Virus record (IMG/VR): IMGVR_UViG_3300043424_000514 | Location: 8,871-72,870 of that record | Strand: one strand, 5' to 3' | Source of the DNA: a virus | Length of the DNA stretch: 64,000 nucleotides | In this document: piece by piece, positions 1 to 64,000 of the stretch | Layout of the letters: every line of letters begins with the position of its first letter | How positions within the stretch are numbered: the first letter of the stretch is position 1 | Program-made: the position numbers and the translations under genes | The notes under the pieces: generated by a model | Told to the model about the DNA's origin: nothing | The model's input: the letters and a program-made list of their open reading frames with translations, nothing else | Databases searched by the model: none

Positions 1-17
1 TTCGCCGAAGTGTATTC

Positions 18-233
18 GTGGAATTTCAAGTAGAACTCGACCGCGACATGGAGCGGGATTTTGCCGAGGCGTTGGCGGCACTCGTTGAAATAAACGATGT
101 CTTCCCCGCAGAGCATCGTGGCTGCTCCGTCGCTAGTCGCGAGATGTTTCACGATTCGCTCCGCCTCTATCATAGCCGCGGCTTCTTTGTTGTAGGATTT
201 GTTGTAGGTCTTCTTGCCTACTTTCCATTTTAG
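18..233 (+). CDS. small hypothetical protein with hydrophobic C-terminus (may begin upstream of window)
   Basis: 71-aa ORF ending GFFVVGFVVGLLAYFPF; no recognisable motif. Confidence 0.35.
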   Translation: MEFQVELDRDMERDFAEALAALVEINDVFPAEHRGCSVASREMFHDSLRLYHSRGFFVVGFVVGLLAYFPF

Positions 234-356
234 GCGGTGCGTTGTGTATCCGTTGCGAAGCAGTTTTGAGATTCTCACTACGGCGTGTCCGCAGCGCATG
301 ACCGAGTTTTTTTCGTCGATGTTTTCAATTTGGGTTTTCATTTTTTCCTTTCTGGT

Positions 357-507
357 TTTGTCCCAAAAATTGGGACAAAGTGTGTTTTGCGGTGTAATAA
401 CCTATACAAAGAATAATACACCGCAACGAAAAAACCCGTAGGCTTGCGTAGGAGAACCAGAAATTTGTCCCCGAAAAATTAGGACAAAAAAGAACGGAGC
501 CTACGGG
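357..507. repeat. nested inverted repeats upstream of terL
   Basis: TTTGTCCCAA-aaa-TTGGGACAAA (357-379); CCCGTAGGCT (435-444)/AGCCTACGGG (498-507) enclosing TTTGTCC (464-470)/GGACAAA (482-488). Confidence 0.7.
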
Positions 508-607
508 GCTCGAATTCGTGTATGAAATTGTATAAGGTATTACCAAAAAATATATTGTGTAAAAGCGAAATTGACTGTGTCCCAAGTTAGACCTACCTTG
601 TCCTGAA

Positions 608-2377
608 ATGGTTCAAAATAAAGTTGGGATTTTTGTCGATGACGGCAAAACACCGGTCCCAAAAAATAGCATTGTTCGCTATGGCTATGTTTATCCTCCG
701 GGCACCGCGGATTGGACGATCGAGCTTCACGCTTACCGAGCATTAGCAAAAGACGGCACGCCGCGAGAGGAAAATTTCAAGCGGGCCGCAATGATGTTTT
801 TCTCGAAAAACTCGGAGCCGTTTATCTGGCATCCGTGGGCCGACGATATGCTCTATGAGTGCTGCTACTCGCAGTTCGTGGGCTTTGCGGGCTGCGGTTC
901 GTCGGGCAAGTCGGATTTCATGGCGGTTTGGATTTTGCTCAACTGGCTCGCCGCGCCTTATCACACGCTGGGGCTTCTGACCTCGACTTCAATTCGCGAT
1001 TCCAAGAAGCGCGTTTGGGGTGCGGTGGCCCGCTATTGGCCTGCGATTGCACCTGTCGCGCCTGCGAAGCTCACGGACACGCCGACTCCGGCGATCTATG
1101 TGATGCGCGACAAGGTTCGCATGGAGCAGGCAGGCGTGTATCTCATCCCTGCCGAAGCGAAGAAGACCAATGAGGTGACGGGCAAGATGCGAGGCATGAA
1201 AGCGCCGCGAGTCTTTCTGGCAGCGGATGAGTTGTCGGAGCTTTCCCACTCGCTCCTAGACACGGCGATGAGCAACCTCGCGAACAACGCGGTGCTCCAC
1301 ATCTGCGCGGCGGCGAACCCTGTTTCTTACTACGATCCTTTCGGAAAATTCGCGGAGCCGCAAAACGGATGGGGCAGTATCACGGTGAACGACGATCGCT
1401 GGGAAACCAAGCTGGGTGGGGTTTGCCTGCACTTCGACGCGATGCGGAACCCGAATTATTTGGCGAAGGAAAATCTTTGGCCGATTCAAAAATGGGAAAA
1501 GATCGAGGAAGCGGTGGAGCGCCTTGGCGAGGATTCACCGATGTTTTGGCGCGACTACCGCGGCTTCTGGCCCCCGCAGGGCGTGAGCAAAGCGATCTAC
1601 TCGGAGAGCGAGATCATCAAGTTCAAGGCGGATCAGCCGCCGGTCTGGCAAGGCGCGACGACGCGGATCGCGGGCGTTGATCCCTCGTTTGTTTCGGGTG
1701 GAGACCGCTGCGTGCTGTTCGTTGGGAGCTATGGCTTGAACAAAGACGGGGTAGAGCAGGTATCATTTGATACCTTCCATTTTGTCGAGGACGACGCGAC
1801 CTCGAACGAGCCGCGCACCTTTCAGGTGGCGGCGAAGATCGCCGAAATTTTGCGGCGCGAGCGGGTGCAGTCTTACCACCTCGGAGTCGATGTGACGGGC
1901 GGGGGCGTGCCGTTTTGCGATGCGTTATCCCGCGTTCTAGGTAGCAATGATTTTCTTCGGGTGCATTTCGGCGGGTCTCCGAGCGATCGGTCTCTCTCGG
2001 CTTACGATGCGACGAAAGCCAACGACAAGTATGTGAACCGCGTCACCGAGCTTTGGTTCGGTGCCAAGGAGTATTTACAGAATGGGCAACTGCGCGGCAT
2101 TGGCCCCGACCTCGCCCAGGAAATGACGGCCCGCAATTTCGAGACTCGCAAATCGGGCGGGATGAAATTGTGCGTCGAGCCGAAAGCGGACATGAAAGCG
2201 CGGATGGGGCGCTCCCCCGACATCGCCGACGCGGCGTTTGTTTTATTGGAGGTGGTGCGCGAGCGGATGGGCCTTCGACCGCCCCAGGAGAGCGGATCGC
2301 GGGTTGCCCGCCCTTGGCGCAAGATGATGGGGCGCTTCGATGTCAAGCGTAATTCGCCTTGCCTTTTGGACGCCTAG
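608..2377 (+). CDS. terL: terminase large subunit
   Basis: Walker A GCGSSGKS, Walker B LAADE, coupling motif AANP, RNase H-like nuclease motifs AGVDPS, GVDVTG and SPDIADA. Confidence 0.92.
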   Translation: MVQNKVGIFVDDGKTPVPKNSIVRYGYVYPPGTADWTIELHAYRALAKDGTPREENFKRAAMMFFSKNSEPFIWHPWADDMLYECCYSQFVGFAGCGSSGKSDFMAVWILLNWLAAPYHTLGLLTSTSIRDSKKRVWGAVARYWPAIAPVAPAKLTDTPTPAIYVMRDKVRMEQAGVYLIPAEAKKTNEVTGKMRGMKAPRVFLAADELSELSHSLLDTAMSNLANNAVLHICAAANPVSYYDPFGKFAEPQNGWGSITVNDDRWETKLGGVCLHFDAMRNPNYLAKENLWPIQKWEKIEEAVERLGEDSPMFWRDYRGFWPPQGVSKAIYSESEIIKFKADQPPVWQGATTRIAGVDPSFVSGGDRCVLFVGSYGLNKDGVEQVSFDTFHFVEDDATSNEPRTFQVAAKIAEILRRERVQSYHLGVDVTGGGVPFCDALSRVLGSNDFLRVHFGGSPSDRSLSAYDATKANDKYVNRVTELWFGAKEYLQNGQLRGIGPDLAQEMTARNFETRKSGGMKLCVEPKADMKARMGRSPDIADAAFVLLEVVRERMGLRPPQESGSRVARPWRKMMGRFDVKRNSPCLLDA

Positions 2378-2386
2378 GTGTAATAA
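2359..2386 (+). promoter_or_regulatory. putative promoter TTGCCT-N16-TAATAA
   Basis: same architecture recurs at 4034, 7935, 13875 and 25783, each just upstream of a start codon. Confidence 0.5.
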
Positions 2387-2396
2387 TTCTGCAACC

Positions 2397-2738
2397 ATGG
2401 AAGCTGTTGAATACCCTTTGACGATCGAGCAAGGTTCCACTTTTCAGAAGCAATTTCGCTGGAAGGTGGACGGGCAGGTTATGAACCTGACGGGTTACAC
2501 GGCCAAGATGCAGGCCCGCAAGAGCTACGGCGGTGCGGTTGGTTTTGAACTCAGCACCGAGAACAGCCGGATTTTGTTGGGCGGCGCGGGGGGAACGGTC
2601 TCATTGGAGATGGCTCCTGAAGAAACGGCGGCGCTCCCTGTGGGAAATTTTGTTTACGATTTGGAACTGACGACCGGCGGCGTGGTCCGCAAACTTATTC
2701 GCGGCACGGTGGTTGTGCTGCCGGAGGCAACGATCTGA
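2397..2738 (+). CDS. virion accessory protein, BppU N-terminal-like Ig fold
   Basis: LTIEQGSTF...NLTGYTAKMQAR...FVYDLELT...LIRGTVVV pattern typical of this family; start moved to ATG 2397. Confidence 0.7.
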   Translation: MEAVEYPLTIEQGSTFQKQFRWKVDGQVMNLTGYTAKMQARKSYGGAVGFELSTENSRILLGGAGGTVSLEMAPEETAALPVGNFVYDLELTTGGVVRKLIRGTVVVLPEATI

Positions 2739-2739
2739 T

Positions 2740-3273
2740 ATGGCGGAGATTATCGAAATTATTGGCTCGGGATTGACTGGCCCCCAGGGGCCCCGCGGGT
2801 TGCCTGGGTTGAACGGAGCCCCTGGAGCCGCTGGGGCGCAAGGTCAGATTGGCCCCGTCGGCCCCGTCGGCCCTGTCGGCCCTCAGGGTTTGCAAGGCGA
2901 CAAGGGCGACCGCGGGCTGCAAGGTCCTAAAGGCGATAGCATTGTCGGTCCCCAGGGCGAGCGCGGGTTAAAGGGCGACAAAGGCGACCGCGGCGTGGAA
3001 GGTCCTATGGGCCCCGTCGGCCCCGTCGGCCCGTCTGGCGGACCAGGCCCCGCTGGGGCGATGGGCCCCCGTGGTTTTCAAGGTTTGCGCGGCGACCCAG
3101 GCCCCCAGGGCATCGAAGGCCCCCGCGGATTGCAGGGCGTGCAGGGCAATAAAGGCGATACCGGCGCAGTCGGGCCCGCAGGTCCCCGCGGTTATACCGG
3201 CCCGCAAGGCCCCCAGGGCGAGGTTAGCAAAGGGTCAGTTATGGCTTTTAGCATCGCTCTTGGAGGCGTGTGA
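2740..3273 (+). CDS. collagen-like fibre protein
   Basis: long Gly-X-Y runs; C-terminal MAFSIALG. Confidence 0.8.
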   Translation: MAEIIEIIGSGLTGPQGPRGLPGLNGAPGAAGAQGQIGPVGPVGPVGPQGLQGDKGDRGLQGPKGDSIVGPQGERGLKGDKGDRGVEGPMGPVGPVGPSGGPGPAGAMGPRGFQGLRGDPGPQGIEGPRGLQGVQGNKGDTGAVGPAGPRGYTGPQGPQGEVSKGSVMAFSIALGGV

Positions 3274-4037
3274 AACAGCAATACACCGGCCCTTACACCT
3301 TCGACCTCGCCACGCGCACGATTACGCTGGCGGGTATTGAGGTTCCCCAGGAGCGATTGGCACTGATCGTTAATTCGACGGTCGGGTTTATTTACCACAA
3401 CCTCGAACACGAACCGACGGCGCAGGTCACGATCTCTGGCGGCGACACGACGATTGTTTTTCCGCAATACAAGGACTGCGAGACGCATCGCGATTCCGAC
3501 GCGTTGTCGATTTTTTATGACGATGGCGTCGATCTTGGACAGTTGATTAAGGACGAGTCGGACGAGACGCAGGCGTTGTTGCAGGCCGAGTTTGACGAGA
3601 CGCAGACTTTAGTTTCTGCGTTCAAGGACGAGTTCAAGGACGAGATTGACCACACCCAATCGGTTTTAGAGACGCGGCTGGAGGCCATCGACATTACTCT
3701 TGCAGACTTTCAAGCCGAGGCTTTGGCCGAGTCCAATGCTACGCAGAATTTTTTGAGCGATACTCTGCGTCCTGTTTTGGATGGTTTTAAGACCGAAGCG
3801 AAAAGCGAGTCGGATGCGACGCAGACGCTTTTGAACCTCAAGCTCTCGGGGCTGATTAACGGGTTTTTGGGGCTGGACGCCCTCGCCAAGTATTCTGCGG
3901 AAAATGGGGTCGAGATTGATTTCACCCCCGGGGGATACGGCCCGTCGCAGATTGTGTTTTCGCAAGGCGGCACCCCTATTAAAACGATCAATCTCACTTA
4001 TGACGCGAGGGGGGCTTTGGTTTTAGTTTCCGCTTGA
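3270..4037 (+). CDS. virion fibre-associated protein, paralog A
   Basis: 255 aa; helical repeats ESDETQ/ESDATQ; clear paralog of next ORF. Confidence 0.7.
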   Translation: MKQQYTGPYTFDLATRTITLAGIEVPQERLALIVNSTVGFIYHNLEHEPTAQVTISGGDTTIVFPQYKDCETHRDSDALSIFYDDGVDLGQLIKDESDETQALLQAEFDETQTLVSAFKDEFKDEIDHTQSVLETRLEAIDITLADFQAEALAESNATQNFLSDTLRPVLDGFKTEAKSESDATQTLLNLKLSGLINGFLGLDALAKYSAENGVEIDFTPGGYGPSQIVFSQGGTPIKTINLTYDARGALVLVSA

Positions 4038-4072
4038 TTTTTCGCTTGTTTGATGTAATAACCACATAACCC
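4034..4072 (+). promoter_or_regulatory. putative promoter TTGATT-N16-TAATAACCACATAACC
   Basis: TAATAACCACATAACC is identical to the copy at 7958. Confidence 0.5.
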
Positions 4073-4840
4073 GTGAAGCAACAATACAAAGGCCCTACAC
4101 TTTTCGATGTCGCCACGCGCACGATCACGATGCTGGGCATCGAGGTGCCGCCGGAGCGGGTGTTGCTGGTGGTTAATTCCACGGTTGGTTTCGTTTATCA
4201 CAATTTTGCGATTGAGCCGAATGGGGATATTTCGATCTCCGGCGGGAATACGGTCATTGTTTTTCCGCCGTATAAGGATTGTGACACACACCGGAATACC
4301 GACGCACTTTCGATTTTTTACGACGACGGGGTCGATCTCGGGAAGCTCATTAAGGACGAGTCGGACGAGACTCAGACGCTCGTTCAAAACGAATTTAACG
4401 AGACACAAACGCTGCTGACCGCTTTCAAAGAGGAGGTCAAAGCAGAGTTCGACGAGACTCAAGCCATCATCGAGCCGCGTCTGGAGTCGATCGACACGGT
4501 TCTTACGGCATTCAAGGCCGAAGCCAAGACGGAGTCCGATGCCACCCAAGTAATCCTTGAAAATCTTTACACGAAGGTTTCGGATTTTAAGACAGAGGCA
4601 AAGAGCGAGTCGGACGACACGCAGAGCATTTTAACGACAAAGCTCCCCGATCCGGTGAACGGGCGCATCCCTGTCGAAACGGTGGGGGCTTTTGACCCGA
4701 CCAACGGGGTGTCGATCGCGATGGATTATGGTGCTTACGGCCCCACCCAAGCGAGGTTTTCCCGCAGTGGATCGGTGGTTAAGACCGTGAATTTGATTTA
4801 CGACCTCAACGGAAACCTGACTTCCGTGATCCCAGGATGA
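4073..4840 (+). CDS. virion fibre-associated protein, paralog B
   Basis: 255 aa; shares MKQQY, VNSTVGF, YKDC.THR..DALSIFYDDGVDLG.LIKDESDETQ with the previous ORF. Confidence 0.7.
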   Translation: MKQQYKGPTLFDVATRTITMLGIEVPPERVLLVVNSTVGFVYHNFAIEPNGDISISGGNTVIVFPPYKDCDTHRNTDALSIFYDDGVDLGKLIKDESDETQTLVQNEFNETQTLLTAFKEEVKAEFDETQAIIEPRLESIDTVLTAFKAEAKTESDATQVILENLYTKVSDFKTEAKSESDDTQSILTTKLPDPVNGRIPVETVGAFDPTNGVSIAMDYGAYGPTQARFSRSGSVVKTVNLIYDLNGNLTSVIPG

Positions 4841-6531
4841 GATTTTTATTCAACCCTATCACCTCGCAGTTTAATGCGGCTCCTCCTAGGGAGATCGTTT
4901 ACTCTGACACGGCCCCTGCGTTTCCTGTTGAGGGCACTCGCTGGGTCAATACGCTGGAGATTCGCGAGTATGTATTTACCTTCGATGCCAGCGGCACGGG
5001 GTATTGGGTGGAAGTGGGCGTCGGATCGACCGGCCCCCAGGGGGAGCAGGGAATCCAAGGCATCCAGGGAATCCAAGGCATCCAGGGAATCCAAGGCGAA
5101 CAAGGCCCTGCTGCCACGGTAGCTGTTGGCACCGTCACGACTGGTGAGCCTGGAACGAGTGTTTCGGTCTCGAATGCAGGCACAAGCGGAGCCGCGGTTT
5201 TAGATTTTACAATCCCTAGGGGCGCAGTCGGGCAAACCGGCGCAGTCGGCCCCCAGGGGCCACAGGGCATACAGGGGCCGAAAGGCGACGACGGCGCAAG
5301 CGTCGTGCTCAAAGGCGCAGTGAATTTTTATTCTGATCTTTCTGCAATCACTAACAAGACCCAAGGCGATCTGTATGTCGTCCAAAGCGACGGCAACGGG
5401 TATGTGTGGAGTGGATCGGGCTGGGTAAATGTCGGGCAAATCCGCGGACCGAAAGGCGACACCGGAGCGCAAGGCCCCGCAGGCCCCGCGCCAGCGGGAA
5501 CCGGTGCGGTGGTTGTGAGTAACGGTGTTGTGGGAACGCCCGTCGGTTACGGCACCACCAATGTCGCCAGCACACTCGTTCAGCGTGACGCCAGTGGAAA
5601 TTTTTCGGCAGGCACGATCACAGCGAATATCACCGGCAATGTCACGGGGAGCGTGACTGGCGGCGTATCCGGCAACGCAGGCACCGCGACCAAACTCGCC
5701 ACGGCCCGCACGATCAATGTCTCCGGCGATGTCACGGGGACGGCGCAGAGTTTCGACGGCTCGGCGGACATTTCGATCCCAACGGCGATTACGGCGGGTT
5801 CGATTGTCGATGCTGACATCAATACCGCAGCGAACATTTCCGACACAAAGCTCGCGACGATTTCAACGGCGAATAAGGTAAGCAACTCCGCCACCACGGC
5901 GACAAGCGCGAACACCGCTTTTGCAATCGTGGCGCGGGATGCAAACGGCAATTTTTCTGCAAACCAAATCACCGCGAATCTCACGGGCAATGTTACCGGC
6001 AACGCTACGAATGTTTCTGGAACGGTAGCAATTCTTAACGGCGGCACGGGGGCGAGCACGGCGGCAGGTGCGTTGGTTAATCTCGGAGCAGCGGCAAGTT
6101 CCCACGCGCATGGGAACATTACCAATGCAGGAGCGATCGGAACGACTGCGAGCTTACCGATTATTACTGGCGCGAGCGGCGTCCTCCAAGCAGGGGCTTT
6201 TGGAACGACTGCGGGGAGTTTCTGCCAAGGTAATGACCCCCGCCTTCAAACCCCGTGGGTTTCAAAGACCACTTCCTACACCGCAGTCGCAGGCGACCGG
6301 ATCAGCGCCAACACCACGGCGGCAGCGTTTACGATCACCCTCCCAGCCTCCCCCGCTGCGTTCACTGAAATTGTTTTTGCTGACCATTACAACCAGTGGG
6401 CAACTCGCAATCTCACGATTGCCCGTAATGGGCAAAACATCGAGGGGCTCGCTGAAGACCTTGTGTGCAATGTCGCCGGATTACAAATCACCTTACGATA
6501 TGAAGGAACAACCTGGAGAGTCTATACATGA
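4837..6531 (+). CDS. tail fibre protein with collagen segments
   Basis: GIQ repeats, RDASGNFSA/ATKLATARTI fibre motifs, C-terminal FTITLPASP...NLTIARNG domain. Confidence 0.8.
   Translation: MRFLFNPITSQFNAAPPREIVYSDTAPAFPVEGTRWVNTLEIREYVFTFDASGTGYWVEVGVGSTGPQGEQGIQGIQGIQGIQGIQGEQGPAATVAVGTVTTGEPGTSVSVSNAGTSGAAVLDFTIPRGAVGQTGAVGPQGPQGIQGPKGDDGASVVLKGAVNFYSDLSAITNKTQGDLYVVQSDGNGYVWSGSGWVNVGQIRGPKGDTGAQGPAGPAPAGTGAVVVSNGVVGTPVGYGTTNVASTLVQRDASGNFSAGTITANITGNVTGSVTGGVSGNAGTATKLATARTINVSGDVTGTAQSFDGSADISIPTAITAGSIVDADINTAANISDTKLATISTANKVSNSATTATSANTAFAIVARDANGNFSANQITANLTGNVTGNATNVSGTVAILNGGTGASTAAGALVNLGAAASSHAHGNITNAGAIGTTASLPIITGASGVLQAGAFGTTAGSFCQGNDPRLQTPWVSKTTSYTAVAGDRISANTTAAAFTITLPASPAAFTEIVFADHYNQWATRNLTIARNGQNIEGLAEDLVCNVAGLQITLRYEGTTWRVYT
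5047..5097 (+). repeat. in-frame 18-nt tandem repeat (CAGGGAATCCAAGGCATC) encoding collagen GIQ
   Basis: about three exact copies. Confidence 0.85.
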
Positions 6532-7184
6532 ACCTAAGTAGCATTAAACCAAATTTTAGCGCGTCCGCTGTGGCTAACACTTTAGTCTTGCGCGACGCAA
6601 ATAATAGAATGGTCGGCAAGGCAAGTGAGTTGCATCCCGATGGGATTCATACCATGACTGCGGCAACCACCCTCGCTGACGCGGATGAGTTGCTGGTTTG
6701 GGAAGCCTCAACATCCACATTAAAAAGAATCACAAAATCTGCTTTTAATTTATCTATGAACACTAATAACCCTGTCGCCAGATGGAGCGGAATTTCTGGG
6801 GCTCACGCACTTCAGTATGAATATGGTGGAAGCTCAAATAATACTTCTTGGGCATCTACTAGCGGAGGAAACATACAAATACTACAAGCAGGAACTTATA
6901 GGGCAGTAATAGGACATGGTAACAGTTACTTAACTGGCTATATGGCAAGTGGAACTGCTGAAATCAGGTTCGTTCAAAAAACTCCTTCTGCGGGGACCCT
7001 AGTCGCTGTTCGGGCTGGAATTGGGAGCGGTCAGTCTATTTTTACTGCTTGCAATGGGTCTGGGGAGCTAAGTTGCACTTTTACAGCCGCAGCGAACGCT
7101 ACTTTCGCTTTGGAACACGCTGCTGTATCAGGTAGCGCGGTTTACGGAGGTGGGGGGTATGTCGAGATTGAAAAATTAAGCTAA
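6528..7184 (+). CDS. tail fibre / receptor-binding subunit
   Basis: ANTLVLRDAN motif shared with upstream fibre; AT-richer distal part; followed by a chaperone gene. Confidence 0.6.
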   Translation: MNLSSIKPNFSASAVANTLVLRDANNRMVGKASELHPDGIHTMTAATTLADADELLVWEASTSTLKRITKSAFNLSMNTNNPVARWSGISGAHALQYEYGGSSNNTSWASTSGGNIQILQAGTYRAVIGHGNSYLTGYMASGTAEIRFVQKTPSAGTLVAVRAGIGSGQSIFTACNGSGELSCTFTAAANATFALEHAAVSGSAVYGGGGYVEIEKLS

Positions 7185-7188
7185 ATAT

Positions 7189-7596
7189 ATGAAATACACG
7201 CCAATTTTTAAGCAATCTGAGGGTAAATTCTTTTTGGAATTAAAAGACCCCGACACTTACGATTTGATATATTCTATCCCCGAAAGTTATGACAGCCCAG
7301 ATGACGCATGGTTAAGGTTGCCGTATTGGTTAGAAAAATTAACCCCTTCTACATGGGAAAGAGTGCGTTTTGAGCGGAACGCTAAACTTACCAAAAGCGA
7401 TTGGACTCAACTCGCCGACGCACCATTGAGCCCTGAACAAAAGCAGGCTTGGACCGTTTACCGTCAAGCCTTGCGCGATCTGCCTTCGAGTTTTGCTACG
7501 CCTGAAGAAGTTGTGTGGCCTTCTTCTCCGCAGGAGCAAATTCCTGCGTGGTCTTGGGATCAAACATCCCCGCCATGGGAGCGAATTAACGAGTAA
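7189..7596 (+). CDS. tail fibre assembly chaperone
   Basis: R.ERNAKL..SDWTQL.D.P...W..YRQALRDLP...WP signature. Confidence 0.85.
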   Translation: MKYTPIFKQSEGKFFLELKDPDTYDLIYSIPESYDSPDDAWLRLPYWLEKLTPSTWERVRFERNAKLTKSDWTQLADAPLSPEQKQAWTVYRQALRDLPSSFATPEEVVWPSSPQEQIPAWSWDQTSPPWERINE

Positions 7597-7938
7597 ATGT
7601 TCACTTTTCCCACAAGCCCGCAACTTGGCGATACCGTCCAACTCGTAGATCGCATCTACCAGTGGAACGGCGCGGTGTGGCGGTCGATTCCGGTTACGGG
7701 GGCGCAAGGCCCCCCTGGGGCCCCAGGGCCCGCCGGACCCGCAGGCCCAGCCGGTCCCCAAGGGCAGCGAGGCGAGGCTGGCCCCGCCGGTCCAGTTGGC
7801 CCAGCAGGCCCCGCTGGGGCGAGCGGCGCACCAGGCGATCCAGGGCCTCCAGGCCCTGCCCCTTCGGGCACCGGCTTTGTTTTTGTGGAGAGCGGCGTGG
7901 CCTCCTCCACTTTGGACTTTGATGCCGGAACTTTTTGA
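7597..7938 (+). CDS. short collagen-like fibre protein
   Basis: N-terminal FPTSP...YQWNG..W, Gly-Pro-X run, C-terminal DAGTF. Confidence 0.75.
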
Positions 7939-7975
7939 CTTTTCCCAGAACTAGCAGTAATAACCACATAACCCA
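7935..7975 (+). promoter_or_regulatory. putative promoter TTGACT-N17-TAATAACC
   Basis: near-consensus -35, 17-nt spacer, recurrent TAATAA hexamer, A/C-rich leader to ATG 7989. Confidence 0.55.
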
Positions 7976-7988
7976 ACCCAATTAAAAC

Positions 7989-9023
7989 ATGGCTAATCCC
8001 AACCTCAAAGTAGTCCGCCGCCGCCTTACTGGCGCAGCCGGAGCCCCTTCCGACATGGAAGCGGGACAAATCGCAATAAATTCCGTTGACGAAAAAGTCT
8101 ATATCCACAACGGCACTTCCGCAATCCCCGTTGCGGGTAAGGGCGAGTTCGTGGACAAAGGCTCCGAGCAGAGCGTCACCGGCAAAAAGAATTTCACCTC
8201 GGCGACCGTCTCCACCGCGCCAAGTGCTACGACCGATGTCGTTCGTAAAACCGATCTCGACACCGAAGTCACTGCACTTCAAGGTGCCATCACGACTGAG
8301 GCGACGACGAGAGCCTCGGCAGACACCGCTCTTGGTCTCCGCATCGACGCCCTAGGGAGCGCGCTGAACTATGTTGGCACTGTCAACGGTGGTGCAAACT
8401 CTGGCGCGGCGACTAACCTTGCCTCGCTGACCGAGAAGGACGCGGGCGATTACTACAAAGTAGGCACGGCAGGACACTTCGTTCTCGCTCCCGCAGCTTC
8501 GTTCTTCGCCAATAGCGGAGACGGCCTCGTCTTCAACCTCACTGGTGGAATCGACAAGATCGACAATACCAACAGCACTGTTGCAGGCACGGCGAACTAC
8601 ATTTCCGTTTCTGGTAGCACCGACACCGGCTACACGGTGGACATCGACAGCGCCTTCAAGACCCGTCTCACAACTGCGGAGACCACTCTTGCAGGGCTCG
8701 GCACCATGTCCACGCAGAATGCCAACAGCGTTGCCATCACCGGCGGCACGGTTAATGGCACGGCGATCGGCGGCACGACTGCTGCGGCTGGCGCGTTCAC
8801 CACGCTCACAGCTTCCTCGACCGCGACCCTGAACACCCTGGCCAGTTCCGGCGCTACCCTCACGGGCGGCACGATCAATGGCATGGCGATCGGCGGCACG
8901 ACTGCTGCGGCTGGCGCGTTCACCACGGTTTCGGCTTCTGGCAATGCGACCTTCAATGGCAACATTGTGGGTGACGGCTCGACCGAAATCACGGACTGCA
9001 TCATTGACGCTGGAACATTCTGA
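7989..9023 (+). CDS. tail fibre protein
   Basis: N-terminal RR...P....GQIAIN..D.K.Y fibre motif, [16 protein letters not shown] and [13 protein letters not shown] repeats, C-terminal DAGTF. Confidence 0.75.
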
Positions 9024-9026
9024 CGA

Positions 9027-9335
9027 ATGGCTGATCCAGTCCTCAAACTGAGACGCACAGATGTCGTGGGGCGAATCCCCACGGCATCTGACCTCCCCCC
9101 AGGGGCGATCGGCTACAATATCGCCGACAAAAAAATCTACGCTCGGCACGATGACCCGATGGGGGCTGTCGTTCAGATCGCCGCTTCGGTCGCTCAAGGG
9201 GAAAAGGCGGACATCTCGATTTCCAAAAACCCCTCGGACGCCACGCCCGTCAATACCATTCGGGTTCTTACGCAGGCGGAATATGACGGCATAGTTCCGA
9301 AAGACGCGACCACCCTTTATTTTATTAAGTCGTAA
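9027..9335 (+). CDS. fibre adaptor protein
   Basis: LKLRRT...P..SDL..G.IGYN..DKKIY N-terminus; LTQAEYD.I..KDA.TLYFI C-terminus typical of phage fibre linkers. Confidence 0.7.
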   Translation: MADPVLKLRRTDVVGRIPTASDLPPGAIGYNIADKKIYARHDDPMGAVVQIAASVAQGEKADISISKNPSDATPVNTIRVLTQAEYDGIVPKDATTLYFIKS

Positions 9336-10678
9336 TGCCTGAATTTATTAAAGCGTATCTTGGAACGACTCCTTTGTTTTCAAACGAAGCGCCTAAAACA
9401 TACCGCTCGTCGGATTCATACACCCGCCCTGCTGAATGGTTGGCCCTCCCGTCTGCCGCCGCGAACGAGGTTCGCGCCCTCCACGCTGTTTTCGACAATA
9501 CGGAAAATTTTTGCACGGTTCGGATGAATACGACCGATGCCTCGACTTATTTTATTGATTGGGGCGATGGGCAAATAGAAACCGCAACATCCAATTCGCT
9601 TCGCACTCATGTCTATGACTATTCTAATGCGGCTTTGGATTCTGCAACCGTAACCAAGTTCGGTTACAAGCAATGCTTAGTTCGCATCTATCCTCAAGCC
9701 GGGAAAACTTTTTCCAGATTTGACCTCGGCGTGAAGGCTACTTCCCCAGCAGGTTTGCAAACCTACTCAAGTGGATGGTTGGACATGAATATCAACCTGC
9801 CGAATCTTGTGGCTGGACTTAATCTAGTCCTCGGAAGCAGTGCAATTAGGCATGGTTTCTTGGAAAGAGTCAACATCACATCTTGGGGCGCGATAACCTC
9901 ATTGAACGGAGCTTTTAGGCTATGCGTTCGGCTTCGTTCCCTAAACGAGCATGAATGGAACACGACTAATATCACAAGTCTTAATGGGGCGTTTTTTTCA
10001 TGTTGGGCTTTAACGACCCTTGATGCTTCAAACTGGAACACGGCAAATGTCACGAACTTTGGGGATATGTTCCGTGACGCTATCGCAATCACCGCCATAA
10101 AAATGCCCCCTCAATTCATCACCCAGACTGCAACCGTGATGGTGAATATGTTTTTTGGTGCGAATAGTCTGCAAGAGCTGGATTGCTCGAATTGGGACAC
10201 ACAAAATGTAACCTCGCTCGCTTATGTTTTCAACGGATGCGCCCTACCGCGAGTTGATGTTTCAAACTGGAACACTGCCAAGGTCACCACGATCAACAAT
10301 ATGTTTCAAGGTTGTATTTTATTGCAATCAATAAATTTAACAAACTGGAACTTGAATCTCTGCACCAATGCTACCACGGCTTTTAACAACTGTCCCAGCC
10401 TTCGTGAATTGCTGGGGTGCAACATTTCTGCCGCAACCTCCCTCGGCACTCCGTTTCTTGCAGGATGCAACTCGCTTTCCAAGATGACTTTAACCGGCAT
10501 GAATGCGACATTTAATGTGACTAACTGCAATTTGAGTGGCGCGGCGCTGAATACGATTTACGCCAACCTCTCATCAAATGGAACGGGCAAAACGATTGGC
10601 GTAGCTGGGAACCACGGCATCGCAACTCACGACACCTCAATCGCGACCGCAAAAGGCTGGACCGTAGCAATAGTTTAA
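9335..10678 (+). CDS. BspA/DUF285-type leucine-rich-repeat protein, probable receptor-binding
   Basis: IDWGDG motif; repeated W(N/D)T.NVT....(M/A)F units of about 25 aa; C-terminal IATAKGWTV. Confidence 0.8.
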   Translation: MPEFIKAYLGTTPLFSNEAPKTYRSSDSYTRPAEWLALPSAAANEVRALHAVFDNTENFCTVRMNTTDASTYFIDWGDGQIETATSNSLRTHVYDYSNAALDSATVTKFGYKQCLVRIYPQAGKTFSRFDLGVKATSPAGLQTYSSGWLDMNINLPNLVAGLNLVLGSSAIRHGFLERVNITSWGAITSLNGAFRLCVRLRSLNEHEWNTTNITSLNGAFFSCWALTTLDASNWNTANVTNFGDMFRDAIAITAIKMPPQFITQTATVMVNMFFGANSLQELDCSNWDTQNVTSLAYVFNGCALPRVDVSNWNTAKVTTINNMFQGCILLQSINLTNWNLNLCTNATTAFNNCPSLRELLGCNISAATSLGTPFLAGCNSLSKMTLTGMNATFNVTNCNLSGAALNTIYANLSSNGTGKTIGVAGNHGIATHDTSIATAKGWTVAIV

Positions 10679-10679
10679 T

Positions 10680-10859
10680 ATGGACGATACATCCGGCTTT
10701 TACAAAAACGATAACGGCGAGCTATTATATGGCACTAAAATTTACGGGCCATACGAGCAATACCTCCTAACCAAACAGGAAAAAAATAATCATTCGTATC
10801 CTGTGGACGGGTGGCATTGGTTCGACAGCGAAGAGGAAGCGCGAGGAGCTTTGCTATGA
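10680..10859 (+). CDS. small hypothetical protein (59 aa, below ORF-track cutoff)
   Basis: hand-translated MDDTSGFYKNDNGELLYG...YPVDGWHWFDSEEEARGALL; fills the gap exactly, with ATGA overlap to next gene. Confidence 0.7.
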   Translation: MDDTSGFYKNDNGELLYGTKIYGPYEQYLLTKQEKNNHSYPVDGWHWFDSEEEARGALL

Positions 10860-11173
10860 CGCCCGACGCCGCTCTTAACACGATCTCGCACATCAGTAGT
10901 CAAAGCGATCGGTGGATATTTGTCGCTTTGTTGGCGATCGGGATTTTTGCCGCGTGGATGTTATTCAAGCATTTCACTGCCCGCGAGCAAGCCCTCGAAG
11001 CCAAAATCGACCGGATCGGCGCGGAGAGTCGGGAGCAAAACCAGCAGTTCATCACTCACTTGCAGACGGCCAACCGCGAACTCACCCAAATCCTCACCGA
11101 GACCAACGCCACGCTCCACCGGAACGCGACGCTCATGGAGCGGGTCGAACGAAAGCTCGAAAAGAGTTTATGA
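10856..11173 (+). CDS. membrane protein of lysis cassette (i-spanin- or holin-like)
   Basis: one TM helix (WIFVALLAIGIFAAWMLF) followed by coiled coil. Confidence 0.55.
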   Translation: MTPDAALNTISHISSQSDRWIFVALLAIGIFAAWMLFKHFTAREQALEAKIDRIGAESREQNQQFITHLQTANRELTQILTETNATLHRNATLMERVERKLEKSL

Positions 11174-11394
11174 ATAGAGCCCTACTATTTTGTATCACAT
11201 TAGTATTTACCGGCTGTGTCAGCGTCCCCATCCCTCCGATCGGCGATCGCGTGGGAGAATTAGGCAACCTCAAACTCAGCGTCAAAGTTTCCTACGAACC
11301 CAAATCCTCCCCCGAACGACCGCCGAGCGATTCCATGGCTTTTGCCTGGGAGCAATTCGGCTTAACGCAACCCAAACTGTTAAAAGACAAATGA
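11170..11394 (+). CDS. lipoprotein, o-spanin candidate
   Basis: MNRALLFCITLVFTG-C lipobox, Pro-rich mature part, within lysis cassette. Confidence 0.6.
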   Translation: MNRALLFCITLVFTGCVSVPIPPIGDRVGELGNLKLSVKVSYEPKSSPERPPSDSMAFAWEQFGLTQPKLLKDK

Positions 11395-11564
11395 AAATAG
11401 TAAACATCGTCATCGAACGACTCAGTGAAAATTCCACCTGGCGCGGGCTCATCCTCGTCGTCACCGCCCTAGGGCTCCGTTTGGAGCCAGAGCTTCAGAA
11501 TCAGATCGTTGCGGCGGGCCTCTCACTCGTCGGCCTCATCAACATCGTTCGCAAGGGTAAGTGA
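11391..11564 (+). CDS. holin
   Basis: 57 aa, RLSENSTWRGL motif, two hydrophobic segments, basic C-terminus, directly before endolysin. Confidence 0.7.
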   Translation: MKIVNIVIERLSENSTWRGLILVVTALGLRLEPELQNQIVAAGLSLVGLINIVRKGK

Positions 11565-12145
11565 CCCAAGAGCAAATCCAGCGGATGCAACGGCGCATTG
11601 GCGTCGTGCCGGACGGGTTCTGGGGCCCCAAGTCCCAGGCCCGTTGCCGCGAGCATCTGCGCTCGCTGATGCCGAGCCCGAACCCATGGCCGCACTCCAC
11701 GCAAGCGGCGCTCCGTGAGTTCTATGGCGAGCCAGGGGATGAATCGAACCTCGTCACGATCGAGTTTCCCTTCCCCATGTATTACGATGGGAAGCTCGTC
11801 AAAAAATCCCGCTGCCATCTGAAGGTCGCGCCTTCCCTGACGCGGATTCTCCAAGCGATCGGGAGCCTGCACGGCAAAGATCGCGAGGTCATGGAAGAGG
11901 CCGAGGACTACGGCGGTATCTTCAACTTTCGACAAAAACGCGGCGGAAACTCGTTTTCTGTCCATGCTTGGGGGGCGGCAATCGACCTCGACGCCGACGA
12001 CAACACTTTTCGCGACACCTGGCCGCTGAAGGCCGATATGCCCCTGGAGATCATGGAGGCTTTCGCCCGCGAAGGCTGGCAGAGCGCCGGAGCCTTCTGG
12101 GGCTACGACGCCATGCACTTCGAGGCGACCCGCCCTAGGGCTTGA
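11561..12145 (+). CDS. endolysin, M15-family peptidase with N-terminal peptidoglycan-binding motif
   Basis: DGFWGPKS; SVHAWGAAIDL and DAMHFE zinc-ligand motifs. Confidence 0.88.
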   Translation: MTQEQIQRMQRRIGVVPDGFWGPKSQARCREHLRSLMPSPNPWPHSTQAALREFYGEPGDESNLVTIEFPFPMYYDGKLVKKSRCHLKVAPSLTRILQAIGSLHGKDREVMEEAEDYGGIFNFRQKRGGNSFSVHAWGAAIDLDADDNTFRDTWPLKADMPLEIMEAFAREGWQSAGAFWGYDAMHFEATRPRA

Positions 12146-12149
12146 ATTT

Positions 12150-13187
12150 ATGCCAAAAAAACAACCCGCAGCCAACAATGTTTGGCAGGAGATCGAACGC
12201 TCCTCCACGACTCGCGCCCACCGCTCCGAGGTGGACGACCTGAAGAAACAGATCGCAAGCTACCAGCAGGCGATCGAAGAGTTGAGCGCCAGCATGGATG
12301 TCGCGTCCCTGCTGAAGGAGTCGCCCGCAAGCAACCGCACCTACGCCATCGAGCGCAAAGGCAAATCCTCCACGGAATCCGCCGCGGTTGTCGTAGCGAG
12401 CGATTGGCACTGCGAGGAATCGGTCGATCCCCGCACGGTCTCGCACCTCAACACCTTTAACTTGGAGGTGGCCGATCAACGCATCGAGCGGTTTGCCAAG
12501 TCGGCGATCCGACTCCTCGAAATCCAGCGCGGTGGCTGCGACATCCCGATTTGCATTCTCGCGCTGTTGGGAGATTTGATGTCCGGTTTTATTCACGAGG
12601 AATTGCGGGAGGAAAACGAACTCACTCCCACCCAAACCGTTCTGTGGCTCAAAGAGCGCGTGGCGAAATTCATCAACACCTTCCGCAAAGAGGGAGGCTT
12701 TGACCACATCATCATTCCCTGCTCGGTGGGCAACCACGGTCGCACCACAGTCAAGCCCCGCCATGGGACGAGTTGGAAGAACTCCTACGAGTGGCTCCTT
12801 TACAAAATCTTGGAGCAAGAGATCACTGACAAGGTGACATGGGTTATTGGGGAGTCGTATCACACCTACCTCGATGTCTATGGCAAGACCTTCCGCCTGC
12901 ACCATGGGGACGGATTGAAATTTCAGGGGGGCGTGGGCGGGCTCACCATACCCGTCGAGAAAGCCATCTCAAACTGGAACAAGGGCCGCGTAGCGGACCT
13001 CGATATTTTCGGGCATTGGCATCAGAGCCAACAAAATCCGAAGTGGGTATCAAACGGGAGCCTCATCGGCCACAACGCCTACTCCATCGCCATCAAAGCG
13101 CCCTATGAACCGCCCCAGCAAACGCTCTTTCTTTTCAATGCGAAGCGCGGACGCACCGGCACCTGGCCCATCTTTTTAGAAGATTAA
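12150..13187 (+). CDS. calcineurin-like metallophosphoesterase
   Basis: SDWH, GD, GNHG, HHGD, GHWH motifs in canonical order. Confidence 0.85.
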   Translation: MPKKQPAANNVWQEIERSSTTRAHRSEVDDLKKQIASYQQAIEELSASMDVASLLKESPASNRTYAIERKGKSSTESAAVVVASDWHCEESVDPRTVSHLNTFNLEVADQRIERFAKSAIRLLEIQRGGCDIPICILALLGDLMSGFIHEELREENELTPTQTVLWLKERVAKFINTFRKEGGFDHIIIPCSVGNHGRTTVKPRHGTSWKNSYEWLLYKILEQEITDKVTWVIGESYHTYLDVYGKTFRLHHGDGLKFQGGVGGLTIPVEKAISNWNKGRVADLDIFGHWHQSQQNPKWVSNGSLIGHNAYSIAIKAPYEPPQQTLFLFNAKRGRTGTWPIFLED

Positions 13188-13199
13188 CCCTGTAAACTT

Positions 13200-13616
13200 A
13201 TGAACCCTTGGAAAGCCCTCGTCGTTAAACACAAAGCCAAAAGCGTAAAGCCCATCCCCGAGGGGTGGCTCACCCGCGCCCAAGTCGCCGAAAAACTCGG
13301 ATGCTCCGAGTCCCGAGTGAACGAAAACCTCCGCTCGGCGATCAAGGCCAAAGATGTTTTGATGGATAAATTTGCGGTGTGGGACGCGCTCGAAGGCAAG
13401 GTCGTTTCGATCCCCTGTTATTCGATCGCAACCCGCAAATCCTCGGAATCGGCTCCTGCGAAAAGCAAACGCTGGCCTTACCCCGTGGGAACCAAGGTTC
13501 GCCGGTATGACAGCACCCAAACGGGGGTGGTGATTTCAGGCGGGCGCATCGAGTGGGCGAACGGGCACATCAGCACGCCAAAAGGTAGCTCGACTCAAAA
13601 GATTCTCGCAGTGTGA
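13200..13616 (+). CDS. putative HTH DNA-binding protein
   Basis: WLTRAQVAEKLGCSESRV helix-turn-helix-like segment. Confidence 0.5.
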   Translation: MNPWKALVVKHKAKSVKPIPEGWLTRAQVAEKLGCSESRVNENLRSAIKAKDVLMDKFAVWDALEGKVVSIPCYSIATRKSSESAPAKSKRWPYPVGTKVRRYDSTQTGVVISGGRIEWANGHISTPKGSSTQKILAV

Positions 13617-13900
13617 AAAAAACCTCCGGCAGAGTCCGAATCCGTGGCAAGTGGTGGAAAATCGAAATAAAGCGGCTCGCGCCTATCAAAAAAGAAGGCG
13701 GCTGGTCCTCGCTCCACGGACTCTGTGATTATTCCAAGCGAACGATTTACTTGAACCCGCAATTCAACATGAAGGCGACTCTGCGGCATGAAGTAACCCA
13801 CGCCTGCCAGCCCGACCTGGACGAGCCCACGGTGGAGGAGATCGAGGACGCCCATGAAAATGCCGACAAAGTTTTTGAAAAACTGGTTGCCGAATGTTAA
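13613..13900 (+). CDS. small zincin-like metallopeptidase
   Basis: GLCDY..RTIYL...TLRHEVTHA (HExxH). Confidence 0.65.
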   Translation: MKKTSGRVRIRGKWWKIEIKRLAPIKKEGGWSSLHGLCDYSKRTIYLNPQFNMKATLRHEVTHACQPDLDEPTVEEIEDAHENADKVFEKLVAEC

Positions 13901-13905
13901 TAACC
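13875..13905 (+). promoter_or_regulatory. putative promoter TTGAAA-N17-TAATAACC
   Basis: matches the recurrent late-arm motif; precedes the portal operon. Confidence 0.5.
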
Positions 13906-13922
13906 TTGTAGAATAATAACCC

Positions 13923-14690
13923 ATGCTGCTTGTCATCCCGTTTGCCGAAAAGTCTCTGCCTCTGTATCAGCACCTTTTTTCCCTAGGGGGCGTGGCGATG
14001 CACGATGTTTTGCTGGTCGGCGGGAACCGCGATGTCGCCGAGATCGAGAAGGCGCTCAACATTTTGAAGGGAGCTTTTGCCAACGCGGATGTTTTCACAG
14101 GCGACCATGTTTACACCTCGCGGAACAAACTCTTTCACGACACGGCGCACTACCTCGACCTCGTGGGCTGCACCGATCCGTGGTATTGGTTCGACGAGAC
14201 CTGCTGCCCGCTGCGCCCTTCATGGCTGACGGAGATCGCAAAGGAGTATTTCGCCGCGAAGATGCCCTACCTCGGAGCCACCGAGCGTAGCGTGGAGCGC
14301 AACCCTGCCACGGGGAAGCCCTATGAGGAGCCGCCGCGCCTGATCGCTTCGTCGATCTACCCGCCCGATCTTTACCTGCGGAGCACGCTGATCCGCCGCT
14401 TGGGCTACGGTCCGAAGGAGACGCCGTGGAATGTGACGATGCGGTTCGAGATTCGCAAGGAAGCCGCGACTTCCAAGCTCATCCAAAACCAAGCGGGCAC
14501 CTCGAATTATCGGGGTGGTCCTGATGGGAAGTATTTTTTCAAAGAAGCCCCTGGGGTGAACGCCGAGCCGATTGCCCCGCACACGGCAGTCGTCGCCGGA
14601 GTCTCCGATGGGTCTGTGCTCGAAGTCCTCAACCCCAAGCCCAAACCGGCCAAGAAAAAATCCGATGAATCTGAACCACTCTCCGCTTGA
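13923..14690 (+). CDS. hypothetical protein, possibly glycosyltransferase-like
   Basis: PWYWFDETCCPLRPSWL resembles a degenerate GT-A DxD region; weak. Confidence 0.4.
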   Translation: MLLVIPFAEKSLPLYQHLFSLGGVAMHDVLLVGGNRDVAEIEKALNILKGAFANADVFTGDHVYTSRNKLFHDTAHYLDLVGCTDPWYWFDETCCPLRPSWLTEIAKEYFAAKMPYLGATERSVERNPATGKPYEEPPRLIASSIYPPDLYLRSTLIRRLGYGPKETPWNVTMRFEIRKEAATSKLIQNQAGTSNYRGGPDGKYFFKEAPGVNAEPIAPHTAVVAGVSDGSVLEVLNPKPKPAKKKSDESEPLSA

Positions 14691-16995
14691 ACTGAAGGGG
14701 CTCGACCCCGTGACCGGCGAAGTCCCTTGCGCCCGCGTGGGCGATGTGGACGCCGCCCGCTCGATTTACCTCTCGCTGAAAAAAGCCGACGAAGGCAGCA
14801 GCCGCAACCGCGCTTTGATCGACGGGATGTTCAACGGAGCGCCGCCCTTCAACGCCAACGATCTGAAAGAGGTCGGGCAAGGCGAGCGCACGAATCTGGA
14901 TTTCGGCGAAGCCGCCGCGCTCAAGGATCAAGCCCTCGCAGGCTACTACGATCTGACGAACTCGGTCGATATGCTCGCCCGCGTTCGCACCACTTACGGA
15001 AGCCCCGAGCAAGCCGCCGAGTGGAGCGAAATCATCGGCGAGGAGTTCCACCGCACCCTTCGCGGATGGAGCGAGTTTGAATTTAACCACCAGCGGCTCT
15101 CGGATTATTTCGTGAGCCACGGCGTCGGTGTCTCGTATTTCGAGGACGAACTGGATTGGCGCTGGCGCGTAACGGGGCTCAATGAATTTCGCATCCCCCG
15201 AGGCACGCGGGCGAGCGAGGCCGAGATCGAGGTCGCCACAGTGGACCGCGAATACCGCGCCGACGAGCTTTACGGATTTATCCGCGACCCTGAGATCGCC
15301 GCCTCCCTGGGGTGGGATGTCGCCACGGTCAAAGAAGCCCTGAAGCGGGCTTGCGCTCAAGACACCACAACCTCCCTGGGGGACTGGGAGAAATTGGAGG
15401 TAGAGCTAAAAAACAACGACATCCTTTACGGCACTGCCAAGAGCAAGGTCGTTAAAGTCGTTCATATGTGGGTGAAGGAATTTTGCGGCTGTGTGTCGCA
15501 TTTGATTTTCCTGCAAGAGCCGCTTCCCACCGATGTCGGCGCGATCAAGGAGAGCTTCCTTTACCGAAAAGAAAAACGCTTCGACACGCCGACGCAATGC
15601 TGGGTGACATTCACCTACGGCGTCGGCAACGGCACCTACCACGGCATCCGCGGGCTGGGCTTCAAAATCTACCCGCACATTCAAGTGCTCAACCGCCTGC
15701 GTTGCGGCATGGTGGATGGGGCGCTGCTCTCCTCCTCGCTCATCGTGCAGCCGAGCGACAGCAGCACTCGCGCTCTCGATGACCTGACACTCACCTACTA
15801 CGGCCCTTACGCCCTGTTCCCGCCTGGCTTGAAGATCGTGGACAAAGCCGTCCCGAACCTTCAGCAGAACATCATCCCCGTGATTAACGACATGGCGATG
15901 CAGATGAGCAACAACACGGGGGCCTACCAGACCCGTGCCAACACGGGCGACAGCAATCAAGCCCGCACCGCCTACGAGGTGAAGGCGCAGTTGCAGAAAG
16001 AGGCCGTGCTGTCCAACGCCTCGATCAACCTTTTCTACCACCCGTGGAAGCGGCTTCTCACCGAGGTCTTCCGCCGCCTCACACGCCGCGATTACAACGC
16101 CCGCGAGCCAGGCGGCAAGGAAGCGGTAGAGTTCCGCAAACGCCTTCTTAAACGCGGCGTGCCTGAAGAAGCGATTCACCGCGTCATCAATGTCGAGCCA
16201 GTGCGGGCGATCGGCTACGGAAGCCCCGCGATGCGAATGGCGGCGATTGACGAGACCATGTCGATCTTCGGCTCGCTCGATGAAATGGGCCGCATCAACC
16301 TGCTCCGCGACCGCGTGGCGGCTCGTTTCGGACAGGAAGTGGTGGACCGCTACATTCCTTCCCCGCAGACGACGCTCCGCCCGCCATTGGATTTCAAGAT
16401 CGCGGTCTTGGAGAACGCAACGATGTCCACGGGAAGCCCGATCCCCGTGAGCCCTGGGGAAAATCATTTCATCCACGCCTCCACCCACCTCAACGCGATG
16501 GACCAACTCGACCGCGCCGTGGCCGAGGGAGCAAGCAACCCGATGGAAGCATTGAGCGCCTTCAAAATGTTCTTGCCGCATTTGGGCGAGCATTTGTCCC
16601 AGTTGGGCAGCGACCTCGTTCGCAAAGACCAGGTCGCCCTCATGCGCCAGCGCCACCAGCAACTCAGCGCCAGCGCCCAACGCCTCGCTGACGAGTTGCA
16701 GGCGATGCAGGAGAACCAGCAGAAAGCCCAACAAGCCGAAGCCGAGCGCCAACAGACCGCCCTCATGGCCGAGTATCAGGCGATGCAGAAGAAGCTCGCC
16801 GAGTCCGAGCAGTTGAGCCCTGAGGCCCAGCAACGGCTTCTGGAGCGCCGCGCCGAACTGCAAATGAAAATCGAGAAGCACCAAGCTGACCTGCAAATGA
16901 AGGACGCGCAGACCGCCCAGAAGCTCGCTTTGGAAGACGCCAAAGCCGCCGCGAAGATTCGCTCGATGACGACTCCCGCCACTCCACAACCATGA
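14665..16995 (+). CDS. portal protein
   Basis: about 776 aa, RTAYEV motif, Gln-rich coiled-coil C-terminal barrel as in P22-like portals, upstream of scaffold and capsid. Confidence 0.75.
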   Translation: MNLNHSPLELKGLDPVTGEVPCARVGDVDAARSIYLSLKKADEGSSRNRALIDGMFNGAPPFNANDLKEVGQGERTNLDFGEAAALKDQALAGYYDLTNSVDMLARVRTTYGSPEQAAEWSEIIGEEFHRTLRGWSEFEFNHQRLSDYFVSHGVGVSYFEDELDWRWRVTGLNEFRIPRGTRASEAEIEVATVDREYRADELYGFIRDPEIAASLGWDVATVKEALKRACAQDTTTSLGDWEKLEVELKNNDILYGTAKSKVVKVVHMWVKEFCGCVSHLIFLQEPLPTDVGAIKESFLYRKEKRFDTPTQCWVTFTYGVGNGTYHGIRGLGFKIYPHIQVLNRLRCGMVDGALLSSSLIVQPSDSSTRALDDLTLTYYGPYALFPPGLKIVDKAVPNLQQNIIPVINDMAMQMSNNTGAYQTRANTGDSNQARTAYEVKAQLQKEAVLSNASINLFYHPWKRLLTEVFRRLTRRDYNAREPGGKEAVEFRKRLLKRGVPEEAIHRVINVEPVRAIGYGSPAMRMAAIDETMSIFGSLDEMGRINLLRDRVAARFGQEVVDRYIPSPQTTLRPPLDFKIAVLENATMSTGSPIPVSPGENHFIHASTHLNAMDQLDRAVAEGASNPMEALSAFKMFLPHLGEHLSQLGSDLVRKDQVALMRQRHQQLSASAQRLADELQAMQENQQKAQQAEAERQQTALMAEYQAMQKKLAESEQLSPEAQQRLLERRAELQMKIEKHQADLQMKDAQTAQKLALEDAKAAAKIRSMTTPATPQP

Positions 16996-17210
16996 GAGAC
17001 TACCGCGCCGAATACGACAACTACCACGCCCGCCCCGATCAGAAAAAGAAACGGGCGAATCGCAACGCCGCCCGCCGGAAGCTGGCCCGCGAGGGCCGCG
17101 TGAAGAAAGGCGACGGGATGGATGTCCACCACAAGGACGGCAACCCGCTCAACAACAACCCTGGCAACCTGCAAGCCCTGCGGGCGAAAATCAATCGCTC
17201 CTTGAAATAA
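16992..17210 (+). CDS. HNH endonuclease
   Basis: DVHHKDGNPLNN...NL......NR motif. Confidence 0.8.
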   Translation: MRDYRAEYDNYHARPDQKKKRANRNAARRKLAREGRVKKGDGMDVHHKDGNPLNNNPGNLQALRAKINRSLK

Positions 17211-17447
17211 ATGCCGAGCGCCTTCGACATGGCGAAAAGTTTGCTTACCGACACCGCGAAGTGGGCCAAGAAAGGCTTCAAGCTCGCCTCGGGCGAGGTC
17301 ATCACGAACCGGTTCGAGCAGTGCCAAGCGTGTCCATTTTGGAACTCGAAGGCATGGGGTGGCTCCGGCAAATGCACGGTCTGCGGCTGCTCGACCAAGG
17401 CCAAGCTCGTTCTCGAAACCTCCAAATGCCCGAAAGGGAAATGGTAG
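17211..17447 (+). CDS. small Cys-rich zinc-binding protein
   Basis: CQAC, CTVCGC, CPKGKW. Confidence 0.65.
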   Translation: MPSAFDMAKSLLTDTAKWAKKGFKLASGEVITNRFEQCQACPFWNSKAWGGSGKCTVCGCSTKAKLVLETSKCPKGKW

Positions 17448-17930
17448 ATGGGCCGATTTCTTTTCAATCCCTTCACGCAGAATTTCACGGTGATCCCGAA
17501 GCCGCAGGCCGAAGGGTTTTTCCTGCTCGCGGCCCGCAATGGCAAGCTGGAGTGGGTGGAGCGGGAAGACCCGATGGCAAAGACCGTGACGATCGGCTTC
17601 ACCACCACGGCGACCCGCGAGGTGTCCTCTGTGGGAATCCTCCCCAGGGTGGTGATCGCCCGCGCCGATGCGGCCTATGTGAAAACGATCGAAGACCCAG
17701 GCACCTACACGCACGAGGTCTTGATCGACGACACGGCCAGCAGCACCGCCTCCTACGCGGTGGGCGTGTATCTCGCCCCCGACCAAGCCGCCGCCATCAC
17801 CACGCTCCCCAGCACCGCCATCACCGCGTCCCCTGTGGCCGACAGCAACGGCGACAATGTCGCGTTTATTTATGTGATGACCTTCACGGGTGACGCCTCC
17901 GTGAACATCGACGCCTACGACTCACCATGA
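17448..17930 (+). CDS. putative virion protein
   Basis: N-terminus GRFLFNPFTQNF resembles RFLFNPITSQF of the fibre at 4837. Confidence 0.55.
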   Translation: MGRFLFNPFTQNFTVIPKPQAEGFFLLAARNGKLEWVEREDPMAKTVTIGFTTTATREVSSVGILPRVVIARADAAYVKTIEDPGTYTHEVLIDDTASSTASYAVGVYLAPDQAAAITTLPSTAITASPVADSNGDNVAFIYVMTFTGDASVNIDAYDSP

Positions 17931-18214
17931 CCACGATTGAAACCTTCCGATCCAGCGAGGTGCTTACGAGCGCCTTCGCCGACCTACTGAAACGCCCCGA
18001 GATGAAAGCCGCCATCGAGGCGCTGCGCCAGTTGGGGTGCCCCAGGGAGATCGCTCCGCCGACCGGCGTGGGCTTCTCCGAATGGAACTCGCACCAGAAC
18101 ACGCGCTTCGAGGGCTTCAACCAAGCGATCGACGCGCTCCTCGCCCTCGGCGTGCCGATCAAGCCGCGCAAGAGCGATAGCGACCTCATGCCCAGCCTCG
18201 AACCCGAGGATTGA
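17927..18214 (+). CDS. hypothetical protein (portal-scaffold intervening gene)
   Basis: translationally coupled ORF in the head operon. Confidence 0.55.
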   Translation: MTTIETFRSSEVLTSAFADLLKRPEMKAAIEALRQLGCPREIAPPTGVGFSEWNSHQNTRFEGFNQAIDALLALGVPIKPRKSDSDLMPSLEPED

Positions 18215-18219
18215 ACTTT

Positions 18220-19458
18220 ATGTCAGACACCACCGAAACCACACAGACAACACCCGCGCCCGAGGGGGAACCCCAAGGCAAGGGAGGAATGATGAGCTTC
18301 GACGCCGCCGCGAGTATCGCGGACGCCTTCGCCAAGCTCAAAGACGGCGACGCCGCCCCCGACGCGCCGATCGAAACCGAGCCCACAGGGCCCACAAACC
18401 ACTCTGGGGACAAAGGGCCCGAGGGTGAGGCAGGCAAGCCCGAATCCGAGGAGAAGGAGATCAAAGTCCCCACCTCCGACGACCTCGCCAAGCTGCGCGG
18501 GAAAAAAGCCCCCGCGAAGAAAAAAGAGGAGACCCACGAGCCTTCGGAAGATCGGGGCTTGGAGAATGCCAGTGAGAGCGCGAAGAACGCTTTTGCCGCC
18601 ATGCGAAAAGACCTGAAGGCCGAGCGGGAAAAAGCCGCCGCGCTGGAGGCCCGCCTCGCCGAGTTGGAGAAATCCAAATCCGAGACCGACCCCGAGGAGG
18701 TGCAACGCCTGCGCTCGCAGAACGAGGAGTATGAGCGCGAACTCCAAGTCGCCCGCGTCGAGGCCACCAAGGAGTTCAAGGACGCCGTGGTCGCCCCCAT
18801 GCAGGCGATCCGCGAGTCGATCAGCCAGATCGCCTCGAAATACGAGATTGTGGAAGCCGACATCGTGAACGCCTTCGCTGAGTCCGATGCCAGCGCCCGC
18901 GCTGACAAACTCAGCGACATCGCCGCCGGAATGAACGACCGCGACAAATTCGCCCTCTACGACTTGGAGACCCGCTTCGCCAAGGTGCAGAGCACCCGTC
19001 AGAAAGTGGTCAACAACGCCAAGCTGGCGCTGGAAAAAATCGAGCAACACCGTGAGGAGCAGTCCAAACTTCAAAAAGAGGAATACGGCAAGCGATACAA
19101 CGGCGTGGTGGACAAGGTCATCGAGGAAGGCCGACAGGCTGTGCCGCTCCTGCGCCCGATCGACGGCGACGACGAGTGGAACGGCCAACTCGCCGGAGCC
19201 GAGAAATTCGTGCGCGAACTCGACTTCGAGGGGCTGAACGAGGATTCCCGCGCCCGTGTGGCTTATCGCTCCGCGGTGGCCCCGATCATCTACGGCCAAT
19301 TCGTCTCGCTCTACAATCGGTATCAGGAACTTGAGAAGTCCCTGGAGAAATACCAGAAAGCGACCCCCAAGGCGGGCGGAGGCGGCAGCGCCCCAGCGGC
19401 CCCAGCCAAGGAGGAGTTTGACGACTTCATGTCGGCGCTTAAAGCCAATCTGCGCTAA
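18220..19458 (+). CDS. capsid scaffolding protein
   Basis: acidic disordered N-terminus, coiled coils, directly upstream of major capsid gene. Confidence 0.7.
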   Translation: MSDTTETTQTTPAPEGEPQGKGGMMSFDAAASIADAFAKLKDGDAAPDAPIETEPTGPTNHSGDKGPEGEAGKPESEEKEIKVPTSDDLAKLRGKKAPAKKKEETHEPSEDRGLENASESAKNAFAAMRKDLKAEREKAAALEARLAELEKSKSETDPEEVQRLRSQNEEYERELQVARVEATKEFKDAVVAPMQAIRESISQIASKYEIVEADIVNAFAESDASARADKLSDIAAGMNDRDKFALYDLETRFAKVQSTRQKVVNNAKLALEKIEQHREEQSKLQKEEYGKRYNGVVDKVIEEGRQAVPLLRPIDGDDEWNGQLAGAEKFVRELDFEGLNEDSRARVAYRSAVAPIIYGQFVSLYNRYQELEKSLEKYQKATPKAGGGGSAPAAPAKEEFDDFMSALKANLR

Positions 19459-19476
19459 GAGCTTCCCCTCCCCATG

Positions 19477-19515
19477 ACCCCACAGGGACTTAGTCTCTGT
19501 GGGGTTTTTCTTTTT
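19477..19515 (+). terminator. Rho-independent terminator
   Basis: ACCCCACAGGGAC-tta-GTCTCTGTGGGGT followed by a T run. Confidence 0.75.
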
Positions 19516-19538
19516 CGCAACCTCTTGAAAATTGTCTG

Positions 19539-19570
19539 TTGACTTTGCGGGATTGCAGGGTTATTACATT
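19539..19570 (+). promoter_or_regulatory. putative capsid-gene promoter TTGACT-N17-TATTAC
   Basis: follows terminator, precedes capsid gene; variant of the recurrent motif. Confidence 0.4.
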
Positions 19571-19694
19571 CCTGACGCTGCTTGCAGGCGGTAACTGCAT
19601 GGACATTACTTGCGTGTAATTCCGATCCCCGCACGGAAAAAACGAACGAGGTGTAACAACCTCACAACCTCAACTTTTTGTTTTTTCTAATCCT

Positions 19695-21026
19695 ATGGCA
19701 GCACTACAAAACATCGAACAACTTTTCGTGGAGTGGGGCGGTTTGATCCGCAACAATGTCGCGAAGAACATCGTAACCTCCGACTTCTACCTCAAATATC
19801 TTCCTAAAGATAAGTGGGTGGATGGTCAGGGCAACCAAGTCAGCTATCCTATTTTCGAGCGTTCGCTTTCCAGCGCCGCGGTCTCGACTCCAGGTGGCGT
19901 GATTTTTGAGAACTGGACCTCCTCGGGCGGCGATGGCGACAACGCCACCAAGAGCGGCACTTACACCGCTTCCCCGAACAACTCCAACCTCGTTGGAGCC
20001 AATGGCGGTTCTCTCTCCCGCAGCGGTATGCTCGGCGGCGGAAGCCACATCGTCGGTCAAAAGATCGACAGCTTCGGCGTGACCGTTCGCACCATGTCGC
20101 TCAAAAAGGCGGCTCTCAACAGCCCCGACATCAACCTCGATGACCTCCAATTCGCTTGGCAGGTCGAGGACCAGGTCAAGAATGTGATCCGTGTCCTTTC
20201 CGAGAACACCAAGTATGTCTGGACCAACACCTACCAGGACGAGTATGTCAACGCCTGCGGACAAAAATCCGTGGCGGTTGCCAACTTCGACCCCACCACG
20301 ACCGACTTCGCGGCCACTCCGGCGACCTCGAAGCTCACCTGGGGCATCCTCGAAGCGATCTACGAGCAACTCGGCTACAACGGCGGGTCGATCAACCCGT
20401 TCGCCCGCGTGGACGAGATGACTCCGATCTATGCCGCTGTCGGCGAGCGTTACACCTTCTCGGACCTCAAGCGCCAAGACGCCAATGTCCGCGACGACTT
20501 CCGCTATGCCTACATGGGCAACGGTGACAGCAACCCGATGCTTTCGGCCCCAGGGCTGAACGCCATCTACCGTGGCTTCAAGTTTTTCACGGTTGAGTTG
20601 CCTCCTCGCTACACCTTCGACGCTGTGGCTGGTGACTGGGTCCGCGTGTTCCCCTACGAGCCCATCGCGACTTCGCGTGGTATGCGTTGGGAGATCAGCG
20701 CCGCCTACAAGGCCGCTCCTTACACCGACACCGTGATCTACCACCAGGATGTGATGAAAGTCCTCACTCCTTCGCCCCGCACCAGCAAGGGCGGCATGAC
20801 CTACAACCCTGCTTATAGCTGGGCTGGCGAGTTCGTGTGGAGGAACATCCCTGACCGCGAGAGCAACATCGACGGCAACACCGGCTTCTTCCGTGCGCTC
20901 TACGCCTACGGCTCGAAAGTCGAGCGCCCCGAGTTGGGCTTTGTGGTCCGCCACCTCCGTTGCGTGGATCGTGCGAACGATCTCACCGACTGCGACGGCG
21001 ACCATGTCTGCCCTCCGGCTCCTTGA
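19695..21026 (+). CDS. major capsid protein
   Basis: 443 aa, follows scaffold, strongly biased codon use, flanked by terminator/promoter and a downstream hairpin. Confidence 0.7.
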   Translation: MAALQNIEQLFVEWGGLIRNNVAKNIVTSDFYLKYLPKDKWVDGQGNQVSYPIFERSLSSAAVSTPGGVIFENWTSSGGDGDNATKSGTYTASPNNSNLVGANGGSLSRSGMLGGGSHIVGQKIDSFGVTVRTMSLKKAALNSPDINLDDLQFAWQVEDQVKNVIRVLSENTKYVWTNTYQDEYVNACGQKSVAVANFDPTTTDFAATPATSKLTWGILEAIYEQLGYNGGSINPFARVDEMTPIYAAVGERYTFSDLKRQDANVRDDFRYAYMGNGDSNPMLSAPGLNAIYRGFKFFTVELPPRYTFDAVAGDWVRVFPYEPIATSRGMRWEISAAYKAAPYTDTVIYHQDVMKVLTPSPRTSKGGMTYNPAYSWAGEFVWRNIPDRESNIDGNTGFFRALYAYGSKVERPELGFVVRHLRCVDRANDLTDCDGDHVCPPAP

Positions 21027-21033
21027 TTAGGTA

Positions 21034-21088
21034 AGCCTCAAACCCCGCCTCCGGTTCCCTAGGGGATCGGGGGCGGTCTTGAGGTTTG
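21034..21088 (+). terminator. long imperfect hairpin after capsid gene, centred on CCCTAGGG
   Basis: AAGCCTCAA..CCGCCTCCGGTTCCC-TA-GGGGATCGGGGGCGG..TTGAGGTTT. Confidence 0.6.
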
Positions 21089-21116
21089 ACCAACACATCA
21101 AACCCGACCAACCCAC

Positions 21117-21368
21117 ATGATTAAATTCCCGATGCCGGAAGGCTACACACTCCCCGAGGGGGCCGACAAAGGCACCTTCGAGGCCCTTGCAACTTTGGAA
21201 GTCGATGGCGAAAACCTCGTGCTCACCGCGATCGACGGCCTCCCCGTCGGCGGCGAGGGTGATGAATCGAAGGAGACGGACGAAGAAGACGAAGCCTACG
21301 CCGAGGCCACCAACCCCGACACAGGGGATTTCCAAAAGGCCATGGCGATGGGCATGATGGGACGGTAG
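21117..21368 (+). CDS. small acidic hypothetical protein
   Basis: 83-aa ORF with A/C-rich leader. Confidence 0.6.
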   Translation: MIKFPMPEGYTLPEGADKGTFEALATLEVDGENLVLTAIDGLPVGGEGDESKETDEEDEAYAEATNPDTGDFQKAMAMGMMGR

Positions 21369-21374
21369 TTCTCC

Positions 21375-23585
21375 ATGATCGCCGACAAGCTCAGGCTCGT
21401 AGATGGGTTTCGAGGGCTTCCCGGCGGAATGGACGGGAGCCAAGACCCTGTCTTGACGCCCGAGACTTCGGTTTACTACGCCGAAAATGTGGTCTTCCGC
21501 GGAGGGGCGGGGCCAAGGACGCGCCCTGGGTTTCATTATGTGGACCTCTTCGGCACTTTCACCGCCATCAACGGCGGAACGGGGCTTCTGACAGGAGCCA
21601 CGGTCGTTCAATGCGCGACGGTCTTCAACCCTCCGAACCGCGAGCCCGTGATGGTCTTTGTGGCGGACGGCAATGTGATCGCGGTCGATCTGGTCGGGAA
21701 GGAAGTGACCTATGTGAACACCGACCAAAACAACGCCATCGTGCCGGTCTTCACGAACCGCACGAACCCGTGCTACGCCTGCCAAGTCGAAGAGTTCTTG
21801 GTGATCCAAGATGGGGTTTCGACGCCTCGGGTTTTGGTTTTTACCGACTCCACAACGATGCGGTTGAATCTAGCGACCTATTATTCGGCAGAGACGCCGA
21901 TCCCAACTGGGAAGCAGATGGCTTACGGGCATGGGCGGTTGTTTGTGACCACTCCGAACGGGCGGGAAATCACAGCGGGCGACATCGCTTTTGGCGGAAG
22001 CCTGACCTCGAAGGACATCGTCTCCTCCTCCGACGACGACCAAGTCGTCATCACGACCGCGACGGCGCATGGCTGGAATGTCGGCGACTATGTGACGATC
22101 TCGGGGCATAGTTCGCTCCCCGCGATCAACGGCACTTTCAAAATCGAATCCAAGCCCGCGACTGACAAGTTCACGATCGCAGCAGCGGTCGGCGTGCCAG
22201 GCTCGGGCGGGCAGGCGACGAAGTTCAATGCAGGCACTTCCTCCGACGCGCTCAATTTCAGCGAAAACACTTTTATCAACGAGGGCGGGAATTTTGTGAT
22301 CCCGCTGGAGATGGGGCCTGTGAAGACGATGGAGTTCCTCCCGATCCAGGATGTGAGCACGGGGCAGGGCGACTTGATTGTCTTTGGCGAACGGGCGGCG
22401 ACGAGTTTCGCGGTCTCCACGCCGCGCACGCAATGGAAGGAGACGGCAGGGTTCCAGCGGGTGCTGTTCTCCAACATCGGCTCACTGGCCGAGACAACCT
22501 GCACGATCAACGGCGACATCTTTTTCCGTTCTCGCGAGGGGAATGGCATTCGCTCCTACCGCAATGCGAGGGCGGAGTTCAGTTCCTTCGGGCAGACGCC
22601 AATCTCCGCCGAGATGGACCCGATCTTTGACAAAGAGGATTTGAGCAAGCTCTCCCGCGTCTCGATGATTTATTTCGACGACCGTCTGCTTATGACCTGC
22701 AAGCCTGCCACGGTGGATGGGCGGCAGGTCTACCGCGGAATCACGGCGATGGATTTCCGCCCCGTGTCGGCCAACAGTGGCAAAGGGTATGCGATCTACG
22801 ATGGCGTGTGGGGCGGGCTGCAAGTGGTGACGCTGCTCACGGGGGTATTCAACGACACGCCCCGCGCTTTTGCCCTCTGCTACCACGGCGACGACATCGA
22901 CCAGCATCAACTCTGGGAGATTACGAAGAACGAAGTTCAAGACAAAAATTCCTATCAAGGTAACGAGTATCGCTTCATCCGCTCGCTGGTGCTGACGAAA
23001 GCCTACGATTTCAAATCCCCCTACTCGGAAAAGAAACTCATCCACGGTGATCTGTGGTTCAGCGAGGTGGGCGGGTGGAGCCAGGAGAATAAAAAATTCA
23101 CCGCCGACTTGAAATTCCGGCCTGACAACAACCCCAACTGGACGGATTGGGGTGACTGGGAACTTTGTTTTTCGGAGGACAACCCAAACGATCCGGGCGA
23201 TGAACCTAGGGCGCTCCGGGGATACGCGCCACAACTTCGCGCCGTGGTGCCCGAGGTGACGACCAATGACTTCACCGACCGCACGATCGGGCGTGGGTAT
23301 GACTTCAAGCTGCGCGTCGAATGGCGCGGGCGGGCGAAGCTGGAAAAACTCCTCGTTCACTCTTTGCAACTCGTCGAGCCCGTGGGCGCTGGGGTGCAAC
23401 GCGACACGGGGGGCTGCGTTTTGGTTTTGCCCGACAGCGTCGAGGAGACTTTGGAAAACACCTACAAGGCGTGGGAGCCCGACGGGCAGACGCTCGACTA
23501 CTTCATTCAACTCACAACCGGCGGCGTGGACTACCTCTCCACTGAAACCGGCGGTTTACTCATCGGCTACCAGAAATACATCTAA
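21375..23585 (+). CDS. tail nozzle / stabilisation protein (P22 gp10- or T7 gp12-like) with inserted beta-barrel domain
   Basis: 736 aa, beta-rich, TPISAEMD motif; insert ITTATAHG..VGD.VTISG....INGTF.I.......FTI resembles E1 FCCH-like domains. Confidence 0.65.
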   Translation: MIADKLRLVDGFRGLPGGMDGSQDPVLTPETSVYYAENVVFRGGAGPRTRPGFHYVDLFGTFTAINGGTGLLTGATVVQCATVFNPPNREPVMVFVADGNVIAVDLVGKEVTYVNTDQNNAIVPVFTNRTNPCYACQVEEFLVIQDGVSTPRVLVFTDSTTMRLNLATYYSAETPIPTGKQMAYGHGRLFVTTPNGREITAGDIAFGGSLTSKDIVSSSDDDQVVITTATAHGWNVGDYVTISGHSSLPAINGTFKIESKPATDKFTIAAAVGVPGSGGQATKFNAGTSSDALNFSENTFINEGGNFVIPLEMGPVKTMEFLPIQDVSTGQGDLIVFGERAATSFAVSTPRTQWKETAGFQRVLFSNIGSLAETTCTINGDIFFRSREGNGIRSYRNARAEFSSFGQTPISAEMDPIFDKEDLSKLSRVSMIYFDDRLLMTCKPATVDGRQVYRGITAMDFRPVSANSGKGYAIYDGVWGGLQVVTLLTGVFNDTPRAFALCYHGDDIDQHQLWEITKNEVQDKNSYQGNEYRFIRSLVLTKAYDFKSPYSEKKLIHGDLWFSEVGGWSQENKKFTADLKFRPDNNPNWTDWGDWELCFSEDNPNDPGDEPRALRGYAPQLRAVVPEVTTNDFTDRTIGRGYDFKLRVEWRGRAKLEKLLVHSLQLVEPVGAGVQRDTGGCVLVLPDSVEETLENTYKAWEPDGQTLDYFIQLTTGGVDYLSTETGGLLIGYQKYI

Positions 23586-24178
23586 TGGCAAACTCGACAA
23601 TCAACGGACTCTCGGAAGTCACAACCCTCGCAACGAACGATCAGTTCGTGGTCTGGGCGACTTCGGCAAACGGAACGCGAAAAGTCAAAGGGGAGAACCT
23701 CGACAAGCTGATCTTCCGGCAACGGTCGGCGGCGACCGATCCTTCGGGAAAGATCGTCCCCATTGTTTCTTATGCGGGCGGAGTTCCGGTGGTGGAGGGA
23801 ATCACTTTTGAAAATTTCACTGCCCCGCTAGGCATCGCCGACAACGCTGTGACATCCGCGAAGCTCGCGCCTTCGGTTCGCGTGAACGCTTGGGCGAAAA
23901 AAACCGCCAACTACACGGCTATCGCGTGCGACCGGATTGCGGCGGATACGACAGCGGGGGCTTTCACGATCACGCTCCCCGCCAGCCCTGCCGCGTTGGA
24001 TTGGGTGCTGATCTCCGACATCGCGCAAAAATGGGGCACCAACAATTTAACGGTAGCTCGAAACAACAGCCTCATCAACGGGCTGGCGGAGAACCTCGTT
24101 TGTGACACCACAGGGGAAATACTGCTGCGCTACGAAGGAACTACTCAAGGCTGGAGGGTTTTTGCTTATGGCTACTAG
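23585..24178 (+). CDS. tail fibre attachment protein
   Basis: ADNAVTSAKLA repeat; C-terminal domain homologous to that of 4837-6531. Confidence 0.65.
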   Translation: MANSTINGLSEVTTLATNDQFVVWATSANGTRKVKGENLDKLIFRQRSAATDPSGKIVPIVSYAGGVPVVEGITFENFTAPLGIADNAVTSAKLAPSVRVNAWAKKTANYTAIACDRIAADTTAGAFTITLPASPAALDWVLISDIAQKWGTNNLTVARNNSLINGLAENLVCDTTGEILLRYEGTTQGWRVFAYGY

Positions 24179-25796
24179 CTTTCAAGCCGCCAAAGCGGCG
24201 CTCGCGCCGTATGTGGACAACGGGATTGACCCAGAGAATGCCCGCGTCACGGCAAGGATCAATGAGGCCCAGCGCCGGTTGATCGACCACTACAACTTTC
24301 TCTCCCGCCGCGAGGAGTTGGAGAAGGACCCGTTGGTCTATGTAGAAAATGGAACCAGTGGATACCTCACCCTTGATGATCTCGACGCGACCAAGGTGAT
24401 GATCCTCGCCCTATGGCGCGAGGAGAACAACGAACTGGAAATTGCGACAGGGCTGGAGCAAAAGGCTCTGGCTTTTGTGGAGCGCAATCTCATGGCCGAG
24501 GTGCAACGCGCCCGCCGCGTCGTCACAGGCGAAGTGGGGCGGCTGCACAACGAGCTTCCCGAGGGGTTGAAATTCTCGACTTCGCGGTTGACGACTTTGC
24601 TCGGGCAGGCGGCGACGGAGGCAACGGCTCATTTGGAGTTCCTCCAAAGACGCGAGGAATTTGAGGGGCCGACTTTGACAGCCTCTTTCGAGGTGAGGAA
24701 AAAACTCGTCGAATCCTACCTCGCCACTTCCCAAGCGGCAGTCGAGCCTGCGATGGCGCTTAAAAAAGACGCGCTCGATCTGCTCGAACGCGACACGATC
24801 GCGGCGGTTCACCAACTCCGCAAAGCCACCACGGGCGAGGTGGGGCGGCTGCACAACGAGCTTGCCACAGGGTTGAAGGTGCCGACTTCGCGCATGACGA
24901 CCCTGCTGAACCAGGCTGTGAATGATGCGATCGCCCATCAGAAATTCCTGCAAAAGCCGGATGACGACGACTTCGCCGCGCCGCCGATCACTTTTGAAAT
25001 CAAGCGGGCGCTCGTGGAGAGTTATCTGGCCGCGATGGAGGGAGCCGCAGAGGTCGCCCTAGGGTTGAAGAAAACCGCGCTCGACCTGATCCAGCGCGAT
25101 GTGGAGGCGCACGACCAGACGCTCCGCCGCACCACACGCTACGATCTCTCGCTCACCTCGCCGAACAGCTTCGGCTACCACTGGGGCCGCGTGGGGCTGG
25201 GCTTCGAGAACTCGCTCACCTTTTCCAACAACGCGATCAAGCGGGCGGTGACGAGCGCCGAGGAATCCCTGATGAACTCTGGCAAGTGGGTCGGCACGAT
25301 TGCCGAATACACCTTGACCCTCTCGAACTCCGGCGAGGTTTTTCTCCCCAGGGAAATCGAGACTGTGCTGTTCGTCTCCTTCGACGGCGACCCGCGCCCC
25401 GTCCACGATCGGTTCGCCGAATACATGACCGGCGGCACCGGCATCCGCACGACGGAGAACCCTGGGCGCAGTGGCTTCTCCGACCTTGGCGACTCGGTGG
25501 ACTCCGTGGATGGCAAGACGAAACGAAAATACTTTGTGACTGTGCCACAGGAGGACAAGGCGACCGTGATCCGCTACCTCGCCAAACGCCGTTTCGTGCC
25601 GCACACGAGCGATTCGGAGCCCATGTATCTGAACAACTACGAGGCGATCGCCCAAGCGGCGATGGCGATTCTGACCAACGGGCAGCAAGGGAACTTTGAA
25701 GCGGCGAAGCAACTCCTCGCCGCGCAGGTTTACCAGCAATACTTCAAGCCACAACTTTATGGGGTTCACAACAAACCTGTCCTTGCCTTGCGCTAG
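24168..25796 (+). CDS. tail adaptor (head-tail connector-like) with internal repeats
   Basis: INEAQRRL and LPREIETV motifs; repeated units of about 100 aa (TGEVGRLHNEL x2, LVESYLA x2). Confidence 0.55.
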   Translation: MATSFQAAKAALAPYVDNGIDPENARVTARINEAQRRLIDHYNFLSRREELEKDPLVYVENGTSGYLTLDDLDATKVMILALWREENNELEIATGLEQKALAFVERNLMAEVQRARRVVTGEVGRLHNELPEGLKFSTSRLTTLLGQAATEATAHLEFLQRREEFEGPTLTASFEVRKKLVESYLATSQAAVEPAMALKKDALDLLERDTIAAVHQLRKATTGEVGRLHNELATGLKVPTSRMTTLLNQAVNDAIAHQKFLQKPDDDDFAAPPITFEIKRALVESYLAAMEGAAEVALGLKKTALDLIQRDVEAHDQTLRRTTRYDLSLTSPNSFGYHWGRVGLGFENSLTFSNNAIKRAVTSAEESLMNSGKWVGTIAEYTLTLSNSGEVFLPREIETVLFVSFDGDPRPVHDRFAEYMTGGTGIRTTENPGRSGFSDLGDSVDSVDGKTKRKYFVTVPQEDKATVIRYLAKRRFVPHTSDSEPMYLNNYEAIAQAAMAILTNGQQGNFEAAKQLLAAQVYQQYFKPQLYGVHNKPVLALR

Positions 25797-25812
25797 GGCA
25801 TGGTGTAATAAC
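25783..25812 (+). promoter_or_regulatory. putative promoter TTGCCT-N17-TAATAA
   Basis: recurrent motif directly upstream of ATG 25828. Confidence 0.5.
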
Positions 25813-25827
25813 AGCAAAGGTTATTAA

Positions 25828-26919
25828 ATGGAAACCCGATCCGAACGCCAATTTCTAATTCTAGGACAGCCTAGGTCCCGCACGGCGTGGCTTGCAAATT
25901 TCCTTACGCGGGGGGATTCCATTTGCCACCATGAACTTAGCGGTCGTGGGCTGAATGCCGCCGCCATGGCCGCAGAGATGTCGAGGGGGGCTCGGTTCGT
26001 AGGGAACTCCGACAGCGCCGCGTCGCCAATCGTAGCAGAGTTATTGAGGCTTTTGCCTGAGCTAAAGCTAGTCGTCATCAAGCGCCCTATGGAGGAAGTT
26101 TTATCTTCCTACCAAAAAGTTGCCGGAGAAAAGCTAGAAAAACTACGGTCTTTTTTGGAAATCAACCAAAAGATTTTGGAAGGCTTGGAGCCGCAGGCGC
26201 TTGTCGTAAATTTCCACTCACTGTCTTCTGCCGAGACGGCAAAGAAAATTTGGAACCATTGTCTCGGGGGCTACATGGAATTTCCTACGGACCAGTTTGA
26301 TTTGTTGCGGACTCTGAATGTGCAAATGGAGCCGCAGTTCATTCGAGGTGCTTTGAGAGGCGGTATGGAACTCCCTGGTCGCGTGGCCCCGCTTACAGAA
26401 AAAGAAACGCAGTTATTGGCACTGGTGTTAGAGGCGCACGCTAAAAGCGCCCTCCGGCAGAACATTTCTACGACCACGGTTTTGCAATGCGCGGCGGGCA
26501 ACGGCACCTTGACCAATAGCATTGCGGCAGGGCTGCTAACTCTGGGCGGAACCCACGCTCCTTTAGAGCAATCCTGCGAGGTGCTGATGGCTAGTAACCC
26601 CGTCGAAGGGGCTCGGCTACTCGTTGCCGACGGTTACAAAGTTCCTGGCTGGGGCAACTCGTTTCATCGCGGAGAGCCCGACCCGTGCTGGGCTGAAGTC
26701 GATCAATGGCTCCAAGAGAATCGCCCAGATTTGTATGCAAAAATTCAAGCCGTCACCGATTTTCTCCGCTCAACTGGAAAGCCTGTGATGCCAAACCCTT
26801 CGACCTACACCGCAGCCGCCGCTTTGGCACTCGGAATCCCGCCTCGTTGCGCCGCTTTTTTGTTCATTCAAGGTCGTCTTTTGGAGTGGGTTAAAATTTT
26901 TATGAGAGGAGAAATCTAA
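25828..26919 (+). CDS. sulfotransferase-like P-loop domain fused to citrate-synthase-like domain
   Basis: FLILGQPRSRTAWLANFL..HE N-terminus; ST...SIAAGLLTLGGTHAP, VPGWGN.FH..EPDP and PN motifs in the C-terminal half. Confidence 0.7.
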   Translation: METRSERQFLILGQPRSRTAWLANFLTRGDSICHHELSGRGLNAAAMAAEMSRGARFVGNSDSAASPIVAELLRLLPELKLVVIKRPMEEVLSSYQKVAGEKLEKLRSFLEINQKILEGLEPQALVVNFHSLSSAETAKKIWNHCLGGYMEFPTDQFDLLRTLNVQMEPQFIRGALRGGMELPGRVAPLTEKETQLLALVLEAHAKSALRQNISTTTVLQCAAGNGTLTNSIAAGLLTLGGTHAPLEQSCEVLMASNPVEGARLLVADGYKVPGWGNSFHRGEPDPCWAEVDQWLQENRPDLYAKIQAVTDFLRSTGKPVMPNPSTYTAAAALALGIPPRCAAFLFIQGRLLEWVKIFMRGEI

Positions 26920-26920
26920 C

Positions 26921-28240
26921 ATGGGCTTAATCGCAGGAGCACTCGTTGGGGGCGCGGTGATCGCAGCCGGAGGAGCCGTCGCCGCAGGAGCCATGCAGGC
27001 CGACGCTACGAACAGGGCCAATGCCTCATCCGCCGCGGCCACCAAGAAATACATGAAGCTGGCCTCGGCGGAAGCCGAGCGGGGCTACGGCGACATGATG
27101 GCGGCGATCGGGAAGCTGGGGGGATCGCAGTCGGGGCTTTCAAACACTTACATCGACCGCACGGGAAAGCTCGTGGATCAATACGGGCAGCAAGTTAAAG
27201 AAGCCCTGGGGAATTTTCCTGATTACTTCACCGGATGGAGTGGGGTCGTTGACAAAGCCGATCAAAATGTCACGGACTTTGAGACCCGCTCCCGAAATGT
27301 CATTAAGGAATCGGCGGATCAGACTTACGATTACAACCTCGGAAGGTTCGACGATTTCACCAATTTCGCGACCCGACTGAGCGAGGAGAACCAGAAAATC
27401 CGGTTGAACCTTGCCAGAGCGGCGACCCCGCTCTTTGACGAGACCCGCTCGCAGATGGCGCTCAACGACCTCCAGCTAACCCAGGGAATCGTGCCCGCCT
27501 CGGTGCAAGCCGAGATCGAGCGTGCAGCCGCCCAACGCGCCCTAGGGGCGGGAACCGGCGCGGGGAGCCAACTTAAAAACAACCTGTCGATGCGTGACTT
27601 GGGGCTTTCCTCCATGGCGGGGATTCAGCAGGGGCAGCAGAATTTCCAAAACCGCCAGCTTCAAGATTACAACACGCTCGTCGCTGGAACGCAGGTCGGG
27701 GTCGAAAATGTTTACAACTGGATGGGGCTCAATACCAACAAGGTCATTGATGTCAATAACGAGAACAGTTGGAAGCTCTTTGAGGCCCAGAAAGTGCCGC
27801 TCGACTACAAGATGGTCGGGCTCAACACCGCGCTGGACAAGAGGTTCGACCTCGCCACGAACCAAGCGAGCTTCCTCCACACGACTTACTCCAATGTCTA
27901 TGGGCAAGAGAGCGAGACGGCTCGCGCCATGGCCGCGATGGAAGCGGCAGCAGCAGAGGCCCGCACGAATGCCAAACTCGGCATCGCGGGTCAAGGGCTC
28001 TCCAATGCTTACGCCAGCGCCAACCGCTCCATGGCTTCGGGGCTCGCCAACGCGCAACTCGTGAGCAACGCCTCGTCGCAGATCGGCGGGTCTTTAATGG
28101 GATTTGGAATGGCGGGCATGACTGGAGGGGGGTCAGGAGGGTTTTCGTCTTACGGACAGATGACTCAACACACCGCCCCCGGCACAACGGGAAGCTATGT
28201 CCAGGGATCAGGGTGGGTTCCTAGGGCGACAGCCGCTTAA
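26921..28240 (+). CDS. ejection / DNA pilot protein
   Basis: Gly/Ala hydrophobic N-terminus, Ala/Gln-rich helices, position after tail genes. Confidence 0.65.
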   Translation: MGLIAGALVGGAVIAAGGAVAAGAMQADATNRANASSAAATKKYMKLASAEAERGYGDMMAAIGKLGGSQSGLSNTYIDRTGKLVDQYGQQVKEALGNFPDYFTGWSGVVDKADQNVTDFETRSRNVIKESADQTYDYNLGRFDDFTNFATRLSEENQKIRLNLARAATPLFDETRSQMALNDLQLTQGIVPASVQAEIERAAAQRALGAGTGAGSQLKNNLSMRDLGLSSMAGIQQGQQNFQNRQLQDYNTLVAGTQVGVENVYNWMGLNTNKVIDVNNENSWKLFEAQKVPLDYKMVGLNTALDKRFDLATNQASFLHTTYSNVYGQESETARAMAAMEAAAAEARTNAKLGIAGQGLSNAYASANRSMASGLANAQLVSNASSQIGGSLMGFGMAGMTGGGSGGFSSYGQMTQHTAPGTTGSYVQGSGWVPRATAA

Positions 28241-28243
28241 TTT

Positions 28244-28711
28244 ATGAGAGGATTCGATGTTCCAATAATCAACCCCACCACAGGGGCCAGTGAATACGGG
28301 GCCAATCTCGCCCAGTGGGATTGGAAGCCTTTTGACACGGCCATGAAAGCGGCCAAGACGACCTACGACATGGTCCAAGGCAACAAGGAAGAAAAGCGCC
28401 AGCAGGAGGAGTTCGAGTTGGAAAAACTCCTCTTTCCTTCCAAGCAGAAGGCCGCAGAGCTTCAACTCACCAAGCTGCAAAGCGAGATCAACGAGAATAA
28501 CGCTAGGGCCGAGGCTTTGTTAGGTCAGGCAGATGCGGATGGTTTGGCCGAATATGGTGGTTCGTTACACCCTGAACGCTATGCCCCTCTCGGCATCAAT
28601 GCCCCGTCATCGGTATTCAGGCCATTCATTTCAAAACAAAAATCGTCTGCATCGTCCGACGCGGTTTCACTAAATCTGGGCACTAACGCAGCGCAATACT
28701 TCCCACAATAA
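28244..28711 (+). CDS. putative ejection protein
   Basis: helical ORF in the ejection module. Confidence 0.5.
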   Translation: MRGFDVPIINPTTGASEYGANLAQWDWKPFDTAMKAAKTTYDMVQGNKEEKRQQEEFELEKLLFPSKQKAAELQLTKLQSEINENNARAEALLGQADADGLAEYGGSLHPERYAPLGINAPSSVFRPFISKQKSSASSDAVSLNLGTNAAQYFPQ

Positions 28712-30210
28712 TGGCTATTACCGCTTCTACCGCTCCTTCATTCGATCTTAATACGGTATTTGACCCTAACTGGGAGGAGGATTCCGCTCAAAGAATTTTT
28801 TCCGGCATGGCCGACCCAGAAAAGAAGCAGGTCGATCAAACAGTTGTCGAAACTGGGGTCAAGTCGCTTCAACCTGAAAGGAGCTACACCCCTGCAAAAG
28901 AGGGCAGCGGACGATTGACCTCTGACATGACAGGAAATCCACTTGATGACTTTGAAGCCCCGCTAAAAAAAGAGGCCCCGAAAGAAGCCCCAGTAGTGGA
29001 ATCCGAACAAGACGAGCAACCGTCTATCGGTAAAATTATTGCGGACGGCCACAATTATATTTCCCAAATTAAAGCGGTGCAGTCGGGGCGCTTTGGAAAA
29101 ACAAGAGAAGTTCAACGAGAAAAGGCTCTCGATAACCAAGCGATTTTTCAGGCTTACTCGGCTATGCAGGCGCGGCTCTCGGAGCGCGGCTATGATGATC
29201 CTACTTTGGTGGCTACGCTAGGGACTTACAAAGGGGGAGGTCTCCGATCCGCGGAAGACATCGACCGGCTTTTCGAGATCAAGAAGAACGGGCTGCAATA
29301 CCAGACCAAAGAAGGAAACATTGCCAAACTCGAAAAGAACGCCCCGTGGAGCGCTATCGTGGACGCAGCCGATGAAGTCGGAGGCATCACGATAATGAAG
29401 CCGAGTGATCCTGGTAAGGACTTCGGGCAGTTGGCAGATAACCTTAAAAAAGCTGAAGACAGTTACACAGCCGTGAAAGACTCTGATGATGAAAGCGCAA
29501 AAGCGAGGGCAAAGTCGATTGTGGAGCTTTACGAGGGTCAACTAAACGCTGCAACGGAGGGTAAGTTTTTCAGAGACCGACACGCGGGCATTCAACAGAA
29601 TCTCTTAACGGCGATAAACCACTTGAATAATCCGAAGGTGAATTACAAGGGTGTGGCTTACGACCAAGTCGATAAATCTAAACCGGAGGACAATTTATCA
29701 AGCAATGATTTCTTTGAGCAAGCGGCTACGAAGGGGATGATGCCCACCGTTACAATGACGCCTACGGGCTTCAATACTGACGCGGTTGAAGAGTATGTAA
29801 ATTATTACGGTGTCGATAAAACACTAGCCGCTGCATACAATAAAAAAGGCGGGTTTGATTTTTTTGAATACTCCCACAAAGATAAAAAACTCACACCCCT
29901 TTTAGGAAAAGCGGCTGAAGCCCCTTTGCCAAAAACCGAAAGCACTTCAGGGATTGATAAAGCCCTTCAAGAAATCGAAGCCCGTGAAGCGGTAAGCTCT
30001 GCAAAGAGCCGCGAAGCGGAAATCGCAGAGATTGACGCGGAAATTGCAAGAGTTTCTTCCCTTATGACAGAGCGGCGTGAAGGCGGATTTATGCCGTCTG
30101 GATACTCGGCCCCTGTTTCGGGCCGCGCAAAAACTAAAGAAGAATTGCAGCAATCAAAACTGAAGATTCAAAAATTGGAGCAACGCAGAGCAATGCTTCG
30201 AGGCAAATAA
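28711..30210 (+). CDS. putative ejection protein
   Basis: 499 aa, charged and helical, precedes the giant virion protein. Confidence 0.5.
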   Translation: MAITASTAPSFDLNTVFDPNWEEDSAQRIFSGMADPEKKQVDQTVVETGVKSLQPERSYTPAKEGSGRLTSDMTGNPLDDFEAPLKKEAPKEAPVVESEQDEQPSIGKIIADGHNYISQIKAVQSGRFGKTREVQREKALDNQAIFQAYSAMQARLSERGYDDPTLVATLGTYKGGGLRSAEDIDRLFEIKKNGLQYQTKEGNIAKLEKNAPWSAIVDAADEVGGITIMKPSDPGKDFGQLADNLKKAEDSYTAVKDSDDESAKARAKSIVELYEGQLNAATEGKFFRDRHAGIQQNLLTAINHLNNPKVNYKGVAYDQVDKSKPEDNLSSNDFFEQAATKGMMPTVTMTPTGFNTDAVEEYVNYYGVDKTLAAAYNKKGGFDFFEYSHKDKKLTPLLGKAAEAPLPKTESTSGIDKALQEIEAREAVSSAKSREAEIAEIDAEIARVSSLMTERREGGFMPSGYSAPVSGRAKTKEELQQSKLKIQKLEQRRAMLRGK

Positions 30211-30220
30211 TTTAATTAAA

Positions 30221-33200
30221 ATGATTATTCCTTACGACCAAGTTGAGGGCTATGAAAACTACACTCCAACCCTTAACGAAGAGGAAGATAAAGAAAACCT
30301 AGTCCCTATCTCCAGCGTCCCCATGAAAATGCGGGAGGACCTTTCCCTAGGGGAGGAATTCGGGCGCGGGTTTGACCGCGGGTTGCTCCAAACCAAGGGC
30401 CTTGGCCTCGGGTTGGTGGGGGCCCTCGGCGAGGCGGCGGGGTTGGATGATGTCGAGGAGTATGGCTACACCGGAGCGCAAGAGGCGATGCAGGCTGCGT
30501 CGGCTCCTGAACTCGCAGGTGAGGTGGAGAGTATTTTCGATGTGGGGTCCCCTGGGGACTTTATGAGCTATGCCGCGGGGCTGATGGGGTCGCAGGTTCC
30601 GAACCTGGCGATCTCGGCTGTGACCGGCGGCGTGGGCGGTATGGTCGGCAAACGGGCTGTCTCCGCGGCGATCACCGAGGCTTTGGAAGCGAAGACGGCG
30701 CAACTCGTGGGCGAAGGCGTGGCGAAGGAAGTCGCCAAGCGGCAGGCGCAAGTGGCGCTCTCCCGCGAGATGGGCGTGAACATGGCTGAAAAACTTGCTG
30801 CCGAGAAAGCGGCGCAGATTGCCGCGACGAAGACGGGCATCGGCGTGGGCACGGCGGTATCCGGCGTAGGCATGGAAGTCGGCTCGATCTACTCCGAGAC
30901 TCGCGATCTGGGGCTGGCTGTGAAATACGGCGTGCCTGCCGGATTGGTGGAAGGTATCGCTGACCGATACTTTGGCGGCAAGATCGTGGACGCCATCGAG
31001 GGGACGAGCGGGACGAAGGGGCTCAAAGCAGCGGGTAAAGAATTTGTAAAAGGCATCGGGGTCGAAGGCGGCGAAGAAGGCGTGCAGACCGCGCTGGAGT
31101 TGCAGGCTCTCGAAGAATCCGGCGTGGAGCCAGGGTTCGAGTTGTTCTCGAAAGAGGGTGCCAAGCGTGTCACGGAAGGCGTGGCGGCTGGCGCAGTGAT
31201 GGGCGGTGGCATGGCTACAGGGGTGCAAGGCTTGAAGCTGGGCCTGACTCCGCTGACACAGCGGGCGCTACAAGATGTCGAGACGGGGCTTCCCCCAGGA
31301 ACCGAGACCCCAGGAACCGAACAGCAGGACACGACCGACGAGGAGAAATTTTACAACTTCTCACCAGACGCGGTGACGATCGACGACGGTGACGATGACC
31401 CGATCACGGCCCGTCGTTTTACGATCGGCACTGAGAAGGGTTGGGCAATCGACAACCCGACCGAGGAGATGCAGCGCCGACTGGTTCCCCTAGGGAACAC
31501 CGGCAAAGTGGCTCTTGTGGACGGGGGTAAAGGTTACGGCGATGCGCTCAAACACATCCTCAACAACGGCGGTCGGGTTCGTAACATCGACCCCTCGATT
31601 CTGGACAACGAGATCGCGGATGATGACGGGGAGTATGTGGGCTTGTCCTCGTTCACACAGGACAACAAGCTGGCTGCGGGCACGGGGCAGCAGCAGGGGA
31701 AAGTGCAGGGCACGGACCTTGAGATCGACGCGGAGCAGCGTGCTTTCGAGGATCAGTTAATTTCAAAATACGGCCAGCTAAACAATGTGCTGAATGCTAC
31801 GGAGTTGTTGGAATCCACAGGGGCGATGCCCCAGGGATCGTTCACCGGCTCTGAACGGGAGGCTTTGGGGGGAGGTCTGAATCAAGACGAGCGAAACGCG
31901 ATTCTTGCGGCGGTGCCTTCAAGGGAACTGACAAAATCCAAAGCCCAAGTGGAGCGACTGATCCGAGAAACGGAAGAAGCTGCGGCGAAAGAGGGGACGA
32001 CCCCAGAGCTTGAGCGCCGGTTGAACTTCCTCGCCGATGTGCAGGGGAGGATCGCGGATTTCGAGAACCTCAAGACGATGCAGCAAACCCTAGGGCGCAA
32101 GCCGCTGGAGGGTGGAGCCGCAGGGGAATTATCGGCAGGCGTTTCCAAGACTGACCCCGTAGAAGAAAAGCTCGCAGAGTGGAGCCGGATCGTGGAGGAG
32201 CGGGGGAAAGTCGATACCGAAATATCTTCACTACAAAAGCTAACTGCTCCTTCTGGTGGAGGTTCTATTTTTGATGCTCTCGACGCCTACGAGATGATGC
32301 TGTCAGATAGTCAGAAAGTTTCACAAGAAATTGCGGCGCTCAAAAAAGCAAAAGCCGACAAGAATCAAATCCAGGCGAAAATGCAGGAGCTTCGGAACAT
32401 TGAGGAGTCCGCAAGGGGGTTGATTAGTGAATCAGGCAACCAAGATTTGTTTGCAAATGAAGTTCGCAAGCAGGTTGTGGTAGAAGAAAGAAACAACTCA
32501 GCGGCTTACAAGGCATGGGACGCTTTAGTTCAGGAAGCTGACGCGCTACAAGCTGAACGGGATACTCTTGTTACTGAGGAGGACATCAAAAATTTTGACG
32601 AATCGTCAAAGGGAAAAAAACTAGAGACGATTGCTCAAAAAATCGACAAGGCTTACGAGCAAGTAGTCCCAACAGCACGACTCGCGGAGTTTTACAAAAA
32701 CGCTGCAAAAGTAGCTACTGCGAAAAGAGATGAACAGCGTCAAGTTGACCAAGCATCTCAAGAGCAAAGACTCGCTGCGGAAAATAACTTGAAGTCCGCG
32801 ACAGAGAAAAGCCGAGGACTGAACACAGATGTCGTCTATAAAACTCCTGATGGCAACACAGTCGTTGGAACCTTGGTGCCCGACCCCGAGACGGGGCGTG
32901 CATTGGACCAAAACGGGAATCTCGTTATCGCGCCGAAATCTTTTGAAGGCAGCGACAAAAGCGATTTAGTAGATACAAGAACTCAATACGGCGACCGCTT
33001 CATCCGAGTCCCCAGGGAAAATGTCTTGAACATTGTTCCAGACAAAACGGTGGGAGTGAAAACACAAGCGGCCAGCCAGGCAAAAGCCTTGGGCGTGGAA
33101 AACGCCGACCAGAATTCTCTGGCTCAGAACGCCACGGCGATTGCGGCCAAGCTCAATGAGCAATCGGAAGCCCGAGAGAAGGAACTGGAGAACTCTTTGG

Positions 33201-36200
33201 AGCCTGTCTTTACGAGAGACAACAAGGGCAAGTTGGTCCCAAGCGCGGTGCGTCGCGGGGAGACTGTCGGCTTGCGTTTAGAGGGTCGTGAGGCTTTGCA
33301 CAAGACGATGTATCTGCCAGACGGCACGACGCTCGTGCCCACCAACGCGGGAATCTTCCGTGGTGTGGAGGGGGCTGGAGTGGATCAACGAGTCGTCTTC
33401 GACCGCTACTATGTCGCCAAGCCCAAAGGGGCCAAAGCGCCTACCGCTACGAACACAGTATCGCTCCCAGTGTTGCGCCCTGGGGAGACGCTCATCACGC
33501 TAAACGACCTCTCGGACGAGCAGAAAACAAGCACTGGGATAACCCGCGCCAAAGGGGGCAAATGGAGAACCAGCGAACTTGTTTCCGAGGACCTTTGGGA
33601 CAACCTCTACAAAGCTCCTAAAGCTGCCGTCTTCGGAACAGCGAAGACGCCGGTGGGTGGAGTGCTTGCCCCTACTCAAAAGCCAACCCGCTCGGGGACC
33701 CGCATGACCCAGACGCCCAGCGTCGCGGAGACGGAAAGTGGAGACTTGGAACTTCAGGATGTTTTCACTTTTGAAGGCGACCTCACCGACGCGGAAAGAA
33801 TCTTGACTACCGCCCTGGGGAAATTTTCCGCTACCCCGACCCGCGAGGAATTGATCTCGGCGGGGTTCACGCCGACGAATGAGAAGGCGGAGTTCGAGGT
33901 GGCGCGTGGGAAGTATGCTCTGGAGGAGGTTCAGGATGTAACCATCAAAGACCCGCTCTCAGGGTCGGGCTTGGACATCCCCGTCAAAGCAGGGGTTTTC
34001 AAAGACTCCAAGAACCCCGACGCTCCGGCGCAAGTCAAGCTGTATGCCCAGTTCGACCTGAGCAAGGTGTATGCCGCGATGGAAGAATTGGAGGCCAAGC
34101 GCAAGGCCCCCGACACAGCGCAGAAAAACGCCAATATCGTCAGGGCCGAGCAATCCCTAGCCCGAGAGGTTCAGGACTTGCAGCGCCTCACGCTGGCTCA
34201 AATGAACATGGGCCTTGATGTTCGTGTCCGCGAAATCAATGGGGTGCCGGAGGCGCAGTTTCTTTCTGACTATGGGTTTGTCGCGTCGCGGAATGCGAGA
34301 GCTTCTGGAAATAAAGGGGCGTTCGGAAACCACATCATCACCGAAGTCACCTACAACCCGAACCCTGATTTCAAAAAGGGGGGAGACACTTTCCGTCGAA
34401 AGGCGCAGAGCCCAAGACAGACGCAGCAACAAGCCGCCGCAACGCTTACCAATACGACACTGCGAGGCCGCGGGTTCGACTTCAAAAAGACGGGGCTCGG
34501 GTCGGCGAATCAAATCTTAGGGAACTTCCGCCGCCAGATGCTCGACCGAGCGCAAGAGGCAAAAGAAAAAGAAGCAGAAGCAATCGAGAGTGGCTCCGAC
34601 CTTGCCGCTCGGCACGCCGAGGCTTTGGTCAAGCTCACCGCGTTCACCCGCCCGATGTTTGAACGCTACGCGGTGCCAATTCGTAAACATATCGAAGAGG
34701 CCCCAGGCTCGACGCCAGAGTTCAAAGACCGTTGGCGTATGCAAACCGAACTCTTCTTGGCGCGTGAGTTGAACAAGACGCAACTGCGGGCAATGCCTGA
34801 CTCTGTTGCGGCAGAGATGCAAAAACAGATCGAGACTAAAAAACGCAATGCTGATAAAATAGAACCTGTCCGCGGGAAGCGCCGAGTTAAAAAGAAAGGC
34901 AAGAACTACGGGCAGTTGGTCGATGATCCTTACCAGTCCGAGCGTCAATTCAAAATCCGCCGCAGAGAGTGGCAACAAAAACTCGATAGCGAAATTGCGG
35001 AGATAGAAGAAAAATTCTTTCGGCAAATGCTCCCCAGGGCGACCCGCGGCAATACGGGGGTTTCTGAAGTAAATCGCCTCACGAAAGAGATCGAGGATAA
35101 GAAAACAGCAATCCGCCAAAGCGTAGCCGCCACGAAGATCAAAGAAAAGCCGAGCGCCGAAGAAATCAAAAAGCAAATCAGCGCCGACTCAGAGGTTAAA
35201 AAACTAACCGCTTCTTTTCAACAAGCTAAAGGGGACGCAGCAAAAAAGCGTTGGAAGACCAAGCTGGAAGCTAGAAAAGCGCAGATTGAAAACAACGCAA
35301 TCGTCGAGCGCGACCCGACCGAGGGAGAGATTGAGACCGAGACCCGCAATCGAGTTCAAAAAGACCAAGACATCTACAATTTGGAGCGGAAGATCGAAAA
35401 GCTCGGGGAGTTCACGACAGCGCAAGACGCGATGATTGACGAGTTCTTGGGCTTCATACAAGCCGAGGCAGAAAAAAGCGGGAACCAAAATCAAAAAGCC
35501 CTGACAGAGAACCTTCGCCGATTGCTCGCTCGCAAAGAAGAAGCCGCAAAGGGAGGTAGAAAAGTATTTATCAATGTCCGCAAAGAGGTTGAAAAATCAG
35601 AGTCTTTTGCAGACCGCCAACTGCAAAAACAAATTAAGGCCGAAGCTAAAAAACTAGAAGCCACGGATGAAAGGGTAAAAGAACTCAAGGAAAAGCTCAA
35701 AAACGCGAAGCCTGGAAATGTTCTGCAACTAGAAAAGAAACTGCGGCTGCGAAAAGAAGCACTTCTCGAAGAAGCGGAATACCGTCTTTCCAAACAAGGG
35801 TTATTTATAGGACAAAACGACCAAAAAGCCGCCGAATCCGAAGAGCTTCTCGACTCCGCAGCTAAAGCGATGGATTCTGCACAAATCAGCGGCAACGACC
35901 GGATGTTCGAGGGTGCGGCTCAAAATTTTGCAGACCGGCAACAAGCCAATGAGGCAGAGAAGTTCTCCGACGCTGACCGAGCGATCGTCGAAGCCTTTGG
36001 CAAGATGATGGATGAGGTGAAAACCTTGAACATCTTTGGCACCACAGGGAGGGTTAAAGGCATCTTGCGACAAGGCTTCAATGAAGCAAGCAAGTTCAAA
36101 GGAGCTATCGAGAAGCAGGAGTTCGTTGACCCACAGACGGGAAAAGCTGCCGACGCGGGGAGCGACCTCGTGCAGGGAATGATCCGCGGGCAAGAAGACC

Positions 36201-39200
36201 CGCTGGCCTTTGAGAACTACCGCGAGCCTCGCAAGAAGGATGACGCGAAGCGGCAGGAATACCTAGAAGACCTCGCCGCCCTCAAACTCAGAGAACTCGC
36301 GAGGGAGGCAAATGACAAAACCAAAGGTGATGTTGACCCCAATATCGTAGAACTTGCCCTCGTAAAGCTCTTTGGCGGTAAGTTTGAAGGAGAAGTTGAG
36401 GGCAACTACATCAATGAGACTTTCGAGCCATTGGCAAAAGAATACGCCGATGTCATGGAAGACTTTTTCGCGGGCACAACCGCAAGGAAAGAACAACAAA
36501 GAATAGCTGAGATTGAAGCTGCCCGCGGCAAAGGCGAAAGGTCCACTCTGACAAAAGAAGAGTTGGAGCCGCTCAGAAAAGAATCGAGCCGCATATCGAA
36601 AATCGCCTTTGGCGTCATAGAGAATTATCTGTTCAACCCGAATACAAAACGAACCCTGTCGGGCAAGTCTTTACCGACGACTGAAAAGGTTTCTCTCGGA
36701 ATCCCAGGTGCTCCCCTTGCCAGCGCCCCAGGGGCGAACGGCACTGATGTAGCCCAGAGTAATAAAAACGCAACCGCTCAACCTGACCGCAACCCGACAA
36801 GGGAAGGATCAAAAGCGGCGGTGCAATCATTCGTGCAAGGTTATGCAGGGCTAACCGACTCCGACATGGTCGGACTTGATGATAGAGAAATCGACGCGAT
36901 CTACCAAGCGGCGACCTCGAAGGCCGATGCCGACATGGCGGCTGGCGCAGTGGACTCTGTCGTAGCTGCCACCCCAGGGATGAACGCGCTCCTCGAAATG
37001 AGCGGCAAGGATTTGATGCGCGGGTATCTCAGGGAACTCGAAGCAGAGCAGACCCGTGGAGATGCCGAGACGATCCTTCGCGAGAACCTCCGCAGGGCGG
37101 CGACAACGAAGATGTTCAAGTCGAACACCGACTTTCTGGAGTATGTCTCCAAGATGCCCCAGGGGATCAAGCGGGCGGCTGCACTTCGAGCGAAGGAATT
37201 CCTCAAGCTCAACGAGCAGCGCGGGTTCAACTGGAACAAGATCGCTACGCAGATCGCGGCGTTCGGCAAAGACGGCAAGCAGGCCACATGGGCGGGGCTC
37301 CTAGGGACCGACATGGAAACCGGCGGGCACGCCATCTTCCTGAACCTCGATCAGATTCACGAGGGCGACATCGTGGAGACGATGCTGGAGGAGATGGACC
37401 ACGCGCTCACCCACCGGATCATCAACGCGGAAGCCTTCGGCATGAAGCTGAACTCTGTTCAGCAAAGCGCCCGTGATCGTTTGAGAACGGATTTCAAACG
37501 CGCTGTGCTGAAAGCCGGAGAAGGCATGACCGAATTGGCCGAAGGAGCCCGTGGGTTGACGCCGGAGCAGAAGGTGGCGTTCTACTCGAACGCCTTCAAA
37601 GACATGGTGGCGGAAAGCCCCGATCAATTCCGTGCCTACTACAACCTTACGAACCTCGACGAGTTCGTGGTGGGCATCAAGAAGGACGGCAGCTTTATCG
37701 ACTTGCTCAAGGAACTTGGCTTCAGTGAAAAAGCCGAGGGCGGCTTCTCGATCTCGCAGCTCCTCAAAGACATTTTCACCTCGCTGGCGGAACTCGTCAC
37801 AGGGCGCAGGCTGGATGCAAACTCCGAGCTTGCCCGTGCGTTCTCCGACGCTTGGACCCTCTCCACAGGGCGCGATGCGAAGCAATGGACGGTGCCCCCG
37901 ACCCAGCTATCCATGGCCCTAGGGGTCGAGGCGGCAAGCACCAGCAAAGCGACCGGCAGCAATGAAACCGTGCGGATGCGTAAGGACGGCGGCACCGCCG
38001 TTTACAACGCCTACCTGCAACAGAACGAAGACGGGTCGTGGTCGGTCTTTGGAGAATTCGGAGACCCCACTAGGAAGCTCCAGCGTGCCGAGAAAAGCAA
38101 AGGCAAGCTCGATTACGAACAAGCCAAGGCGGTTTTCGACAAGACGGTTGAAGCCAAGTCCAAGAAATACTCGGTGATTCCTGAAGGACCAGAAGGACCT
38201 CAAGGACCAACGGGACCGAACGAAGGTCCTCAAGGCCCCCAAGGGCCACAAGGTCCACAAGGTCCCGCCGTGACTCCGCGGGCGCAGAGAACCCCAGGGG
38301 AATATGGTCGCAGCTTCCTGCCGCAATCCGCCCCAGGGCGGCGGTCGAATGTGACCAGGTTCAACGAACTCACCGCCGATCTGCAAGGGCGCAATCTTAC
38401 TCAAACCGACCTCGATGCTTGGAAGAACGCTAACCCTGAGAAGTATGCAGAGCTTGAAAAAATGCGGGAGGATGCGATTAAGTCCTCGGCAAGCAATAAC
38501 GGGCAAAAGGTATTCGGCCCGCTGTGGCACATTTCCAGTGAGACAGGACTTTCCGAAAACAGGTTTGACCCGAATAAAATAGGGAGCCAAACAGATAGCG
38601 GGTATTTAGCCAGAGGGTTTTATTTTGCCGGAAGTGAAGATGAGGCAAGAAACTCTGTCGGCCTCCAAACATCGAGGTCGGGAAAAGCATACCGAGTATT
38701 TGTAGGGTTCAAAAATCCTTTAGAAGTAACCCTACAGTCAAATTCGGTTGGAAACTGGCAATACAACGATGCTAATAAATCAGTTATAGAACAGCTTGCA
38801 AAAATCGTAACGCCTCAAAAATGGAATGAATTCTTAACCAAGTATAATTATAGCGCAGAAGAACTCAAAGAGCTTGGGTTAAGGCCCCCCTCCGAAATAA
38901 AAAATAGAGATTTAAGTTTCTATAATTTTTCGCTCAACGCTTACAACGAGTTGTTCAACTTTTTAGGGATAGATGGGATTGTTACTAAACTTAAAAATGG
39001 GGCTCCATTTGAAGTTGTAGGACTATCCACAGTAAAAAACCCAACCTTCAACCCTAACCAAATCAAGTCCGCCGAGCCGCTTAACCTTGAAAACGGACGG
39101 CTCATTCCGCCGACCGAGTGGGCGCAGCCGGAGAATCCAAACATCCTATACTCCGCCCCAGGGCGGCGGTCGAATGTGACCAGGATGCTCCTAGGGAAAA

Positions 39201-42187
39201 AAGAGGGGACGACTTACACCGGCAAGAAGGTGGAGACCGGTGGCTGGTTCGCCTCCGACGCCTTGGCGACGGATGGAGTGACCGCGATGTTCGATCGCAA
39301 GACGAACCGCGAGTCCTTCGGCAAGCAGCAGGCCGAATTTTATGACAAGGCCCTGGGCAGGGCGCTGAAGAAATACGAGGGCCAGTTCAACCCCAAAGAT
39401 GTCAACGACGCCCTGGGGAATATCGAAAACCCGCTCACCGAGGCGCAGGCCAGGGAGATCGACGAACTCGTGGCGACCAACCAAGAGGCGGATGCCGCCG
39501 TGCTGAAGAACGATTACATGGAGGCTAACCGCGCCGACTTCCGCAGGCGGCAGGCCGAGGCCCGCAAGCGTCTGCCCGAGGAGGTCGTGAAGATCATCGA
39601 GGAGATGCGCGACACGGTCGATCCGCTCAGTAGCTACGCCGACGAGAAGATGGGCTTCTCGACCGCCGCCAACCAAGGAATCTACCTGAACCGCGCTTAC
39701 CTGATTTTCGGGGACGAGAAGACAAGAGAGCTTCACCAAAAACAAATCCGCGAGAACCCTGTGGTGATGGAGAACCTAAAGAACTACCTCTCCCGACAAC
39801 TCGCGGAGCAGGACGCCGAGGCTTTGATCCGCCGAGCCACCCGCGAAGGGCGAATCCTCCCTAGGGAAGAAGCCTTGGTCCAAGCCACCGCCAATTTGTC
39901 GCCGACAGATTTGGGCGCGGCGATCGAGCGCGTGCTCAATGCGGGGGATAAAGGAGTCGGCTCCTTGTTTGTCTCGGGGCGCATCCCTGGGCAAAAGAAC
40001 CTGAAAATCTTTGATGCCCGCGGCAACATCGCCAAGGAAATCCAAGCGGCCTGGGGCGTGGTCGAAGACCCTGGCACGAACTACGCGAACACCGTCATCA
40101 AGCTCGCGAACCTGGTCGCCAACGACAAGTTCTTGCAAGAACTCAAGGCGGCGGGGCTGGAGTCGGGCACGCTCTACGACCCTAGGGACCCGAAGAACCT
40201 GAACGAGGAGGACGGGCAACGACTCGCTGACGCCCGCTCGGCGGCTCTGGAGGCCGATCCGACACTGGCGGCGCGGTCGCGCTTCAAGCCAGAGTTGCTC
40301 GATCGGGCAATGATCGCCCAAGACCCTGTGGTGGCGAGCATCCTCGAACAGGCTGAAAGCAAAGTCCCTTCAAAATATGTAAAGCTATCCAGCGAGACGA
40401 ACAAATCGTTCGCTCCCGTCTCGGGTATGTATGCGGAGCCGCTCTTGTTCGAGTGGTTGACCACGAAGTTCCCGCCGAGGGGCGAGGAGAGTTGGTGGAT
40501 GAAAGCCCTTACGCAGGCAACGCTCGTCCCTATGGCGATGAAGACCGTAGGCAGCGTGACAGGGCAATTCCGAAACTACTACTCGGGCTATATGTCGCTG
40601 CTTTCTAATAGCAACTTGAGGTTTTGGGACCCTGAGTGGCGGGAGGATTTCAAAGCCGCGCACCGCATGACCTTCGGAGAAATCTATCGGGATGTGCGGG
40701 GAATCTCTACCGATGCCACAGCTCGCAAGGCGATGATGAAAGCCCGCGAAAGGCTTTCGGAGTTGGGAGTGACCGGCCAATCCGTGACGATGAACTTCAT
40801 GCAGGACTTGGCGCGGCTGAACTCTGGCAAGGAGAACGGCATCGTCAAAGGAATCGACGGGCTGGTTCAGAAATTCATCCAGACCTACGGAGCATCGGAC
40901 GACAATTTCAAAATCATCCACTACTTCAGCGAGCTTGGCAAATACCGCAGGGCGTTCCCTGATATGCCGCAGGCACAGCTTGAGGAAAAAGCCGCCGCGA
41001 TCGCCCGCGGGATTCATCAAACTTACGGAGACACTTACTCGGCGGTGAAGTCGTTGAAGAAAGTTCCGTTCATCGCGCCGTTCATCAGCTTCACCTCGGA
41101 GGTGATTCGCAATACGATTTATTCAGGGCGCTTGGCGTGGAACGAAGTCAAAGAAGGCCGTGCCACAGGGAATCGGGAACTCGAACGAATCGGGCTCCAA
41201 AGATTCGCCGGAATGAGCATTGCGGGCTTTGGCACCTTTGCATTGACGAGCATCAGCGCATCTCTTGTAGGGATCAGCGGCGAGGAGGAGCGGGAGTTCC
41301 GAAAGCTGCTGCCGGAGTGGCAGCGCAACAGCCAACTTCTTTTCACAGGGAAAGAAAACGGGAAGATTAGATTCGCTGATTTCAGTTTTAGTGACCCGCT
41401 ATCGTATCTGAAAACCCCTGCGATCGCTTTTAGCAGAGAAATCTGGAGCGGCGACGAACGCTCGTTCAACGAGAAAGTCGGTAAGGGAATTCTAAACGCC
41501 ATGCAAACCCTCGCGTCTCCGTTCGTCTCGGAGCAGTTGTTCTCGGGTTCTTTGATGCAGCTTTACTCGAACAAGGACGGATCAGGCAGGGAGATCGTGA
41601 ACTGGCAAGACGACCCCGCCGCGATTGCAGGGGCGGTAGGAGGGCACCTAATCCAGCCATTCCTGCCAGGAACATTCGACTCCCTAGGGCGCATTGGCAA
41701 AGCCTTTACCGGCTATGTCAGCCCGAGCGGTCGCTCCTATGACAAGGGGAACGAAATTATGAGCTTCTTCGGAGCGCGTATCTCCGAGGTGGATGTGCGC
41801 CAATCCCTAGGGTTCAAGACCAAGGCGTTCATGCAGAACTACCGCGAGGCGGCAGAACTGTTCACAGGGCCGTTCTTGTCCCGCGGCACGCAGGATAGCG
41901 AGAGCATCGTGGAAGGATACGAAAGCGCCAACAGCGCGGTTCAGCGGTTGTTCGGAGAACTGCGGGGAATCTACCTCGGGGCGGTTCGACTCGGCGTTCC
42001 TCAACGGGAAGTCCTCTCGATCCTCAAGGCAAACGGACTTTCAGAAGAAAATCTCGCGATGCTTCGCAGCGGCAAGTTCAAGCCCTACCAAGCCAGCAAG
42101 CAGGCAATCACAAAGAACAGGGAGGCGGGGATGCAAACCCGAATCTCAGACTACAACAAAGCGTATGCGGCGGCTCAAAGACCCTAA
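30221..42187 (+). CDS. giant polyvalent internal virion protein (zincin-like, WGR, ADP-ribosyltransferase, LPD38-like C-terminus)
   Basis: 3988-aa ORF; LEEMDHALTH...NLDEFV; WGR-like YNAYLQ..DGSWSVFGEFG..LQ...AKAVFDK.VEAK.KKY; ART-like WH...FD...G.GFYF...KNP...GIDGI...NPNQIKSA; LPEWQRN..L...DFSFSDP. Confidence 0.8.
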   Translation: MIIPYDQVEGYENYTPTLNEEEDKENLVPISSVPMKMREDLSLGEEFGRGFDRGLLQTKGLGLGLVGALGEAAGLDDVEEYGYTGAQEAMQAASAPELAGEVESIFDVGSPGDFMSYAAGLMGSQVPNLAISAVTGGVGGMVGKRAVSAAITEALEAKTAQLVGEGVAKEVAKRQAQVALSREMGVNMAEKLAAEKAAQIAATKTGIGVGTAVSGVGMEVGSIYSETRDLGLAVKYGVPAGLVEGIADRYFGGKIVDAIEGTSGTKGLKAAGKEFVKGIGVEGGEEGVQTALELQALEESGVEPGFELFSKEGAKRVTEGVAAGAVMGGGMATGVQGLKLGLTPLTQRALQDVETGLPPGTETPGTEQQDTTDEEKFYNFSPDAVTIDDGDDDPITARRFTIGTEKGWAIDNPTEEMQRRLVPLGNTGKVALVDGGKGYGDALKHILNNGGRVRNIDPSILDNEIADDDGEYVGLSSFTQDNKLAAGTGQQQGKVQGTDLEIDAEQRAFEDQLISKYGQLNNVLNATELLESTGAMPQGSFTGSEREALGGGLNQDERNAILAAVPSRELTKSKAQVERLIRETEEAAAKEGTTPELERRLNFLADVQGRIADFENLKTMQQTLGRKPLEGGAAGELSAGVSKTDPVEEKLAEWSRIVEERGKVDTEISSLQKLTAPSGGGSIFDALDAYEMMLSDSQKVSQEIAALKKAKADKNQIQAKMQELRNIEESARGLISESGNQDLFANEVRKQVVVEERNNSAAYKAWDALVQEADALQAERDTLVTEEDIKNFDESSKGKKLETIAQKIDKAYEQVVPTARLAEFYKNAAKVATAKRDEQRQVDQASQEQRLAAENNLKSATEKSRGLNTDVVYKTPDGNTVVGTLVPDPETGRALDQNGNLVIAPKSFEGSDKSDLVDTRTQYGDRFIRVPRENVLNIVPDKTVGVKTQAASQAKALGVENADQNSLAQNATAIAAKLNEQSEAREKELENSLEPVFTRDNKGKLVPSAVRRGETVGLRLEGREALHKTMYLPDGTTLVPTNAGIFRGVEGAGVDQRVVFDRYYVAKPKGAKAPTATNTVSLPVLRPGETLITLNDLSDEQKTSTGITRAKGGKWRTSELVSEDLWDNLYKAPKAAVFGTAKTPVGGVLAPTQKPTRSGTRMTQTPSVAETESGDLELQDVFTFEGDLTDAERILTTALGKFSATPTREELISAGFTPTNEKAEFEVARGKYALEEVQDVTIKDPLSGSGLDIPVKAGVFKDSKNPDAPAQVKLYAQFDLSKVYAAMEELEAKRKAPDTAQKNANIVRAEQSLAREVQDLQRLTLAQMNMGLDVRVREINGVPEAQFLSDYGFVASRNARASGNKGAFGNHIITEVTYNPNPDFKKGGDTFRRKAQSPRQTQQQAAATLTNTTLRGRGFDFKKTGLGSANQILGNFRRQMLDRAQEAKEKEAEAIESGSDLAARHAEALVKLTAFTRPMFERYAVPIRKHIEEAPGSTPEFKDRWRMQTELFLARELNKTQLRAMPDSVAAEMQKQIETKKRNADKIEPVRGKRRVKKKGKNYGQLVDDPYQSERQFKIRRREWQQKLDSEIAEIEEKFFRQMLPRATRGNTGVSEVNRLTKEIEDKKTAIRQSVAATKIKEKPSAEEIKKQISADSEVKKLTASFQQAKGDAAKKRWKTKLEARKAQIENNAIVERDPTEGEIETETRNRVQKDQDIYNLERKIEKLGEFTTAQDAMIDEFLGFIQAEAEKSGNQNQKALTENLRRLLARKEEAAKGGRKVFINVRKEVEKSESFADRQLQKQIKAEAKKLEATDERVKELKEKLKNAKPGNVLQLEKKLRLRKEALLEEAEYRLSKQGLFIGQNDQKAAESEELLDSAAKAMDSAQISGNDRMFEGAAQNFADRQQANEAEKFSDADRAIVEAFGKMMDEVKTLNIFGTTGRVKGILRQGFNEASKFKGAIEKQEFVDPQTGKAADAGSDLVQGMIRGQEDPLAFENYREPRKKDDAKRQEYLEDLAALKLRELAREANDKTKGDVDPNIVELALVKLFGGKFEGEVEGNYINETFEPLAKEYADVMEDFFAGTTARKEQQRIAEIEAARGKGERSTLTKEELEPLRKESSRISKIAFGVIENYLFNPNTKRTLSGKSLPTTEKVSLGIPGAPLASAPGANGTDVAQSNKNATAQPDRNPTREGSKAAVQSFVQGYAGLTDSDMVGLDDREIDAIYQAATSKADADMAAGAVDSVVAATPGMNALLEMSGKDLMRGYLRELEAEQTRGDAETILRENLRRAATTKMFKSNTDFLEYVSKMPQGIKRAAALRAKEFLKLNEQRGFNWNKIATQIAAFGKDGKQATWAGLLGTDMETGGHAIFLNLDQIHEGDIVETMLEEMDHALTHRIINAEAFGMKLNSVQQSARDRLRTDFKRAVLKAGEGMTELAEGARGLTPEQKVAFYSNAFKDMVAESPDQFRAYYNLTNLDEFVVGIKKDGSFIDLLKELGFSEKAEGGFSISQLLKDIFTSLAELVTGRRLDANSELARAFSDAWTLSTGRDAKQWTVPPTQLSMALGVEAASTSKATGSNETVRMRKDGGTAVYNAYLQQNEDGSWSVFGEFGDPTRKLQRAEKSKGKLDYEQAKAVFDKTVEAKSKKYSVIPEGPEGPQGPTGPNEGPQGPQGPQGPQGPAVTPRAQRTPGEYGRSFLPQSAPGRRSNVTRFNELTADLQGRNLTQTDLDAWKNANPEKYAELEKMREDAIKSSASNNGQKVFGPLWHISSETGLSENRFDPNKIGSQTDSGYLARGFYFAGSEDEARNSVGLQTSRSGKAYRVFVGFKNPLEVTLQSNSVGNWQYNDANKSVIEQLAKIVTPQKWNEFLTKYNYSAEELKELGLRPPSEIKNRDLSFYNFSLNAYNELFNFLGIDGIVTKLKNGAPFEVVGLSTVKNPTFNPNQIKSAEPLNLENGRLIPPTEWAQPENPNILYSAPGRRSNVTRMLLGKKEGTTYTGKKVETGGWFASDALATDGVTAMFDRKTNRESFGKQQAEFYDKALGRALKKYEGQFNPKDVNDALGNIENPLTEAQAREIDELVATNQEADAAVLKNDYMEANRADFRRRQAEARKRLPEEVVKIIEEMRDTVDPLSSYADEKMGFSTAANQGIYLNRAYLIFGDEKTRELHQKQIRENPVVMENLKNYLSRQLAEQDAEALIRRATREGRILPREEALVQATANLSPTDLGAAIERVLNAGDKGVGSLFVSGRIPGQKNLKIFDARGNIAKEIQAAWGVVEDPGTNYANTVIKLANLVANDKFLQELKAAGLESGTLYDPRDPKNLNEEDGQRLADARSAALEADPTLAARSRFKPELLDRAMIAQDPVVASILEQAESKVPSKYVKLSSETNKSFAPVSGMYAEPLLFEWLTTKFPPRGEESWWMKALTQATLVPMAMKTVGSVTGQFRNYYSGYMSLLSNSNLRFWDPEWREDFKAAHRMTFGEIYRDVRGISTDATARKAMMKARERLSELGVTGQSVTMNFMQDLARLNSGKENGIVKGIDGLVQKFIQTYGASDDNFKIIHYFSELGKYRRAFPDMPQAQLEEKAAAIARGIHQTYGDTYSAVKSLKKVPFIAPFISFTSEVIRNTIYSGRLAWNEVKEGRATGNRELERIGLQRFAGMSIAGFGTFALTSISASLVGISGEEEREFRKLLPEWQRNSQLLFTGKENGKIRFADFSFSDPLSYLKTPAIAFSREIWSGDERSFNEKVGKGILNAMQTLASPFVSEQLFSGSLMQLYSNKDGSGREIVNWQDDPAAIAGAVGGHLIQPFLPGTFDSLGRIGKAFTGYVSPSGRSYDKGNEIMSFFGARISEVDVRQSLGFKTKAFMQNYREAAELFTGPFLSRGTQDSESIVEGYESANSAVQRLFGELRGIYLGAVRLGVPQREVLSILKANGLSEENLAMLRSGKFKPYQASKQAITKNREAGMQTRISDYNKAYAAAQRP
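38327..39184 (+). repeat. exact 33-bp direct repeats (38327-38359, 39152-39184) flanking the ART domain
   Basis: TCCGCCCCAGGGCGGCGGTCGAATGTGACCAGG twice, 825 nt apart, in frame (SAPGRRSNVTR). Confidence 0.95.
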
Positions 42188-42389
42188 CCTATGGCCCCCT
42201 GGGGGCTGGCAATTTGAAGAACTTTGCACCGGCTGTAAGTTCCGCGGCAACTCGCTGGCCGACCTAGCCGAGAAGGTGCGCCTCCACAGGGAATCCAACG
42301 CCCTAGGGCGGGAGGACCTGGCGCTGGAGGACATCCAAGAACAGATCATCCTGCGAGCGCCGGAAGAATTCGACGGCTGGGAGGAGTAG
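42165..42389 (+). CDS. small hypothetical protein
   Basis: 74-aa ORF (PPGGWQF...) overlapping end of the giant gene. Confidence 0.55.
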   Translation: MRRLKDPNLWPPGGWQFEELCTGCKFRGNSLADLAEKVRLHRESNALGREDLALEDIQEQIILRAPEEFDGWEE

Positions 42390-42432
42390 TTCTTAATTGA
42401 ACGATCAGGGGGTTCAGGTGTCTAATACCCCC

Positions 42433-42894
42433 ATGAAAAAACTTGCTTTGATTCTTGGGCTCTTGGCTGCACCTGCTCTCCATGCGGACGATGACGCGGT
42501 GGCGACGGCGGTGAACGGAAACACCTTCTTCTCCAGCGGAGAGTCGGCAACGACTGTGGGAAAGAATACTTTTTTCTCGGACGGGGAGAGCGCCACGACA
42601 GTCGGGAAGAACACTTTTTATTCGGATGGCGAGACAGCCACGGTAGTCGGGAAGAATACCTTTTATTCGGACGGGGTGACTGCGACAACCGTGGGAAAGA
42701 ATACTTTTTATTCGGACGGCACGGTGGCGACTCAAGTGGGCAAGAACACCTTCGTCGATAGCGACGATGAGGAGGGGGCCGAGCGGGCGCTCAAGGCGGT
42801 GGCGATCCCGAGCGCGATCGAGTCCAATGAGGATTCATACAAAGGATACGAGGGGTTCAAGGGATACGAGGGTTATTCCTACGACGAAGAGTAA
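42433..42894 (+). CDS. secreted protein with 15-aa tandem repeats
   Basis: signal peptide MKKLALILGLLAAPALHA; about six ATTVGKNTF(F/Y)SDGxx repeats. Confidence 0.75.
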   Translation: MKKLALILGLLAAPALHADDDAVATAVNGNTFFSSGESATTVGKNTFFSDGESATTVGKNTFYSDGETATVVGKNTFYSDGVTATTVGKNTFYSDGTVATQVGKNTFVDSDDEEGAERALKAVAIPSAIESNEDSYKGYEGFKGYEGYSYDEE

Positions 42895-42898
42895 AAGA

Positions 42899-43043
42899 CG
42901 GCAGGGACGAGTTCGCGACCTCTTTTCAGGTGTGGGCTTTCGGGAGTCTAGGGTGCTCATGCACCGCCCATCCCGCCATGTTCCTTCACGCCGCAAGGAC
43001 GGAGAGGGATTACGCTGGCCGTAAATTAAACACCTGCCTGCCG
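42899..43043 (+). ncRNA. candidate structured RNA at the convergence of the two arms
   Basis: closing stems CGGCAGG/CCTGCCG and CAGGTGT/ACACCTG plus at least three internal hairpins; family not recognised. Confidence 0.35.
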
Positions 43044-43150
43044 AAAAATATAGGGGGTGCCGCCCTTCCGTGGTTAGAGGTTCTGCGGGCGGCTTGCAGT
43101 ATAGAAAGCGGGGTAACATGAAAGACACAAAACCCCCTCCCTCAAGACAC

Positions 43151-43681
43151 TCACGGCTTGTCTGTTTCTTCAAACACTGCGTCAATTTCACTGAGCGAGC
43201 GTCGTTTGTAAAGTTTGGCTTCCGAGTTCAAAAAATCAATATCTGACAGAACTGCGATGTTGACCGCGTTTGCGTTGGTCTGCTTCTCATCGAGGCCCGT
43301 GGCTCGACGCCCCATGTCCGCAGCCGTCTTCACTTTCTCAACCTTGAGAAGAAGGTCTTCCTCGGTCATTAGCTCAGTGAACTCCAAAATTCGATTGGCC
43401 GCGGTGTATTCCCGTTCGCGAATCTGATCGGCGCGTTCTTTCCACATCGCCTCATTCGCCTCGACGGCGTTCTGTTTAAGCTGTTTCTCGACCTTCTTGA
43501 TAACCCGAGGCGACAGTTCTTTGCCCAGCCAGTTCTGCCGGTAAGCGCGGGTTTTAATAGTGCCCTGCGGAACCTTGAACTTCTTGGAAAGCTCTTTGAA
43601 AGTCGTTCCGGCAATAAACATTCCCTTGATTGTCTTCCAATCAATCGCGTCCCTGCCCGTCAATGGGTCTTTCTTGGGCAT
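43151..43681 (-). CDS. terminase small subunit-like HTH protein
   Basis: DW..IK.MFIAG.TFKELSKKFKV..GTIKTRAYRQNW is the typical TerS N-terminal HTH. Confidence 0.65.
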   Translation of the reverse strand: MPKKDPLTGRDAIDWKTIKGMFIAGTTFKELSKKFKVPQGTIKTRAYRQNWLGKELSPRVIKKVEKQLKQNAVEANEAMWKERADQIREREYTAANRILEFTELMTEEDLLLKVEKVKTAADMGRRATGLDEKQTNANAVNIAVLSDIDFLNSEAKLYKRRSLSEIDAVFEETDKP

Positions 43682-43682
43682 A

Positions 43683-43928
43683 TTAAGGAATTATGATAGA
43701 CCTTTTCTCCTCGGGCTCGGCCTTTAACTCCTCGCGTTGCTTGGATATAAAAGCCTCCATCGTCGTCTCAACGATGGCTTGGCATTCGGGGTTGCTCTCG
43801 ATGGCGTTGAGCAGGAAAGCGTGTTGCACGAAGAGGCGGCGCAGGAAGTCGCGGTCTTCGTTGTCGTTGCCCTTGGGGTCAACGGCGTTGAGGTGGTTGG
43901 CGACGGCTTCGAGGAGATAGCTTTTCAT
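43683..43928 (-). CDS. hypothetical protein
   Basis: coupled ORF in minus-strand operon. Confidence 0.6.
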   Translation of the reverse strand: MKSYLLEAVANHLNAVDPKGNDNEDRDFLRRLFVQHAFLLNAIESNPECQAIVETTMEAFISKQREELKAEPEEKRSIIIP

Positions 43929-44107
43929 TTGATGGTCTTGCCCACGCTGGGCAGAGCTTTGACTTTATTGATAATCAGGTTGCGGACTTCGCGGTCCAGT
44001 TGCTCCAAGAACTCCTTGGAGACTCGTTCAAAGGGGTGGGCGGGGCGATGGGTCTTGGCGGCTTCGAGTGTGAAGTCGCGGCAGTTTTTTTGATTGATGT
44101 ATTTCAC
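43925..44107 (-). CDS. candidate histone-fold protein
   Basis: RVS.EFLE.LD.EV..LI...V......GKTIK resembles L1-alpha2-L2 of prokaryotic histones. Confidence 0.5.
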   Translation of the reverse strand: MKYINQKNCRDFTLEAAKTHRPAHPFERVSKEFLEQLDREVRNLIINKVKALPSVGKTIK

Positions 44108-44367
44108 CAGAGATTTTTACACGCCCAATAACCTGCTTTGGTTTTGTCTTTCTTGTCCTTGCAGTTGTGTCGGGCGTGGAAGTTTTTTCTACGCTTTTCG
44201 TTGTGGTGCTGCGTGAAGTCGGACATCGAGCTATCGCCGAAGTGAACCACTTTGACATTGCCCTTGTCCGACTTCACGAACACGGATTTCTTTTTACCTG
44301 CGGGAGTTACCCCCGCGATCTTTCGAGGGGAGTTGAGCGTGACTTTCTTGCCTTTCCATGTAGCCAT
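44104..44367 (-). CDS. basic phage protein of unknown function
   Basis: KVVHFGD...RRKNFHARHNC...AGYWAC pattern that I recall from other aquatic viruses. Confidence 0.7.
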   Translation of the reverse strand: MATWKGKKVTLNSPRKIAGVTPAGKKKSVFVKSDKGNVKVVHFGDSSMSDFTQHHNEKRRKNFHARHNCKDKKDKTKAGYWACKNLW

Positions 44368-44404
44368 GGGAGCAAGGTTGCACGGTTAATAATCTGATGC
44401 AACA

Positions 44405-44599
44405 TCAGAACGAGGCGCGGCGCAAAGGTTGTTGAACCGGCACCACGACGCCCCGATCCGTTACCTGATACACTACCTGGCTGGAGGGGCTAACGCTCTT
44501 GGGCGTTGATGACTTGCGGCAACCGCCACCAGCGGTGCAAAAGATTATGATTGGTGCGGACAAAACAATAAGTGCGGTGAATAGTCTTTCAGTAAACAT
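44405..44599 (-). CDS. small membrane protein
   Basis: hydrophobic N-terminus; shared leader upstream. Confidence 0.55.
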   Translation of the reverse strand: MFTERLFTALIVLSAPIIIFCTAGGGCRKSSTPKSVSPSSQVVYQVTDRGVVVPVQQPLRRASF

Positions 44600-44635
44600 A
44601 AGGTTAGTTTCTTTCTATGGTTGGTTGTTGGGTTA

Positions 44636-45118
44636 TTATCTCTGCTCCTCAAGCCACTCGGCGATGTTGTCGTAGTAGGCCCAATGCAGCAGGGAAATGG
44701 CTTGATCCTCCTCCAAGGCGGAGGGGAGGGGAGCGCATCGGCGCTCGCTCTGGGAGAGCAAAGCGTGGGTGAGAGCAGGGATCATTTCCCTCCACTGGAA
44801 AGGAAAGAGCCGGTGCATCACCGTCGCAACGAATCGGTCGGCCAGAACGAACGCATCAGCAAAATGCCTTGCGTCAGCGCCCCAGTGGGAACGATCCGCG
44901 CTCCAGTCAATCGTGGGGTAATCCTCCTCGAACGCCTCGTCCCCAAAGATCAGGCGGAAGGCGGCTTCCCACTCTCGGGTGTGGGCGACCCATGCACCAA
45001 GTTCAACCAGCAGGCCCTCGATCTTGGGGTCCCCTGGAGCTTGGAATCTTGGCTGCACCCTGGGGGTGTTGCGGTTGATGTGGTAGTAGGCTTCGGTTGG
45101 TAGGCAGGTTTGTGTCAT
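44636..45118 (-). CDS. hypothetical early protein
   Basis: start placed after shared leader. Confidence 0.6.
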   Translation of the reverse strand: MTQTCLPTEAYYHINRNTPRVQPRFQAPGDPKIEGLLVELGAWVAHTREWEAAFRLIFGDEAFEEDYPTIDWSADRSHWGADARHFADAFVLADRFVATVMHRLFPFQWREMIPALTHALLSQSERRCAPLPSALEEDQAISLLHWAYYDNIAEWLEEQR

Positions 45119-45155
45119 GTGGTTCCTTTCGGTTGTGTGTTTTGTTGTTGGGTTA

Positions 45156-45422
45156 TTACGATTCGGCATGAGTCATAACCGTTGTGCAGAGGCCGTCCTC
45201 GGCGCAGTTTTCGGTGATGATCCAGATTGCTCCGAGGGGAGTATCGAAACAAGAAACGGCGCGGTCGGGATCGACGGGGCCTTCCACGCATCCCCTGTCA
45301 CCCCGCCAGTGGCGGTCGATGTAGAGGTGGGCGAGCAGGCCGTCTTCGACGAGTTGGTGGGCCGCTTCGGTGAAGCGCATCATCCCCAAATCGAATTGTG
45401 GTTCTCCGAGTATGTCAGTCAT
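45156..45422 (-). CDS. hypothetical protein
   Basis: RHWRGD.G.V...IWIITE motif; coupled to upstream ORF. Confidence 0.55.
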   Translation of the reverse strand: MTDILGEPQFDLGMMRFTEAAHQLVEDGLLAHLYIDRHWRGDRGCVEGPVDPDRAVSCFDTPLGAIWIITENCAEDGLCTTVMTHAES

Positions 45423-45733
45423 GGCAGATGGTCCTTGTGGATCAGCAGAGCGGTTCCGAAGAACTCATGCTCCCCCGCCAGCACGACCGCCAGCAGGTTC
45501 TCCTCGCCGATCTTGTTGGCGTCCGCCACTACGACATAGTCCTCGACCCGATACTGCGGGCCGCTTCCGTCCTCCTCCAAAGAAAAGAACGGGCCGCTCC
45601 CGTCGTCCGTCACAGGAGCCGTGATCCGCACGGGCCCGACATAGGAGCAAAGCTCCTCCTCGGTGAACCTCCCGTTTTCGGGGGAGATGTCCTCGATTGT
45701 CGCATCGGTGTATAGTATTTTTGATATGGTCAT
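45419..45733 (-). CDS. hypothetical protein
   Basis: P.NG.FT.EEL...VG pattern; gene packing. Confidence 0.55.
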   Translation of the reverse strand: MTISKILYTDATIEDISPENGRFTEEELCSYVGPVRITAPVTDDGSGPFFSLEEDGSGPQYRVEDYVVVADANKIGEENLLAVVLAGEHEFFGTALLIHKDHLP

Positions 45734-45777
45734 GGTTGAGTTTAGACATGGGTTGTGTCGTTTCGTTCAATAAAAAA

Positions 45778-47391
45778 TTATGCTTTTACTGAACGCAACA
45801 ACCTCACAAGCGCATCGGCCAGCCCCCACAGGCTTTCGCGGCTGATGTAATAATCGAAGTGCTCCTTCAAGTTCTTCGTCCGGTCGATGGAAGAACAGCA
45901 CAGGCCGAGGGTTTGCAGCCCCCGCTCGCGCAGCGCAGCGCGGTCGATCGGGTTATCGGTGATCTCGCCGTCGGTGTAGATGATGGCGAGCCTGTCCTTG
46001 GACACCTCGTCGAAGCAGTTCTTCGAGGTCTTGCGGTGGGCGGGGCTGGGGCTCAAGGCCAGACCGAACCCCTCGGCTGAACTCCAACCGCGGGCCAACT
46101 GCGCTTGCGCGTAGCTCTTGATGGGCAACTCCGTCTTGTAGTTCACGCCGCCCTCGGAGCAGAAGTAGGCCGTGCATTTGATCTTCTTCTTGCCTGCGAG
46201 GATCGACAGCGCCATGAGCAAGACGCGGCCTGCACGATCGGTCGGGAGCGAGGTCGTCTTCTCCCGATCAACGAAGCAGTTGTAATACGCCATCGAGCCC
46301 GAGCAGTCGATGAGCAAAGACAAATGCGGGACGCCGTTGTTGCCGATGACCTTGCCGATGTAGGGCAGGTCGTAGCATTTGCGGAGGATCGCCCGCAGGT
46401 TGAGCTTGGAGGTCGGTCGGCTGGTCGCCCCCTTGGTGGTGCCCACCCCCTTGAAGGCGGTGGCAAGCATTCGGGCGAGGCGGACGGCGAGGTAGTGCTC
46501 CCGCTTCTGGTCGTCTCCACTGACGCCTGACAGCGACTCTTCCTCGGAGAGGGAGGACAGGGTTCCGTGGGCCTTCATCTCCTCCCCTTTGCTGGTGCCT
46601 GTCGTCTCGCCTTCCTCGTCGCCTGGCTTCTTGGGGACATGGAGCACGGCTTCACCGCAAGCAGTCATAGCGTCCTTGAGGTCGCCGGTGCCGAGCCCGC
46701 CCGCTTTCTCGATCGAGTCGTCGCTGGTGCGAGGGAACTCTTTGAGCCAGTCGATTAGCACGGGGATCAAATTCTCGGTGCTAGAAGTCCTGCGAATGCG
46801 GTTGAAGTATTTCAAAACCGTATCGAAGAACGGTAGCACTCGGAAGGTCGCCTGAAACTTTCGGGACAACTTGCGGGAGAATCCCGAGCAGTCGTTCTTC
46901 ATCCAGTAGAGCAGCGCCGAGGGTGTGACTTTCGAGATGTCCTCGGGATACTTCTCCCAAGTCATCCACTTGAAGGCCCGCCTGCGGAGGCGGGACCAGA
47001 TGGTCTCGATGCGGATGTCCTCGAAGAGGTTCATCAAACGCCAAGGGATGTTGTGTTTCTTGAGCGCATCGTTGAGTTCCTTGAGGTTCTTGGTGGTGAA
47101 GCGGGAGTGCGCCGCCTCGTGCTCATAGACCTCGGTGAACAGCTTGGGCACCGACCGGCGAACGCCGCTCCCTAGGGAGGGGGTGGCGATCGTATCGTAG
47201 GCCAGAGGCGAGATCATAATCTCATGCTTCTTGGTGTCGTGGTTGTAGGTCCAGCACCCCGTCTTGCAGGGGTGGGACGGCGGGAGAACTCCGAGCGAGT
47301 AAGCCTCGGTCAGGGTTCCCTTGGAGCGGAGCTTGATGTGAGCCGCTTCGACGAGCGAGCGGATGTGTGTGGTCAGTTTGATCTTGGACAT
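45778..47391 (-). CDS. metallopeptidase-like + vWA domain protein (CobT/NorD-like partner of MoxR ATPase)
   Basis: HEAAH...NLFEDIRIE; MIDAS LLIDCSGSM; IYTDG. Confidence 0.85.
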   Translation of the reverse strand: MSKIKLTTHIRSLVEAAHIKLRSKGTLTEAYSLGVLPPSHPCKTGCWTYNHDTKKHEIMISPLAYDTIATPSLGSGVRRSVPKLFTEVYEHEAAHSRFTTKNLKELNDALKKHNIPWRLMNLFEDIRIETIWSRLRRRAFKWMTWEKYPEDISKVTPSALLYWMKNDCSGFSRKLSRKFQATFRVLPFFDTVLKYFNRIRRTSSTENLIPVLIDWLKEFPRTSDDSIEKAGGLGTGDLKDAMTACGEAVLHVPKKPGDEEGETTGTSKGEEMKAHGTLSSLSEEESLSGVSGDDQKREHYLAVRLARMLATAFKGVGTTKGATSRPTSKLNLRAILRKCYDLPYIGKVIGNNGVPHLSLLIDCSGSMAYYNCFVDREKTTSLPTDRAGRVLLMALSILAGKKKIKCTAYFCSEGGVNYKTELPIKSYAQAQLARGWSSAEGFGLALSPSPAHRKTSKNCFDEVSKDRLAIIYTDGEITDNPIDRAALRERGLQTLGLCCSSIDRTKNLKEHFDYYISRESLWGLADALVRLLRSVKA

Positions 47392-47425
47392 GGTTGTGTT
47401 TCCTTTCTTGTTGGTTGTTTGGTTA

Positions 47426-48847
47426 TTACTTGGCGGACGGGCCGAACGCTTTGGCGAGGGCTTCGTTCACCTTCTTGACTTGCTCGGTTTCGGGCAGGCC
47501 CTCGATCGTCTCGGCGACCCAGATGTTCATACCCAGCAGGCGCAGGGATGTCGGGACATCGGCCTCGTCGATCGCATACAGCAATGCTTCGGAGAGGATG
47601 CGAGTGGTGGGGCGCACCTCGATGAAGCTATCGGCGGCAAGCACGCCGCACTCTTTCCAGAAGGCGATGATCTTATCGACCACGGCGGGGGTGAACCCTT
47701 TCGCCTTGGCCGCAGCCGACAGGACAGCACGCAGCTTGGCCTCCTCGACCTCGACATGGACGATGACGAAGCGTTCTTTGCCAGCAGGGCAGTCGGCATT
47801 GACATCGAACTTCGCGCCGACATTGGTGGTGGCGGCGACGGCGAGGTTCTCCTTGGGGCACAGGATTTCCTCGGTGCTCTCGACGCCGGTGACGGGATCG
47901 ACAATCGGGCGACCCGTGTTGAGTGCGTAGTAGAGCTTGCCGTCGATCTCACGGGCGCTGAACGGGGTCAGCAACGACTGGCGGGCGGCACCTTGGGCGC
48001 GGTAGATTTCGTCAAGCAGAACGAATACCTTCTTGCCCGCGGCGGCGAGTCGCCATGCACGGGTGAGCGGGCCGTCCACCCAATCGGTCTTGGCTGTGCC
48101 GAAGCCGAACATATCCGACGGCATCGTCTCAGGCTGGAAGCCGAACTCGATGTAGGCATCGAACTTCTTGCCCCATGCACGAGCGCCGTAGGTCTTGCCA
48201 CTGCCCTGCCCGCCCTTGATGAGCACCGGCTTGAGGGCGGCACCAGGCTGGCAGAATCTCTCGAAGCACAGGGTTGTCGTGTCTTCGCTTGTCGGCGCAG
48301 TTGTGATCCCTAGGACAGGGGCAATCACGGCGGTAACGGCGGAGTTGCCCCGCTCGATGGCGTCTTTGACGAGGTCGGTCAACTCGTCGAGCTTGTTGTT
48401 GCGCTTTGCCAGCGAGTCGGACATGACGCGGTGCCCTTCCTTCAAAGCCTCGATGTCGGGGAGCAGGGTCGGAGGTAGCTCCACTGCGGCAGGCGAGTGC
48501 GCCTTCATCTCCACGCGGACCGAGAGTTCGTCGATTGCTTCAGCGAAGGTGGTGCTGGCCGACTCGATGCGGGAGGTCAACTCGTCAAGCTGCGGTTGCA
48601 CTGCGGCCTTGAGGGCGGCGGCAAGCAAGGCGGTCTCTCCCCCTGTGGGCGAGGTAGGGGCTGACGCGCCGAAGGTGCGGGCCTTGGCCTCGTCGCCTGT
48701 GATCTCCCCCTTGAGGTAGGCTTTGAGGATTCCGCTATTGGCGGTGCTCACCCAAGTTCCGGTGGCGGTGGCTTTCACAGCCTTGCGGGCTTCGGTGTAG
48801 CCGAGGGCGTCGATTTGTGCGGTGGTGAGTGTCGTTAGCTTTGTCAT
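47426..48847 (-). CDS. MoxR/CbbQ-type AAA+ ATPase
   Basis: Walker A GGQGSGKT, WVDGPLTRA, Walker B LLDEI, AATTN sensor, KERF. Confidence 0.88.
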   Translation of the reverse strand: MTKLTTLTTAQIDALGYTEARKAVKATATGTWVSTANSGILKAYLKGEITGDEAKARTFGASAPTSPTGGETALLAAALKAAVQPQLDELTSRIESASTTFAEAIDELSVRVEMKAHSPAAVELPPTLLPDIEALKEGHRVMSDSLAKRNNKLDELTDLVKDAIERGNSAVTAVIAPVLGITTAPTSEDTTTLCFERFCQPGAALKPVLIKGGQGSGKTYGARAWGKKFDAYIEFGFQPETMPSDMFGFGTAKTDWVDGPLTRAWRLAAAGKKVFVLLDEIYRAQGAARQSLLTPFSAREIDGKLYYALNTGRPIVDPVTGVESTEEILCPKENLAVAATTNVGAKFDVNADCPAGKERFVIVHVEVEEAKLRAVLSAAAKAKGFTPAVVDKIIAFWKECGVLAADSFIEVRPTTRILSEALLYAIDEADVPTSLRLLGMNIWVAETIEGLPETEQVKKVNEALAKAFGPSAK

Positions 48848-48886
48848 GTTGTTGGTCTTTCTATTGTTGGTTTGGTTGTTTGGTTA

Positions 48887-49558
48887 TTATTCTGCGGGGT
48901 TAATCTTTGTTTTCTTGGGGCGCAAGCGGTTGACCATCTTGCGGAGATATTTGATGTTGTCTTGTGCCGCCTCGATGCAGTTCTCTGGGGTGGCTGATTT
49001 GCCGTAGCGCCAGTTGTTAAGCTGGTCTTGTCCGGTGCTGGCGCAGTCCAGGCAATACTCTGCCCATCCTGCGAAGTGTTCGATGCTCCGGCCTTCGAGG
49101 TGATACCAAAGGTCGTCGAGTATAGACTCGCAGACTTCGTCGCCTTCGCGTTCATCCCATCCGGCAACAGGTTCGTAGTCGCCGCATCCGGCGATGCTGT
49201 CCTCACGGACAACGAACCAAGTCTTGCCGTCCTTCCTGCCCTGTTCGATAGCCTGAACGCTCTCGTGCCACCCCGTTTCGCAGTCCGACTCGCCGCAGTT
49301 CCATGCGTTGCCGACATCCTCGGCCTCACCATCCCACTCGAAGTCGCCTTCTGGGCAATGAGCAAACAAGGACTCCTCGGTGATCTTGGTGCGGTTGACT
49401 GGCTTGAACAGCTTGGCCTTGAGCTTATAGATTTCAGACTGTAAGCGGGCGACTTGCTTCTCCTGTTCTGGGGTTAGGGGGTTCTCCGCTTCTTCCTCTT
49501 GATTGTAGAGGTGCTTGTCGGGGTCGAGGTAGTCGTTATGTGCAGATGTGAATGACAT
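48887..49558 (-). CDS. acidic hypothetical early protein
   Basis: 223-aa ORF bracketed by shared leaders. Confidence 0.65.
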   Translation of the reverse strand: MSFTSAHNDYLDPDKHLYNQEEEAENPLTPEQEKQVARLQSEIYKLKAKLFKPVNRTKITEESLFAHCPEGDFEWDGEAEDVGNAWNCGESDCETGWHESVQAIEQGRKDGKTWFVVREDSIAGCGDYEPVAGWDEREGDEVCESILDDLWYHLEGRSIEHFAGWAEYCLDCASTGQDQLNNWRYGKSATPENCIEAAQDNIKYLRKMVNRLRPKKTKINPAE

Positions 49559-49597
49559 GGTTTGGTTTCTTTCTTTGTTGGTTTAGTTGTTGGGTTA

Positions 49598-49987
49598 TTA
49601 TTCTCCGAAGTAAAAGCAACGGGAGTAATCAAGAAGCACTCTCTCGTCGTCGTTGGTGATGGGAAGTCGCTCCCATGAGGTGAACCAATCTTGATACTCC
49701 AAGGTGGCGCTTTCAGGATCGCCGAAGCAATCAAGCTGACCGAGGATTCGGACGGCGGGGCCTCCGGTGCAGAGGAGAATTTGGAACTCTCCAGCTTTTA
49801 ACTCGCTTGGAGTTGAGGCCCAATCGGAGCGCACCTCTACGGACAAGGGGTCTTCTTGGATGGATGTCATTGCATCCTCGCGGGCGTCCTCGTCGGGGGA
49901 ATTGAGGGCGGCGACCATCTCTCGGATGGAGTCAAGTTGCGAGGCGGCTTGTTGTTGGGCGCGGTTGTTTTCAGTGTCTTTGTTCAT
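49598..49987 (-). CDS. hypothetical early protein
   Basis: ILLCTGGPAVRI.G...LEYQDW motif; shared leader. Confidence 0.7.
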   Translation of the reverse strand: MNKDTENNRAQQQAASQLDSIREMVAALNSPDEDAREDAMTSIQEDPLSVEVRSDWASTPSELKAGEFQILLCTGGPAVRILGQLDCFGDPESATLEYQDWFTSWERLPITNDDERVLLDYSRCFYFGE

Positions 49988-50022
49988 GGCTATGTATCCT
50001 TTCTTTGTTGGTTGTTGGGTTA

Positions 50023-50247
50023 TTATTCTGCGGGGGAATCAAGGGCGGCGAGGAATTCGCGGGCGGCATCGACATCGGTGTCGTCCGCCGCAGGGTGGAT
50101 CAGACGGGAGACAATGGACTTCGTCTCAGTAAGCAAGAGCAGCCACGCCTTCTCGGCATGGAGCCCTTCCCTGTGGTGGTCTTCGCAATACTCGGACAAG
50201 GCCCAGTGGAGGGTGTCGAGTGCGCCGGTAAGTTTATGTTTGCTCAT
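50023..50247 (-). CDS. hypothetical early protein
   Basis: shared leader and SD. Confidence 0.6.
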   Translation of the reverse strand: MSKHKLTGALDTLHWALSEYCEDHHREGLHAEKAWLLLLTETKSIVSRLIHPAADDTDVDAAREFLAALDSPAE

Positions 50248-50269
50248 AGGTTGTTTCCTTTCTTGTTGG

Positions 50270-50605
50270 TTAGCGGTATCGGGAGAGAGTTGAATACATA
50301 GGCTTTAATGTGGCTTGGACAGCCCAATGGTGTAGACCTGCCAAGTCGTCATACTCGTGTTCCACGAGCTTCCCGAATCGTTTGAAAGGGGCGCTCGCCT
50401 CAACTTGCTGAATTAAGTTAAGCAACTTTTCATTTTTGTATTCCCCGTAATAAATGTGCTGCGGTCCAGATATTACGAGTATCCACTTATTAGGTGCCCA
50501 CGAGTGAGTCACTTGTCTGATGCTGAAACCATTAACGCCACGGGGCATCTCCTTGTTTGCGGCTCGGACTAAATCAAGCGCGGTGTCGATGGGGTCTATG
50601 CTCAT
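50270..50605 (-). CDS. hypothetical early protein (AT-richer)
   Basis: shared leader and SD. Confidence 0.6.
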   Translation of the reverse strand: MSIDPIDTALDLVRAANKEMPRGVNGFSIRQVTHSWAPNKWILVISGPQHIYYGEYKNEKLLNLIQQVEASAPFKRFGKLVEHEYDDLAGLHHWAVQATLKPMYSTLSRYR

Positions 50606-50635
50606 TGGTTTGTTTCCTTTCTTGTTGGTTGGTTA

Positions 50636-51043
50636 TTACTCGTAACGAGGGGCTGATTCTTTGCTGTTGTCTGATTGCCCTGGGGAGGATTCGACTGTGA
50701 CCCACAGGTCTCCGCCATCGCTCCACCCTAGGGGGATATACCCCTCGTCATGGTAGGCGGTGTCGATGTCGGGCAGGTTAGCCATGGCAGCATGGCGGGA
50801 CGGGGCCTCGGCGCGGTTGGCCTTGGCGACAAGGGCCTTGGCTACTTCGAGCCACTTCTCGGCGACGCTGCGGGTGGCAAAGGGGACGGTGCCGTGAAGG
50901 GCGTTCACGGTATACCACCACCCGCCTTCTTCTGGCCCGCCGTAGCAGCGTTCTCTCCGATACACGGAGACCCAAGCGGGGCTGGCTTGCTCGAATTCGG
51001 TGTGGGCTTCGATCTTTTCTACGAGTTGTTCGATGAGGTTCAT
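50636..51043 (-). CDS. hypothetical early protein
   Basis: R.YGGPEEGGWWY motif; shared leader. Confidence 0.7.
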   Translation of the reverse strand: MNLIEQLVEKIEAHTEFEQASPAWVSVYRRERCYGGPEEGGWWYTVNALHGTVPFATRSVAEKWLEVAKALVAKANRAEAPSRHAAMANLPDIDTAYHDEGYIPLGWSDGGDLWVTVESSPGQSDNSKESAPRYE

Positions 51044-51069
51044 AGGTTGTTTCCTTTCTTGTTGGGTTG

Positions 51070-51258
51070 TTACTTGGATGCTTTTGCGATGCGATAAAGG
51101 AGTATCTCGCGCAAGGTCGATCCCCTAGGGAGGTCTCGCACGAACTCAAACGCACGGCTTAACTCCTCGACGCTGGGTAAAGGGGCGTCGTGCGACAGGT
51201 GGTTGGCGACATTGATGTGACCAGCCTCAATGAGCAATGGTATGTGTGGGTGTTTCAT
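51070..51258 (-). CDS. hypothetical early protein
   Basis: start placed after shared leader. Confidence 0.55.
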   Translation of the reverse strand: MKHPHIPLLIEAGHINVANHLSHDAPLPSVEELSRAFEFVRDLPRGSTLREILLYRIAKASK

Positions 51259-51281
51259 TTGTTTCCTTTCTTGGTTGGTTA

Positions 51282-51578
51282 TTACTCTTCGTTTTCTGCG
51301 GCTTCCTCTGCGGTGCGCCAGCATTCTTCGTAGTAGGTGTTGTTGTCGTGCCGCTCCTTGGTAGCCAGATGACCGAGGTGGTTACAGAAGTGGTGCGGCG
51401 GGCCGATAATGATCCACTCGGAGCCGTCGTCTCCTTCGGATGTTGTGACTGACCATATCTGGTCGTCGTCAAAGCCTGCGTCTTTGGCTTCCTTCCAACT
51501 TTGGAAGTAGTCTCCGTCTGGTCGCCGGATTTCTTCATAGGGGAAGTCGCAATCAAAGCAGATGTTCATTGGTTTCAT
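51282..51578 (-). CDS. acidic hypothetical early protein
   Basis: start placed after shared leader. Confidence 0.6.
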   Translation of the reverse strand: MKPMNICFDCDFPYEEIRRPDGDYFQSWKEAKDAGFDDDQIWSVTTSEGDDGSEWIIIGPPHHFCNHLGHLATKERHDNNTYYEECWRTAEEAAENEE

Positions 51579-51597
51579 TTGGTTGTTTCCTTTCTTG

Positions 51598-51852
51598 TTA
51601 TCCTTCAACGATTCGGAAGTCGTCGGCATCTTGCCAGTAGGGTTGGAAGACCAAGTCCTGCCAGAAGGGGCTGTCCCAAACACCGCACTCAAAAGAGTCT
51701 TCACACTCATCGAGTTCCTTGGCGACCGCTTGCTCGGCGGCGGCTTGGGACTCGGCTTCGATCTCGATCTCGGCGTAGGCCGGAACGGTTACTGCTACGG
51801 TTACTTTGTATTTTTTAGGTGCCCAAATAGTTTCTATTTTATCGAGTTGCAT
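51598..51852 (-). CDS. hypothetical protein, DpnD/PcfM-like N-terminus
   Basis: KYKVTV......IEIEAES...AEQ pattern. Confidence 0.55.
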   Translation of the reverse strand: MQLDKIETIWAPKKYKVTVAVTVPAYAEIEIEAESQAAAEQAVAKELDECEDSFECGVWDSPFWQDLVFQPYWQDADDFRIVEG

Positions 51853-51871
51853 ATTGGTTAGTTTCCTTTCT

Positions 51872-52129
51872 TTAGTTTGCTGCGTCTCTAACTCGATCCC
51901 AGTTCGTGCCGTAGTTGGCGTCGAAGTAGTGATCTAGGTTGTCTGCGGTTGCGATATGGGCAGGATCGTTCCAGTCAACGGGGTCGGGTGAGGCGTCCCC
52001 ATCCTCATCGACGGAGAAATCCTCTGGAGTCCAAGCCTCCAGATAGACCATCGGATACTTCGCTCGGAAGACTTTGAGGTCTTCGTAGAAGGTGTCGGCG
52101 GGGTTGTTGGGTTTGGTTTTCTTGCTCAT
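51872..52129 (-). CDS. acidic hypothetical early protein
   Basis: shared leader. Confidence 0.6.
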   Translation of the reverse strand: MSKKTKPNNPADTFYEDLKVFRAKYPMVYLEAWTPEDFSVDEDGDASPDPVDWNDPAHIATADNLDHYFDANYGTNWDRVRDAAN

Positions 52130-52244
52130 TGGTTTGTTCTTTCTATTGTTGGTTGTTGATGTGGATGTTCTGGAGGGAACAAAGGGTTTCTGTTATTCGA
52201 TAACAGGCTCCCTAGGGAACGAGGTTACTCTCCCTAGGGAGGGG

Positions 52245-53426
52245 TTAAGACACCGCTGCCGCTGATCCGTTCAATCCTTTTTTGTTTAGGAATGCGACGA
52301 GTTCTCGGTAGCGGTTGCGCCGTGAGGGGTGGTTGACGAAATCGCAGAAGCACTCGGCGGTGATGTCACGCAGGCTGACGACACGGACAAACTCGACGAG
52401 GGCCGCAACGAACTGGACATTCTTGAGGAAGCTGGACTTCTTGAGTGTCGCACGGAAGGCACGAACCTCGATGCGGTCGCCCTCACGAATGGCGGCGGCG
52501 GCATAGCGTCCGGTGTAGGGGTCGCGAGCCCAAGGAACTACGACATCATAGTTTGCGAACCCATTGGACCCACGGCCTGTGACCTTCTCGCAGAACTTCC
52601 GATTGACAGGGAAGAACCGGAGGAACTTGACCTGTTGCAAGCGGGTCAGCGAACTGCGGCGGATGCTGATGTGGATGCCGTAGCCTGTGCCTGCATCCCA
52701 TCCGATTGCCTTGCCCCGTATGTCGTCGAGGAACCCAGACCAATTCCCTTTGCGGTAGGTGCGGAGGCCGAGAGGCGGGGCGACAATCTCCACGCCAAGC
52801 TGCTCATGCAACGAGCCGTCCCTCTCGGGGATGAATCCGTGATCCTTTGCGGCAAAGCAAATGTCGTTTAGGGATTCTTTGTTGCTGGCGCATATCTCCA
52901 ACTCGACACCGAACAAGTCGGCGAGGGGGTCGTGTTTCTTCCACAGGTTTCGAGTGTATTGATCCCCGTGGTATTGCCCTCGACCTGATGATTCCTCATC
53001 CTCATCCTCCGGCTCTGGCTCCCAATGGTAGTCGCCATCGCTGTCCCAGTGGTAGAGGTCGTCTTGGTGTTCTTCATAGCAGACGGTGTAGCCGTCCACC
53101 TCGACGCTACTAAAATTATTATCGCTGAAATAATTATCGGAGTGTTCGCAGAAGAAGGCGTTGTTGCCAGTGCAACAACCGCACCATTGCTCCTCGTGAC
53201 CACGACGGTTGACAATGACGGTCCGGCTGTCATCGGAAGGGTGGCAATCACCGCAATGGCCGCAGTCGAAGGTGTCCTCCGTGTAGTGAATGTCGCCATC
53301 GTAGGTGGTGCAATAGTCGCTCCCGTCGATGATGCCTTGAGCCACGAGCCAGTCGCAGAGTTCCTCGGTTCTCTTGCTGGGGCGGGTGTTCTGCCAAACT
53401 TTGCGGATGTAGTCTTTGAGTTTCAT
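52245..53426 (-). CDS. putative amidoligase (COOH-NH2 ligase) with N-terminal Cys-rich zinc ribbons
   Basis: FGVELEI, ERDGSL, GVEIV..P, GIHISI, IEVRAFR motifs. Confidence 0.85.
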   Translation of the reverse strand: MKLKDYIRKVWQNTRPSKRTEELCDWLVAQGIIDGSDYCTTYDGDIHYTEDTFDCGHCGDCHPSDDSRTVIVNRRGHEEQWCGCCTGNNAFFCEHSDNYFSDNNFSSVEVDGYTVCYEEHQDDLYHWDSDGDYHWEPEPEDEDEESSGRGQYHGDQYTRNLWKKHDPLADLFGVELEICASNKESLNDICFAAKDHGFIPERDGSLHEQLGVEIVAPPLGLRTYRKGNWSGFLDDIRGKAIGWDAGTGYGIHISIRRSSLTRLQQVKFLRFFPVNRKFCEKVTGRGSNGFANYDVVVPWARDPYTGRYAAAAIREGDRIEVRAFRATLKKSSFLKNVQFVAALVEFVRVVSLRDITAECFCDFVNHPSRRNRYRELVAFLNKKGLNGSAAAVS

Positions 53427-53456
53427 AATGTCTCCTTTGGTTGTTGGGTTATTACA

Positions 53457-54323
53457 TCAAAGCGGGATCGAACTGCCGTAGGTTCGATAATTGAAATCGT
53501 CGCAGGAGAAGACTGCCTCGTAGAGGTCATCGAATCTGTCGGAGTAGGCGAGGATTTCCTCGGGCAACATCCCGATCTTTAGCGCGTCATCGACGAGCCA
53601 CTCACCATCGACGCCGAGCTTTTCCCGTGCCCTTGCTAGTCGGCGGATGTCTTTCTTGCCATACTCAAGGGCGGTCGATGCGCTCCAGCCGGTGCATGAC
53701 CAATCCTCCCTGTTATCGGATAACAGAGGGCGATTGAATCCGTAGCCGTAGCAGACCTTCTCGTAGCTGTCGTTGCTATACCAGATGCTCGGAGACTTCT
53801 CGTCGTCCCAATGCCCAGCCTCCTCGTTGATGAGGAGGTAGCGTCCGTCCTCGTGGAGGAAGGCGAGCTTCGATCCCCCGATGCTCTGGGCAAAGAGGAA
53901 CTGGATCGCGTTGCAATTCCACAGGGACTCAGGGTCGCGATCGGCAATGGGCTTGATGACCTGCTCGACATAGTGCCAGGTGTCCGAGTGTTCTTTGGAT
54001 ATGCTCTGTGCAATCGGGATGATCCCGTTGTGCGCCATGTGAACGGCGCTCGATACCTCGAAGGGGTGGCAGTTGGCTTCGTTCTTCAGGCCCGCTGTGG
54101 CGAGTCGGAAGTGGACGATGCCTTGCTCCATTGCGAAGGGTCGGTATGCCTCGATGAAGTCGGAGTATTTGAAGAAGCCACGCTCCCTGTGGAGGTAGCT
54201 TGTCCCGTCCTCGTTGACCATGCGGACGACGAAGCCTGCGCCGTGTGGGTTGGCGCTGAAGGCGGTCTCCAAGTGATCCTCGGGGATGGTGATGTTGGCA
54301 TTTTTATAGATGAGTAGGCACAT
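53457..54323 (-). CDS. class II glutamine amidotransferase
   Basis: N-terminal MC, NPHGAG, HFRLAT.G, NCHPF, HNGI, SDT motifs. Confidence 0.9.
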   Translation of the reverse strand: MCLLIYKNANITIPEDHLETAFSANPHGAGFVVRMVNEDGTSYLHRERGFFKYSDFIEAYRPFAMEQGIVHFRLATAGLKNEANCHPFEVSSAVHMAHNGIIPIAQSISKEHSDTWHYVEQVIKPIADRDPESLWNCNAIQFLFAQSIGGSKLAFLHEDGRYLLINEEAGHWDDEKSPSIWYSNDSYEKVCYGYGFNRPLLSDNREDWSCTGWSASTALEYGKKDIRRLARAREKLGVDGEWLVDDALKIGMLPEEILAYSDRFDDLYEAVFSCDDFNYRTYGSSIPL

Positions 54324-54451
54324 ATTATTTATCTTTCTTTTTGTTTGGTTTGCGGCGGTAAAACAAAAGGGAGTTACACCATGTAACTCCCCTTCGTGCA
54401 GCCTTGCCGCTTGGCTACAAAGTTTCTTTGTTTAAGGTTTTCTTAAACGGG

Positions 54452-54865
54452 TTAGTAGAGGTCGCGATCAGCAGGGGTTCCCGCATCGACTACTCGGAAC
54501 TCCGTTGAATACTCGCCTCGGTAGTCAGCCAAGGCGTCAACTTCAGTAGCATAGATCGCAGTTTCATACTCCCCTTTCATCTTGAAATCAGCCCATCCGT
54601 CAAGGTAGCGGACCTGAACCTTGAACCTAGTCAACTTGACTGCTTCATAGTCAGGGCGGTTCAAGGTATAAAGCAAGTAGTCCTGATTGGATTTCGTTGC
54701 TTCGAGCAGGGTCCCGCAGTTATGCCAAGAGGATGATTCGATTGGGCACATCCACGACTCACCTGTGATTAGGTTTGTCACTCGGTAAGGGCAGTCAGTT
54801 GCATTGATGTCCACGATTTCAACTTTGAGGTCGTGGATGTAGTGGGTTATGTTAGTCTTGCTCAT
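54452..54865 (-). CDS. hypothetical early protein
   Basis: start after shared leader; C-terminal domain paralogous to 55569-55976. Confidence 0.6.
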   Translation of the reverse strand: MSKTNITHYIHDLKVEIVDINATDCPYRVTNLITGESWMCPIESSSWHNCGTLLEATKSNQDYLLYTLNRPDYEAVKLTRFKVQVRYLDGWADFKMKGEYETAIYATEVDALADYRGEYSTEFRVVDAGTPADRDLY

Positions 54866-54884
54866 AATCAGTTTCCTTTCTTTG

Positions 54885-55532
54885 TTAGTGACCTCCCTCG
54901 TAAGTGCGGCCTGCTTTGATGGTGCCGTCGGACAGGAAATGAATGATGAACCCATCCCCCAAGTCATTGCTCGGCATGACATCCGCTATGTGGTAAACCC
55001 CATCGGGGCGGCAACCTACATACTGCCCGTAAGGCCAGATTCTAACGGTCGTCCCACCAAATTGCGTTTCCACATACCACTCTCGCGGCTTGACCGAACC
55101 CCTGAACCCAGCAACCGAGCCTATTTTGAAGTCGGCTTTGTAAGTTTGGTAGTCGATCCACCCGAAAAGATGGAGGACTGAAGTTAAGTCCGCAGTCTTG
55201 TCGGGGAAGTGTTCGTCGATGAAGTAGTGCATCGAGCCGCGATCCATGCGGGAGTATTCCAACTCCCTCACATCACTTTCACTTAGCTGGTTTTCTGTAT
55301 TGGGTGGTGGCTCTGCGTCCAGAATCCCATCCGAGTCTTCGACAACCTCGAAGCGATCTGCGTCCCAGACAAAGGGGTAGGGAGCCTTGTCATCGAGGAC
55401 AAACCCTCGCTTTACGATAGCCCCTTTATGGTCACGCCCCTTGTCGATGATGAGGTTGACCTTGTGAACTTCACCCTCAACAAGCAGGTCGAAGTAACCA
55501 CGCTTAACTTTAACTTTAAGATATTTAATCAT
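54885..55532 (-). CDS. hypothetical early protein
   Basis: 215-aa ORF with GAAAGGAAAC SD. Confidence 0.6.
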   Translation of the reverse strand: MIKYLKVKVKRGYFDLLVEGEVHKVNLIIDKGRDHKGAIVKRGFVLDDKAPYPFVWDADRFEVVEDSDGILDAEPPPNTENQLSESDVRELEYSRMDRGSMHYFIDEHFPDKTADLTSVLHLFGWIDYQTYKADFKIGSVAGFRGSVKPREWYVETQFGGTTVRIWPYGQYVGCRPDGVYHIADVMPSNDLGDGFIIHFLSDGTIKAGRTYEGGH

Positions 55533-55568
55533 AGTTTCCTTTCTTTGTTTAAGGTTTTCTTAAACGAG

Positions 55569-55976
55569 TTAGTAGATGTCGTCATCTGACCCCGTGTTTT
55601 CCGGCACAACCCGATATTCCGAGTAGTTGAACTCTTCACGCACCTCGGCGTGAGCCTCGCCGCAAGACATCAACTCAACCTCGTAAGGCCCGCCATCGAC
55701 AGACACTTTGAGGTCGGCCCACCCATTCACCGAGCGGGTTTGAATCTTCCACTTGGATTCCTTGAACCCTATGATCCTTGATTCATCCACATCGAAGTAG
55801 CCTTCTCTGGTCGTCTGGATTGTGGCGTCGTGTTCTTTGGCGAGTTCATTCGCCTCTTCGCTGTCCTCCAGCATAAGCTCGGCTATTTCCATAGCCACCT
55901 TTCTGGAAGGGGCTTCAATACGGAAGCTGTCGTGACGAGTGGCTTCCATTACAATTTCAATCTCGAATGTTTTCAT
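55569..55976 (-). CDS. hypothetical early protein
   Basis: SD leader; GWAD...RVV...D.D(L/I)Y C-terminus shared with 54452-54865. Confidence 0.6.
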   Translation of the reverse strand: MKTFEIEIVMEATRHDSFRIEAPSRKVAMEIAELMLEDSEEANELAKEHDATIQTTREGYFDVDESRIIGFKESKWKIQTRSVNGWADLKVSVDGGPYEVELMSCGEAHAEVREEFNYSEYRVVPENTGSDDDIY

Positions 55977-55994
55977 TTGGTTTTCCTTTCTTTG

Positions 55995-56393
55995 TTATCG
56001 GCTAACGCCGAGTTGCTTTCTAATCCACGGCTCTGTTGTCTGGTCGCCATGCTCAACCAAGGCATCGAGTGCCGTGTAGAGCAGGGACAACAAGTCGAAC
56101 TGGTCGGTAACAGGATTGATTGTGGGGTGCGTATCGCTATACCCCTCTCGCTCGTTCTTGTGTTCCTCGAACCAGTCTGTGATCTTCTGGTGCATAGAGT
56201 CTAGGAACTGCAACGCCTCCTGTTTCTCTTTCTCCTCGTAGGATTTGTTCATCCAATCAGTTATCAATGAAGCGCCGCCGATGATTTCCTTTCGGTCGAA
56301 CGGGATGCCGTAAGCCATAGCCATAGACAACTGCGCCATGCTGTAAGCCATCCAAGAGTATTCTTCTTTCGAGAGTGTAGGGTCTAACTTCAT
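55995..56393 (-). CDS. hypothetical early protein
   Basis: SD leader. Confidence 0.6.
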   Translation of the reverse strand: MKLDPTLSKEEYSWMAYSMAQLSMAMAYGIPFDRKEIIGGASLITDWMNKSYEEKEKQEALQFLDSMHQKITDWFEEHKNEREGYSDTHPTINPVTDQFDLLSLLYTALDALVEHGDQTTEPWIRKQLGVSR

Positions 56394-56412
56394 AATCAGT
56401 TTCCTTTCTTTG

Positions 56413-56622
56413 TTATCGGGTAACAGGGTTCCAGTAGGCCGAGATGTGCGCCGGAAAATACCGAGCGAGGATGTCGAGGGTCTGCTTGTTCTCTGCTGGG
56501 GTGCAGCGGTTCACCTCCTCGATCCACCTGTCGGGATCGGCGGGGATGTGCTTGGCTGATGGACGCCACTCCTCCAAGGGTTTGTTGTTCAGGGTGGCGA
56601 TGTCGTTTCTTTCTATTCTCAT
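56413..56622 (-). CDS. hypothetical early protein
   Basis: AAAGCAACCT-ATG leader. Confidence 0.5.
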   Translation of the reverse strand: MRIERNDIATLNNKPLEEWRPSAKHIPADPDRWIEEVNRCTPAENKQTLDILARYFPAHISAYWNPVTR

Positions 56623-56775
56623 AGGTTGCTTTACCTTTAGGCGCTTTGATTCCCTAGGGAGGTGACAGAGTTACGCCATGTAACTCCGATCCCTATGGGA
56701 ACTTGCAGTTGCGCCCGACCGCAAGCTGCCGCTCCCTGTTAGCGGATAACAGGAAGCGGGGTGCTTGCGTTCAGG

Positions 56776-56859
56776 TCAGAGCCAGAACAGGGCGAGCAAC
56801 GCCCCGATGCCGACGACCAGTCCGGCAAAGTCAGCGATGAGAATAAGCAGGTCTTTCAT
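56776..56859 (-). CDS. 27-aa single-pass membrane peptide
   Basis: MKDLLILIADFAGLVVGIGALLALFWL preceded by AAGAAAGG SD. Confidence 0.55.
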   Translation of the reverse strand: MKDLLILIADFAGLVVGIGALLALFWL

Positions 56860-57016
56860 AGTAGCCTTTCTTGTTGAATGTTTCTTCGATGAGCCGATAA
56901 GCCTCGGCCTTGGTTTGCGGAGTGCGGGAGACTCCGAGCTTGCGAAGCGTCTCGATCTGTCGATAGGTCGGCAGAACCTCACGCCATGAAGGAGGTAATA
57001 AGTTCATGTGGACTTA

Positions 57017-57256
57017 TTACACCGAGAGCGTGGCAAACGGCTGGTAGGTGAGCCTGTCCGATGTGGGCTGGCTTGGCTTGTCGCCAAGCAGGTTGGCGGG
57101 GATCGTGTTCAAGTTGCACCGAACGCGGCGCGAGCCGTGGTTGATGTCAACGCCTTCATGCTTGAGGGTGTTCAAGTCGGCGATGGATTGAGCCGCCATG
57201 TAGTTGCGGATGAAGCGATGGCTGGCGTTTTCGTTACGGATGATGATGTCTTTCAT
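57017..57256 (-). CDS. hypothetical early protein
   Basis: 79-aa ORF; weak leader. Confidence 0.45.
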   Translation of the reverse strand: MKDIIIRNENASHRFIRNYMAAQSIADLNTLKHEGVDINHGSRRVRCNLNTIPANLLGDKPSQPTSDRLTYQPFATLSV

Positions 57257-57396
57257 ATTACTTAATGCCTGAAGTCCCCTAGGTTTAATTGCCCAAAGAG
57301 TTAGGGGAGCCTTGGTTCTTTGGTTCTGCTGGTATCAACAGACTGCTGCCCCGTTTAAGGTTTTCTTAAACGAGGCAGAGTGTCTATCGGGTCAGA

Positions 57397-57786
57397 TTAG
57401 CTGACCAGCTTGGCGGCGATCTTCGCCGCGAGCTTCTTGTCGATGTTGAACTCCTGCAACACCGCCATGATCTTGGACTTGCGGCCTTTGAGCATGGTCT
57501 TCTGCAATTCCGCCTTGGCTTCCTCACTCATCGGGGTGCCGAAGATCGTCTTGGCCCAATAGCTGATCTTGTTGGCTACGGCGAAGTAGGCGGATTTGGC
57601 CTTGTCGTCCTTCTTCCGATTCGCCGAGAGATCGGCGAAGTTCCACACGGCTTTCAACTCGTCGCGAAGCTGGTCTTCTGTGATGCCAGATGCCTTGATG
57701 CTTGGGATCATGGCGATGACGCTGTCATGCTGTGATTGAGCGGCGACGATGGCATTGACGATGGATTTTAGTGTTACTTTTTTCAT
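57397..57786 (-). CDS. basic Lys/Ala-rich protein, first gene of early array
   Basis: 129 aa; flanked on both sides by GTTTAAG hairpins. Confidence 0.65.
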   Translation of the reverse strand: MKKVTLKSIVNAIVAAQSQHDSVIAMIPSIKASGITEDQLRDELKAVWNFADLSANRKKDDKAKSAYFAVANKISYWAKTIFGTPMSEEAKAELQKTMLKGRKSKIMAVLQEFNIDKKLAAKIAAKLVS

Positions 57787-58399
57787 TGTGTCTTGTCTTT
57801 CTGAAATGCGTTTAAGGTTTTCTTAAACGGCTTGATGAAGGATTGAAGCGGCTGTGGCGGTGTCGCCGATTGGCGACCGCTTCCGTTCATCCCTTCACTG
57901 ATTCATTGCGCCGTTATCGTTTTTCCCTAGTGAACGGAGGATGCTTGGAATCGCAAACCGATTGCATTTCGCCGAAACATCCAAGGCAACTTTGCTATTT
58001 TCGCCATTTTCGCCTGAAACAGGCATGGACACACTAGGACAAAGCGGGACAAGGAATCCATGAACCATTGATTATCAACGACTTACAAAGAATCAGGCAC
58101 AGGTCAAAAGCCCGCACCCACCACCCACCCCACCACGGTGCCTCCCTATCAGGCGCTGTCCATATAATACTATCTTATATACCGGCTTACAAAATTTTTT
58201 CGTTATTTTAAGCGTTATTAACTTTTTAGGTAATTTAGCAAGTCCCTAGGGAAGATAAAAAGCTCAAGCGCAAGCGCAAGCCGCTCGAAAGCTAGAAAAC
58301 TTAGCCGGAGGCTCTACGATTGGAGGATTTTACTGCGAAGACCGCGAAGCGCGGGCAAAAGTCTCGGTTTTTTCGACTGAAAAGGGGCTCCGATAGGGC

Positions 58400-58745
58400 A
58401 AAAACCCCTGAAAAGGGGGTTTAGAAACGAAAAGGGGGTTTAGGGGGGGATAGGTTTTCGCTAAACCCCCCAAGTTAAAGCTCTATACGATAATGCTTTT
58501 ACCTCTTTCGGGGGGTTTAGGGGGGAGTAGTATATCTTTTTTAAGAAATAAAATATAATATAAGAAGGGGTATGTCCCATACCTTCCCCGAAAAGAGCCC
58601 CCCGTCGATTCCGCCCCCCTAAACCCCCAAACCCCCCGAGATTTCTGTAACGACTTCGTCGAGAATTATTTCTAATTCGTAAAAACCGGGGGGTTTGGGT
58701 TTTGCTAAACCCCCCATTCGGGCTAAACCCCCCTCGAAACAAAAA
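58400..58745. repeat. ori-like region: seven GGGGGTTTAG/CTAAACCCCC decamers around an AT-rich core
   Basis: copies at 58415, 58434, 58511 (forward) and 58461, 58619, 58705, 58723 (reverse); AT-rich tract about 58528-58566; non-coding. Confidence 0.75.
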
Positions 58746-58797
58746 AAGCGCCTATTCAAGGCGCAAAGAATCAAAGAAACAATGCTACAATACCCGC

Positions 58798-59337
58798 CTA
58801 TTCGCAGCTCCAGGTCTCAGTTTGCAGCCTGAGTCGAGGAACCACACCAGCGGTGAACGACCGATCCTCGAATACGACCTTGTTGGTCGGCTGGATCGTG
58901 AGTCGTCCGTTGTCTAGTTCAAGGAACATGAACTCCTTGTTTTGTTCTGGGGAATCAGAGAACCCCTCGTTCATAGGGGCGGTGGTAAAGAGATACGACC
59001 CTCGGTAGGATTTGTCGCCGATGAGGGCGTGGCAGCGCAGGCCGCGGAGGTAAGTGTATTCGTGGACCGCCCAGTCGTGACCGTAGCAGTCCCAGAGTTG
59101 AGCGTCTTCCTCGCTCCATAGGGGCTCGGGGTCTTTGGAAAAGGATACAGCGTGCGGGGGGAGGTTTCGGTAAACGGCTCCGCATTCGAGCATGACATTC
59201 AGGCCCCACATCCGCCCAGGGATCGACACCAGGCCGAACCACACCCCAGGGACAAAGCCACAGGGAGTTTCGTGCGTATAATTCGAGTCCACCTCGATGT
59301 AGAGGTGCTTGGGGAGGCTCCCGATCCGGGTGTTCAT
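58798..59337 (-). CDS. phage protein of unknown function
   Basis: GAVYRNLPPHA, QLWDCY, YLFT, LDNG....QP.N pattern that I recall from aquatic phages. Confidence 0.7.
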   Translation of the reverse strand: MNTRIGSLPKHLYIEVDSNYTHETPCGFVPGVWFGLVSIPGRMWGLNVMLECGAVYRNLPPHAVSFSKDPEPLWSEEDAQLWDCYGHDWAVHEYTYLRGLRCHALIGDKSYRGSYLFTTAPMNEGFSDSPEQNKEFMFLELDNGRLTIQPTNKVVFEDRSFTAGVVPRLRLQTETWSCE

Positions 59338-59630
59338 AGCTCGCCTCGGATAACTTTTTCCGCCGTCTCGGTCTTTTCGAGCATTCGGTTGATGCGGTCG
59401 AGCCAGTTTGTAGCCTTTTTAGGCTTTTTCTCGGTCTTTTTGCGCGGTTTGGTGGAGGGAATGGGTTTGAATTTCTGTTCTGGCGCGATTTCAGTGACCT
59501 CGTAGGTCGTGAACCGCTTCCGGCAGCGGGCACATTGCCGTCTGCGGCGGACGCGAAGCTCGTAGGCATCGCGGAGTTTGCGGGAGTCGATGATTTTGGA
59601 CTTGGCGGCTTCGCAGTGAGGGCACTTCAT
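59334..59630 (-). CDS. NrdR-like zinc-ribbon protein lacking ATP cone
   Basis: MKCPHC...IIDSR...RRRRQC..C..RFTTYE. Confidence 0.8.
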   Translation of the reverse strand: MKCPHCEAAKSKIIDSRKLRDAYELRVRRRRQCARCRKRFTTYEVTEIAPEQKFKPIPSTKPRKKTEKKPKKATNWLDRINRMLEKTETAEKVIRGEL

Positions 59631-59803
59631 TTCGTGAACCAGTGCTTAAAGTGCCCAAAGTCGCGGGGTTCTGTGACAAAGGTGTTCTTCTCGCACACAT
59701 CGCACTTGCCGAAGTGGAAAGTGGACACAGATTTGACCTTGCTAGAGCCGTGTTTTCGTCCGCATGGAACGCAAGCCCAAGATGGGTAGGGCTTTTCTTT
59801 CAT
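59627..59803 (-). CDS. small zinc-finger protein (58 aa, below ORF-track cutoff)
   Basis: hand-translated MKEKPYPSWACVPCG...GKCDVC...TEPRDFGH...; ATGA-coupled on both sides. Confidence 0.65.
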   Translation of the reverse strand: MKEKPYPSWACVPCGRKHGSSKVKSVSTFHFGKCDVCEKNTFVTEPRDFGHFKHWFTK

Positions 59804-60036
59804 TTAGAGGTGGACATTTTGACAGACATTAGCGCCTCACGGAGTTCGGTGACGACGCCGAACTTGTCGTTCTCGAAGTCGATTTCAGCCAGTGCGATAG
59901 CCCTTTCTGCGATGTAGATTAGTTCTCTAATCTGCTCCCGCGCCTCGTCGCGCTCGCGTTCCAACTGCTGTGCGTGGAGCCGTGGGTTGCAACTGGCGCT
60001 ATCCCAACAAGCATCCGTCTCTGGTGTATCGGTCAT
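59800..60036 (-). CDS. hypothetical coiled-coil protein
   Basis: MTDTPETDA...LERERDEARE. Confidence 0.6.
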   Translation of the reverse strand: MTDTPETDACWDSASCNPRLHAQQLERERDEAREQIRELIYIAERAIALAEIDFENDKFGVVTELREALMSVKMSTSK

Positions 60037-60404
60037 TTAATGTCCTCCCATTTTCCTAATGTTTTAAGAAATGCCTCGGCGCGTTGGCGGGCAGTTGCGC
60101 GAATTAGCTTATTGGCTATTGACCATGTAATTGTGTGGTCGTCGTATTGATCTCCTTGCGGAATAATTAGATGGTAAAGGTTCACGGCAAAATAAAAGTC
60201 ATTATCGAGCGTTTCCCCCGCTTCGTGCATCGCGTTGAGGTCGTTGCAGTAGTCGGGGATTTGAGTTTCCAGCGTTCGATTGCCATGCTCTGTCCGCTTC
60301 CAGCCATGCGGCCTTCTTCCAAATTCTACAGGAGCGTGAGAAGACTGAATTTCTTTCCACCCACACGCCTCAGCGATGGCAATGTTGATTTGTTCGTCAC
60401 TCAT
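60033..60404 (-). CDS. phage ABA-sandwich-like domain protein
   Basis: IN.AIAE..GW...PDYCNDLNAMHEA...ATARQRAEAFL. Confidence 0.6.
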   Translation of the reverse strand: MSDEQINIAIAEACGWKEIQSSHAPVEFGRRPHGWKRTEHGNRTLETQIPDYCNDLNAMHEAGETLDNDFYFAVNLYHLIIPQGDQYDDHTITWSIANKLIRATARQRAEAFLKTLGKWEDIK

Positions 60405-60685
60405 TTCGCGCCCTCCTTGAGTTTCTCCAAAATAGACCCTCTCAAGCTCTCAAGGCACTTGATCGCCATGTCGATTCCCGTATTAGTCCCACTCCTAGCT
60501 CCATCCATCCAGATCGGTTTCTCGTCGCGTCGAAGCAACTCGATCAATCTTTTGTTCTCTTCTCGCAGTGCGTCGCGCTCGCGTTCAAAACTTTCGCTCG
60601 TTGTGGCAAGAACAACGACGAGCTTTCTTCCTTCCGTATCGAAAGCAATAAACGATTTGGCGTCCGTCTCTGGTGTATCGCTCAT
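60401..60685 (-). CDS. hypothetical coiled-coil protein
   Basis: MSDTPETDA...FERERDALRE; paralogous N-terminus to 59800-60036. Confidence 0.6.
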   Translation of the reverse strand: MSDTPETDAKSFIAFDTEGRKLVVVLATTSESFERERDALREENKRLIELLRRDEKPIWMDGARSGTNTGIDMAIKCLESLRGSILEKLKEGAK

Positions 60686-60846
60686 TTCATTCTCCCATAA
60701 AGCCCGCAGAGGGGGCAGGTCGTGAACTTCCTGTTCTTGCGTATGCTATTTGCTTCGATGATGTTCATAACACACGCAGTCAGAATCGTGATCCCTAGGG
60801 CGATGAAGCAAATCGTCTCTCCGCTGATGAACTTCTCCCGCTTCAT
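60682..60846 (-). CDS. small membrane protein (54 aa)
   Basis: hand-translated MKREKFISGETICFIALGITILTACVM...CPLCG; fills gap with ATGA overlaps. Confidence 0.5.
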   Translation of the reverse strand: MKREKFISGETICFIALGITILTACVMNIIEANSIRKNRKFTTCPLCGLYGRMK

Positions 60847-61136
60847 TTCTCGGTATCCAGGAAGTCGATCGCCTCGGCGACGAGTTTTTTGGCGGTCGCG
60901 GCCCCGATGAACCGGTAAATCCCGACGAGGGCCTCGTCTCCGGCCTCCAGAACGAAACGAGCCTTGTCAGTGTCTTCGAGTTCCTTGAGCTTGATGCCGT
61001 GTTTCTCGGCAAAACGGTTCATTCCACACCCGAGACGGGTCCAGTGGTTCCCGATCAGGCGTTTTTGGGCTTGTTTTTTCTCGTCGCGGAGCGACCAGGC
61101 GAGTTTGAGTAGTGTTTCGGTGTTGTCTGTTGTCAT
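60843..61136 (-). CDS. hypothetical protein
   Basis: start after TAATAACCGCATAACT leader. Confidence 0.55.
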   Translation of the reverse strand: MTTDNTETLLKLAWSLRDEKKQAQKRLIGNHWTRLGCGMNRFAEKHGIKLKELEDTDKARFVLEAGDEALVGIYRFIGAATAKKLVAEAIDFLDTEK

Positions 61137-61178
61137 AGTTATGCGGTTATTACTGACATCTGTGGTTTGATTTCGTTC

Positions 61179-61220
61179 AAAAGAAAAAGCCCGCTTCGTG
61201 ATTGCCAGTTGTGGCGGGCG
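61179..61220 (-). terminator. putative Rho-independent terminator after helicase
   Basis: GCCCGC...GCGGGC followed by TTTTTCTTTT on minus strand. Confidence 0.55.
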
Positions 61221-61270
61221 CACAACCTGAAAGAACGGGCCTAACCTTTCCCGTTTGGCGTTTGTAAGCG

Positions 61271-62932
61271 TCACGACTCGCTTTTTTCCGTGCTGTCGAA
61301 GGTCACATCACCTTTCGGCTCGACCCACGGCAGGAAAATGGAGAATTGGAGGGACTTCTTCGACTTCGGCGCTCTCTTGACCACCTCAACGCCGGTGTCT
61401 CCCCTGGCGGCAAGCTCTCGAAGCCGCGCGGACAGGATCGTGTGGGTGATCCCGCGCATCTGTTCCGGTGAAGAACGGAAACAGTTTCCAAGCTCGTCAA
61501 GAATCGCGGAGGCAGTGCCGACGAAAGGGGTTTTTCTCTCGGAGGCCGGACGCCTGCCCCACCATTCGGCGAGCTTTTCTTGAATCGAGTAGGCGAGGGA
61601 GGTCTGGAAGATGCGCTCCTGAACTTCTTCTGCAATGATTGGTCGAATCCCATAGCGCCCCCGTTCGTCGAGCACTTCTTCTGGGGGGTTCCAAGCTCTA
61701 AGCCAAGCTAGAAAGTGGGGCAGTTCCGTCTTTTCGATGTTTTTGAAGACCTCCGAAGGCGGGTGGTCCTCCCATGATTTCATATAGACGGCAATCATCT
61801 TGTCGGCGTTGCTGATTTCGAGGTTCGGCATGAGCCGGATTGAGAACGGGTCGTCGTTGAGGGCGAGGACCACTCTGCCCGCCCAGGAAATCTCGGTCGG
61901 GGTCTCGAACTTTTTGTGGTAGGAGTGGACTGGGTTCGCAACGAGTTTTTTAATCTGCGCCGCATACTGGTTGCGCTTCTCCTCGCTACTGGCTCCGCGG
62001 GCGTCGTCGATCACCGCGAGCGGACTCTCGAATACATCCGCAGTAAAACCTCCGGCGTCCCCGCTTGCCATGGAGGAGAAATCGGCAAAGCCTCCCATGG
62101 CGGGTTTGAGGACCTTGTGAATCGTCCACGACTTGTAGCAGTGAATCGGACCGACCATGGCGAGAGCCTGCCCTGGAGCGAGTTCCCCCTCCTCGGCGCT
62201 TTCGTAGAAGCGTTTGAACCACGCGAGGAAAAGGTCCTTGTAGATCGGCTTGGCGAAAACATTGTCATAGACTTGGGCGATGAGCGGGAATCGCACGCCC
62301 CAAGCCCCCGCGATCTGCGCGGGCTCCATGAGCTTGATCGTGGAGGTATTGAGGAATTTGCGCCCGCCACGAACGAAGATGTCGTTCTTGTGGTATAGGA
62401 ACGGAGCGGCCCCATCGACACGGCGGTGCTTGAGAATCGTGTGCTTGGCGCGGTCCAGCGGGGACGCTGTCTGCCCCTTGGCGGCTCGGTCGGAGAAGCC
62501 CCGAACCTTGAGCATGGAAGTCACCATGCCGCCTGCCAACAAACGCCAGATGTTGTCTGCCCCGCGGTCGTAAAAGTTGCGCCCGTCAAAAGCGATGTCA
62601 TCGAACTGGTCGGGATCGACCGAGTGCCCGACTTTCAGCTTGCGCTTTGCATCGTCAATGGCTGCGGAGAAGGCGTCGGGTTCAGATACAGGAGCGTCTG
62701 CGTCTTCCCCGTGTCCTTCCTCTCCACGAACGGGAGCCTCGTCAGCCTCACCGCTGTCAGACTCCCCTGGCAGGCCCCCAGCGGAACTACCAAGCTCGCC
62801 AATTTTCTCACTCTCTCGCTCCACTGCTCCTTCGAGGTCGCGTTGATTAAGATGATCGAGTGCGCCGACTCGTTCCCCGAAAGGGTTATGGAAACGATCG
62901 GGAGTGGGAGTTTTTTCAGTATTGTCAGCCAT
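61271..62932 (-). CDS. SF3/DUF5906-type helicase-like protein
   Basis: LAMVGPIHCYKS (degenerate Walker A), LAVIDD (Walker B), IKKLV, VLALN (motif C). Confidence 0.65.
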   Translation of the reverse strand: MADNTEKTPTPDRFHNPFGERVGALDHLNQRDLEGAVERESEKIGELGSSAGGLPGESDSGEADEAPVRGEEGHGEDADAPVSEPDAFSAAIDDAKRKLKVGHSVDPDQFDDIAFDGRNFYDRGADNIWRLLAGGMVTSMLKVRGFSDRAAKGQTASPLDRAKHTILKHRRVDGAAPFLYHKNDIFVRGGRKFLNTSTIKLMEPAQIAGAWGVRFPLIAQVYDNVFAKPIYKDLFLAWFKRFYESAEEGELAPGQALAMVGPIHCYKSWTIHKVLKPAMGGFADFSSMASGDAGGFTADVFESPLAVIDDARGASSEEKRNQYAAQIKKLVANPVHSYHKKFETPTEISWAGRVVLALNDDPFSIRLMPNLEISNADKMIAVYMKSWEDHPPSEVFKNIEKTELPHFLAWLRAWNPPEEVLDERGRYGIRPIIAEEVQERIFQTSLAYSIQEKLAEWWGRRPASERKTPFVGTASAILDELGNCFRSSPEQMRGITHTILSARLRELAARGDTGVEVVKRAPKSKKSLQFSIFLPWVEPKGDVTFDSTEKSES

Positions 62933-63564
62933 AGGTTAGGTTCAATTTTGTCGCTTTCAACGAGAGCGAATTTGTAGGCCGATATGCTCTCCTCGGCTCG
63001 ACGACTCGCTTTCCCGAGTCGTTCGATAAATGTTTTCTCGCCGCTGACGGGGTTCATCAGGAACCAAGCTCCGACGCGGTTGTTTCTGATGACCCAGTCC
63101 AAGAATCCCCTGGGTGTCGAGTGGCCCCACACCATCTGGCCTTGGCTCCGTTCGTCGTTAAAGACGACGGTTCTCTCCCCATCGGCATAGACCATGCGGA
63201 GGTAGTCATGCACCGTGACACTGCGAGGGTCGATCGGGCTCATAGCCTCGATTTCCTCGAAGGAAGTCGGTCCCTCTTTGGTGGCTTCCTTGATGGCATC
63301 GGGGTCGAGATCGTGGCGCGGGATGTAGTGTGTGCGGTTATGCAACCCGCCCCCGCGAATTTTGCGGAGGGTGTTTTCGACTTCTCCTGGCTGGGCAGGG
63401 CGAGACATCCAGTGGTCCACCCACGCCTCGATGTCGTCATCATCCAAGCCTGCGTTCACGAGCCCGTTGATGACGAGGTAGAGCCATCGGTGGCACCCTT
63501 CGCCAGACGGAGGGCACTCCGGCAAGCACAAGTCACTTGGCTGATGTTCCTTCGGGTCGATCAT
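62635..63564 (-). CDS. RepB/AEP-type DNA primase
   Basis: FALVESD, SGNESAH, RLTRLP motifs. Confidence 0.7.
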   Translation of the reverse strand: MIDPKEHQPSDLCLPECPPSGEGCHRWLYLVINGLVNAGLDDDDIEAWVDHWMSRPAQPGEVENTLRKIRGGGLHNRTHYIPRHDLDPDAIKEATKEGPTSFEEIEAMSPIDPRSVTVHDYLRMVYADGERTVVFNDERSQGQMVWGHSTPRGFLDWVIRNNRVGAWFLMNPVSGEKTFIERLGKASRRAEESISAYKFALVESDKIEPNLWLTILKKLPLPIVSITLSGNESAHSIILINATSKEQWSERVRKLASLVVPLGACQGSLTAVRLTRLPFVERKDTGKTQTLLYLNPTPSPQPLTMQSAS

Positions 63565-63884
63565 TTTTCGGTTTCTTGAATATCCGGTCGTAGTTCTCCC
63601 GATACTTTTTCCAATCGGTGTTTGCGCGGGCCTGTGGCCCTGTGCCAGTCCTTACTTTTTTTAGTTCGATCGTTTTGCTCATAGATTTCCTGACAGACGC
63701 GGCGGATGCGCTTTTCGTTAAGCCCGAGCGCGAATGCCATCACTTCAAAGGCGTAGGAATTAAAAAACCTCATCGCGGCATCCCGCTCGGTTTTAAGTTC
63801 GAGATCGGCTCGCGCTTGCTCGATGATCGCGCATAGGACGCGCCTGGCCCCAATCGTGTCGAGGGGAGGGAAGTTATTTGACAT
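63561..63884 (-). CDS. hypothetical protein
   Basis: AIIEQARAD...AMRFF.S pattern; coupled between polymerase and primase. Confidence 0.6.
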   Translation of the reverse strand: MSNNFPPLDTIGARRVLCAIIEQARADLELKTERDAAMRFFNSYAFEVMAFALGLNEKRIRRVCQEIYEQNDRTKKSKDWHRATGPRKHRLEKVSGELRPDIQETEK

Positions 63885-63999
63885 AGCTTTTCGTGAGGTT
63901 CGCTTCGGCTCCGACGGGGAGATCGGCGCACCAGTCGGGTGCGGTTGCCATGATGGATTCGATGTCCTTGAGGGCGTCATCCGCTTTGTCCTCATCGAC
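63874..63999 (-). CDS. C-terminus of family A DNA polymerase (truncated by window edge)
   Basis: hand-translated VDEDKADDALKDIESIMATAPDWCADLPVGAEANLTKSYVK*; matches the M...P.W...LP..AE.....Y.K end of phage PolA. Confidence 0.75.
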   Translation of the reverse strand, partial: VDEDKADDALKDIESIMATAPDWCADLPVGAEANLTKSYVK

Positions 64000-64000
64000 G

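Follow-up and report, generated by a model that had tools for sequence, protein, structure and literature searches.

The 64-kb window, the whole stretch of viral DNA analysed here out of a 72,870-bp phage genome (55.7% GC, where the initial annotation had guessed 57%), carries 25 copies of the palindromic octamer CCCTAGGG, all exact at the positions first listed for them. These copies, the hairpin, the variants with another central dinucleotide and an associated repeat are given below in window coordinates; strand is given for the hairpin and the repeat, and no strand is assigned to the octamers.

5214–5221: CCCTAGGG; I-P-R-G through an AGG codon, plus-strand gene 4837–6531; retained in both aligned relatives
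8350–8357: CCCTAGGG; A-L-G-S through a CTA codon, plus-strand gene 7989–9023; identical in 7 of 7 aligned loci
11467–11474: CCCTAGGG; intergenic by the gene model used; TA/TG swaps in relatives
12133–12140: CCCTAGGG; final codons of the M15-peptidase ORF 11561–12145, with an ATG (12150) 10 nt downstream; TA/CA swap in the closest relative
13981–13988: CCCTAGGG; intergenic or uncertain; TA/TG swaps
21027–21095, plus strand: hairpin after gene 19695–21026 (-43 kcal/mol, z = -6.4); its top is CCCTAGGG at 21057–21064, loop CUAG
25057–25064: CCCTAGGG; A-L-G-L, plus-strand gene 24102–25796
27540–27547: CCCTAGGG; A-L-G-A, plus-strand gene 26921–28240
30345–30352: CCCTAGGG; S-L-G-E, giant ORF 30221–42187
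31488–31495: CCCTAGGG; P-L-G-N, same giant ORF
32088–32095: CCCTAGGG; T-L-G-R, same giant ORF
37917–37924: CCCTAGGG; A-L-G-V, same giant ORF
39859–39866: CCCTAGGG; L-P-R-E, same giant ORF
40180–40187: CCCTAGGG; D-P-R-D, same giant ORF
41682–41689: CCCTAGGG; S-L-G-R, same giant ORF
41805–41812: CCCTAGGG; S-L-G-F, same giant ORF
42301–42308: CCCTAGGG; A-L-G-R, small plus-strand ORF 42165–42389
47170–47177: CCCTAGGG; S-L-G-S, minus-strand gene 45778–47391
50726–50733: CCCTAGGG; P-L-G-W, minus-strand gene 50636–51043
51123–51130: CCCTAGGG; L-P-R-G, minus-strand ORF 51070–51324
52210–52239: pair of CCCTAGGG starting at 52210 and 52232, 22 bp apart; early spacer between minus-strand genes 52245–53426 and 51872–52129
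56652–56659: CCCTAGGG; intergenic, strict gene model
58244–58251: CCCTAGGG; intergenic
60793–60800: CCCTAGGG; intergenic
2782–59251: span of 35 transition variants, 22 CCCCAGGG and 13 CCCTGGGG
CCCCAGGG starts: 2782, 2950, 3103, 3211, 5035, 5251, 7721, 9097, 17642, 18040, 20548, 25346, 31829, 33010, 35032, 36726, 36972, 37157, 38292, 38331, 39156, 59244
CCCTGGGG starts: 7713, 14549, 15305, 15374, 16452, 27204, 30550, 33478, 33813, 39411, 42197, 45058, 50678
3926: CCCCGGGG, sole copy
38327–38359, plus strand: exact 33-bp repeat, second copy 39152–39184; one CCCCAGGG in each copy

Two placements singled out at the outset are borne out, the site at the apex of the post-capsid hairpin (21057 forms the CUAG loop) and the motif inside the repeat bounding the ART cassette, where the 33-mers at 38327 and 39152 both contain CCCCAGGG.

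Dinucleotide-preserving shuffles of the window (n=100) yield a mean of 0.39 CCCTAGGG and a maximum of 3. Across the full genome it is the commonest octamer of all, with 28 copies (0.38 per kb) against an order-2 Markov expectation of 0.62 per strand, an observed-to-expected ratio (O/E) of about 45. The window has 61 matches to the broader pattern CCCYRGGG, while its shuffles average 5.28 and never exceed 11. By their centre the 61 split into 25 TA, 22 CA, 13 TG and 1 CG, matching the original count of about 35 CA/TG sites and a single CCCCGGGG. Synonymous within-gene codon shuffles (500 runs, 70 genes) give a mean of 10.15 CCCTAGGG (maximum 14), a figure in which the 9 intergenic copies stay unshuffled; with proteins and codon usage kept, about 1 coding copy is expected and 19 are observed, so that the codon-preserving check proposed in the initial annotation removes codon usage as an explanation. 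The same shuffles give 23.2 CCCYRGGG (maximum 33) for the 65 in the genome and 11.3 CA/TG variants for 36. Collagen coding had been credited with about 8 copies and explains that number (5 of the 35 CA/TG sites pass a strict filter, and 3 more, at 3211, 7721 and 7713, read GPQG), but neither it nor codon usage accounts for CCCTAGGG, in keeping with the proposed signal at the DNA level. The excess is genuine and does not depend on coding.

The outer C and G are present on 25 of the 34 CCTAGG hexamers in the window, as expected if the octamer is the unit, and CCTAGG outside the octamer numbers 10 copies with 9.2 expected for all CCTAGG. As described earlier, sites lie on both arms, in several frames and in intergenic DNA: 13 are read as [APST]-L-G through CTA, 6 as P-R through AGG, and 9 are intergenic, with about 9 of the 28 in non-coding DNA, which makes up 15% of the genome under the strict gene model. 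Spacing between sites is random-like (coefficient of variation 0.84 and 1.03), which argues against a regular signal about every 1 kb.

The octamer is enriched throughout the uncultured clade of this phage, at 0.24–0.83 per kb. Whole records of five relatives hold 10–14 copies per 35–51 kb (reversed control 0), a sixth relative holds 15 in 18.1 kb, and in most of 30 loci, those of ~50%-GC relatives included, CCCTAGGG ranks first or close to first among octamers; L028 and L029, the furthest relatives identified, contain none in 20 kb. Site positions mostly turn over, and relatives about 73% identical share only 21057. The sites are single octamers made by substitution within aligned coding sequence, and in the closest relatives the CA/TG variants and CCCTAGGG replace each other at the orthologous positions 15305, 15374, 17642 and 18040. 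Both CCCCAGGG and CCCTGGGG are confined to these closest relatives, while those of about 50% GC carry CCCTAGGG alone; the degenerate CCCYRGGG first taken as the unit thus gives way to the TA form, with CA and TG as its transition variants. The suggested comparison with synonymous positions gave a divided answer: whole core words tend to be conserved, their outer six bases being retained in 39 of 47 comparisons where 22.4 are expected for average octamers, but the four-fold degenerate outer positions of the motif family (80 of 101 kept, 77.0 expected) stay at background level, and in both cases the comparisons are not phylogenetically independent. The clade holds its density while single copies are weakly conserved. 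REP or hairpin repeats, which are imperfect palindromes tens of bases long, inserted as units outside genes, were rejected as a class, the CCCTAGGG sites being single octamers that arose by substitution in coding sequence.

At 21057 the octamer is identical in 14 of 14 aligned loci, the ~73%-identical ones included, and caps a strong terminator-like hairpin. This hairpin, together with CCCTAGGGAGG at 47170, 51123, 52232 and 56652, could point to an RNA-level element, with CCCUAGGG forming the top of a hairpin or a terminator in transcripts, or joining a stop codon to a ribosome site. We regard such an element as very improbable: most copies are single, intragenic and outside larger hairpins, reading frames that end at the TAG of CCCTAGGG are mostly off-frame or antisense within real genes, and few phage genes use a Shine-Dalgarno sequence (19 of 58), with no such use in the Hymenobacter host.

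The same word is iterated in bacteria. H. polaris contains 3,302 CCCTAGGG in 5.6 Mb (0.59 per kb, 30-fold; 239 in 400 kb with 7.9 expected), genome G723 2,636 in 4.8 Mb and H. bucti 943 in 6.2 Mb, with reversed controls of 0–1 in all three. Distribution within Hymenobacter is patchy, 5 of 151 sampled genomes holding 162–777 GCCCTAGGGC and the other 146 at most 29, so the search of candidate hosts called for at the outset places a HIP-like CCCTAGGG in a Hymenobacter subgroup. Close pairs occur in 6 of 201 genomes of the family and 4 of 301 of the order. Outside Hymenobacter there is no rich genome among the 1,400 sampled of about 200,000 or among the entries listed in two collection scans, a sparse sampling that includes 401 Cyanobacteriota (maximum 346 CCCTAGGG in 4.1 Mb, or 0.084 per kb; as positive control, GGGATCCC is found 4,099 times in G282), 301 Chloroflexota and other Cytophagales. 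Hairpin repeats of the form CCCTAGGG-N8-CCCTAGGG in two Bacteroidales MAGs are a separate phenomenon.

A 44.75-kb prophage of Hymenobacter type (G718; 61% GC), with terminase, S49 protease and Toprim primase, carries 16 CCCTAGGG where 0.64 are expected (25-fold). Proteins from named Hymenobacter genomes match its terminase at 87%, 83% and 67% identity; between the proteins of this prophage and those of the phage, neither tblastn nor blastp gives a match. Because this unrelated element has the word and no detectable protein in common with the phage, CCCTAGGG is not private to the phage clade. This bears on the possibility that a protein of the clade, whether a regulator, a nucleoid-type protein or a nickase, binds, nicks or organises DNA at CCCTAGGG. 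The clade keeps the word and the distant L028 and L029 lack it, 21057 is invariant, two copies lie 22 bp apart in the early spacer (52210, 52232), and non-coding DNA holds about a third of the sites; the mismatch with Hymenobacter signatures described below also leaves room for an independent origin. We nevertheless consider a phage-encoded reader quite unlikely, because the prophage and bacterial chromosomes reach the same saturation with no common protein, two thirds of the sites are intragenic and turn over, and synonymous positions are conserved at background level. No DNA-binding or methylase domain was recognised, a weak argument since most small ORFs have no Pfam match, and no methyltransferase was found by Pfam in the 50 ORFs scanned. 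The phage-encoded organiser, nickase or HNH reader of the initial annotation is not supported, given a 25-fold excess in a prophage with no detectable common protein and this lack of a methyltransferase. In cluster A mycobacteriophages the phage repressor binds stoperators, asymmetric sites of 13 bp whose orientation follows transcription. Stoperators resemble CCCTAGGG in that tens of copies of one short word are spread across a phage genome; CCCTAGGG differs in being palindromic, mostly intragenic and common to bacteria too. An operator or stoperator array was rejected on the grounds that 19 of 28 sites are coding, positions turn over and the word occurs in the unrelated prophage.

Phage, prophage and rich hosts fill about a quarter of the permissive codon contexts, an equal saturation across carriers. 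By two figures each, the eligible contexts written as CCCTAGGG amount to 22% and 21% in the phage, 24% and 33% in four relatives, 23% and 15% in the prophage, 24% and 26% in H. polaris, and 26% and 27% in G723. One member of the phage clade (G720) reaches 0.83 per kb, at or above the richest host density, a level more in keeping with selection acting on the phage than with passive imprinting.

Other signatures separate the phage clade from Hymenobacter. GATC is at expectation in the phage and relatives (374 vs 396, 70 vs 80, 106 vs 107) and nearly missing in four sampled Hymenobacter genomes (8 vs 723, 1 vs 190, 2 vs 140, 2 vs 117) and the prophage (0 vs 107.5). The GCCTAGGG shoulder numbers 186 in the Hymenobacter host, with 29.8 expected, and 0 in three phage-clade sets, and hexamer-palindrome profiles show no correlation between phage and Hymenobacter (rho -0.01 to -0.06). 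Upstream of phage genes neither Bacteroidota-type nor sigma-70 promoter boxes are enriched. The sharing of the word with Hymenobacter could be convergent; as the phage's own host we predict a bacterium rich in CCCTAGGG in which GATC is tolerated, in contrast to the sampled Hymenobacter. The phage genome lacks 41 of the 64 hexamer palindromes and has 0 copies each of ACGT and GTAC, while CCTAGG is retained, as might be expected if CCCTAGGG were a by-product of restriction, the one safe palindrome (methylated or unrestricted) left in a purged genome. We find this scarcely credible. Mere tolerance does not yield a 45-fold excess, CCTAGG hexamers that are not part of the octamer stay at the expected level, the prophage and H. 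polaris show the excess without a general palindrome purge, and the ~50%-GC relatives are CCCTAGGG-rich without avoiding ACGT or GTAC.

In its overall behaviour CCCTAGGG looks like a counterpart, common to bacteria and viruses, of the still unexplained cyanobacterial HIP1 (GCGATCGC). The accessible text of Xu, Lawrence and Durand 2018 (PMC5861425) sets the cut-off for a HIP at a palindromic octamer with O/E >16 and a frequency of at least a few tenths per kb. CCCTAGGG reaches an O/E of about 45 in the phage and 30 in H. polaris, at 0.4–0.6 per kb, and the excess goes beyond composition, codon usage and protein sequence, in several frames and in spacers. Like HIP1 and the alternate HIPs it is a GC-rich palindromic octamer of genes and spacers, with patchy taxonomy and unexplained function. 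Unlike HIP1, it is carried by a phage clade, a prophage and a subgroup of Hymenobacter, with no rich genome among the cyanobacteria sampled; neither CTAGG nor CCTAGG occurs in the portion available of Elhai 2015 (PMC4390886); and conservation of HIP sites beyond background is, for CCCTAGGG, not clearly shown by the comparisons above. No published description of CCCTAGGG as an iterated word was found in the literature searched, in line with the initial statement that none was known.

We favour, as probable, a reading of CCCTAGGG as a highly iterated palindrome of host type, which some DNA process on the cell side reads or makes; a Chi-like process is preferred. Certain bacteria and the viruses replicating in them would write the word into about one quarter of permissive codon contexts and into spacers. 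Copies in the phage would arise by point substitutions, largely synonymous, using the otherwise rare CTA and AGG codons, and transitions would turn the central TA into CA or TG in the closest relatives. A DNA transaction on the cell side, and no protein encoded by the phage, would read or make CCCTAGGG.

Such a process could also be biased repair or gene conversion, of the type proposed for HIP1 in the available text of Elhai 2015 (PMC4390886), in which near-cognates in any DNA in the cell would be corrected to CCCTAGGG on the cell side, at a mutation-drift equilibrium and with no benefit per site. The equal saturation of host, prophage and phage at about a quarter, the weak constraint per site (four-fold positions), the random-like spacing and the stepwise approach to CCCTAGGG at orthologous positions such as 15305 are all consistent with it, but we judge it unlikely. 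Vsr (PF03852) is not in G721, G722 or G723 and was found only in one motif-poor genome; of the two methyltransferase classes covered, C5 (PF00145) is missing from 4 and PF01555 from 2 of the 5 rich Hymenobacter genomes. A 5mC/Vsr mechanism is not supported, Vsr and PF00145 being missing from most rich genomes checked. The rule given in the accessible part of Elhai 2015 (PMC4390886), a methyltransferase for the word or its core in every HIP-rich genome, also sets CCCTAGGG apart from HIP1, no C5 or PF01555 methyltransferase being common to the CCCTAGGG-rich genomes. Sequences one base off the word show no clear depletion in the Hymenobacter host (ratio 2.0 for CTCTAGGG, 1.03 for CCTTAGGG), and a phage with its own family-A polymerase attains densities of at least those of the host.

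Within the host-type reading, it is possible, by analogy, that CCCTAGGG is recognised by a recombination or repair nuclease-helicase of the host, as Chi is by RecBCD or AddAB. Phage DNA with the word at host-like or higher density would then be spared or recombined and escape degradation, and a palindrome would serve from both DNA ends. We infer both a host factor that reads CCCTAGGG and the action of that factor. The host's Chi octamer is enriched in lambdoid phages that lack a recombination module (Zheng et al. 2025, PMC12315714, in the text available), the only case found in the literature searched of a phage selected for its host's iterated word, and the CCCTAGGG-rich Hymenobacter subgroup with its prophage similarly pairs a host octamer with phages that carry it in excess. 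The likeness is incomplete: known Chi words are non-palindromic and strand-biased (PMC5861425, accessible text) and read by RecBCD, whereas CCCTAGGG, as a palindrome, cannot show strand bias, and there is no skew imprint around 309 sites of the Hymenobacter host. The phage's own proteins include a fusion of helicase and DUF2800 nuclease as well as a PD-(D/E)XK/Hjc-like endonuclease, and it may therefore manage without host recombination. The four-fold positions are compatible with a mutational origin too.

More tentatively, CCCTAGGG may be the recognition word of an undescribed cell-side system for DNA-end processing or self-recognition. If so, the system would be patchy, perhaps on mobile DNA, in some Bacteroidota and at least one other lineage, and would drive the chromosome and each resident or visiting phage to fill about a quarter of permissive sites. 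It would amount to a palindromic, two-way equivalent of Chi, and its determinant could be sought by comparing the 5 rich with the 146 poor Hymenobacter genomes.

The source contig of this phage, of which the window spans bases 8871-72870, is a single 72,870-bp sequence (GC 55.7%) in which the palindromic octamer CCCTAGGG is the commonest octamer, with 28 copies against 0.62 expected under an order-2 Markov model. The initial annotation had located 25 copies in the window by hand, and each of these positions proves exact, dinucleotide shuffles giving a mean of 0.39 and a maximum of 3. The wider CCCYRGGG family numbers 61 sites in the window (central dinucleotide TA 25, CA 22, TG 13 and CG 1), and among the 12 distinct one-letter variants clear enrichment is confined to the central transitions CCCCAGGG and CCCTGGGG (36 vs 2.85). 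When synonymous codons were permuted inside each of 70 genes, with intergenic sites left unchanged, 500 shuffles retained on average 10.15 copies of CCCTAGGG (maximum 14), 9 of them being the untouched intergenic sites, so that the excess survives the codon control with 19 coding sites observed against about 1 expected; the family as a whole behaves likewise (65 observed vs 23.2). The CCCTAGGG excess is not due to coding or codon usage, and the earlier proposal of a signal acting at the DNA level is supported by these shuffles. The coding sites occupy the two frames permitted by a word with a central TAG, 13 encoding [APST]-Leu-Gly via CTA and 6 encoding Pro-Arg via AGG, codons that make up 127 of the 1,686 Leu and 115 of the 1,268 Arg codons counted. 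The estimate that about 8 copies derive from collagen-like repeats also holds, since Gly-Pro-Gln-Gly explains 8 of the 35 CA/TG sites (5 under a strict filter and 3 more).

Several other ideas were tested and set aside. The spacing of CCCTAGGG is random-like (coefficients of variation 0.84 and 1.03) and no regular spacing was found, reading frames that end at the TAG of the word are mostly off-frame or antisense and do not identify it as a genuine stop, and deamination decay of CCCCGGGG would account for about 2 sites against the 65 of the family. In the early-region spacer at 52189-52244, which holds two copies of CCCTAGGG, a TGTTA-N5-TAACA inverted repeat lies just upstream and may mark a control region.

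The word is conspicuous in a genome under intense selection against palindromes. ACGT and GTAC have 0 copies in this phage, where codon-preserving shuffles predict about 151 and 136, and 41 of the 64 palindromic hexamers are absent with 12 more present in 1-5 copies. The hexamers that are kept include CGATCG (64), CCGCGG (43), TCGCGA (35), AAATTT (25), CCATGG (19), TTGCAA (16), GGGCCC (11) and GAATTC (10), and CCTAGG is the sole strongly over-represented one (38 vs 9.2), 28 of its 38 copies belonging to the octamer. The purge is common to close relatives, whereas relatives of ~50% GC retain ACGT and GTAC. A second, polar and non-palindromic octamer, TAATAACC, occurs 24 times in the window against about 1 expected; 15 of these copies overlap non-coding DNA at least in part, and 10 precede a gene start on their own strand by no more than 100 nt, as before the ATG at 13200.

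Searches against PHROGs and Pfam return a tailed-phage gene set, comprising collagen-like and tail-fibre-like genes, an M15 peptidase, a family-A DNA polymerase, a helicase fused to a DUF2800 nuclease, a PD-(D/E)XK/Hjc-like endonuclease and a DUF5906 primase-helicase-like protein, together with a 3,988-aa ORF; most ORFs received no annotation from these two collections, and a tRNA search found none. Among 50,697 phage records, searched for cultured relatives, neither the giant ORF (megablast) nor the portal-like and capsid-like proteins (tblastn) had a match, and the LRR protein gave repeat matches only. Uncultured relatives in IMG/VR form a clade whose portal-like and capsid-like proteins are from 100% down to 41% identical, and in most of 30 loci CCCTAGGG ranks first or close to first among octamers, also in ~50%-GC relatives without avoidance of ACGT or GTAC. 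Five whole relative records carry 12 copies in 50.6 kb, 14 in 45.1 kb, 10 in 41.6 kb, 10 in 35.8 kb and 11 in 35.0 kb; the reversed control word is absent from all five. Another relative has 15 copies in 18.1 kb. The two most distant loci (L028 and L029; 41% capsid identity) have no CCCTAGGG; there another word, GTTTCCAA / CTTGGAAA / GGTTTCCA, occurs 22-25 times in 20 kb. None of 87 portal-like homologues was seen in an integrated clade member, all lying on contigs of 76.9 kb or less. A 401-aa ORF in the part of this genome outside the window (L151:8006-9211) shows weak matches to phage integrase central/SAM-like domains (E 5e-4, below the Pfam cut-off).

Within the clade individual positions turn over while density is kept, since the site at 21057, at the top of a hairpin, is the only one shared with ~73%-identical relatives. 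At the orthologous sites 11467, 12133, 13981, 15305, 15374, 17642, 18040 and 25057 the central TA is exchanged for TG or CA, the exchange being the one that is silent in the local reading frame, and the CA/TG excess is limited to the closest, ~56%-GC group of relatives. From these alignments the swaps are read as probable neutral or GC-ward drift of a single unit and not as a wider recognition sequence. The expectation that sites would be conserved beyond other synonymous positions is borne out only in part, in comparisons that are pairwise and not phylogenetically independent: core sites exceed average octamers in retaining their outer six bases (39 of 47 comparisons vs 22.4 expected from all octamers), but the four-fold degenerate outer positions of the family match background (80 of 101 kept vs 77.0 for other four-fold C/G sites). 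The two central bases of the family fall below background in this respect (83 of 153 vs 109.4). Taken together, these counts make constraint on each site appear weak.

The same excess is found in an unrelated virus. G718, a 44,751-bp record of 61% GC classed as a provirus, has 16 dispersed copies of CCCTAGGG against 0.64 expected and encodes a terminase, an S49 protease and a Toprim primase, the terminase sharing 87%, 83% and 67% identity with proteins encoded in named Hymenobacter genomes. No match was found by tblastn with this phage's proteins of at least 80 aa, and when two ORF sets of 885 and 546 were compared all against all by blastp, no match was credible. That an excess of 25- to 45-fold recurs in two unrelated viruses with no protein in common argues against a phage-encoded reader, one of the possibilities raised in the initial annotation, which is left unsupported. 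A scan of IMG/VR for close pairs of the word covered part of the collection, and thus bears on presence and not absence; of the at least 118 loci listed, 4 are clade relatives and most others are tight hairpin-type pairs. The AT-rich viral contigs L157 and L194 have tight pairs similar to the Bacteroidales hairpin repeat described below. In viral contig L199 (13.9 kb) the top octamer is GCGATCGC, the cyanobacterial HIP1, with 14 sites, indicating that viral contigs can hold HIP1 at host-like density.

Among 1,400 genomes sampled overall, CCCTAGGG reaches comparable prominence in a few Hymenobacter. A pair scan of part of the genome collection, from which absence likewise does not follow, gave at least 120 matches, and among those listed H. 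polaris appears twice and H. bucti once.

Copies of CCCTAGGG and of the reversed control word in whole genomes
H. polaris: 3,302 copies in 5.6 Mb; reversed control 0
G723 (MAG): 2,636 copies in 4.8 Mb; reversed control 1
H. bucti: 943 copies in 6.2 Mb; reversed control 1
Chitinophagaceae MAG (Flavihumibacter): 3 copies in 3.5 Mb; reversed control 58
Chitinophagaceae MAG (Chitinophaga): 14 copies in 3.6 Mb; reversed control 1

A 400-kb sample of H. polaris has 239 copies of the word where 7.9 are expected, accompanied by a shoulder at GCCTAGGG (186 vs 29.8) and a general excess of CCTAGG (530 vs 123). The trait is patchy: across 151 Hymenobacter genomes the flanked 10-mer GCCCTAGGGC has 162-777 copies in five (G721, G723, G896, G722 and G1225) and at most 29 in the remaining 146, and close pairs of CCCTAGGG occur in 6 of 201 genomes of the family and 4 of 301 of the order. 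Nowhere in 401 Cyanobacteriota genomes is the word HIP-like; the counting method is validated by its recovery of the known alternate HIP GGGATCCC, with 4,099 copies in one cyanobacterial genome. Nor is it HIP-like in 301 Chloroflexota (close pairs in 3 genomes, maximum 2), five hand-picked genomes have just 0.006-0.078 copies per kb, single genomes of Ramlibacter, Planctomycetaceae, Verrucomicrobiota and Thermomicrobiales have no imprint of it, and G1204, with 19 copies vs 6.8 expected, has no host imprint. Two Bacteroidales MAGs (G1205 and G1206; loci L140, L106 and L145) were rejected as host-type carriers, having fixed hairpin repeats only: CCCTAGGG-N8-CCCTAGGG recurs in fixed geometry 11-12 times per genome, with for example CAATTTTG between the copies, a hairpin element formed from two octamers.

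Ever since HIP1 was described in the 1990s, what highly iterated palindromes do has been an open question. Xu et al. (2018; PMC5861425) note that two decades of work (20 years) had left it undecided whether HIP1 is functional, and give an observed-to-expected ratio above 16 as the mark of a HIP; CCCTAGGG exceeds this ratio and is a HIP-like motif. Sequence and carriers set it apart from HIP1 and from the alternates of Elhai, and no common methyltransferase was found among the classes searched. Vsr is absent from the 3 rich Hymenobacter genomes searched, C5 methyltransferase from 4 of 5 and PF01555 from 2 of 5, and with gaps in each class a Dcm/Vsr-type (5mC) version of Elhai's model is unsupported in the rich genomes; Vsr and C5 methylase are the two main components of the methylation-repair model, and their lack argues against an origin of this HIP, at least, by the route that Elhai proposed for HIP1. 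The initial annotation knew of no description of the motif, and none was found in the literature searched; further words may be listed in supplements such as Elhai's Supplemental Table S3, which covers top octamers. CCCTAGGG is a HIP-type phenomenon common to bacteria and phages and differing from HIP1. It provides a second system, independent of HIP1 and better suited to experiment, carried by a phage clade of lytic type, a prophage unrelated to it and a few Hymenobacter species that can be cultured. With 5 rich and 146 poor genomes inside one genus, presence/absence comparison can seek the determinant, and the word offers a practical host-prediction marker for uncultured phages.

Virus and cell also agree in saturation, the share of amino-acid contexts able to encode CCCTAGGG synonymously that do so, obtained by the same crude ORF procedure for every set, with some frames over-counted.

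Saturation of permissive contexts
This phage: [APST]-L-G 22%; P-R 21%
Four relatives: [APST]-L-G 24%; P-R 33%
G718: [APST]-L-G 23%; P-R 15%
H. polaris: [APST]-L-G 24%; P-R 26%
G723: [APST]-L-G 26%; P-R 27%

The equal values (about 22-26%) place a quantitative constraint on any model. Together with the weak per-site conservation, they make biased repair, by which CCCTAGGG would be produced without being selected, a serious rival. No strand-skew imprint was found at CCCTAGGG sites in host or phage. Densities in the phages (0.38-0.83 per kb) equal or exceed that of the richest host (0.59), and rare codons are spent on the word, which leads us to favour selection over repair bias: phage DNA would be selected to carry CCCTAGGG, which would be read by a DNA machine of the cell. 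Such selection for a cell-read word predicts Chi-like protection of DNA carrying it, and has a precedent in the enrichment of Chi in lambdoid phages that have no recombination module, as reported in PMC12315714.

H. polaris and its close kin are not the hosts of this phage, since their word signatures do not match. GATC is nearly missing from four Hymenobacter genomes sampled (8 vs 723, 1 vs 190, 2 vs 140 and 2 vs 117 expected; loci L274-L305 of G721, G723, G722 and G896) and wholly missing from G718 (0 vs 107.5), and it stands at expectation in this phage and two relatives, where the GCCTAGGG shoulder is also missing. There is no correlation between the phage and Hymenobacter in their hexamer-palindrome profiles. 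Shine-Dalgarno use in this phage is low (19 of 58 genes), and neither TAnnTTTG nor sigma-70 boxes are enriched. The loss of GATC constitutes a second extreme word bias in Hymenobacter. G723, a MAG with Janthinobacterium lividum in its title, came up when the genus of Hymenobacter polaris was sampled; being CCCTAGGG-rich and GATC-free, with a Hymenobacter-type prophage terminase, it appears to be wrongly labelled.

Follow-up and report, generated by a model that had tools for sequence, protein, structure and literature searches.

A predicted recent insertion of an ART-PolyVal cassette downstream of a divergent WGR-type domain in a giant polyvalent phage protein

Results

The window analysed here, a 64-kb stretch taken as a whole from the 72.9-kb record of an uncultured freshwater phage, holds a giant open reading frame of 3988 aa (P0002; 30221..42187, plus strand) that was delimited from the ORF list and its translation. 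It stands at the end of a long block of plus-strand genes, and most of the genes around it are without any match. The peptides quoted in the initial annotation of this DNA, at 37961-39078, were found in frame 1 inside this single ORF. Giant relatives of P0002 were retrieved (17+6), and the family of WGR-backbone phage proteins to which it belongs has sizes of roughly 3,600-4,400 aa. Neither a tblastn search of 50,697 phage records nor scans of IMG/VR in which the cassette and the WGR profile served as queries added to these, the former giving zero matches and the latter zero relatives.

P0002 displays the pattern of polyvalent proteins, being a giant multi-domain phage protein with an ART-PolyVal domain and LPD-like features, and we class it as polyvalent, with a slot in which effectors can be exchanged. 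Residues 3385-3981 match PHROG 22602, 'virion structural protein' (E 4.3e-24). The C-terminal 999 aa show LPD38/LPD39-like features, and the viral clusters that they resemble carry LPD38 (61%) or LPD39 (55%); in the relatives of P0002, LPD37 scores above and LPD38 below the Pfam cut-off. LPD38 is described as phage-specific (PMC5512222). Judged from the PHROG label, the family resemblance and the position in the gene block, P0002 is probably a virion component that enters the host along with the DNA, and the earlier proposal of a giant virion-delivered protein agrees with these hallmarks. The backbone also contains a degenerate zincin-like motif that has lost its first His in the P0002 clade (EExxH). 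A domain scan of P0002 cut into 500-aa pieces detected no RNA polymerase or other domain, and the whole protein had zero matches among PDB sequences; a reading as an N4-like virion RNA polymerase gains no support from this.

The segment at aa 2582-2655 (37964..38185, plus strand) is a conserved part of the backbone. A Pfam scan of the interval 37901-38200 returned no family, even at E<=10, NCBIfam gave zero matches to the WGR segment, the cassette and the 325 aa upstream, and a profile built from nine WGR segments of the family (A1) found no WGR among PDB sequences, where a ribosomal protein was the only match and a chance one (E 1.2). When searched against 1.84 billion representatives, the same profile gave 48 matches at E<=1e-3, and PF05406 WGR was found at E<=1e-3 in 34 of the 46 non-self matches scanned, 32 of the 46 reaching the Pfam cut-off. 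Two collinear relatives are recognised by Pfam itself against a cut-off of 22 bits: the equivalent segment of the distant P0035 is called WGR with 28.7 bits, and P0024 passes directly with 24.0. Alignment of A1 to 17 Pfam-verified WGR proteins (A5) by hhalign gave a probability of 98.9% (E 1.6e-17, 81 columns), a comparison that is not fully independent since the A5 proteins came from the A1 search, although their Pfam WGR scores are independent.

The fold of the segment leads to the same family. An AlphaFold model (pLDDT about 80 in the core, 69 overall) was compared with 48,161 PDB representatives, and the best five were all WGR domains (Z 6.7-8.1, following rows at most 6.0). The WGR domains of PARP1-3 and 2ra8 were the best PDB matches, the model superposing on PARP1/2/3 within that range of Z, and rows 1-19 of a Foldseek-led list were all WGR. 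Fold matches in BFVD bore the name 'WGR domain containing protein [uncultured Caudovirales phage]'. The WGR fold read from the sequence in the initial annotation is thereby borne out, as is its observation that FGD takes the place of the WGR triplet: F2613-G2614-D2615 aligns with [W/Y/F]-G-R, Gly alone being invariant and Trp and Arg being replaced. Verified members are themselves loose in this motif: many have Y or F at the W position, and P0027 is accepted by Pfam despite its G-D. Because the motif Trp and Arg are lost yet the motif is loose in verified members, we treat the segment as a divergent homologue, by sequence an untypical member of the WGR family; with these two residues lost, nucleic-acid binding is therefore uncertain. 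Its closest sequence relatives (E 1e-5 to 1e-12 with A1) are WGR-DNA ligase fusions of bacteria and phages together with small stand-alone phage WGR proteins, and 14 of the 34 WGR-positive matches have an N-terminal WGR fused to an ATP-dependent DNA ligase.

A flexible Pro/Gly-rich linker follows (aa 2656-2702; 38186..38326, plus strand, from the translation), and its first 27 residues are GPx triplets. This spacer had been described as collagen-like. Nine such triplets are indeed present, but the run is interrupted once, the Pfam Collagen score is 16.5 bits against a cut-off of 27.2, and relatives have an ordinary, non-collagen linker rich in Pro, Gly and Thr at this position; the score and the lack of conservation rule out collagen. 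The last 58 nt of the linker (38269-38326) are missing from the empty allele described below.

Downstream of the linker lies a cassette of three parts. A three-helix N-terminal adaptor (aa 2714-2762; 38360..38506, plus strand; motif NELTADLQGR...ANPEKYAELEKMRE) is conserved in all ART cassettes, including those of WGR-less proteins, and its modelled helices span residues 2-14, 25-34 and 36-56 (pLDDT 86-94). Next comes the ADP-ribosyltransferase domain of the ART-PolyVal (H-Y-D) type (approximately aa 2763-2953; 38507..39079, plus strand), whose strands 4 and 5 are separated by an inserted helical stretch of about 70 aa. The C-terminal tail, LNLENGRLIPPTEWAQPENPNILY (39080..39151, plus strand), is conserved in all cassette proteins, WGR-less ones included. 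Isolated segments scored 34.3 and 32.2 bits with PF18760 ART-PolyVal, for which the cut-off is 31.2, and the whole 3988-aa P0002 scored 25.8 bits, under that cut-off. In the definition of the triad given in PMC5512222, His lies in strand 1, Tyr in strand 2 and Asp in strand 5. By alignment and model, the predicted NAD-site His is H2770 (38528..38530, plus strand) in strand 1 (model residues 60-68), the predicted NAD-site Tyr is Y2801 (38621..38623, plus strand) in strand 2 (96-100), and the predicted catalytic Asp is D2918 (38972..38974, plus strand) at the start of strand 5, just before residues 216-221 of the model. The nine rows of the family alignment (A3) have the His in 9/9 and the Tyr in 7/9, with Phe or a gap in the other two; the Asp is aligned in 5/9, and the remaining 4/9 show a nearby Y-D misplaced by MAFFT. 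Of the NAD-binding His, Tyr and Glu named in the initial annotation, the first two are thus present and the third is Asp.

The model of the ART segment (mean pLDDT 70) was compared with the same 48,161 PDB representatives. Its best 18 matches were all ART-superfamily chains, among them ParT, NatT, tankyrase, MbcT, diphtheria-toxin homologues and PARPs, at low Z values of 4.6-5.6, and in a further fold search 50/50 rows listed were ART-superfamily chains. Over both searches Z was 4.6-5.7, under the level called distinctive in the notes of the tool. Because the Z values of the fold matches are low, the assignment depends mainly on the Pfam score and the triad. The ART-PolyVal domain that had been proposed was recovered in this way, and in the fold comparison suggested alongside it each model led to its own kind, WGR domains in the one case and ART chains in the other. 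An apparently intact ART-PolyVal domain is located about 110 residues downstream of a real, divergent WGR-type domain. Among proteins of 486-2000 aa, a word-index search found no copy of the cassette. As a separate lead, the ART model weakly matches residues 1422-1599 of a pre-ejectosome chain of cyanophage A4 (Z 4.0); words beginning 'ADP-ribosyl' are absent from the main text of the corresponding paper (PMC12002296).

The cassette is bounded by a perfect 33-nt direct repeat that encodes SAPGRRSNVTR. The left copy lies at 38327..38359 and the right copy at 39152..39184, both on the plus strand, and these are the only two matches in the window at up to three mismatches, with none expected. The start-to-start spacing of 825 nt equals 275 codons and keeps the cassette in frame, and past the right copy the backbone continues exactly as in the empty allele. 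With a GC content of 0.36-0.46 the cassette stands apart from flanks of 0.57-0.63, the ART domain having the lowest GC of the gene. Between P0003 and P0002 the cassette is 85-96% identical whereas the backbone is 32-71% identical; P0008 has a backbone mostly 94-100% identical to that of P0002 and is without the cassette. The empty allele was also found at a metagenome locus (L003) with identical flanks and a single copy of the repeat, and in a separate study (run X8), where a 9,990-nt contig joins 38268 to 39152. In another run (X5) the cassette was present with an identity of about 97%, and 52 letters on its left side were unlike. In run X1, which may be the sample of origin, the cassette unitig had a depth of 26 and the flanks 36-39, and no contig bridging the empty allele was seen there. 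Because the 33-nt repeats are perfect, the GC is low and the cassette is so much more alike than the backbone (85-96% versus 32-71%), the cassette appears, on these sequence features, to be a foreign insert acquired recently and horizontally.

The duplicated junction motif allows another reading, in which SAPGRRSNVTR, or SLAGAR in a sister clade, would be a protease site that frees the cassette enzyme in the capsid or the host, the DNA repeats being a consequence and no scar of recombination. The filled slots of three clades are flanked on both sides by S-[AL]-x-G with sequences that have diverged between the clades, and polyvalent proteins have been proposed to be processed into units (PMC5512222). 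Against this, the copies are 100% identical over 33 nt, which protein-level selection alone does not explain, and the zincin-like motif of the backbone is without its first His in the P0002 clade. We consider a protease site somewhat unlikely, and it is compatible with recent acquisition of the cassette, the two being not mutually exclusive.

The position occupied by the cassette proved to be variable across the family. Among 19 WGR-bearing family proteins, P0002 included, all 19 have the WGR in the constant backbone and a slot directly after the WGR and linker. This slot holds the ART cassette in five (P0002, P0003, P0004, P0005 and P0010), LPD37 in three (P0011 and P0014 by Pfam, P0070 by a precomputed Pfam label) and other inserts in four (P0007, P0015, P0024 and P0035). 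In seven it is empty, with 28-40 aa (P0006, P0008, P0009, P0066, P0067, P0068 and P0069), P0067 being classed by eye from its sequence without a measured slot length, and each of the three sub-clades includes empty alleles. The ART cassette, with helical adaptor and tail, is also found in four giant proteins that are WGR-less (P0012, P0013, P0017 and P0018), none of which had a match to the A1 profile at E<=10.

This distribution weighs against the central claim of the initial annotation, a PARP-like unit in which the WGR would sense DNA ends or nicks and switch on a co-injected ADP-ribosyltransferase. Both domains are real and adjacent, and their order is that of PARP1-3 and bacterial PARPs (PMC8120803), where WGR is followed by a helical regulatory domain and an H-Y-E catalytic domain; PARP and tankyrase catalytic domains are, moreover, among the fold matches of the ART model. 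However, only 5/19 members pair WGR with ART, the ART was inserted recently, and the identical type of cassette is found without a WGR. Some 110 residues, made up of the flexible linker and the helical adaptor, separate the two domains. No Pfam family of PARP catalytic or regulatory (PARP_reg) domains matched the segment at E<=10. In the fold comparison the three N-terminal helices of the cassette fall on the beginning of the catalytic domain of tankyrase/PARP and outside the regulatory domain of PARP1, to which any relationship would be a remote one. The acid of the triad is Asp, as in the HYD2/polyvalent clade, where PARPs have Glu, and the WGR motif has other residues in place of Trp and Arg. 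Unlike in PARPs, then, the pairing is neither conserved nor old. A PARP-like unit is in our judgement very unlikely, and the likeness of P0002 to the human repair enzyme is probably accidental.

That the slot follows the WGR and linker in 19/19 would be compatible with some functional link between the WGR and the contents of the slot, and to that extent weighs against our preferred reading. The WGR could be a general targeting module that anchors the backbone at ends or nicks in DNA, at the phage genome terminus or in host DNA, where the effector in the slot would act without allostery. Its nearest relatives, the N-terminal WGR domains fused to ATP-dependent DNA ligases (PMC7470946), make a role at DNA ends or nicks the natural reading in those enzymes, and the ejection proteins of cyanophage A4 are reported to contact packaged DNA near the presumed terminus (PMC12002296). 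The motif residues are nevertheless unconserved, the ART cassette also sits in WGR-less backbones, and seven members have an empty slot, from which it follows that the WGR has a role independent of the effector. We regard targeting of this kind as unlikely. A bolder version, which we hold to be quite unlikely, would make the WGR a working binder of DNA ends or nicks that holds the injected protein at the incoming phage genome or at breaks in host DNA, and the slot a plug-in site for DNA-acting effectors. With ART in the slot, the logic of PARP would then have been rebuilt independently from parts, possibly for the modification of DNA ends or of DNA-bound defence or repair proteins.

Discussion

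The reading that we favour, and consider probable, is that of an injected polyvalent protein with a constant WGR backbone and a recently acquired ART cassette in its effector slot. The giant protein would travel inside the virion and enter the host cell together with the DNA. Along its constant backbone the order would run from the degenerate zincin-like motif through the divergent WGR and the flexible Pro/Gly linker to a slot for an optional effector, which in this phage is filled by the 275-codon cassette of helical adaptor, H-Y-D ART-PolyVal enzyme and conserved tail. The cassette was probably gained recently by in-frame recombination at a short junction sequence, of which one copy now stands at either end. 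By analogy with T4 Alt, the ART would most likely mono-ADP-ribosylate a host macromolecule with NAD+ early in infection, in takeover or anti-defence. The WGR would serve the backbone regardless of what the slot contains and is probably either a nucleic-acid binder or a leftover structural element; we would not expect it to act as an allosteric switch dedicated to the ART.

ADP-ribosyltransferases in phage polyvalent proteins have been known since 2017, and the enzyme itself is not new. What the locus adds is the WGR as a conserved backbone component of a giant phage protein family, which is a new detail: among the papers listed by full-text searches, none dealt with WGR in such giant phage proteins, the word 'WGR' is absent from the main texts of PMC5512222 and PMC9503650, and in the single paper that contained both 'WGR' and 'polyvalent protein' the former was only a transcription-factor domain. 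The locus is also an unusually clean natural record of the gain and loss of effectors in polyvalent proteins, because near-identical phages have the slot filled in some cases and empty in others, the 33-nt duplication is exact, the composition is foreign and the cassette recurs in a diverged backbone. This natural pair of filled and empty alleles is a ready-made test of the benefit of an injected ART to the phage. It carries a caution too, in that the adjacency of domains in mosaic polyvalent proteins should not be taken for functional coupling.

Three known systems, besides the PARPs, bear comparison with P0002. The ligase-fused and stand-alone WGR proteins, its nearest kin in that domain, keep a G-R-R-G core where P0002 reads G-D-P-T, and in the ligase fusions the WGR stands at the N-terminus of a small enzyme whereas in P0002 it is buried at residue 2600 of 3988 aa. 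T4 Alt, an ADP-ribosyltransferase that is delivered with the DNA and modifies host proteins (PMC5512222), offers a functional model as a head-packaged, injected ART. No sequence relation between it and the ART of P0002 was found, and PMC5512222 places T4 Alt in the R-S-E clade and outside the polyvalent proteins, while the ART of P0002 is of the H-Y-D type and lies within one. The third parallel is that of the ART-PolyVal polyvalent proteins themselves (PF18760; Tox-ART-HYD2-like). ARTs are described as the commonest protein-modifying domains of polyvalent proteins, with H-Y-D as their triad, and the prototype is the virion RNA polymerase of Roseovarius Plymouth podovirus 1 (Iyer et al. 2017, PMC5512222). 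P0002 shares with these proteins the family, the triad, the architecture of a giant LPD-bearing phage protein and a predicted role as an injected modifier of the host. It differs from the prototype in having no recognisable RNA polymerase or intact MPTase, and from the ART-PolyVal domains of Iyer et al. in that its ART is an optional cassette flanked by repeats, contains a helical insert of some 70 aa and is placed downstream of a WGR domain.

The giant gene and its surroundings

The peptides described in the initial annotation, read in frame 1 of window positions 37961-39078, lie within one plus-strand open reading frame of 3988 codons (30221-42187). The source virus record of 72,870 bases, of which the window covers 64 kb, is rated complete by CheckV. 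Replication genes (DNA polymerase, helicase and primase) occupy the minus strand, and the giant gene closes a long plus-strand block, which also has tail-fibre-like and collagen-like genes and in which most genes gave no family matches. A collagen-repeat protein of 186 aa (2713-3273; Pfam Collagen, E 6.5e-25) and a DUF285/BspA-type leucine-rich repeat protein of 447 aa (9335-10678; E 2.2e-26), both encoded in this block, are probably fibre or adhesion parts.

ART-PolyVal was the sole family reported when the whole 3988-aa protein was compared with Pfam. Its C-terminal 600 residues fall into PHROGs family 22602 (E 4.3e-24), annotated as 'virion structural protein', and its C-terminal 999 residues resemble viral clusters having LPD38 in 61% or LPD39 in 55% of members. 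Residues ~45-350 (30350-31270) are Gly/Ala/Val-rich with hydrophobic runs and gave no family match; this composition would suit a membrane-inserting ejection protein. A zincin-like metallopeptidase motif at residues 2390-2401 (37388-37423), ~190 residues N-terminal to the WGR segment, lies in a region where no Pfam domain was found. The motif is intact in relatives, as HEADH (P0035, P0024) or HEALHH (P0012, P0013, P0017), and reads EEMDH, with the first zinc-binding His gone, in the window protein, P0003, P0007 and P0010. To judge from these residues, the window's clade may no longer have a working copy of the self-processing peptidase that has been proposed for polyvalent proteins.

A divergent WGR domain

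As the initial annotation had proposed, the segment at residues 2582-2655 (37964-38185), which is conserved among the giant relatives, belongs with WGR domains as a divergent homologue that retains neither the motif's Trp nor its Arg. A Pfam scan of the segment gave no WGR match even at E<=10, and a search of PDB sequences with the segment profile found no WGR. A profile built from nine family segments (A1) had 48 matches at E<=1e-3 among 1.84 billion representative proteins, two of them the giant family itself. Pfam WGR was present at E<=1e-3 in 34 of the remaining 46 (32 at the cut-off of 22 bits), and 14 of these 34 also had an ATP-dependent DNA ligase domain. The 12 matches without WGR were one family fragment, one ligase, five small Pfam-blank proteins and five repeat proteins (Ig-like, LysM or similar) that fit the low-complexity start of A1 in many weak pieces. 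Two matches, P0021 and P0022, are ATP-dependent DNA ligases with two tandem N-terminal WGR domains. Alignment of A1 to 17 Pfam-verified small WGR proteins by hhalign gave 98.9% probability (E 1.6e-17, 81 columns). As the 17 were themselves retrieved with A1, independence extends only to their Pfam scores. In P0035 (28.7 bits) and P0024 (24.0 bits), distant giant-family members collinear with the window's protein, the equivalent segment is WGR by Pfam directly. Y2595, G2614 and A2635 are invariant in the joint alignment, and the annotated FGD is indeed found in place of the WGR triplet, the window having F-G-D-P-T where relatives read [W/Y/F]-G-R-R-G.

The AlphaFold model of the segment (28 rows, mean pLDDT 69, ~80 over residues 31-102) consists of four strands, then a helix, then a strand. 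Foldseek, which had been suggested as a check on both segments, ranked the WGR domains of PARP3, PARP2 and PARP1 first, at weak E values (0.12-0.6). A search of 48,161 PDB representatives made without Foldseek returned WGR domains in the first five places (Z 8.1 for 2ra8, 7.4 for PARP3, 7.0 for PARP1, then 7.0 and 6.7), the following rows having Z <=6.0, and the best matches in a viral structure library include proteins of uncultured phages named 'WGR domain containing protein'.

The ART domain

The ART-PolyVal domain at residues ~2763-2953 (38507-39079) was likewise recovered, PF18760 scoring 34.3 and 32.2 bits on the isolated segment (cut-off 31.2) and 25.8 bits, under the cut-off, inside the whole protein. 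Iyer et al. (PMC5512222) define the ART-PolyVal active site by a His, a Tyr and an Asp on strands 1, 2 and 5, respectively. In the model of the ART-containing insert (277 residues, nine alignment rows, mean pLDDT 70, pTM 0.73) the predicted triad is in place: H2770 and Y2801 lie on strands 1 and 2, and D2918 is where strand 5 begins. Between strands 4 and 5 there is a helical insert of ~70 residues. ART-superfamily chains lead every fold search of this model: Foldseek returned MbcT, diphtheria toxin, exotoxin A, tankyrases and ParT (E 0.013-0.4), a second search gave such chains in 50 of 50 rows, and they made up the best 18 among 48,161 PDB representatives. Z scores were only 4.6-5.7, and the predicted fold, while consistent with an ART, is therefore not strong evidence by itself.

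Residues 1422-1599 of PDB 9k3a chain B, an internal ejection protein from the cyanophage A4 pre-ejectosome, also show a weak resemblance to the ART model (Z 4.0, 123 residues, 14% identity). Words beginning 'ADP-ribosyl' are absent from the main text of the corresponding paper, and this solved ejectosome protein may, as a weak lead from model comparison, hold an unnoticed ART-like domain.

A mobile cassette in a variable slot

The ART belongs to an in-frame cassette, made up of a helical adaptor, the ART and a conserved tail and flanked by a perfect 33-nt direct repeat, at 38327-38359 and 39152-39184, that occurs nowhere else in the window; the two copies are spaced 825 nt or 275 codons apart. 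The metagenome locus L003 has flanks identical to the window, a single repeat copy and no cassette, and a 9,990-nt contig from another study (run X8) has the same empty configuration, with 38268 joined to 39152. GC drops to its lowest in the whole gene within the cassette, at 0.36-0.46, and is 0.57-0.63 to either side. Identity between P0003 and the window protein is 85-96% at residues 2701-3000 and 32-71% elsewhere; P0008 lacks the cassette on a backbone mostly 94-100% identical; and run X5 holds the cassette at ~97% identity next to left-hand sequence unlike the window's. For this region (38327-39184) in run X1, a possible source sample, the assembly graph is broken at the repeat, which forms its own 33-nt unitig at depth 75; the depth is 26 for the cassette unitig and 36 and 39 for the flanks. 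Either a mixture of alleles in the population or poorer coverage of low-GC sequence could account for this, and no contig bridging an empty allele was seen in X1. The identity of P0008 dips to 50-79% at residues ~601-900 and ~1701-1900 (32021-32920 and 35321-35920), the first stretch being low in GC (0.45-0.49), and both may be additional parts of the giant gene that have been exchanged.

The slot, taken as the stretch from the WGR to the resumed conserved backbone (motif ending TTYTG), was compared in 19 WGR-bearing family proteins. It holds the ART cassette in five (P0002, the window protein; P0003, P0004, P0005, P0010), LPD37 in three (P0011, P0014, P0070), other inserts in four (P0007, P0015, P0024, P0035) and only 28-40 residues in seven (P0006, P0008, P0009, P0066, P0067, P0068, P0069), P0067 being counted as empty from reading of the sequence and not by scripted slot length. 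All three sub-clades include empty alleles. The inserts of P0007 (residues ~2715-2985, ~270 residues) and P0035 (~2905-3230, ~330 residues), for which no Pfam family was found, are candidate effectors. The same cassette, adaptor and conserved tail included, occurs in the giant proteins P0012, P0013, P0017 and P0018, in which the WGR profile found no match at E<=10. From the variable slot, the WGR-less cassettes, the repeats, the empty alleles and the contrasts in GC and identity it follows that the ART is a recently moved in-frame module, and its place beside the WGR follows from the location of the slot. The insert ends share a duplicated short motif (S-A-P-G-R-R in the window, S-L-A-G-A-R in a sister clade), which may mark past recombination, a site of protein processing, or both.

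The WGR might be thought to target whichever module occupies the slot, a role that we regard as unlikely. Probably, the polyvalent protein would be carried in the particle and delivered to the host, where the optional ART module would ADP-ribosylate a host target, and the WGR would serve the backbone as a nucleic-acid binder or structural remnant.

Comparison with PARPs and known polyvalent proteins

Injected ARTs in polyvalent proteins are already known (PMC5512222; PMC9503650). The main texts of these two papers do not contain the word 'WGR', a point on which their supplementary tables may bear; in PMC7824862 the term appears only for a transcription-factor domain of jumbo phages. Our literature searches found no paper on a WGR in such a giant polyvalent protein, and we found no description of it in print.

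In PARPs a WGR is followed by a helical regulatory domain and then by a catalytic domain with an H-Y-E triad (PMC8120803). The initial annotation had read the window's WGR and ART as a PARP-like pairing, co-injected and possibly DNA-sensing; with an ART in a minority of slots, the cassette also found without WGR and its insertion recent, an allosteric PARP-like unit is not supported, and we consider it improbable. No match to either PARP family was found in a Pfam scan of the WGR and cassette segments. The annotated collagen-like spacer is real as a run of nine GPx triplets, but its score stays under Pfam's threshold, and relatives have ordinary P/G/T-rich linkers in its place. The window's protein differs from PARPs in that its WGR and ART are parted by this ~47-residue Pro/Gly-rich linker and a 49-residue helical adaptor, which moves together with the cassette, and in that the acid of its predicted triad is Asp, where PARPs have Glu.

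What the first reader, a model, noticed from the sequence alone, without database searches (positions are those of the whole stretch)
38327..39184. ART domain is an in-frame cassette between exact 33-bp direct repeats
Seen: TCCGCCCCAGGGCGGCGGTCGAATGTGACCAGG occurs at 38327 and 39152, 825 nt (275 codons) apart, identical even at synonymous positions. The enclosed DNA is visibly AT-richer than its flanks and the repeat contains a CCCCAGGG octamer. Inference: recent acquisition of the effector domain, and recombination between the repeats would excise it without shifting frame, giving a plug-in/plug-out mechanism for diversifying the polyvalent protein.
Basis: partly seen in the sequence, partly recalled or inferred. 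Interest (0 to 1): 0.82.

Follow-up and report, generated by a model that had tools for sequence, protein, structure and literature searches.

The report
Swappable ART module in phage giant protein
A freshwater phage carries an ADP-ribosyltransferase domain in a linker of its 3988-residue virion protein at a site where close relatives carry nothing or a different domain, so this is a natural slot for exchanging the enzymes a phage probably injects into its host.

Summary
An exact 33-nt direct repeat lies at 38327 and 39152, 825 nt (275 codons) apart, inside a 3988-aa ORF of a 72.9-kb uncultured freshwater phage. It brackets a complete ART-PolyVal module.

I compared 20 alleles of this gene: 19 proteins and one metagenome locus. 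At this codon position 8 are empty, 5 hold an ART, 4 an LPD37 domain, 2 an unknown about 250-280-aa module and 1 an unknown about 165-aa module. The slot state changes at least 11 times on the flank tree, as often as shuffled labels do. Contigs from two other studies join straight across the site.

Three corrections apply:
- **Foreign DNA.** The AT-rich tract, 98% identical to clade III allele P0006, is only 38510-39103, inside the module. The last exchange therefore did not use the repeats.
- **Empty alleles.** They also lack 19 codons upstream of repeat 1, so they are not products of repeat-by-repeat excision of this allele.
- **Excision.** No excision junction could be seen, and the one relative with DNA has no nucleotide repeat.

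Verdict: a real, polymorphic in-frame effector slot. The repeat is a recent duplication of linker codons. Excision through it is plausible but unshown.

The parts
30221..42187 (+). Giant ORF of 3988 aa (P0001), a polyvalent-type virion protein that hosts the slot.
   Evidence: Searches give the ORF. The C-terminal part (residues 3385-3981) hits PHROG 22602 'virion structural protein' at E 4e-24. One search found 17 full-length relatives with E reported as 0 (P0002-P0017), plus P0018 at E 5e-193 and P0019 at 2e-8.
38180..38269 (+). Collagen-like Gly-Pro linker (P2654-A2683) that ends at the slot.
   Evidence: Translation. PHROG tail-fibre and collagen-type hits at residues 2650-2692. It is the only part matched in the cultured-phage collection. 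Its copy number varies between alleles.
38270..38326 (+). 19 extra codons (VTPRAQRTPGEYGRSFLPQ) of unknown origin. Empty alleles have P-E here instead.
   Evidence: the X12 contig joins 38268 to 39152 with 7 letters between. There is no significant likeness to the repeat beyond the octamer (P = 0.14).
38327..38359 (+). Repeat copy 1 (SAPGRRSNVTR).
38360..39151 (+). Complete ART-PolyVal module (F2714-Y2977). It consists of an N-terminal helical extension, the H-Y-D core and a '...NQIKS...NPNILY' tail.
   Evidence: Pfam hit. In the 11-sequence alignment H68 and D216 are invariant and Y99 nearly so. Four stand-alone homologues end at, or within 2 residues of, the tail's last Y. AF2 model has mean pLDDT 75.7. 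Best structural matches are PARP/ART catalytic domains at Z up to 6.2.
38510..39103 (+). Near-identical, AT-rich core tract shared with clade III allele P0006; the most recently exchanged piece.
   Evidence: There are 4 mismatches in residues 62-259 of the repeat-to-repeat stretch, against 14 in residues 1-61 and 12 in residues 260-286. GC3 is 0.39 for core codons 38513-39022, against 0.57 and 0.65 for the module ends.
39152..39184 (+). Repeat copy 2. This is the copy that sits where empty alleles have their single copy.
39185..42184 (+). Conserved C-terminal 1000 residues, 97-99% identical in clade I relatives.
   Evidence: Its first 600 residues after the slot were used for the flank tree.

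Best explanation
The repeat marks a hot-swappable, in-frame module slot at the end of a flexible Gly-Pro linker in a giant phage protein. That protein is probably packed in the virion and delivered with the DNA.

In this genome the slot holds a complete ART-PolyVal module (H-Y-D type). It most likely ADP-ribosylates host proteins early in infection, as the packaged T4 Alt enzyme does; that function is inferred, not shown.

Modules are gained, lost and replaced by recombination between co-infecting relatives. Exchange happens at two nested levels:
1. Whole modules change at the linker motif (P-x-S-[L/A]-x-G ...).
2. Module cores change within the conserved module ends.

The exact 33-nt repeat is a recent duplication of the recipient's own linker codons, made when a module was joined in just after them, or renewed by conversion between the two copies. 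It leaves a substrate on which short-homology recombination could remove the ART precisely and in frame.

Shown: the repeat, the module, the polymorphism, the mosaic structure and the compositional foreignness of the core. Inferred: virion delivery, the enzyme's role, how the duplication arose, and that excision through the repeat actually happens.
For: 1. The repeat is exact and its identical codons are very unlikely by chance.
2. The slot is polymorphic. Of 20 alleles, 8 are empty, 5 hold an ART (three sub-types), 4 LPD37, 2 an unknown about 250-280-aa module and 1 an unknown about 165-aa module, all at the same position between the same anchors.
3. Each of the four well-supported flank clades holds 2 to 4 states. 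There are 11 state changes on 20 tips (the minimum possible is 6); 500 label shuffles gave 8-12, and 54% of them gave 11 or fewer.
4. The window's nearest flank relative, P0003, is empty.
5. Contigs from two other studies (X7, 5380 nt; X12, 9990 nt) bridge 38256/38268 to 39152 (table 5).
6. The ART core is 98% identical to P0006, while the module ends are 84-88% and the flanks 50-67% identical. Core GC3 is 0.39 against 0.63 upstream and 0.73 downstream in the gene.
7. The module's right edge is the natural C-terminus of stand-alone ART-PolyVal proteins, so a whole module sits in the slot.
8. In the AF2 model repeat copy 2 is unstructured (pLDDT under 50 at residues 276-286), as expected of a linker.
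9. Iyer et al. 2017 (PMC5512222, passages read) describe ART as a common domain of polyvalent proteins, give T4 Alt as the packaged-ART model, and raise recombinational cassette variability as a possibility.
Against: - No excision product was seen. None of the 7 clade I protein alleles, nor the two bridging contigs, has the sequence expected from repeat-by-repeat deletion of this allele (19 extra codons, one repeat, then MLLG). All empty alleles have P-E before the repeat.
- The latest transfer ended inside the module, not at the repeats.
- In L002 the two boundary motifs differ at 4 of 4 codons and no flanking nucleotide repeat was found. In other clades the protein-level repeat is only 4-6 residues. 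A long nucleotide repeat is therefore peculiar to this allele.
- No recombinase or annealing protein was recognised among the 34 distinct neighbouring ORFs scanned. The only hit of that kind is one PHROG 'exonuclease'.
- Virion location rests on a PHROG family name and on analogy. No MPTase or other polyvalent hallmark domain was found in P0001 itself.
- Gain and loss cannot be told apart on an unrooted tree.
Confidence: 0.75

Rival explanations
1. The repeat is above all a functional peptide. A short linker or processing motif (S-[A/L]-x-G...) must follow every module so that modules can be separated or spaced, and each incoming module therefore needs its own copy. The nucleotide identity only reflects how recent the copy is. 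This is not exclusive of the best explanation.
For: Every filled allele in all four clades has S-[L/A]-x-G on both sides, in clade-specific forms: SLAGAR...SLAGAR, SLxG...SLPGA, SAPGR...SAPGRRSNVTR. In L002 the motif is kept at protein level with entirely different codons. In unrelated polyvalent proteins the tail 'N-x-[ND]-I-R-[YF]' is followed by S in 16 of 19 internal cases, and four stand-alone proteins end at or within 2 residues of that Y. Iyer et al. 2017 propose that polyvalent proteins are cut into units (passage read).
Against: No protease domain was found in P0001 and there are no proteomic data. A 3-residue match (S, L/A, G) is weak. Empty alleles keep the motif with nothing to separate. 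Peptide selection alone cannot explain 33 of 33 identical bases.
Confidence: 0.3
2. The ART is ancestral at this site, and the empty and other alleles arose by repeated loss or replacement. The window allele is then old rather than a recent acquisition.
For: ART of some type sits in the slot in three of the four clades. The module's ends have host-like GC3 of 0.57 and 0.65 and are about equally distant (84-86%) from all other clades' N-terminal ends, as if a module had been resident for some time. The tree cannot polarise changes.
Against: The core is compositionally foreign (GC3 0.39) and 98% identical to an allele whose C-terminal flank is only 50% identical, so at least the core is recent. 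The perfectly identical 33-nt repeats argue for a recent event. Within clade I, 6 of 7 protein alleles lack the ART.
Confidence: 0.1
3. This is a dedicated site-specific cassette system, integron-like but in frame. The 33-nt unit, with its near-palindrome of 6-nt arms around CA, is an attachment site cut and joined by a phage enzyme, and modules move as repeat-bearing units, perhaps as circles, and can stack in arrays.
For: The repeat holds a 14-nt near-palindrome. With up to 2 mismatches it has 11 matches in the window against 1.3 expected, although 6 of the 11 are the two repeat copies themselves and a near-palindromic site at 42298 scoring on both strands. In run X5 an ART contig (24 differences over 755 nt) has the repeat in front of it but a different, open-frame sequence upstream (tables 7 and 8), as expected if modules sit in varied arrays. 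The window itself has a 19-codon unit plus repeat ahead of the ART plus repeat.
Against: No integrase or recombinase was recognised. The exact repeat was not found in viral contigs. Junction offsets differ between modules: after SAPGR in P0002 and after SAPGRRSNVTR here. L002 has no nucleotide repeat. The octamer is a genome-wide word and is not tied to mosaic boundaries (P = 0.22).
Confidence: 0.07
4. The structure is an assembly artefact: the assembler threaded a foreign ART contig between two copies of a short shared sequence.
For: A 33-nt repeat is a branch point for short-word assemblers. In run X1 the 31-word contigs break inside both copies (table 8).
Against: Both junction types need molecules that read repeat-to-ART and ART-to-repeat in frame. 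An independent contig set of X1 gives exactly the three pieces expected (36000-38356, 38330-39181, 39155-41000) with 0 differences. Five other alleles carry a homologous module at the same codon position. X5, from another study, reads through the repeat into the ART.
Confidence: 0.03

Closest known systems
Polyvalent proteins of phages and conjugative elements, with ART-PolyVal (Tox-ART-HYD2-like) domains (Iyer, Burroughs, Anand, de Souza, Aravind 2017, PMC5512222; passages read)
   Same: Giant multi-domain phage protein. It carries an ART of the H-Y-D type and, in relatives, LPD37. Delivery with the DNA is inferred. Domain architectures vary, and the paper raises recombinational cassette variability as a possibility.
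   Different: Here the variability is resolved to one codon-exact slot with empty, ART, LPD37 and unknown-module alleles among near-identical relatives, and an exact nucleotide repeat at the joint. No MPTase or other hallmark domain was found in this protein. In the passages returned for my search terms, 'direct repeat' occurs 0 times; I did not read the whole paper.
Module swapping at short conserved motifs in T-even tail-fibre adhesins: gp38 glycine-rich motifs between hypervariable segments (Trojet et al. 2011, PMC3157838, abstract and passages read; Tetart et al. 1998 only seen as the phrase matched in the search, otherwise recalled)
   Same: Short conserved sequences flank variable segments, and exchange between related phages takes place at them.
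   Different: Those motifs are structural parts of one domain and the variable parts are loops. Here whole, unrelated enzyme domains go in and out of a disordered linker, including a fully empty state.
Polymorphic toxin loci (Rhs, CDI), where C-terminal toxin cassettes are replaced at a conserved motif (recalled; mentioned as an analogy in Iyer et al. 2017)
   Same: In-frame replacement of an effector domain at a conserved junction, and high turnover unrelated to the phylogeny of the carrier.
   Different: Those cassettes are C-terminal tips with linked immunity genes and silent orphan copies. Here the module is internal, no immunity gene or orphan store was seen, and the carrier is a phage virion protein.
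T4 Alt, an ADP-ribosyltransferase packed in the head and injected with the DNA (as summarised in Iyer et al. 2017)
   Same: A working model for what a virion-borne ART does.
   Different: Alt is an R-S-E type ART and a separate gene product. This module is H-Y-D type and part of a 3988-aa protein.
Integron gene cassettes
   Same: A fixed insertion point, exchangeable units, and a short imperfect palindrome next to each unit.
   Different: Integron cassettes are whole genes outside reading frames, moved by an integrase at attC sites. None of that was found here.

Membership tests
ART-PolyVal (Pfam PF18760) | Match to the family HMM above the curated cut-off | tested here: met
   33.9 bits against a cut-off of 31.2 (E 6.6e-8) for the cut-out insert. 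Only 25.8 bits when the whole 3988-aa protein is scored.
ART-PolyVal (Pfam PF18760) | H-Y-D active-site configuration, as stated by Iyer et al. 2017 | tested here: met
   H68 and D216 are invariant and Y99 nearly invariant in the 11-sequence alignment. Assigning them to strands 1, 2 and 5 is inferred from their order and the model.
ART-PolyVal (Pfam PF18760) | ADP-ribosyltransferase fold | tested here: inconclusive
   AF2 mean pLDDT is 75.7. Foldseek finds nothing at E <= 0.001. VIA-align best Z is 6.2 (rmsd 4.5, 127 aligned), and all 50 rows shown are PARP/ART-type catalytic domains or ART toxins, but Z is under 8.
ART-PolyVal (Pfam PF18760) | NAD-dependent ADP-ribosylation of a target | not testable with these tools
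   Needs an enzyme assay.
Polyvalent protein (sensu Iyer et al. 2017) | Several effector-type domains in one large polypeptide of a phage or conjugative element | tested here: inconclusive
   P0001 has one recognised effector domain (ART), and most of its 3988 residues match no family. Relatives carry LPD37 or, in P0018, LPD23 (PF18838) in the same gene.
Polyvalent protein (sensu Iyer et al. 2017) | Zincin-like MPTase domain, the family's main hub | tested here: not met
   No Pfam hit in P0001 at E <= 0.1. The paper calls it a hub, not a requirement, in the passages read.
Polyvalent protein (sensu Iyer et al. 2017) | Packaged in the virion and delivered on infection | not testable with these tools
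   Only a PHROG 'virion structural protein' hit for the C-terminus and position in a one-strand block of large ORFs.
Transposon or insertion sequence with target-site duplication | Terminal inverted repeats and a transposase within the insert | tested here: not met
   The insert is one open reading frame, continuous with the host gene. The only inverted repeat in it (38406/38664, 18 nt) is internal. Pfam finds only ART.
Integron-type cassette system | Integrase gene, and an attC-like site on each cassette in all carriers | tested here: not met
   No integrase was found among the 34 distinct neighbouring ORFs scanned (small ORFs were not scanned). L002 has no nucleotide repeat at its module.
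N4-like virion RNA polymerase | Sequence likeness to the solved N4 mini-vRNAP | tested here: inconclusive
   A profile of 17 family members found no PDB chain at E <= 0.01. A distant relation cannot be excluded.

The most novel reading that the evidence does not exclude
The 33-nt unit is not a mere scar but the working joint of an in-frame cassette system for injected phage effectors. Modules would travel with one copy of the linker unit, stack in arrays and be excised or inserted through short-homology recombination at it, possibly helped by the genome's iterated CCCYRGGG word that sits in every copy. The window (19-codon unit plus repeat, then ART plus repeat) and the different upstream context in run X5 would then be two such arrays. 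This would be a phage counterpart of integrons that shuffles protein domains rather than genes.
Probability: 0.12. Interest if true: 0.85.

Novelty: new variant of a known kind. Interest (0 to 1): 0.6.

Why it matters
Giant polyvalent phage proteins are thought to deliver a mix of enzymes that disarm or take over the host, and their domain make-up is known to vary. How that variation arises has mostly been inferred from distant comparisons.

Here the process is caught at close range. Near-identical phages differ only by what sits in one codon-exact slot. The slot's content turns over so fast that it carries no trace of phylogeny. One module core has just crossed between lineages whose carrier proteins are half diverged.

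That gives three things:
- a defined place to look for new anti-host effectors, including the two unknown modules;
- a natural design rule for inserting domains into such proteins;
- a testable question, namely whether short linker repeats drive the exchange.

The same pattern has been noted by this scan in other phage groups (unchecked notes), so it may be general.

Tried and rejected
1. **Close DNA relatives.**
   - The cultured-phage collection matched only the collagen-like stretch (8 records, at most 2% of the query).
   - Viral contigs gave nothing with two single-protein queries, the 17-protein alignment or a 26-nt piece of the repeat.
   - Genome contigs gave nothing.
   - Metagenome contigs gave 4 loci, of which only L002 reaches the slot.
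   - Nucleotide-level joints of P0002-P0017, P0089 and P0090 therefore could not be examined.
2. **Is the 19-codon segment a decayed third copy of the repeat?** The local alignment score is 16, the octamer alone. 13.5% of 2000 shuffles reach it, and other octamer-bearing windows score 16-22. Rejected.
3. **Do CCCYRGGG sites mark mosaic-block boundaries in the giant gene?** Of 61 boundaries, 6 lie within 15 nt of a site (P = 0.22), and the median-distance test gives P = 0.55. Not supported.
4. **Are the ART module's conserved ends a general frame for unrelated domains?** In 5 of 7 proteins scanned the interval between them is ART-PolyVal, so the ends are simply parts of the ART module. Rejected.
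5. **Depth in run X1.**
   - The cassette contig is at 26 against 36.1 and 39.3 for the flank contigs.
   - This could mean that about a third of genomes lack the module through repeat-by-repeat loss, which 31-letter words cannot reveal.
   - But X1 may be the source sample, depth is one figure per contig, and GC bias is not excluded. Inconclusive, not used as evidence.
6. **Foldseek top hit.** The top hit was a cyanophage A4 pre-ejectosome chain (E 1.1e-3, TM 0.23, rmsd 17). It is too weak to use; I saw only the search listing of the paper.
7. **Function of the alternative module (P0002 and P0089 type).** No Pfam family. Atlas best score 0.86, with no named family.
8. **Sequence relatives in the PDB.** None were found for the whole family profile.
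9. **Literature on CCCTAGGG as an iterated word.** One search gave 442 papers; none of the 10 listed is relevant.
10. **Rows dropped.** P0018 (39% identical) and P0019 (25%) were left out of the slot table and the tree because their anchors do not align cleanly.
Full report
**1. The observation**

The 33-mer occurs exactly twice in the window, at 38327-38359 and 39152-39184 on the + strand. There are no near-copies at up to 3 mismatches, and none of 100 shuffles gave two matches. Both copies lie in frame in one ORF, 30221..42187, of 3988 aa, and both encode SAPGRRSNVTR. The spacing of 825 nt is 275 codons.

With this gene's codon usage, the chance of writing that peptide twice with the same 11 codons is about 2-4e-7. 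The two copies are therefore one piece of DNA recently duplicated or homogenised, not two old copies kept alike by selection on the peptide. It is the longest exact direct repeat in the window. Shorter exact pairs (26 and 22 nt) lie in the 54-58 kb region of repeated regulatory-looking motifs.

The window is part of a 72,870-nt virus record rated complete. The runs that hold it are freshwater metagenomes.

**2. What is between the copies**

The insert matches Pfam ART-PolyVal at 33.9 bits against a cut-off of 31.2. I aligned it with four homologous inserts and six short homologues. H68 and D216 are invariant and Y99 nearly so, which fits the H-Y-D active site that Iyer et al. 2017 give for this family (PMC5512222, passage).

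An AF2 model has mean pLDDT 75.7. Foldseek gives nothing at E <= 0.001. VIA-align gives Z up to 6.2, and all 50 rows shown are PARP/ART catalytic domains or ART toxins. That is consistent with the fold but weak on its own.

Four stand-alone homologues end at, or within 2 residues of, '...N-x-D-I-R-Y', the position where the insert ends (...NPNILY) and repeat copy 2 begins. The N-terminal helical part and the C-terminal tail recur around ART-PolyVal hits in 5 of 7 other proteins scanned. The insert is therefore one complete ART module.

**3.

A search with residues 2400-3988 found 18 long proteins. A second search for shorter proteins added two fragments that span the site. One metagenome locus, L002, also spans it. 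I left out P0018 and P0019 because their anchors align poorly, which leaves 20 alleles.

Between the same upstream and downstream anchors the alleles read as follows:

| State | Alleles | n |
|---|---|---|
| Empty | P0003, P0004, P0005, P0090, P0013, P0014, P0015, P0016 | 8 |
| ART, three sub-types | P0001 and P0006; P0007 and P0008; P0009 | 5 |
| LPD37 | P0010, P0012, P0017, L002 | 4 |
| Unknown module, about 250-280 aa | P0002, P0089 | 2 |
| Unknown module, about 165 aa | P0011 | 1 |

LPD37 is supported by Pfam PF18853 at E 8e-18 and 9e-22 for the two alleles scanned here. The other two carry the precomputed label.

A tree of the 600 residues after the slot gives four clades, each with 100% SH-aLRT support. 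Each clade holds 2 to 4 slot states. The window's nearest neighbour, P0003, is empty, and P0006 (ART) pairs with P0016 (empty). The states need at least 11 changes on the tree. The minimum possible is 6, and 500 label shuffles gave 8-12, with 54% at 11 or fewer. Slot content thus carries no detectable phylogenetic signal: it turns over much faster than the carrier diverges.

**4. Independent DNA evidence**

I laid contigs of four runs on 36000-41000.
- **X7 and X12.** These come from two studies that are not flagged as possible sources. Single contigs of 5380 and 9990 nt run from 38256 or 38268 straight to 39152, with 10 or 7 letters between. In frame that reads G-P-A-P-E before the repeat, as in P0003-P0005.
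- **X1.** This run may be the source. It gives three pieces with 0 differences that break inside both repeat copies, as 31-letter words must at a 33-nt repeat.
- **X5.** This run is from another study. One contig reads from a different, open-frame upstream sequence through the repeat into the ART (24 differences over 755 nt). Another covers the window's own left context, including the 19 extra codons, up to the repeat.

**5.

*(a) The repeats do not bound the foreign DNA.* Against P0006, the 286 residues from repeat to repeat have:
- 14 mismatches in residues 1-61;
- 4 mismatches in residues 62-259;
- 12 mismatches in residues 260-286.

BLAST gives 84% identity for the N-terminal part, 98% for the core and 88% for the tail. 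The flanks are 67% identical upstream and 50% downstream. GC3 is 0.57 in the N-terminal part, 0.39 in the core and 0.65 in the tail, against 0.63 upstream and 0.73 downstream in the gene. The tail is closest to another clade (94% to P0008). The module is itself a mosaic, and the latest exchange (about 38510-39103) took place within the module's conserved ends.

*(b) The empty alleles are not excision products of this allele.* They lack 38269-39151, that is 883 nt replaced by 7. This includes 19 codons (VTPRAQRTPGEYGRSFLPQ) before repeat 1 whose origin I could not find. No allele with those 19 codons, one repeat and then the downstream sequence was seen among the 7 clade I proteins or the two bridging contigs.

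*(c) Junction offsets differ between modules.* The unknown module of P0002 and P0089 starts after SAPGR and ends with ...APQ before the full SAPGRRSNVTR.

*(d) A long nucleotide repeat is special to this allele.* In L002 the S-L-x-G motifs on the two sides differ at all four codons, and no flanking nucleotide repeat exists. L002's module is also lower in GC than its flanks (0.35-0.47 against 0.51-0.57).

**6. How it most likely works**

The slot sits at the end of a collagen-like Gly-Pro linker that varies in copy number. It lies between a roughly 2650-residue N-terminal part and a 1000-residue C-terminal part that matches a PHROG 'virion structural protein' family. In the model, repeat copy 2 is unstructured. 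A disordered linker tolerates whole-domain insertions.

The gene is strongly mosaic elsewhere too. Diverged replacement blocks lie at about 32.2-33.0, 35.5-36.0 and 36.2-36.7 kb among relatives that are otherwise 89-93% identical. Frequent recombination between co-infecting relatives is therefore the background process.

I read the 33-nt repeat as the recipient's linker codons duplicated when a module was joined in behind them, or later homogenised. It is now a substrate for precise in-frame loss.

What the ART does is inferred from the family and from the T4 Alt precedent described by Iyer et al.: modification of host proteins on entry. Delivery in the virion is inferred, not shown.

A non-exclusive rival is that the S-[A/L]-x-G motif is needed after every module as a spacer or processing site. 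It is kept at protein level on both sides of every filled allele in all clades. The general tail motif 'D-I-R-[YF]' is followed by S in 16 of 19 internal cases in unrelated proteins.

**7. What is known**

Iyer et al. 2017 define polyvalent proteins, list ART among their hubs, propose processing by an MPTase, and mention cassette-like recombinational variability as a possibility for one kinase-bearing group (passages). The term 'direct repeat' does not occur in that paper's text. Exchange at short conserved motifs is established for T-even adhesins (PMC3157838, abstract and passages).

I found no paper describing a codon-exact, empty-or-filled effector slot in such proteins. However, I ran only four literature searches and none was aimed at that claim, so this is not a statement that none exists.

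Notes of this scan report similar repeat-bracketed in-frame modules in other phage groups. Those notes are unchecked here.

**8. Verdict**

It is wrong or unproven in its detail: the repeats are not the edges of the foreign DNA, the known empty alleles are not its excision products, and excision itself is unseen.

This is a new variant of a known kind. Its interest is moderate to high as an unusually clean natural example.

Noticed in passing
Whole record; window sites include 30345, 33010, 36726, 38292, 38331, 39156; also L002: The octamer family CCCYRGGG is strongly over-represented. In the 72,870-nt record CCCTAGGG occurs 28 times, CCCCAGGG 22, CCCTGGGG 14 and CCCCGGGG once. CCCCAGGG on both strands occurs 35 times in the window against 2.7 expected, with a maximum of 8 in 100 shuffles. 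It falls in all three codon phases. A third of all CTAG in the genome lies inside CCCTAGGG. Words holding CCGG at the centre are rare: CCCGGG 1, CCCCGG 3, CCGGGG 3. The three common forms are what C-to-T change at the central CpG of CCCCGGGG would give. L002, a relative at about 44% protein identity, has 7 CCCTAGGG in 14 kb. The role is unknown: an iterated palindrome, a binding or modification site, or a repair bias.
   Followed up: partly
window 44602-53455, - strand gene block: A family of about 38-nt intergenic repeats, up to 11 copies, ends in GGTTATTA[CT] on the + strand just ahead of - strand ORFs. TAATAACC/GGTTATTA is the most over-represented octamer of the genome (24 counted on both strands). 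These are probably phage promoters with ribosome-binding sites.
   Followed up: no
window 54423-57849: A repeated element contains the palindrome-like GTTTAAGGTTTTCTTAAAC, in 3-4 copies including an exact 22-nt pair. There is also an exact 26-nt pair at 54862 and 56390. They look like operators or terminators.
   Followed up: no
window 32200-33000, 35450-36000, 36230-36720 (inside the giant ORF): Further mosaic blocks: stretches replaced by diverged sequence of similar or different length among relatives that are otherwise 89-93% identical. The X12 contig shows the 36229-36716 block as 'same length, diverged'.
   Followed up: partly
P0024-P0069 (unrelated giant proteins): A short module-ending motif, Q-I-K ... 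N-x-[ND]-I-R-[YF], recurs up to three times per protein. It is followed by S in 16 of 19 internal cases, and four short proteins end at or within 2 residues of it. It is a candidate processing or docking signal of polyvalent proteins.
   Followed up: partly
run X5, laid on window 38324-39078: An ART contig about 97% identical to the window's has the repeat in front of it, but upstream of that a different open-frame sequence (tables 7 and 8). This hints that modules may stand in different orders or arrays.
   Followed up: no
window 42520-42752: Four tandem 45-nt (15-codon) repeats, 70-74% alike, lie in ORF 42397-42894 just after the giant gene.
   Followed up: no
window 3270-4037 and 4073-4840: Two adjacent 255-aa ORFs share 300 nt at 73% identity, which suggests a tandem gene duplicate. 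Collagen-like repeats also occur at 2860-3083 and 7699-7844.
   Followed up: no
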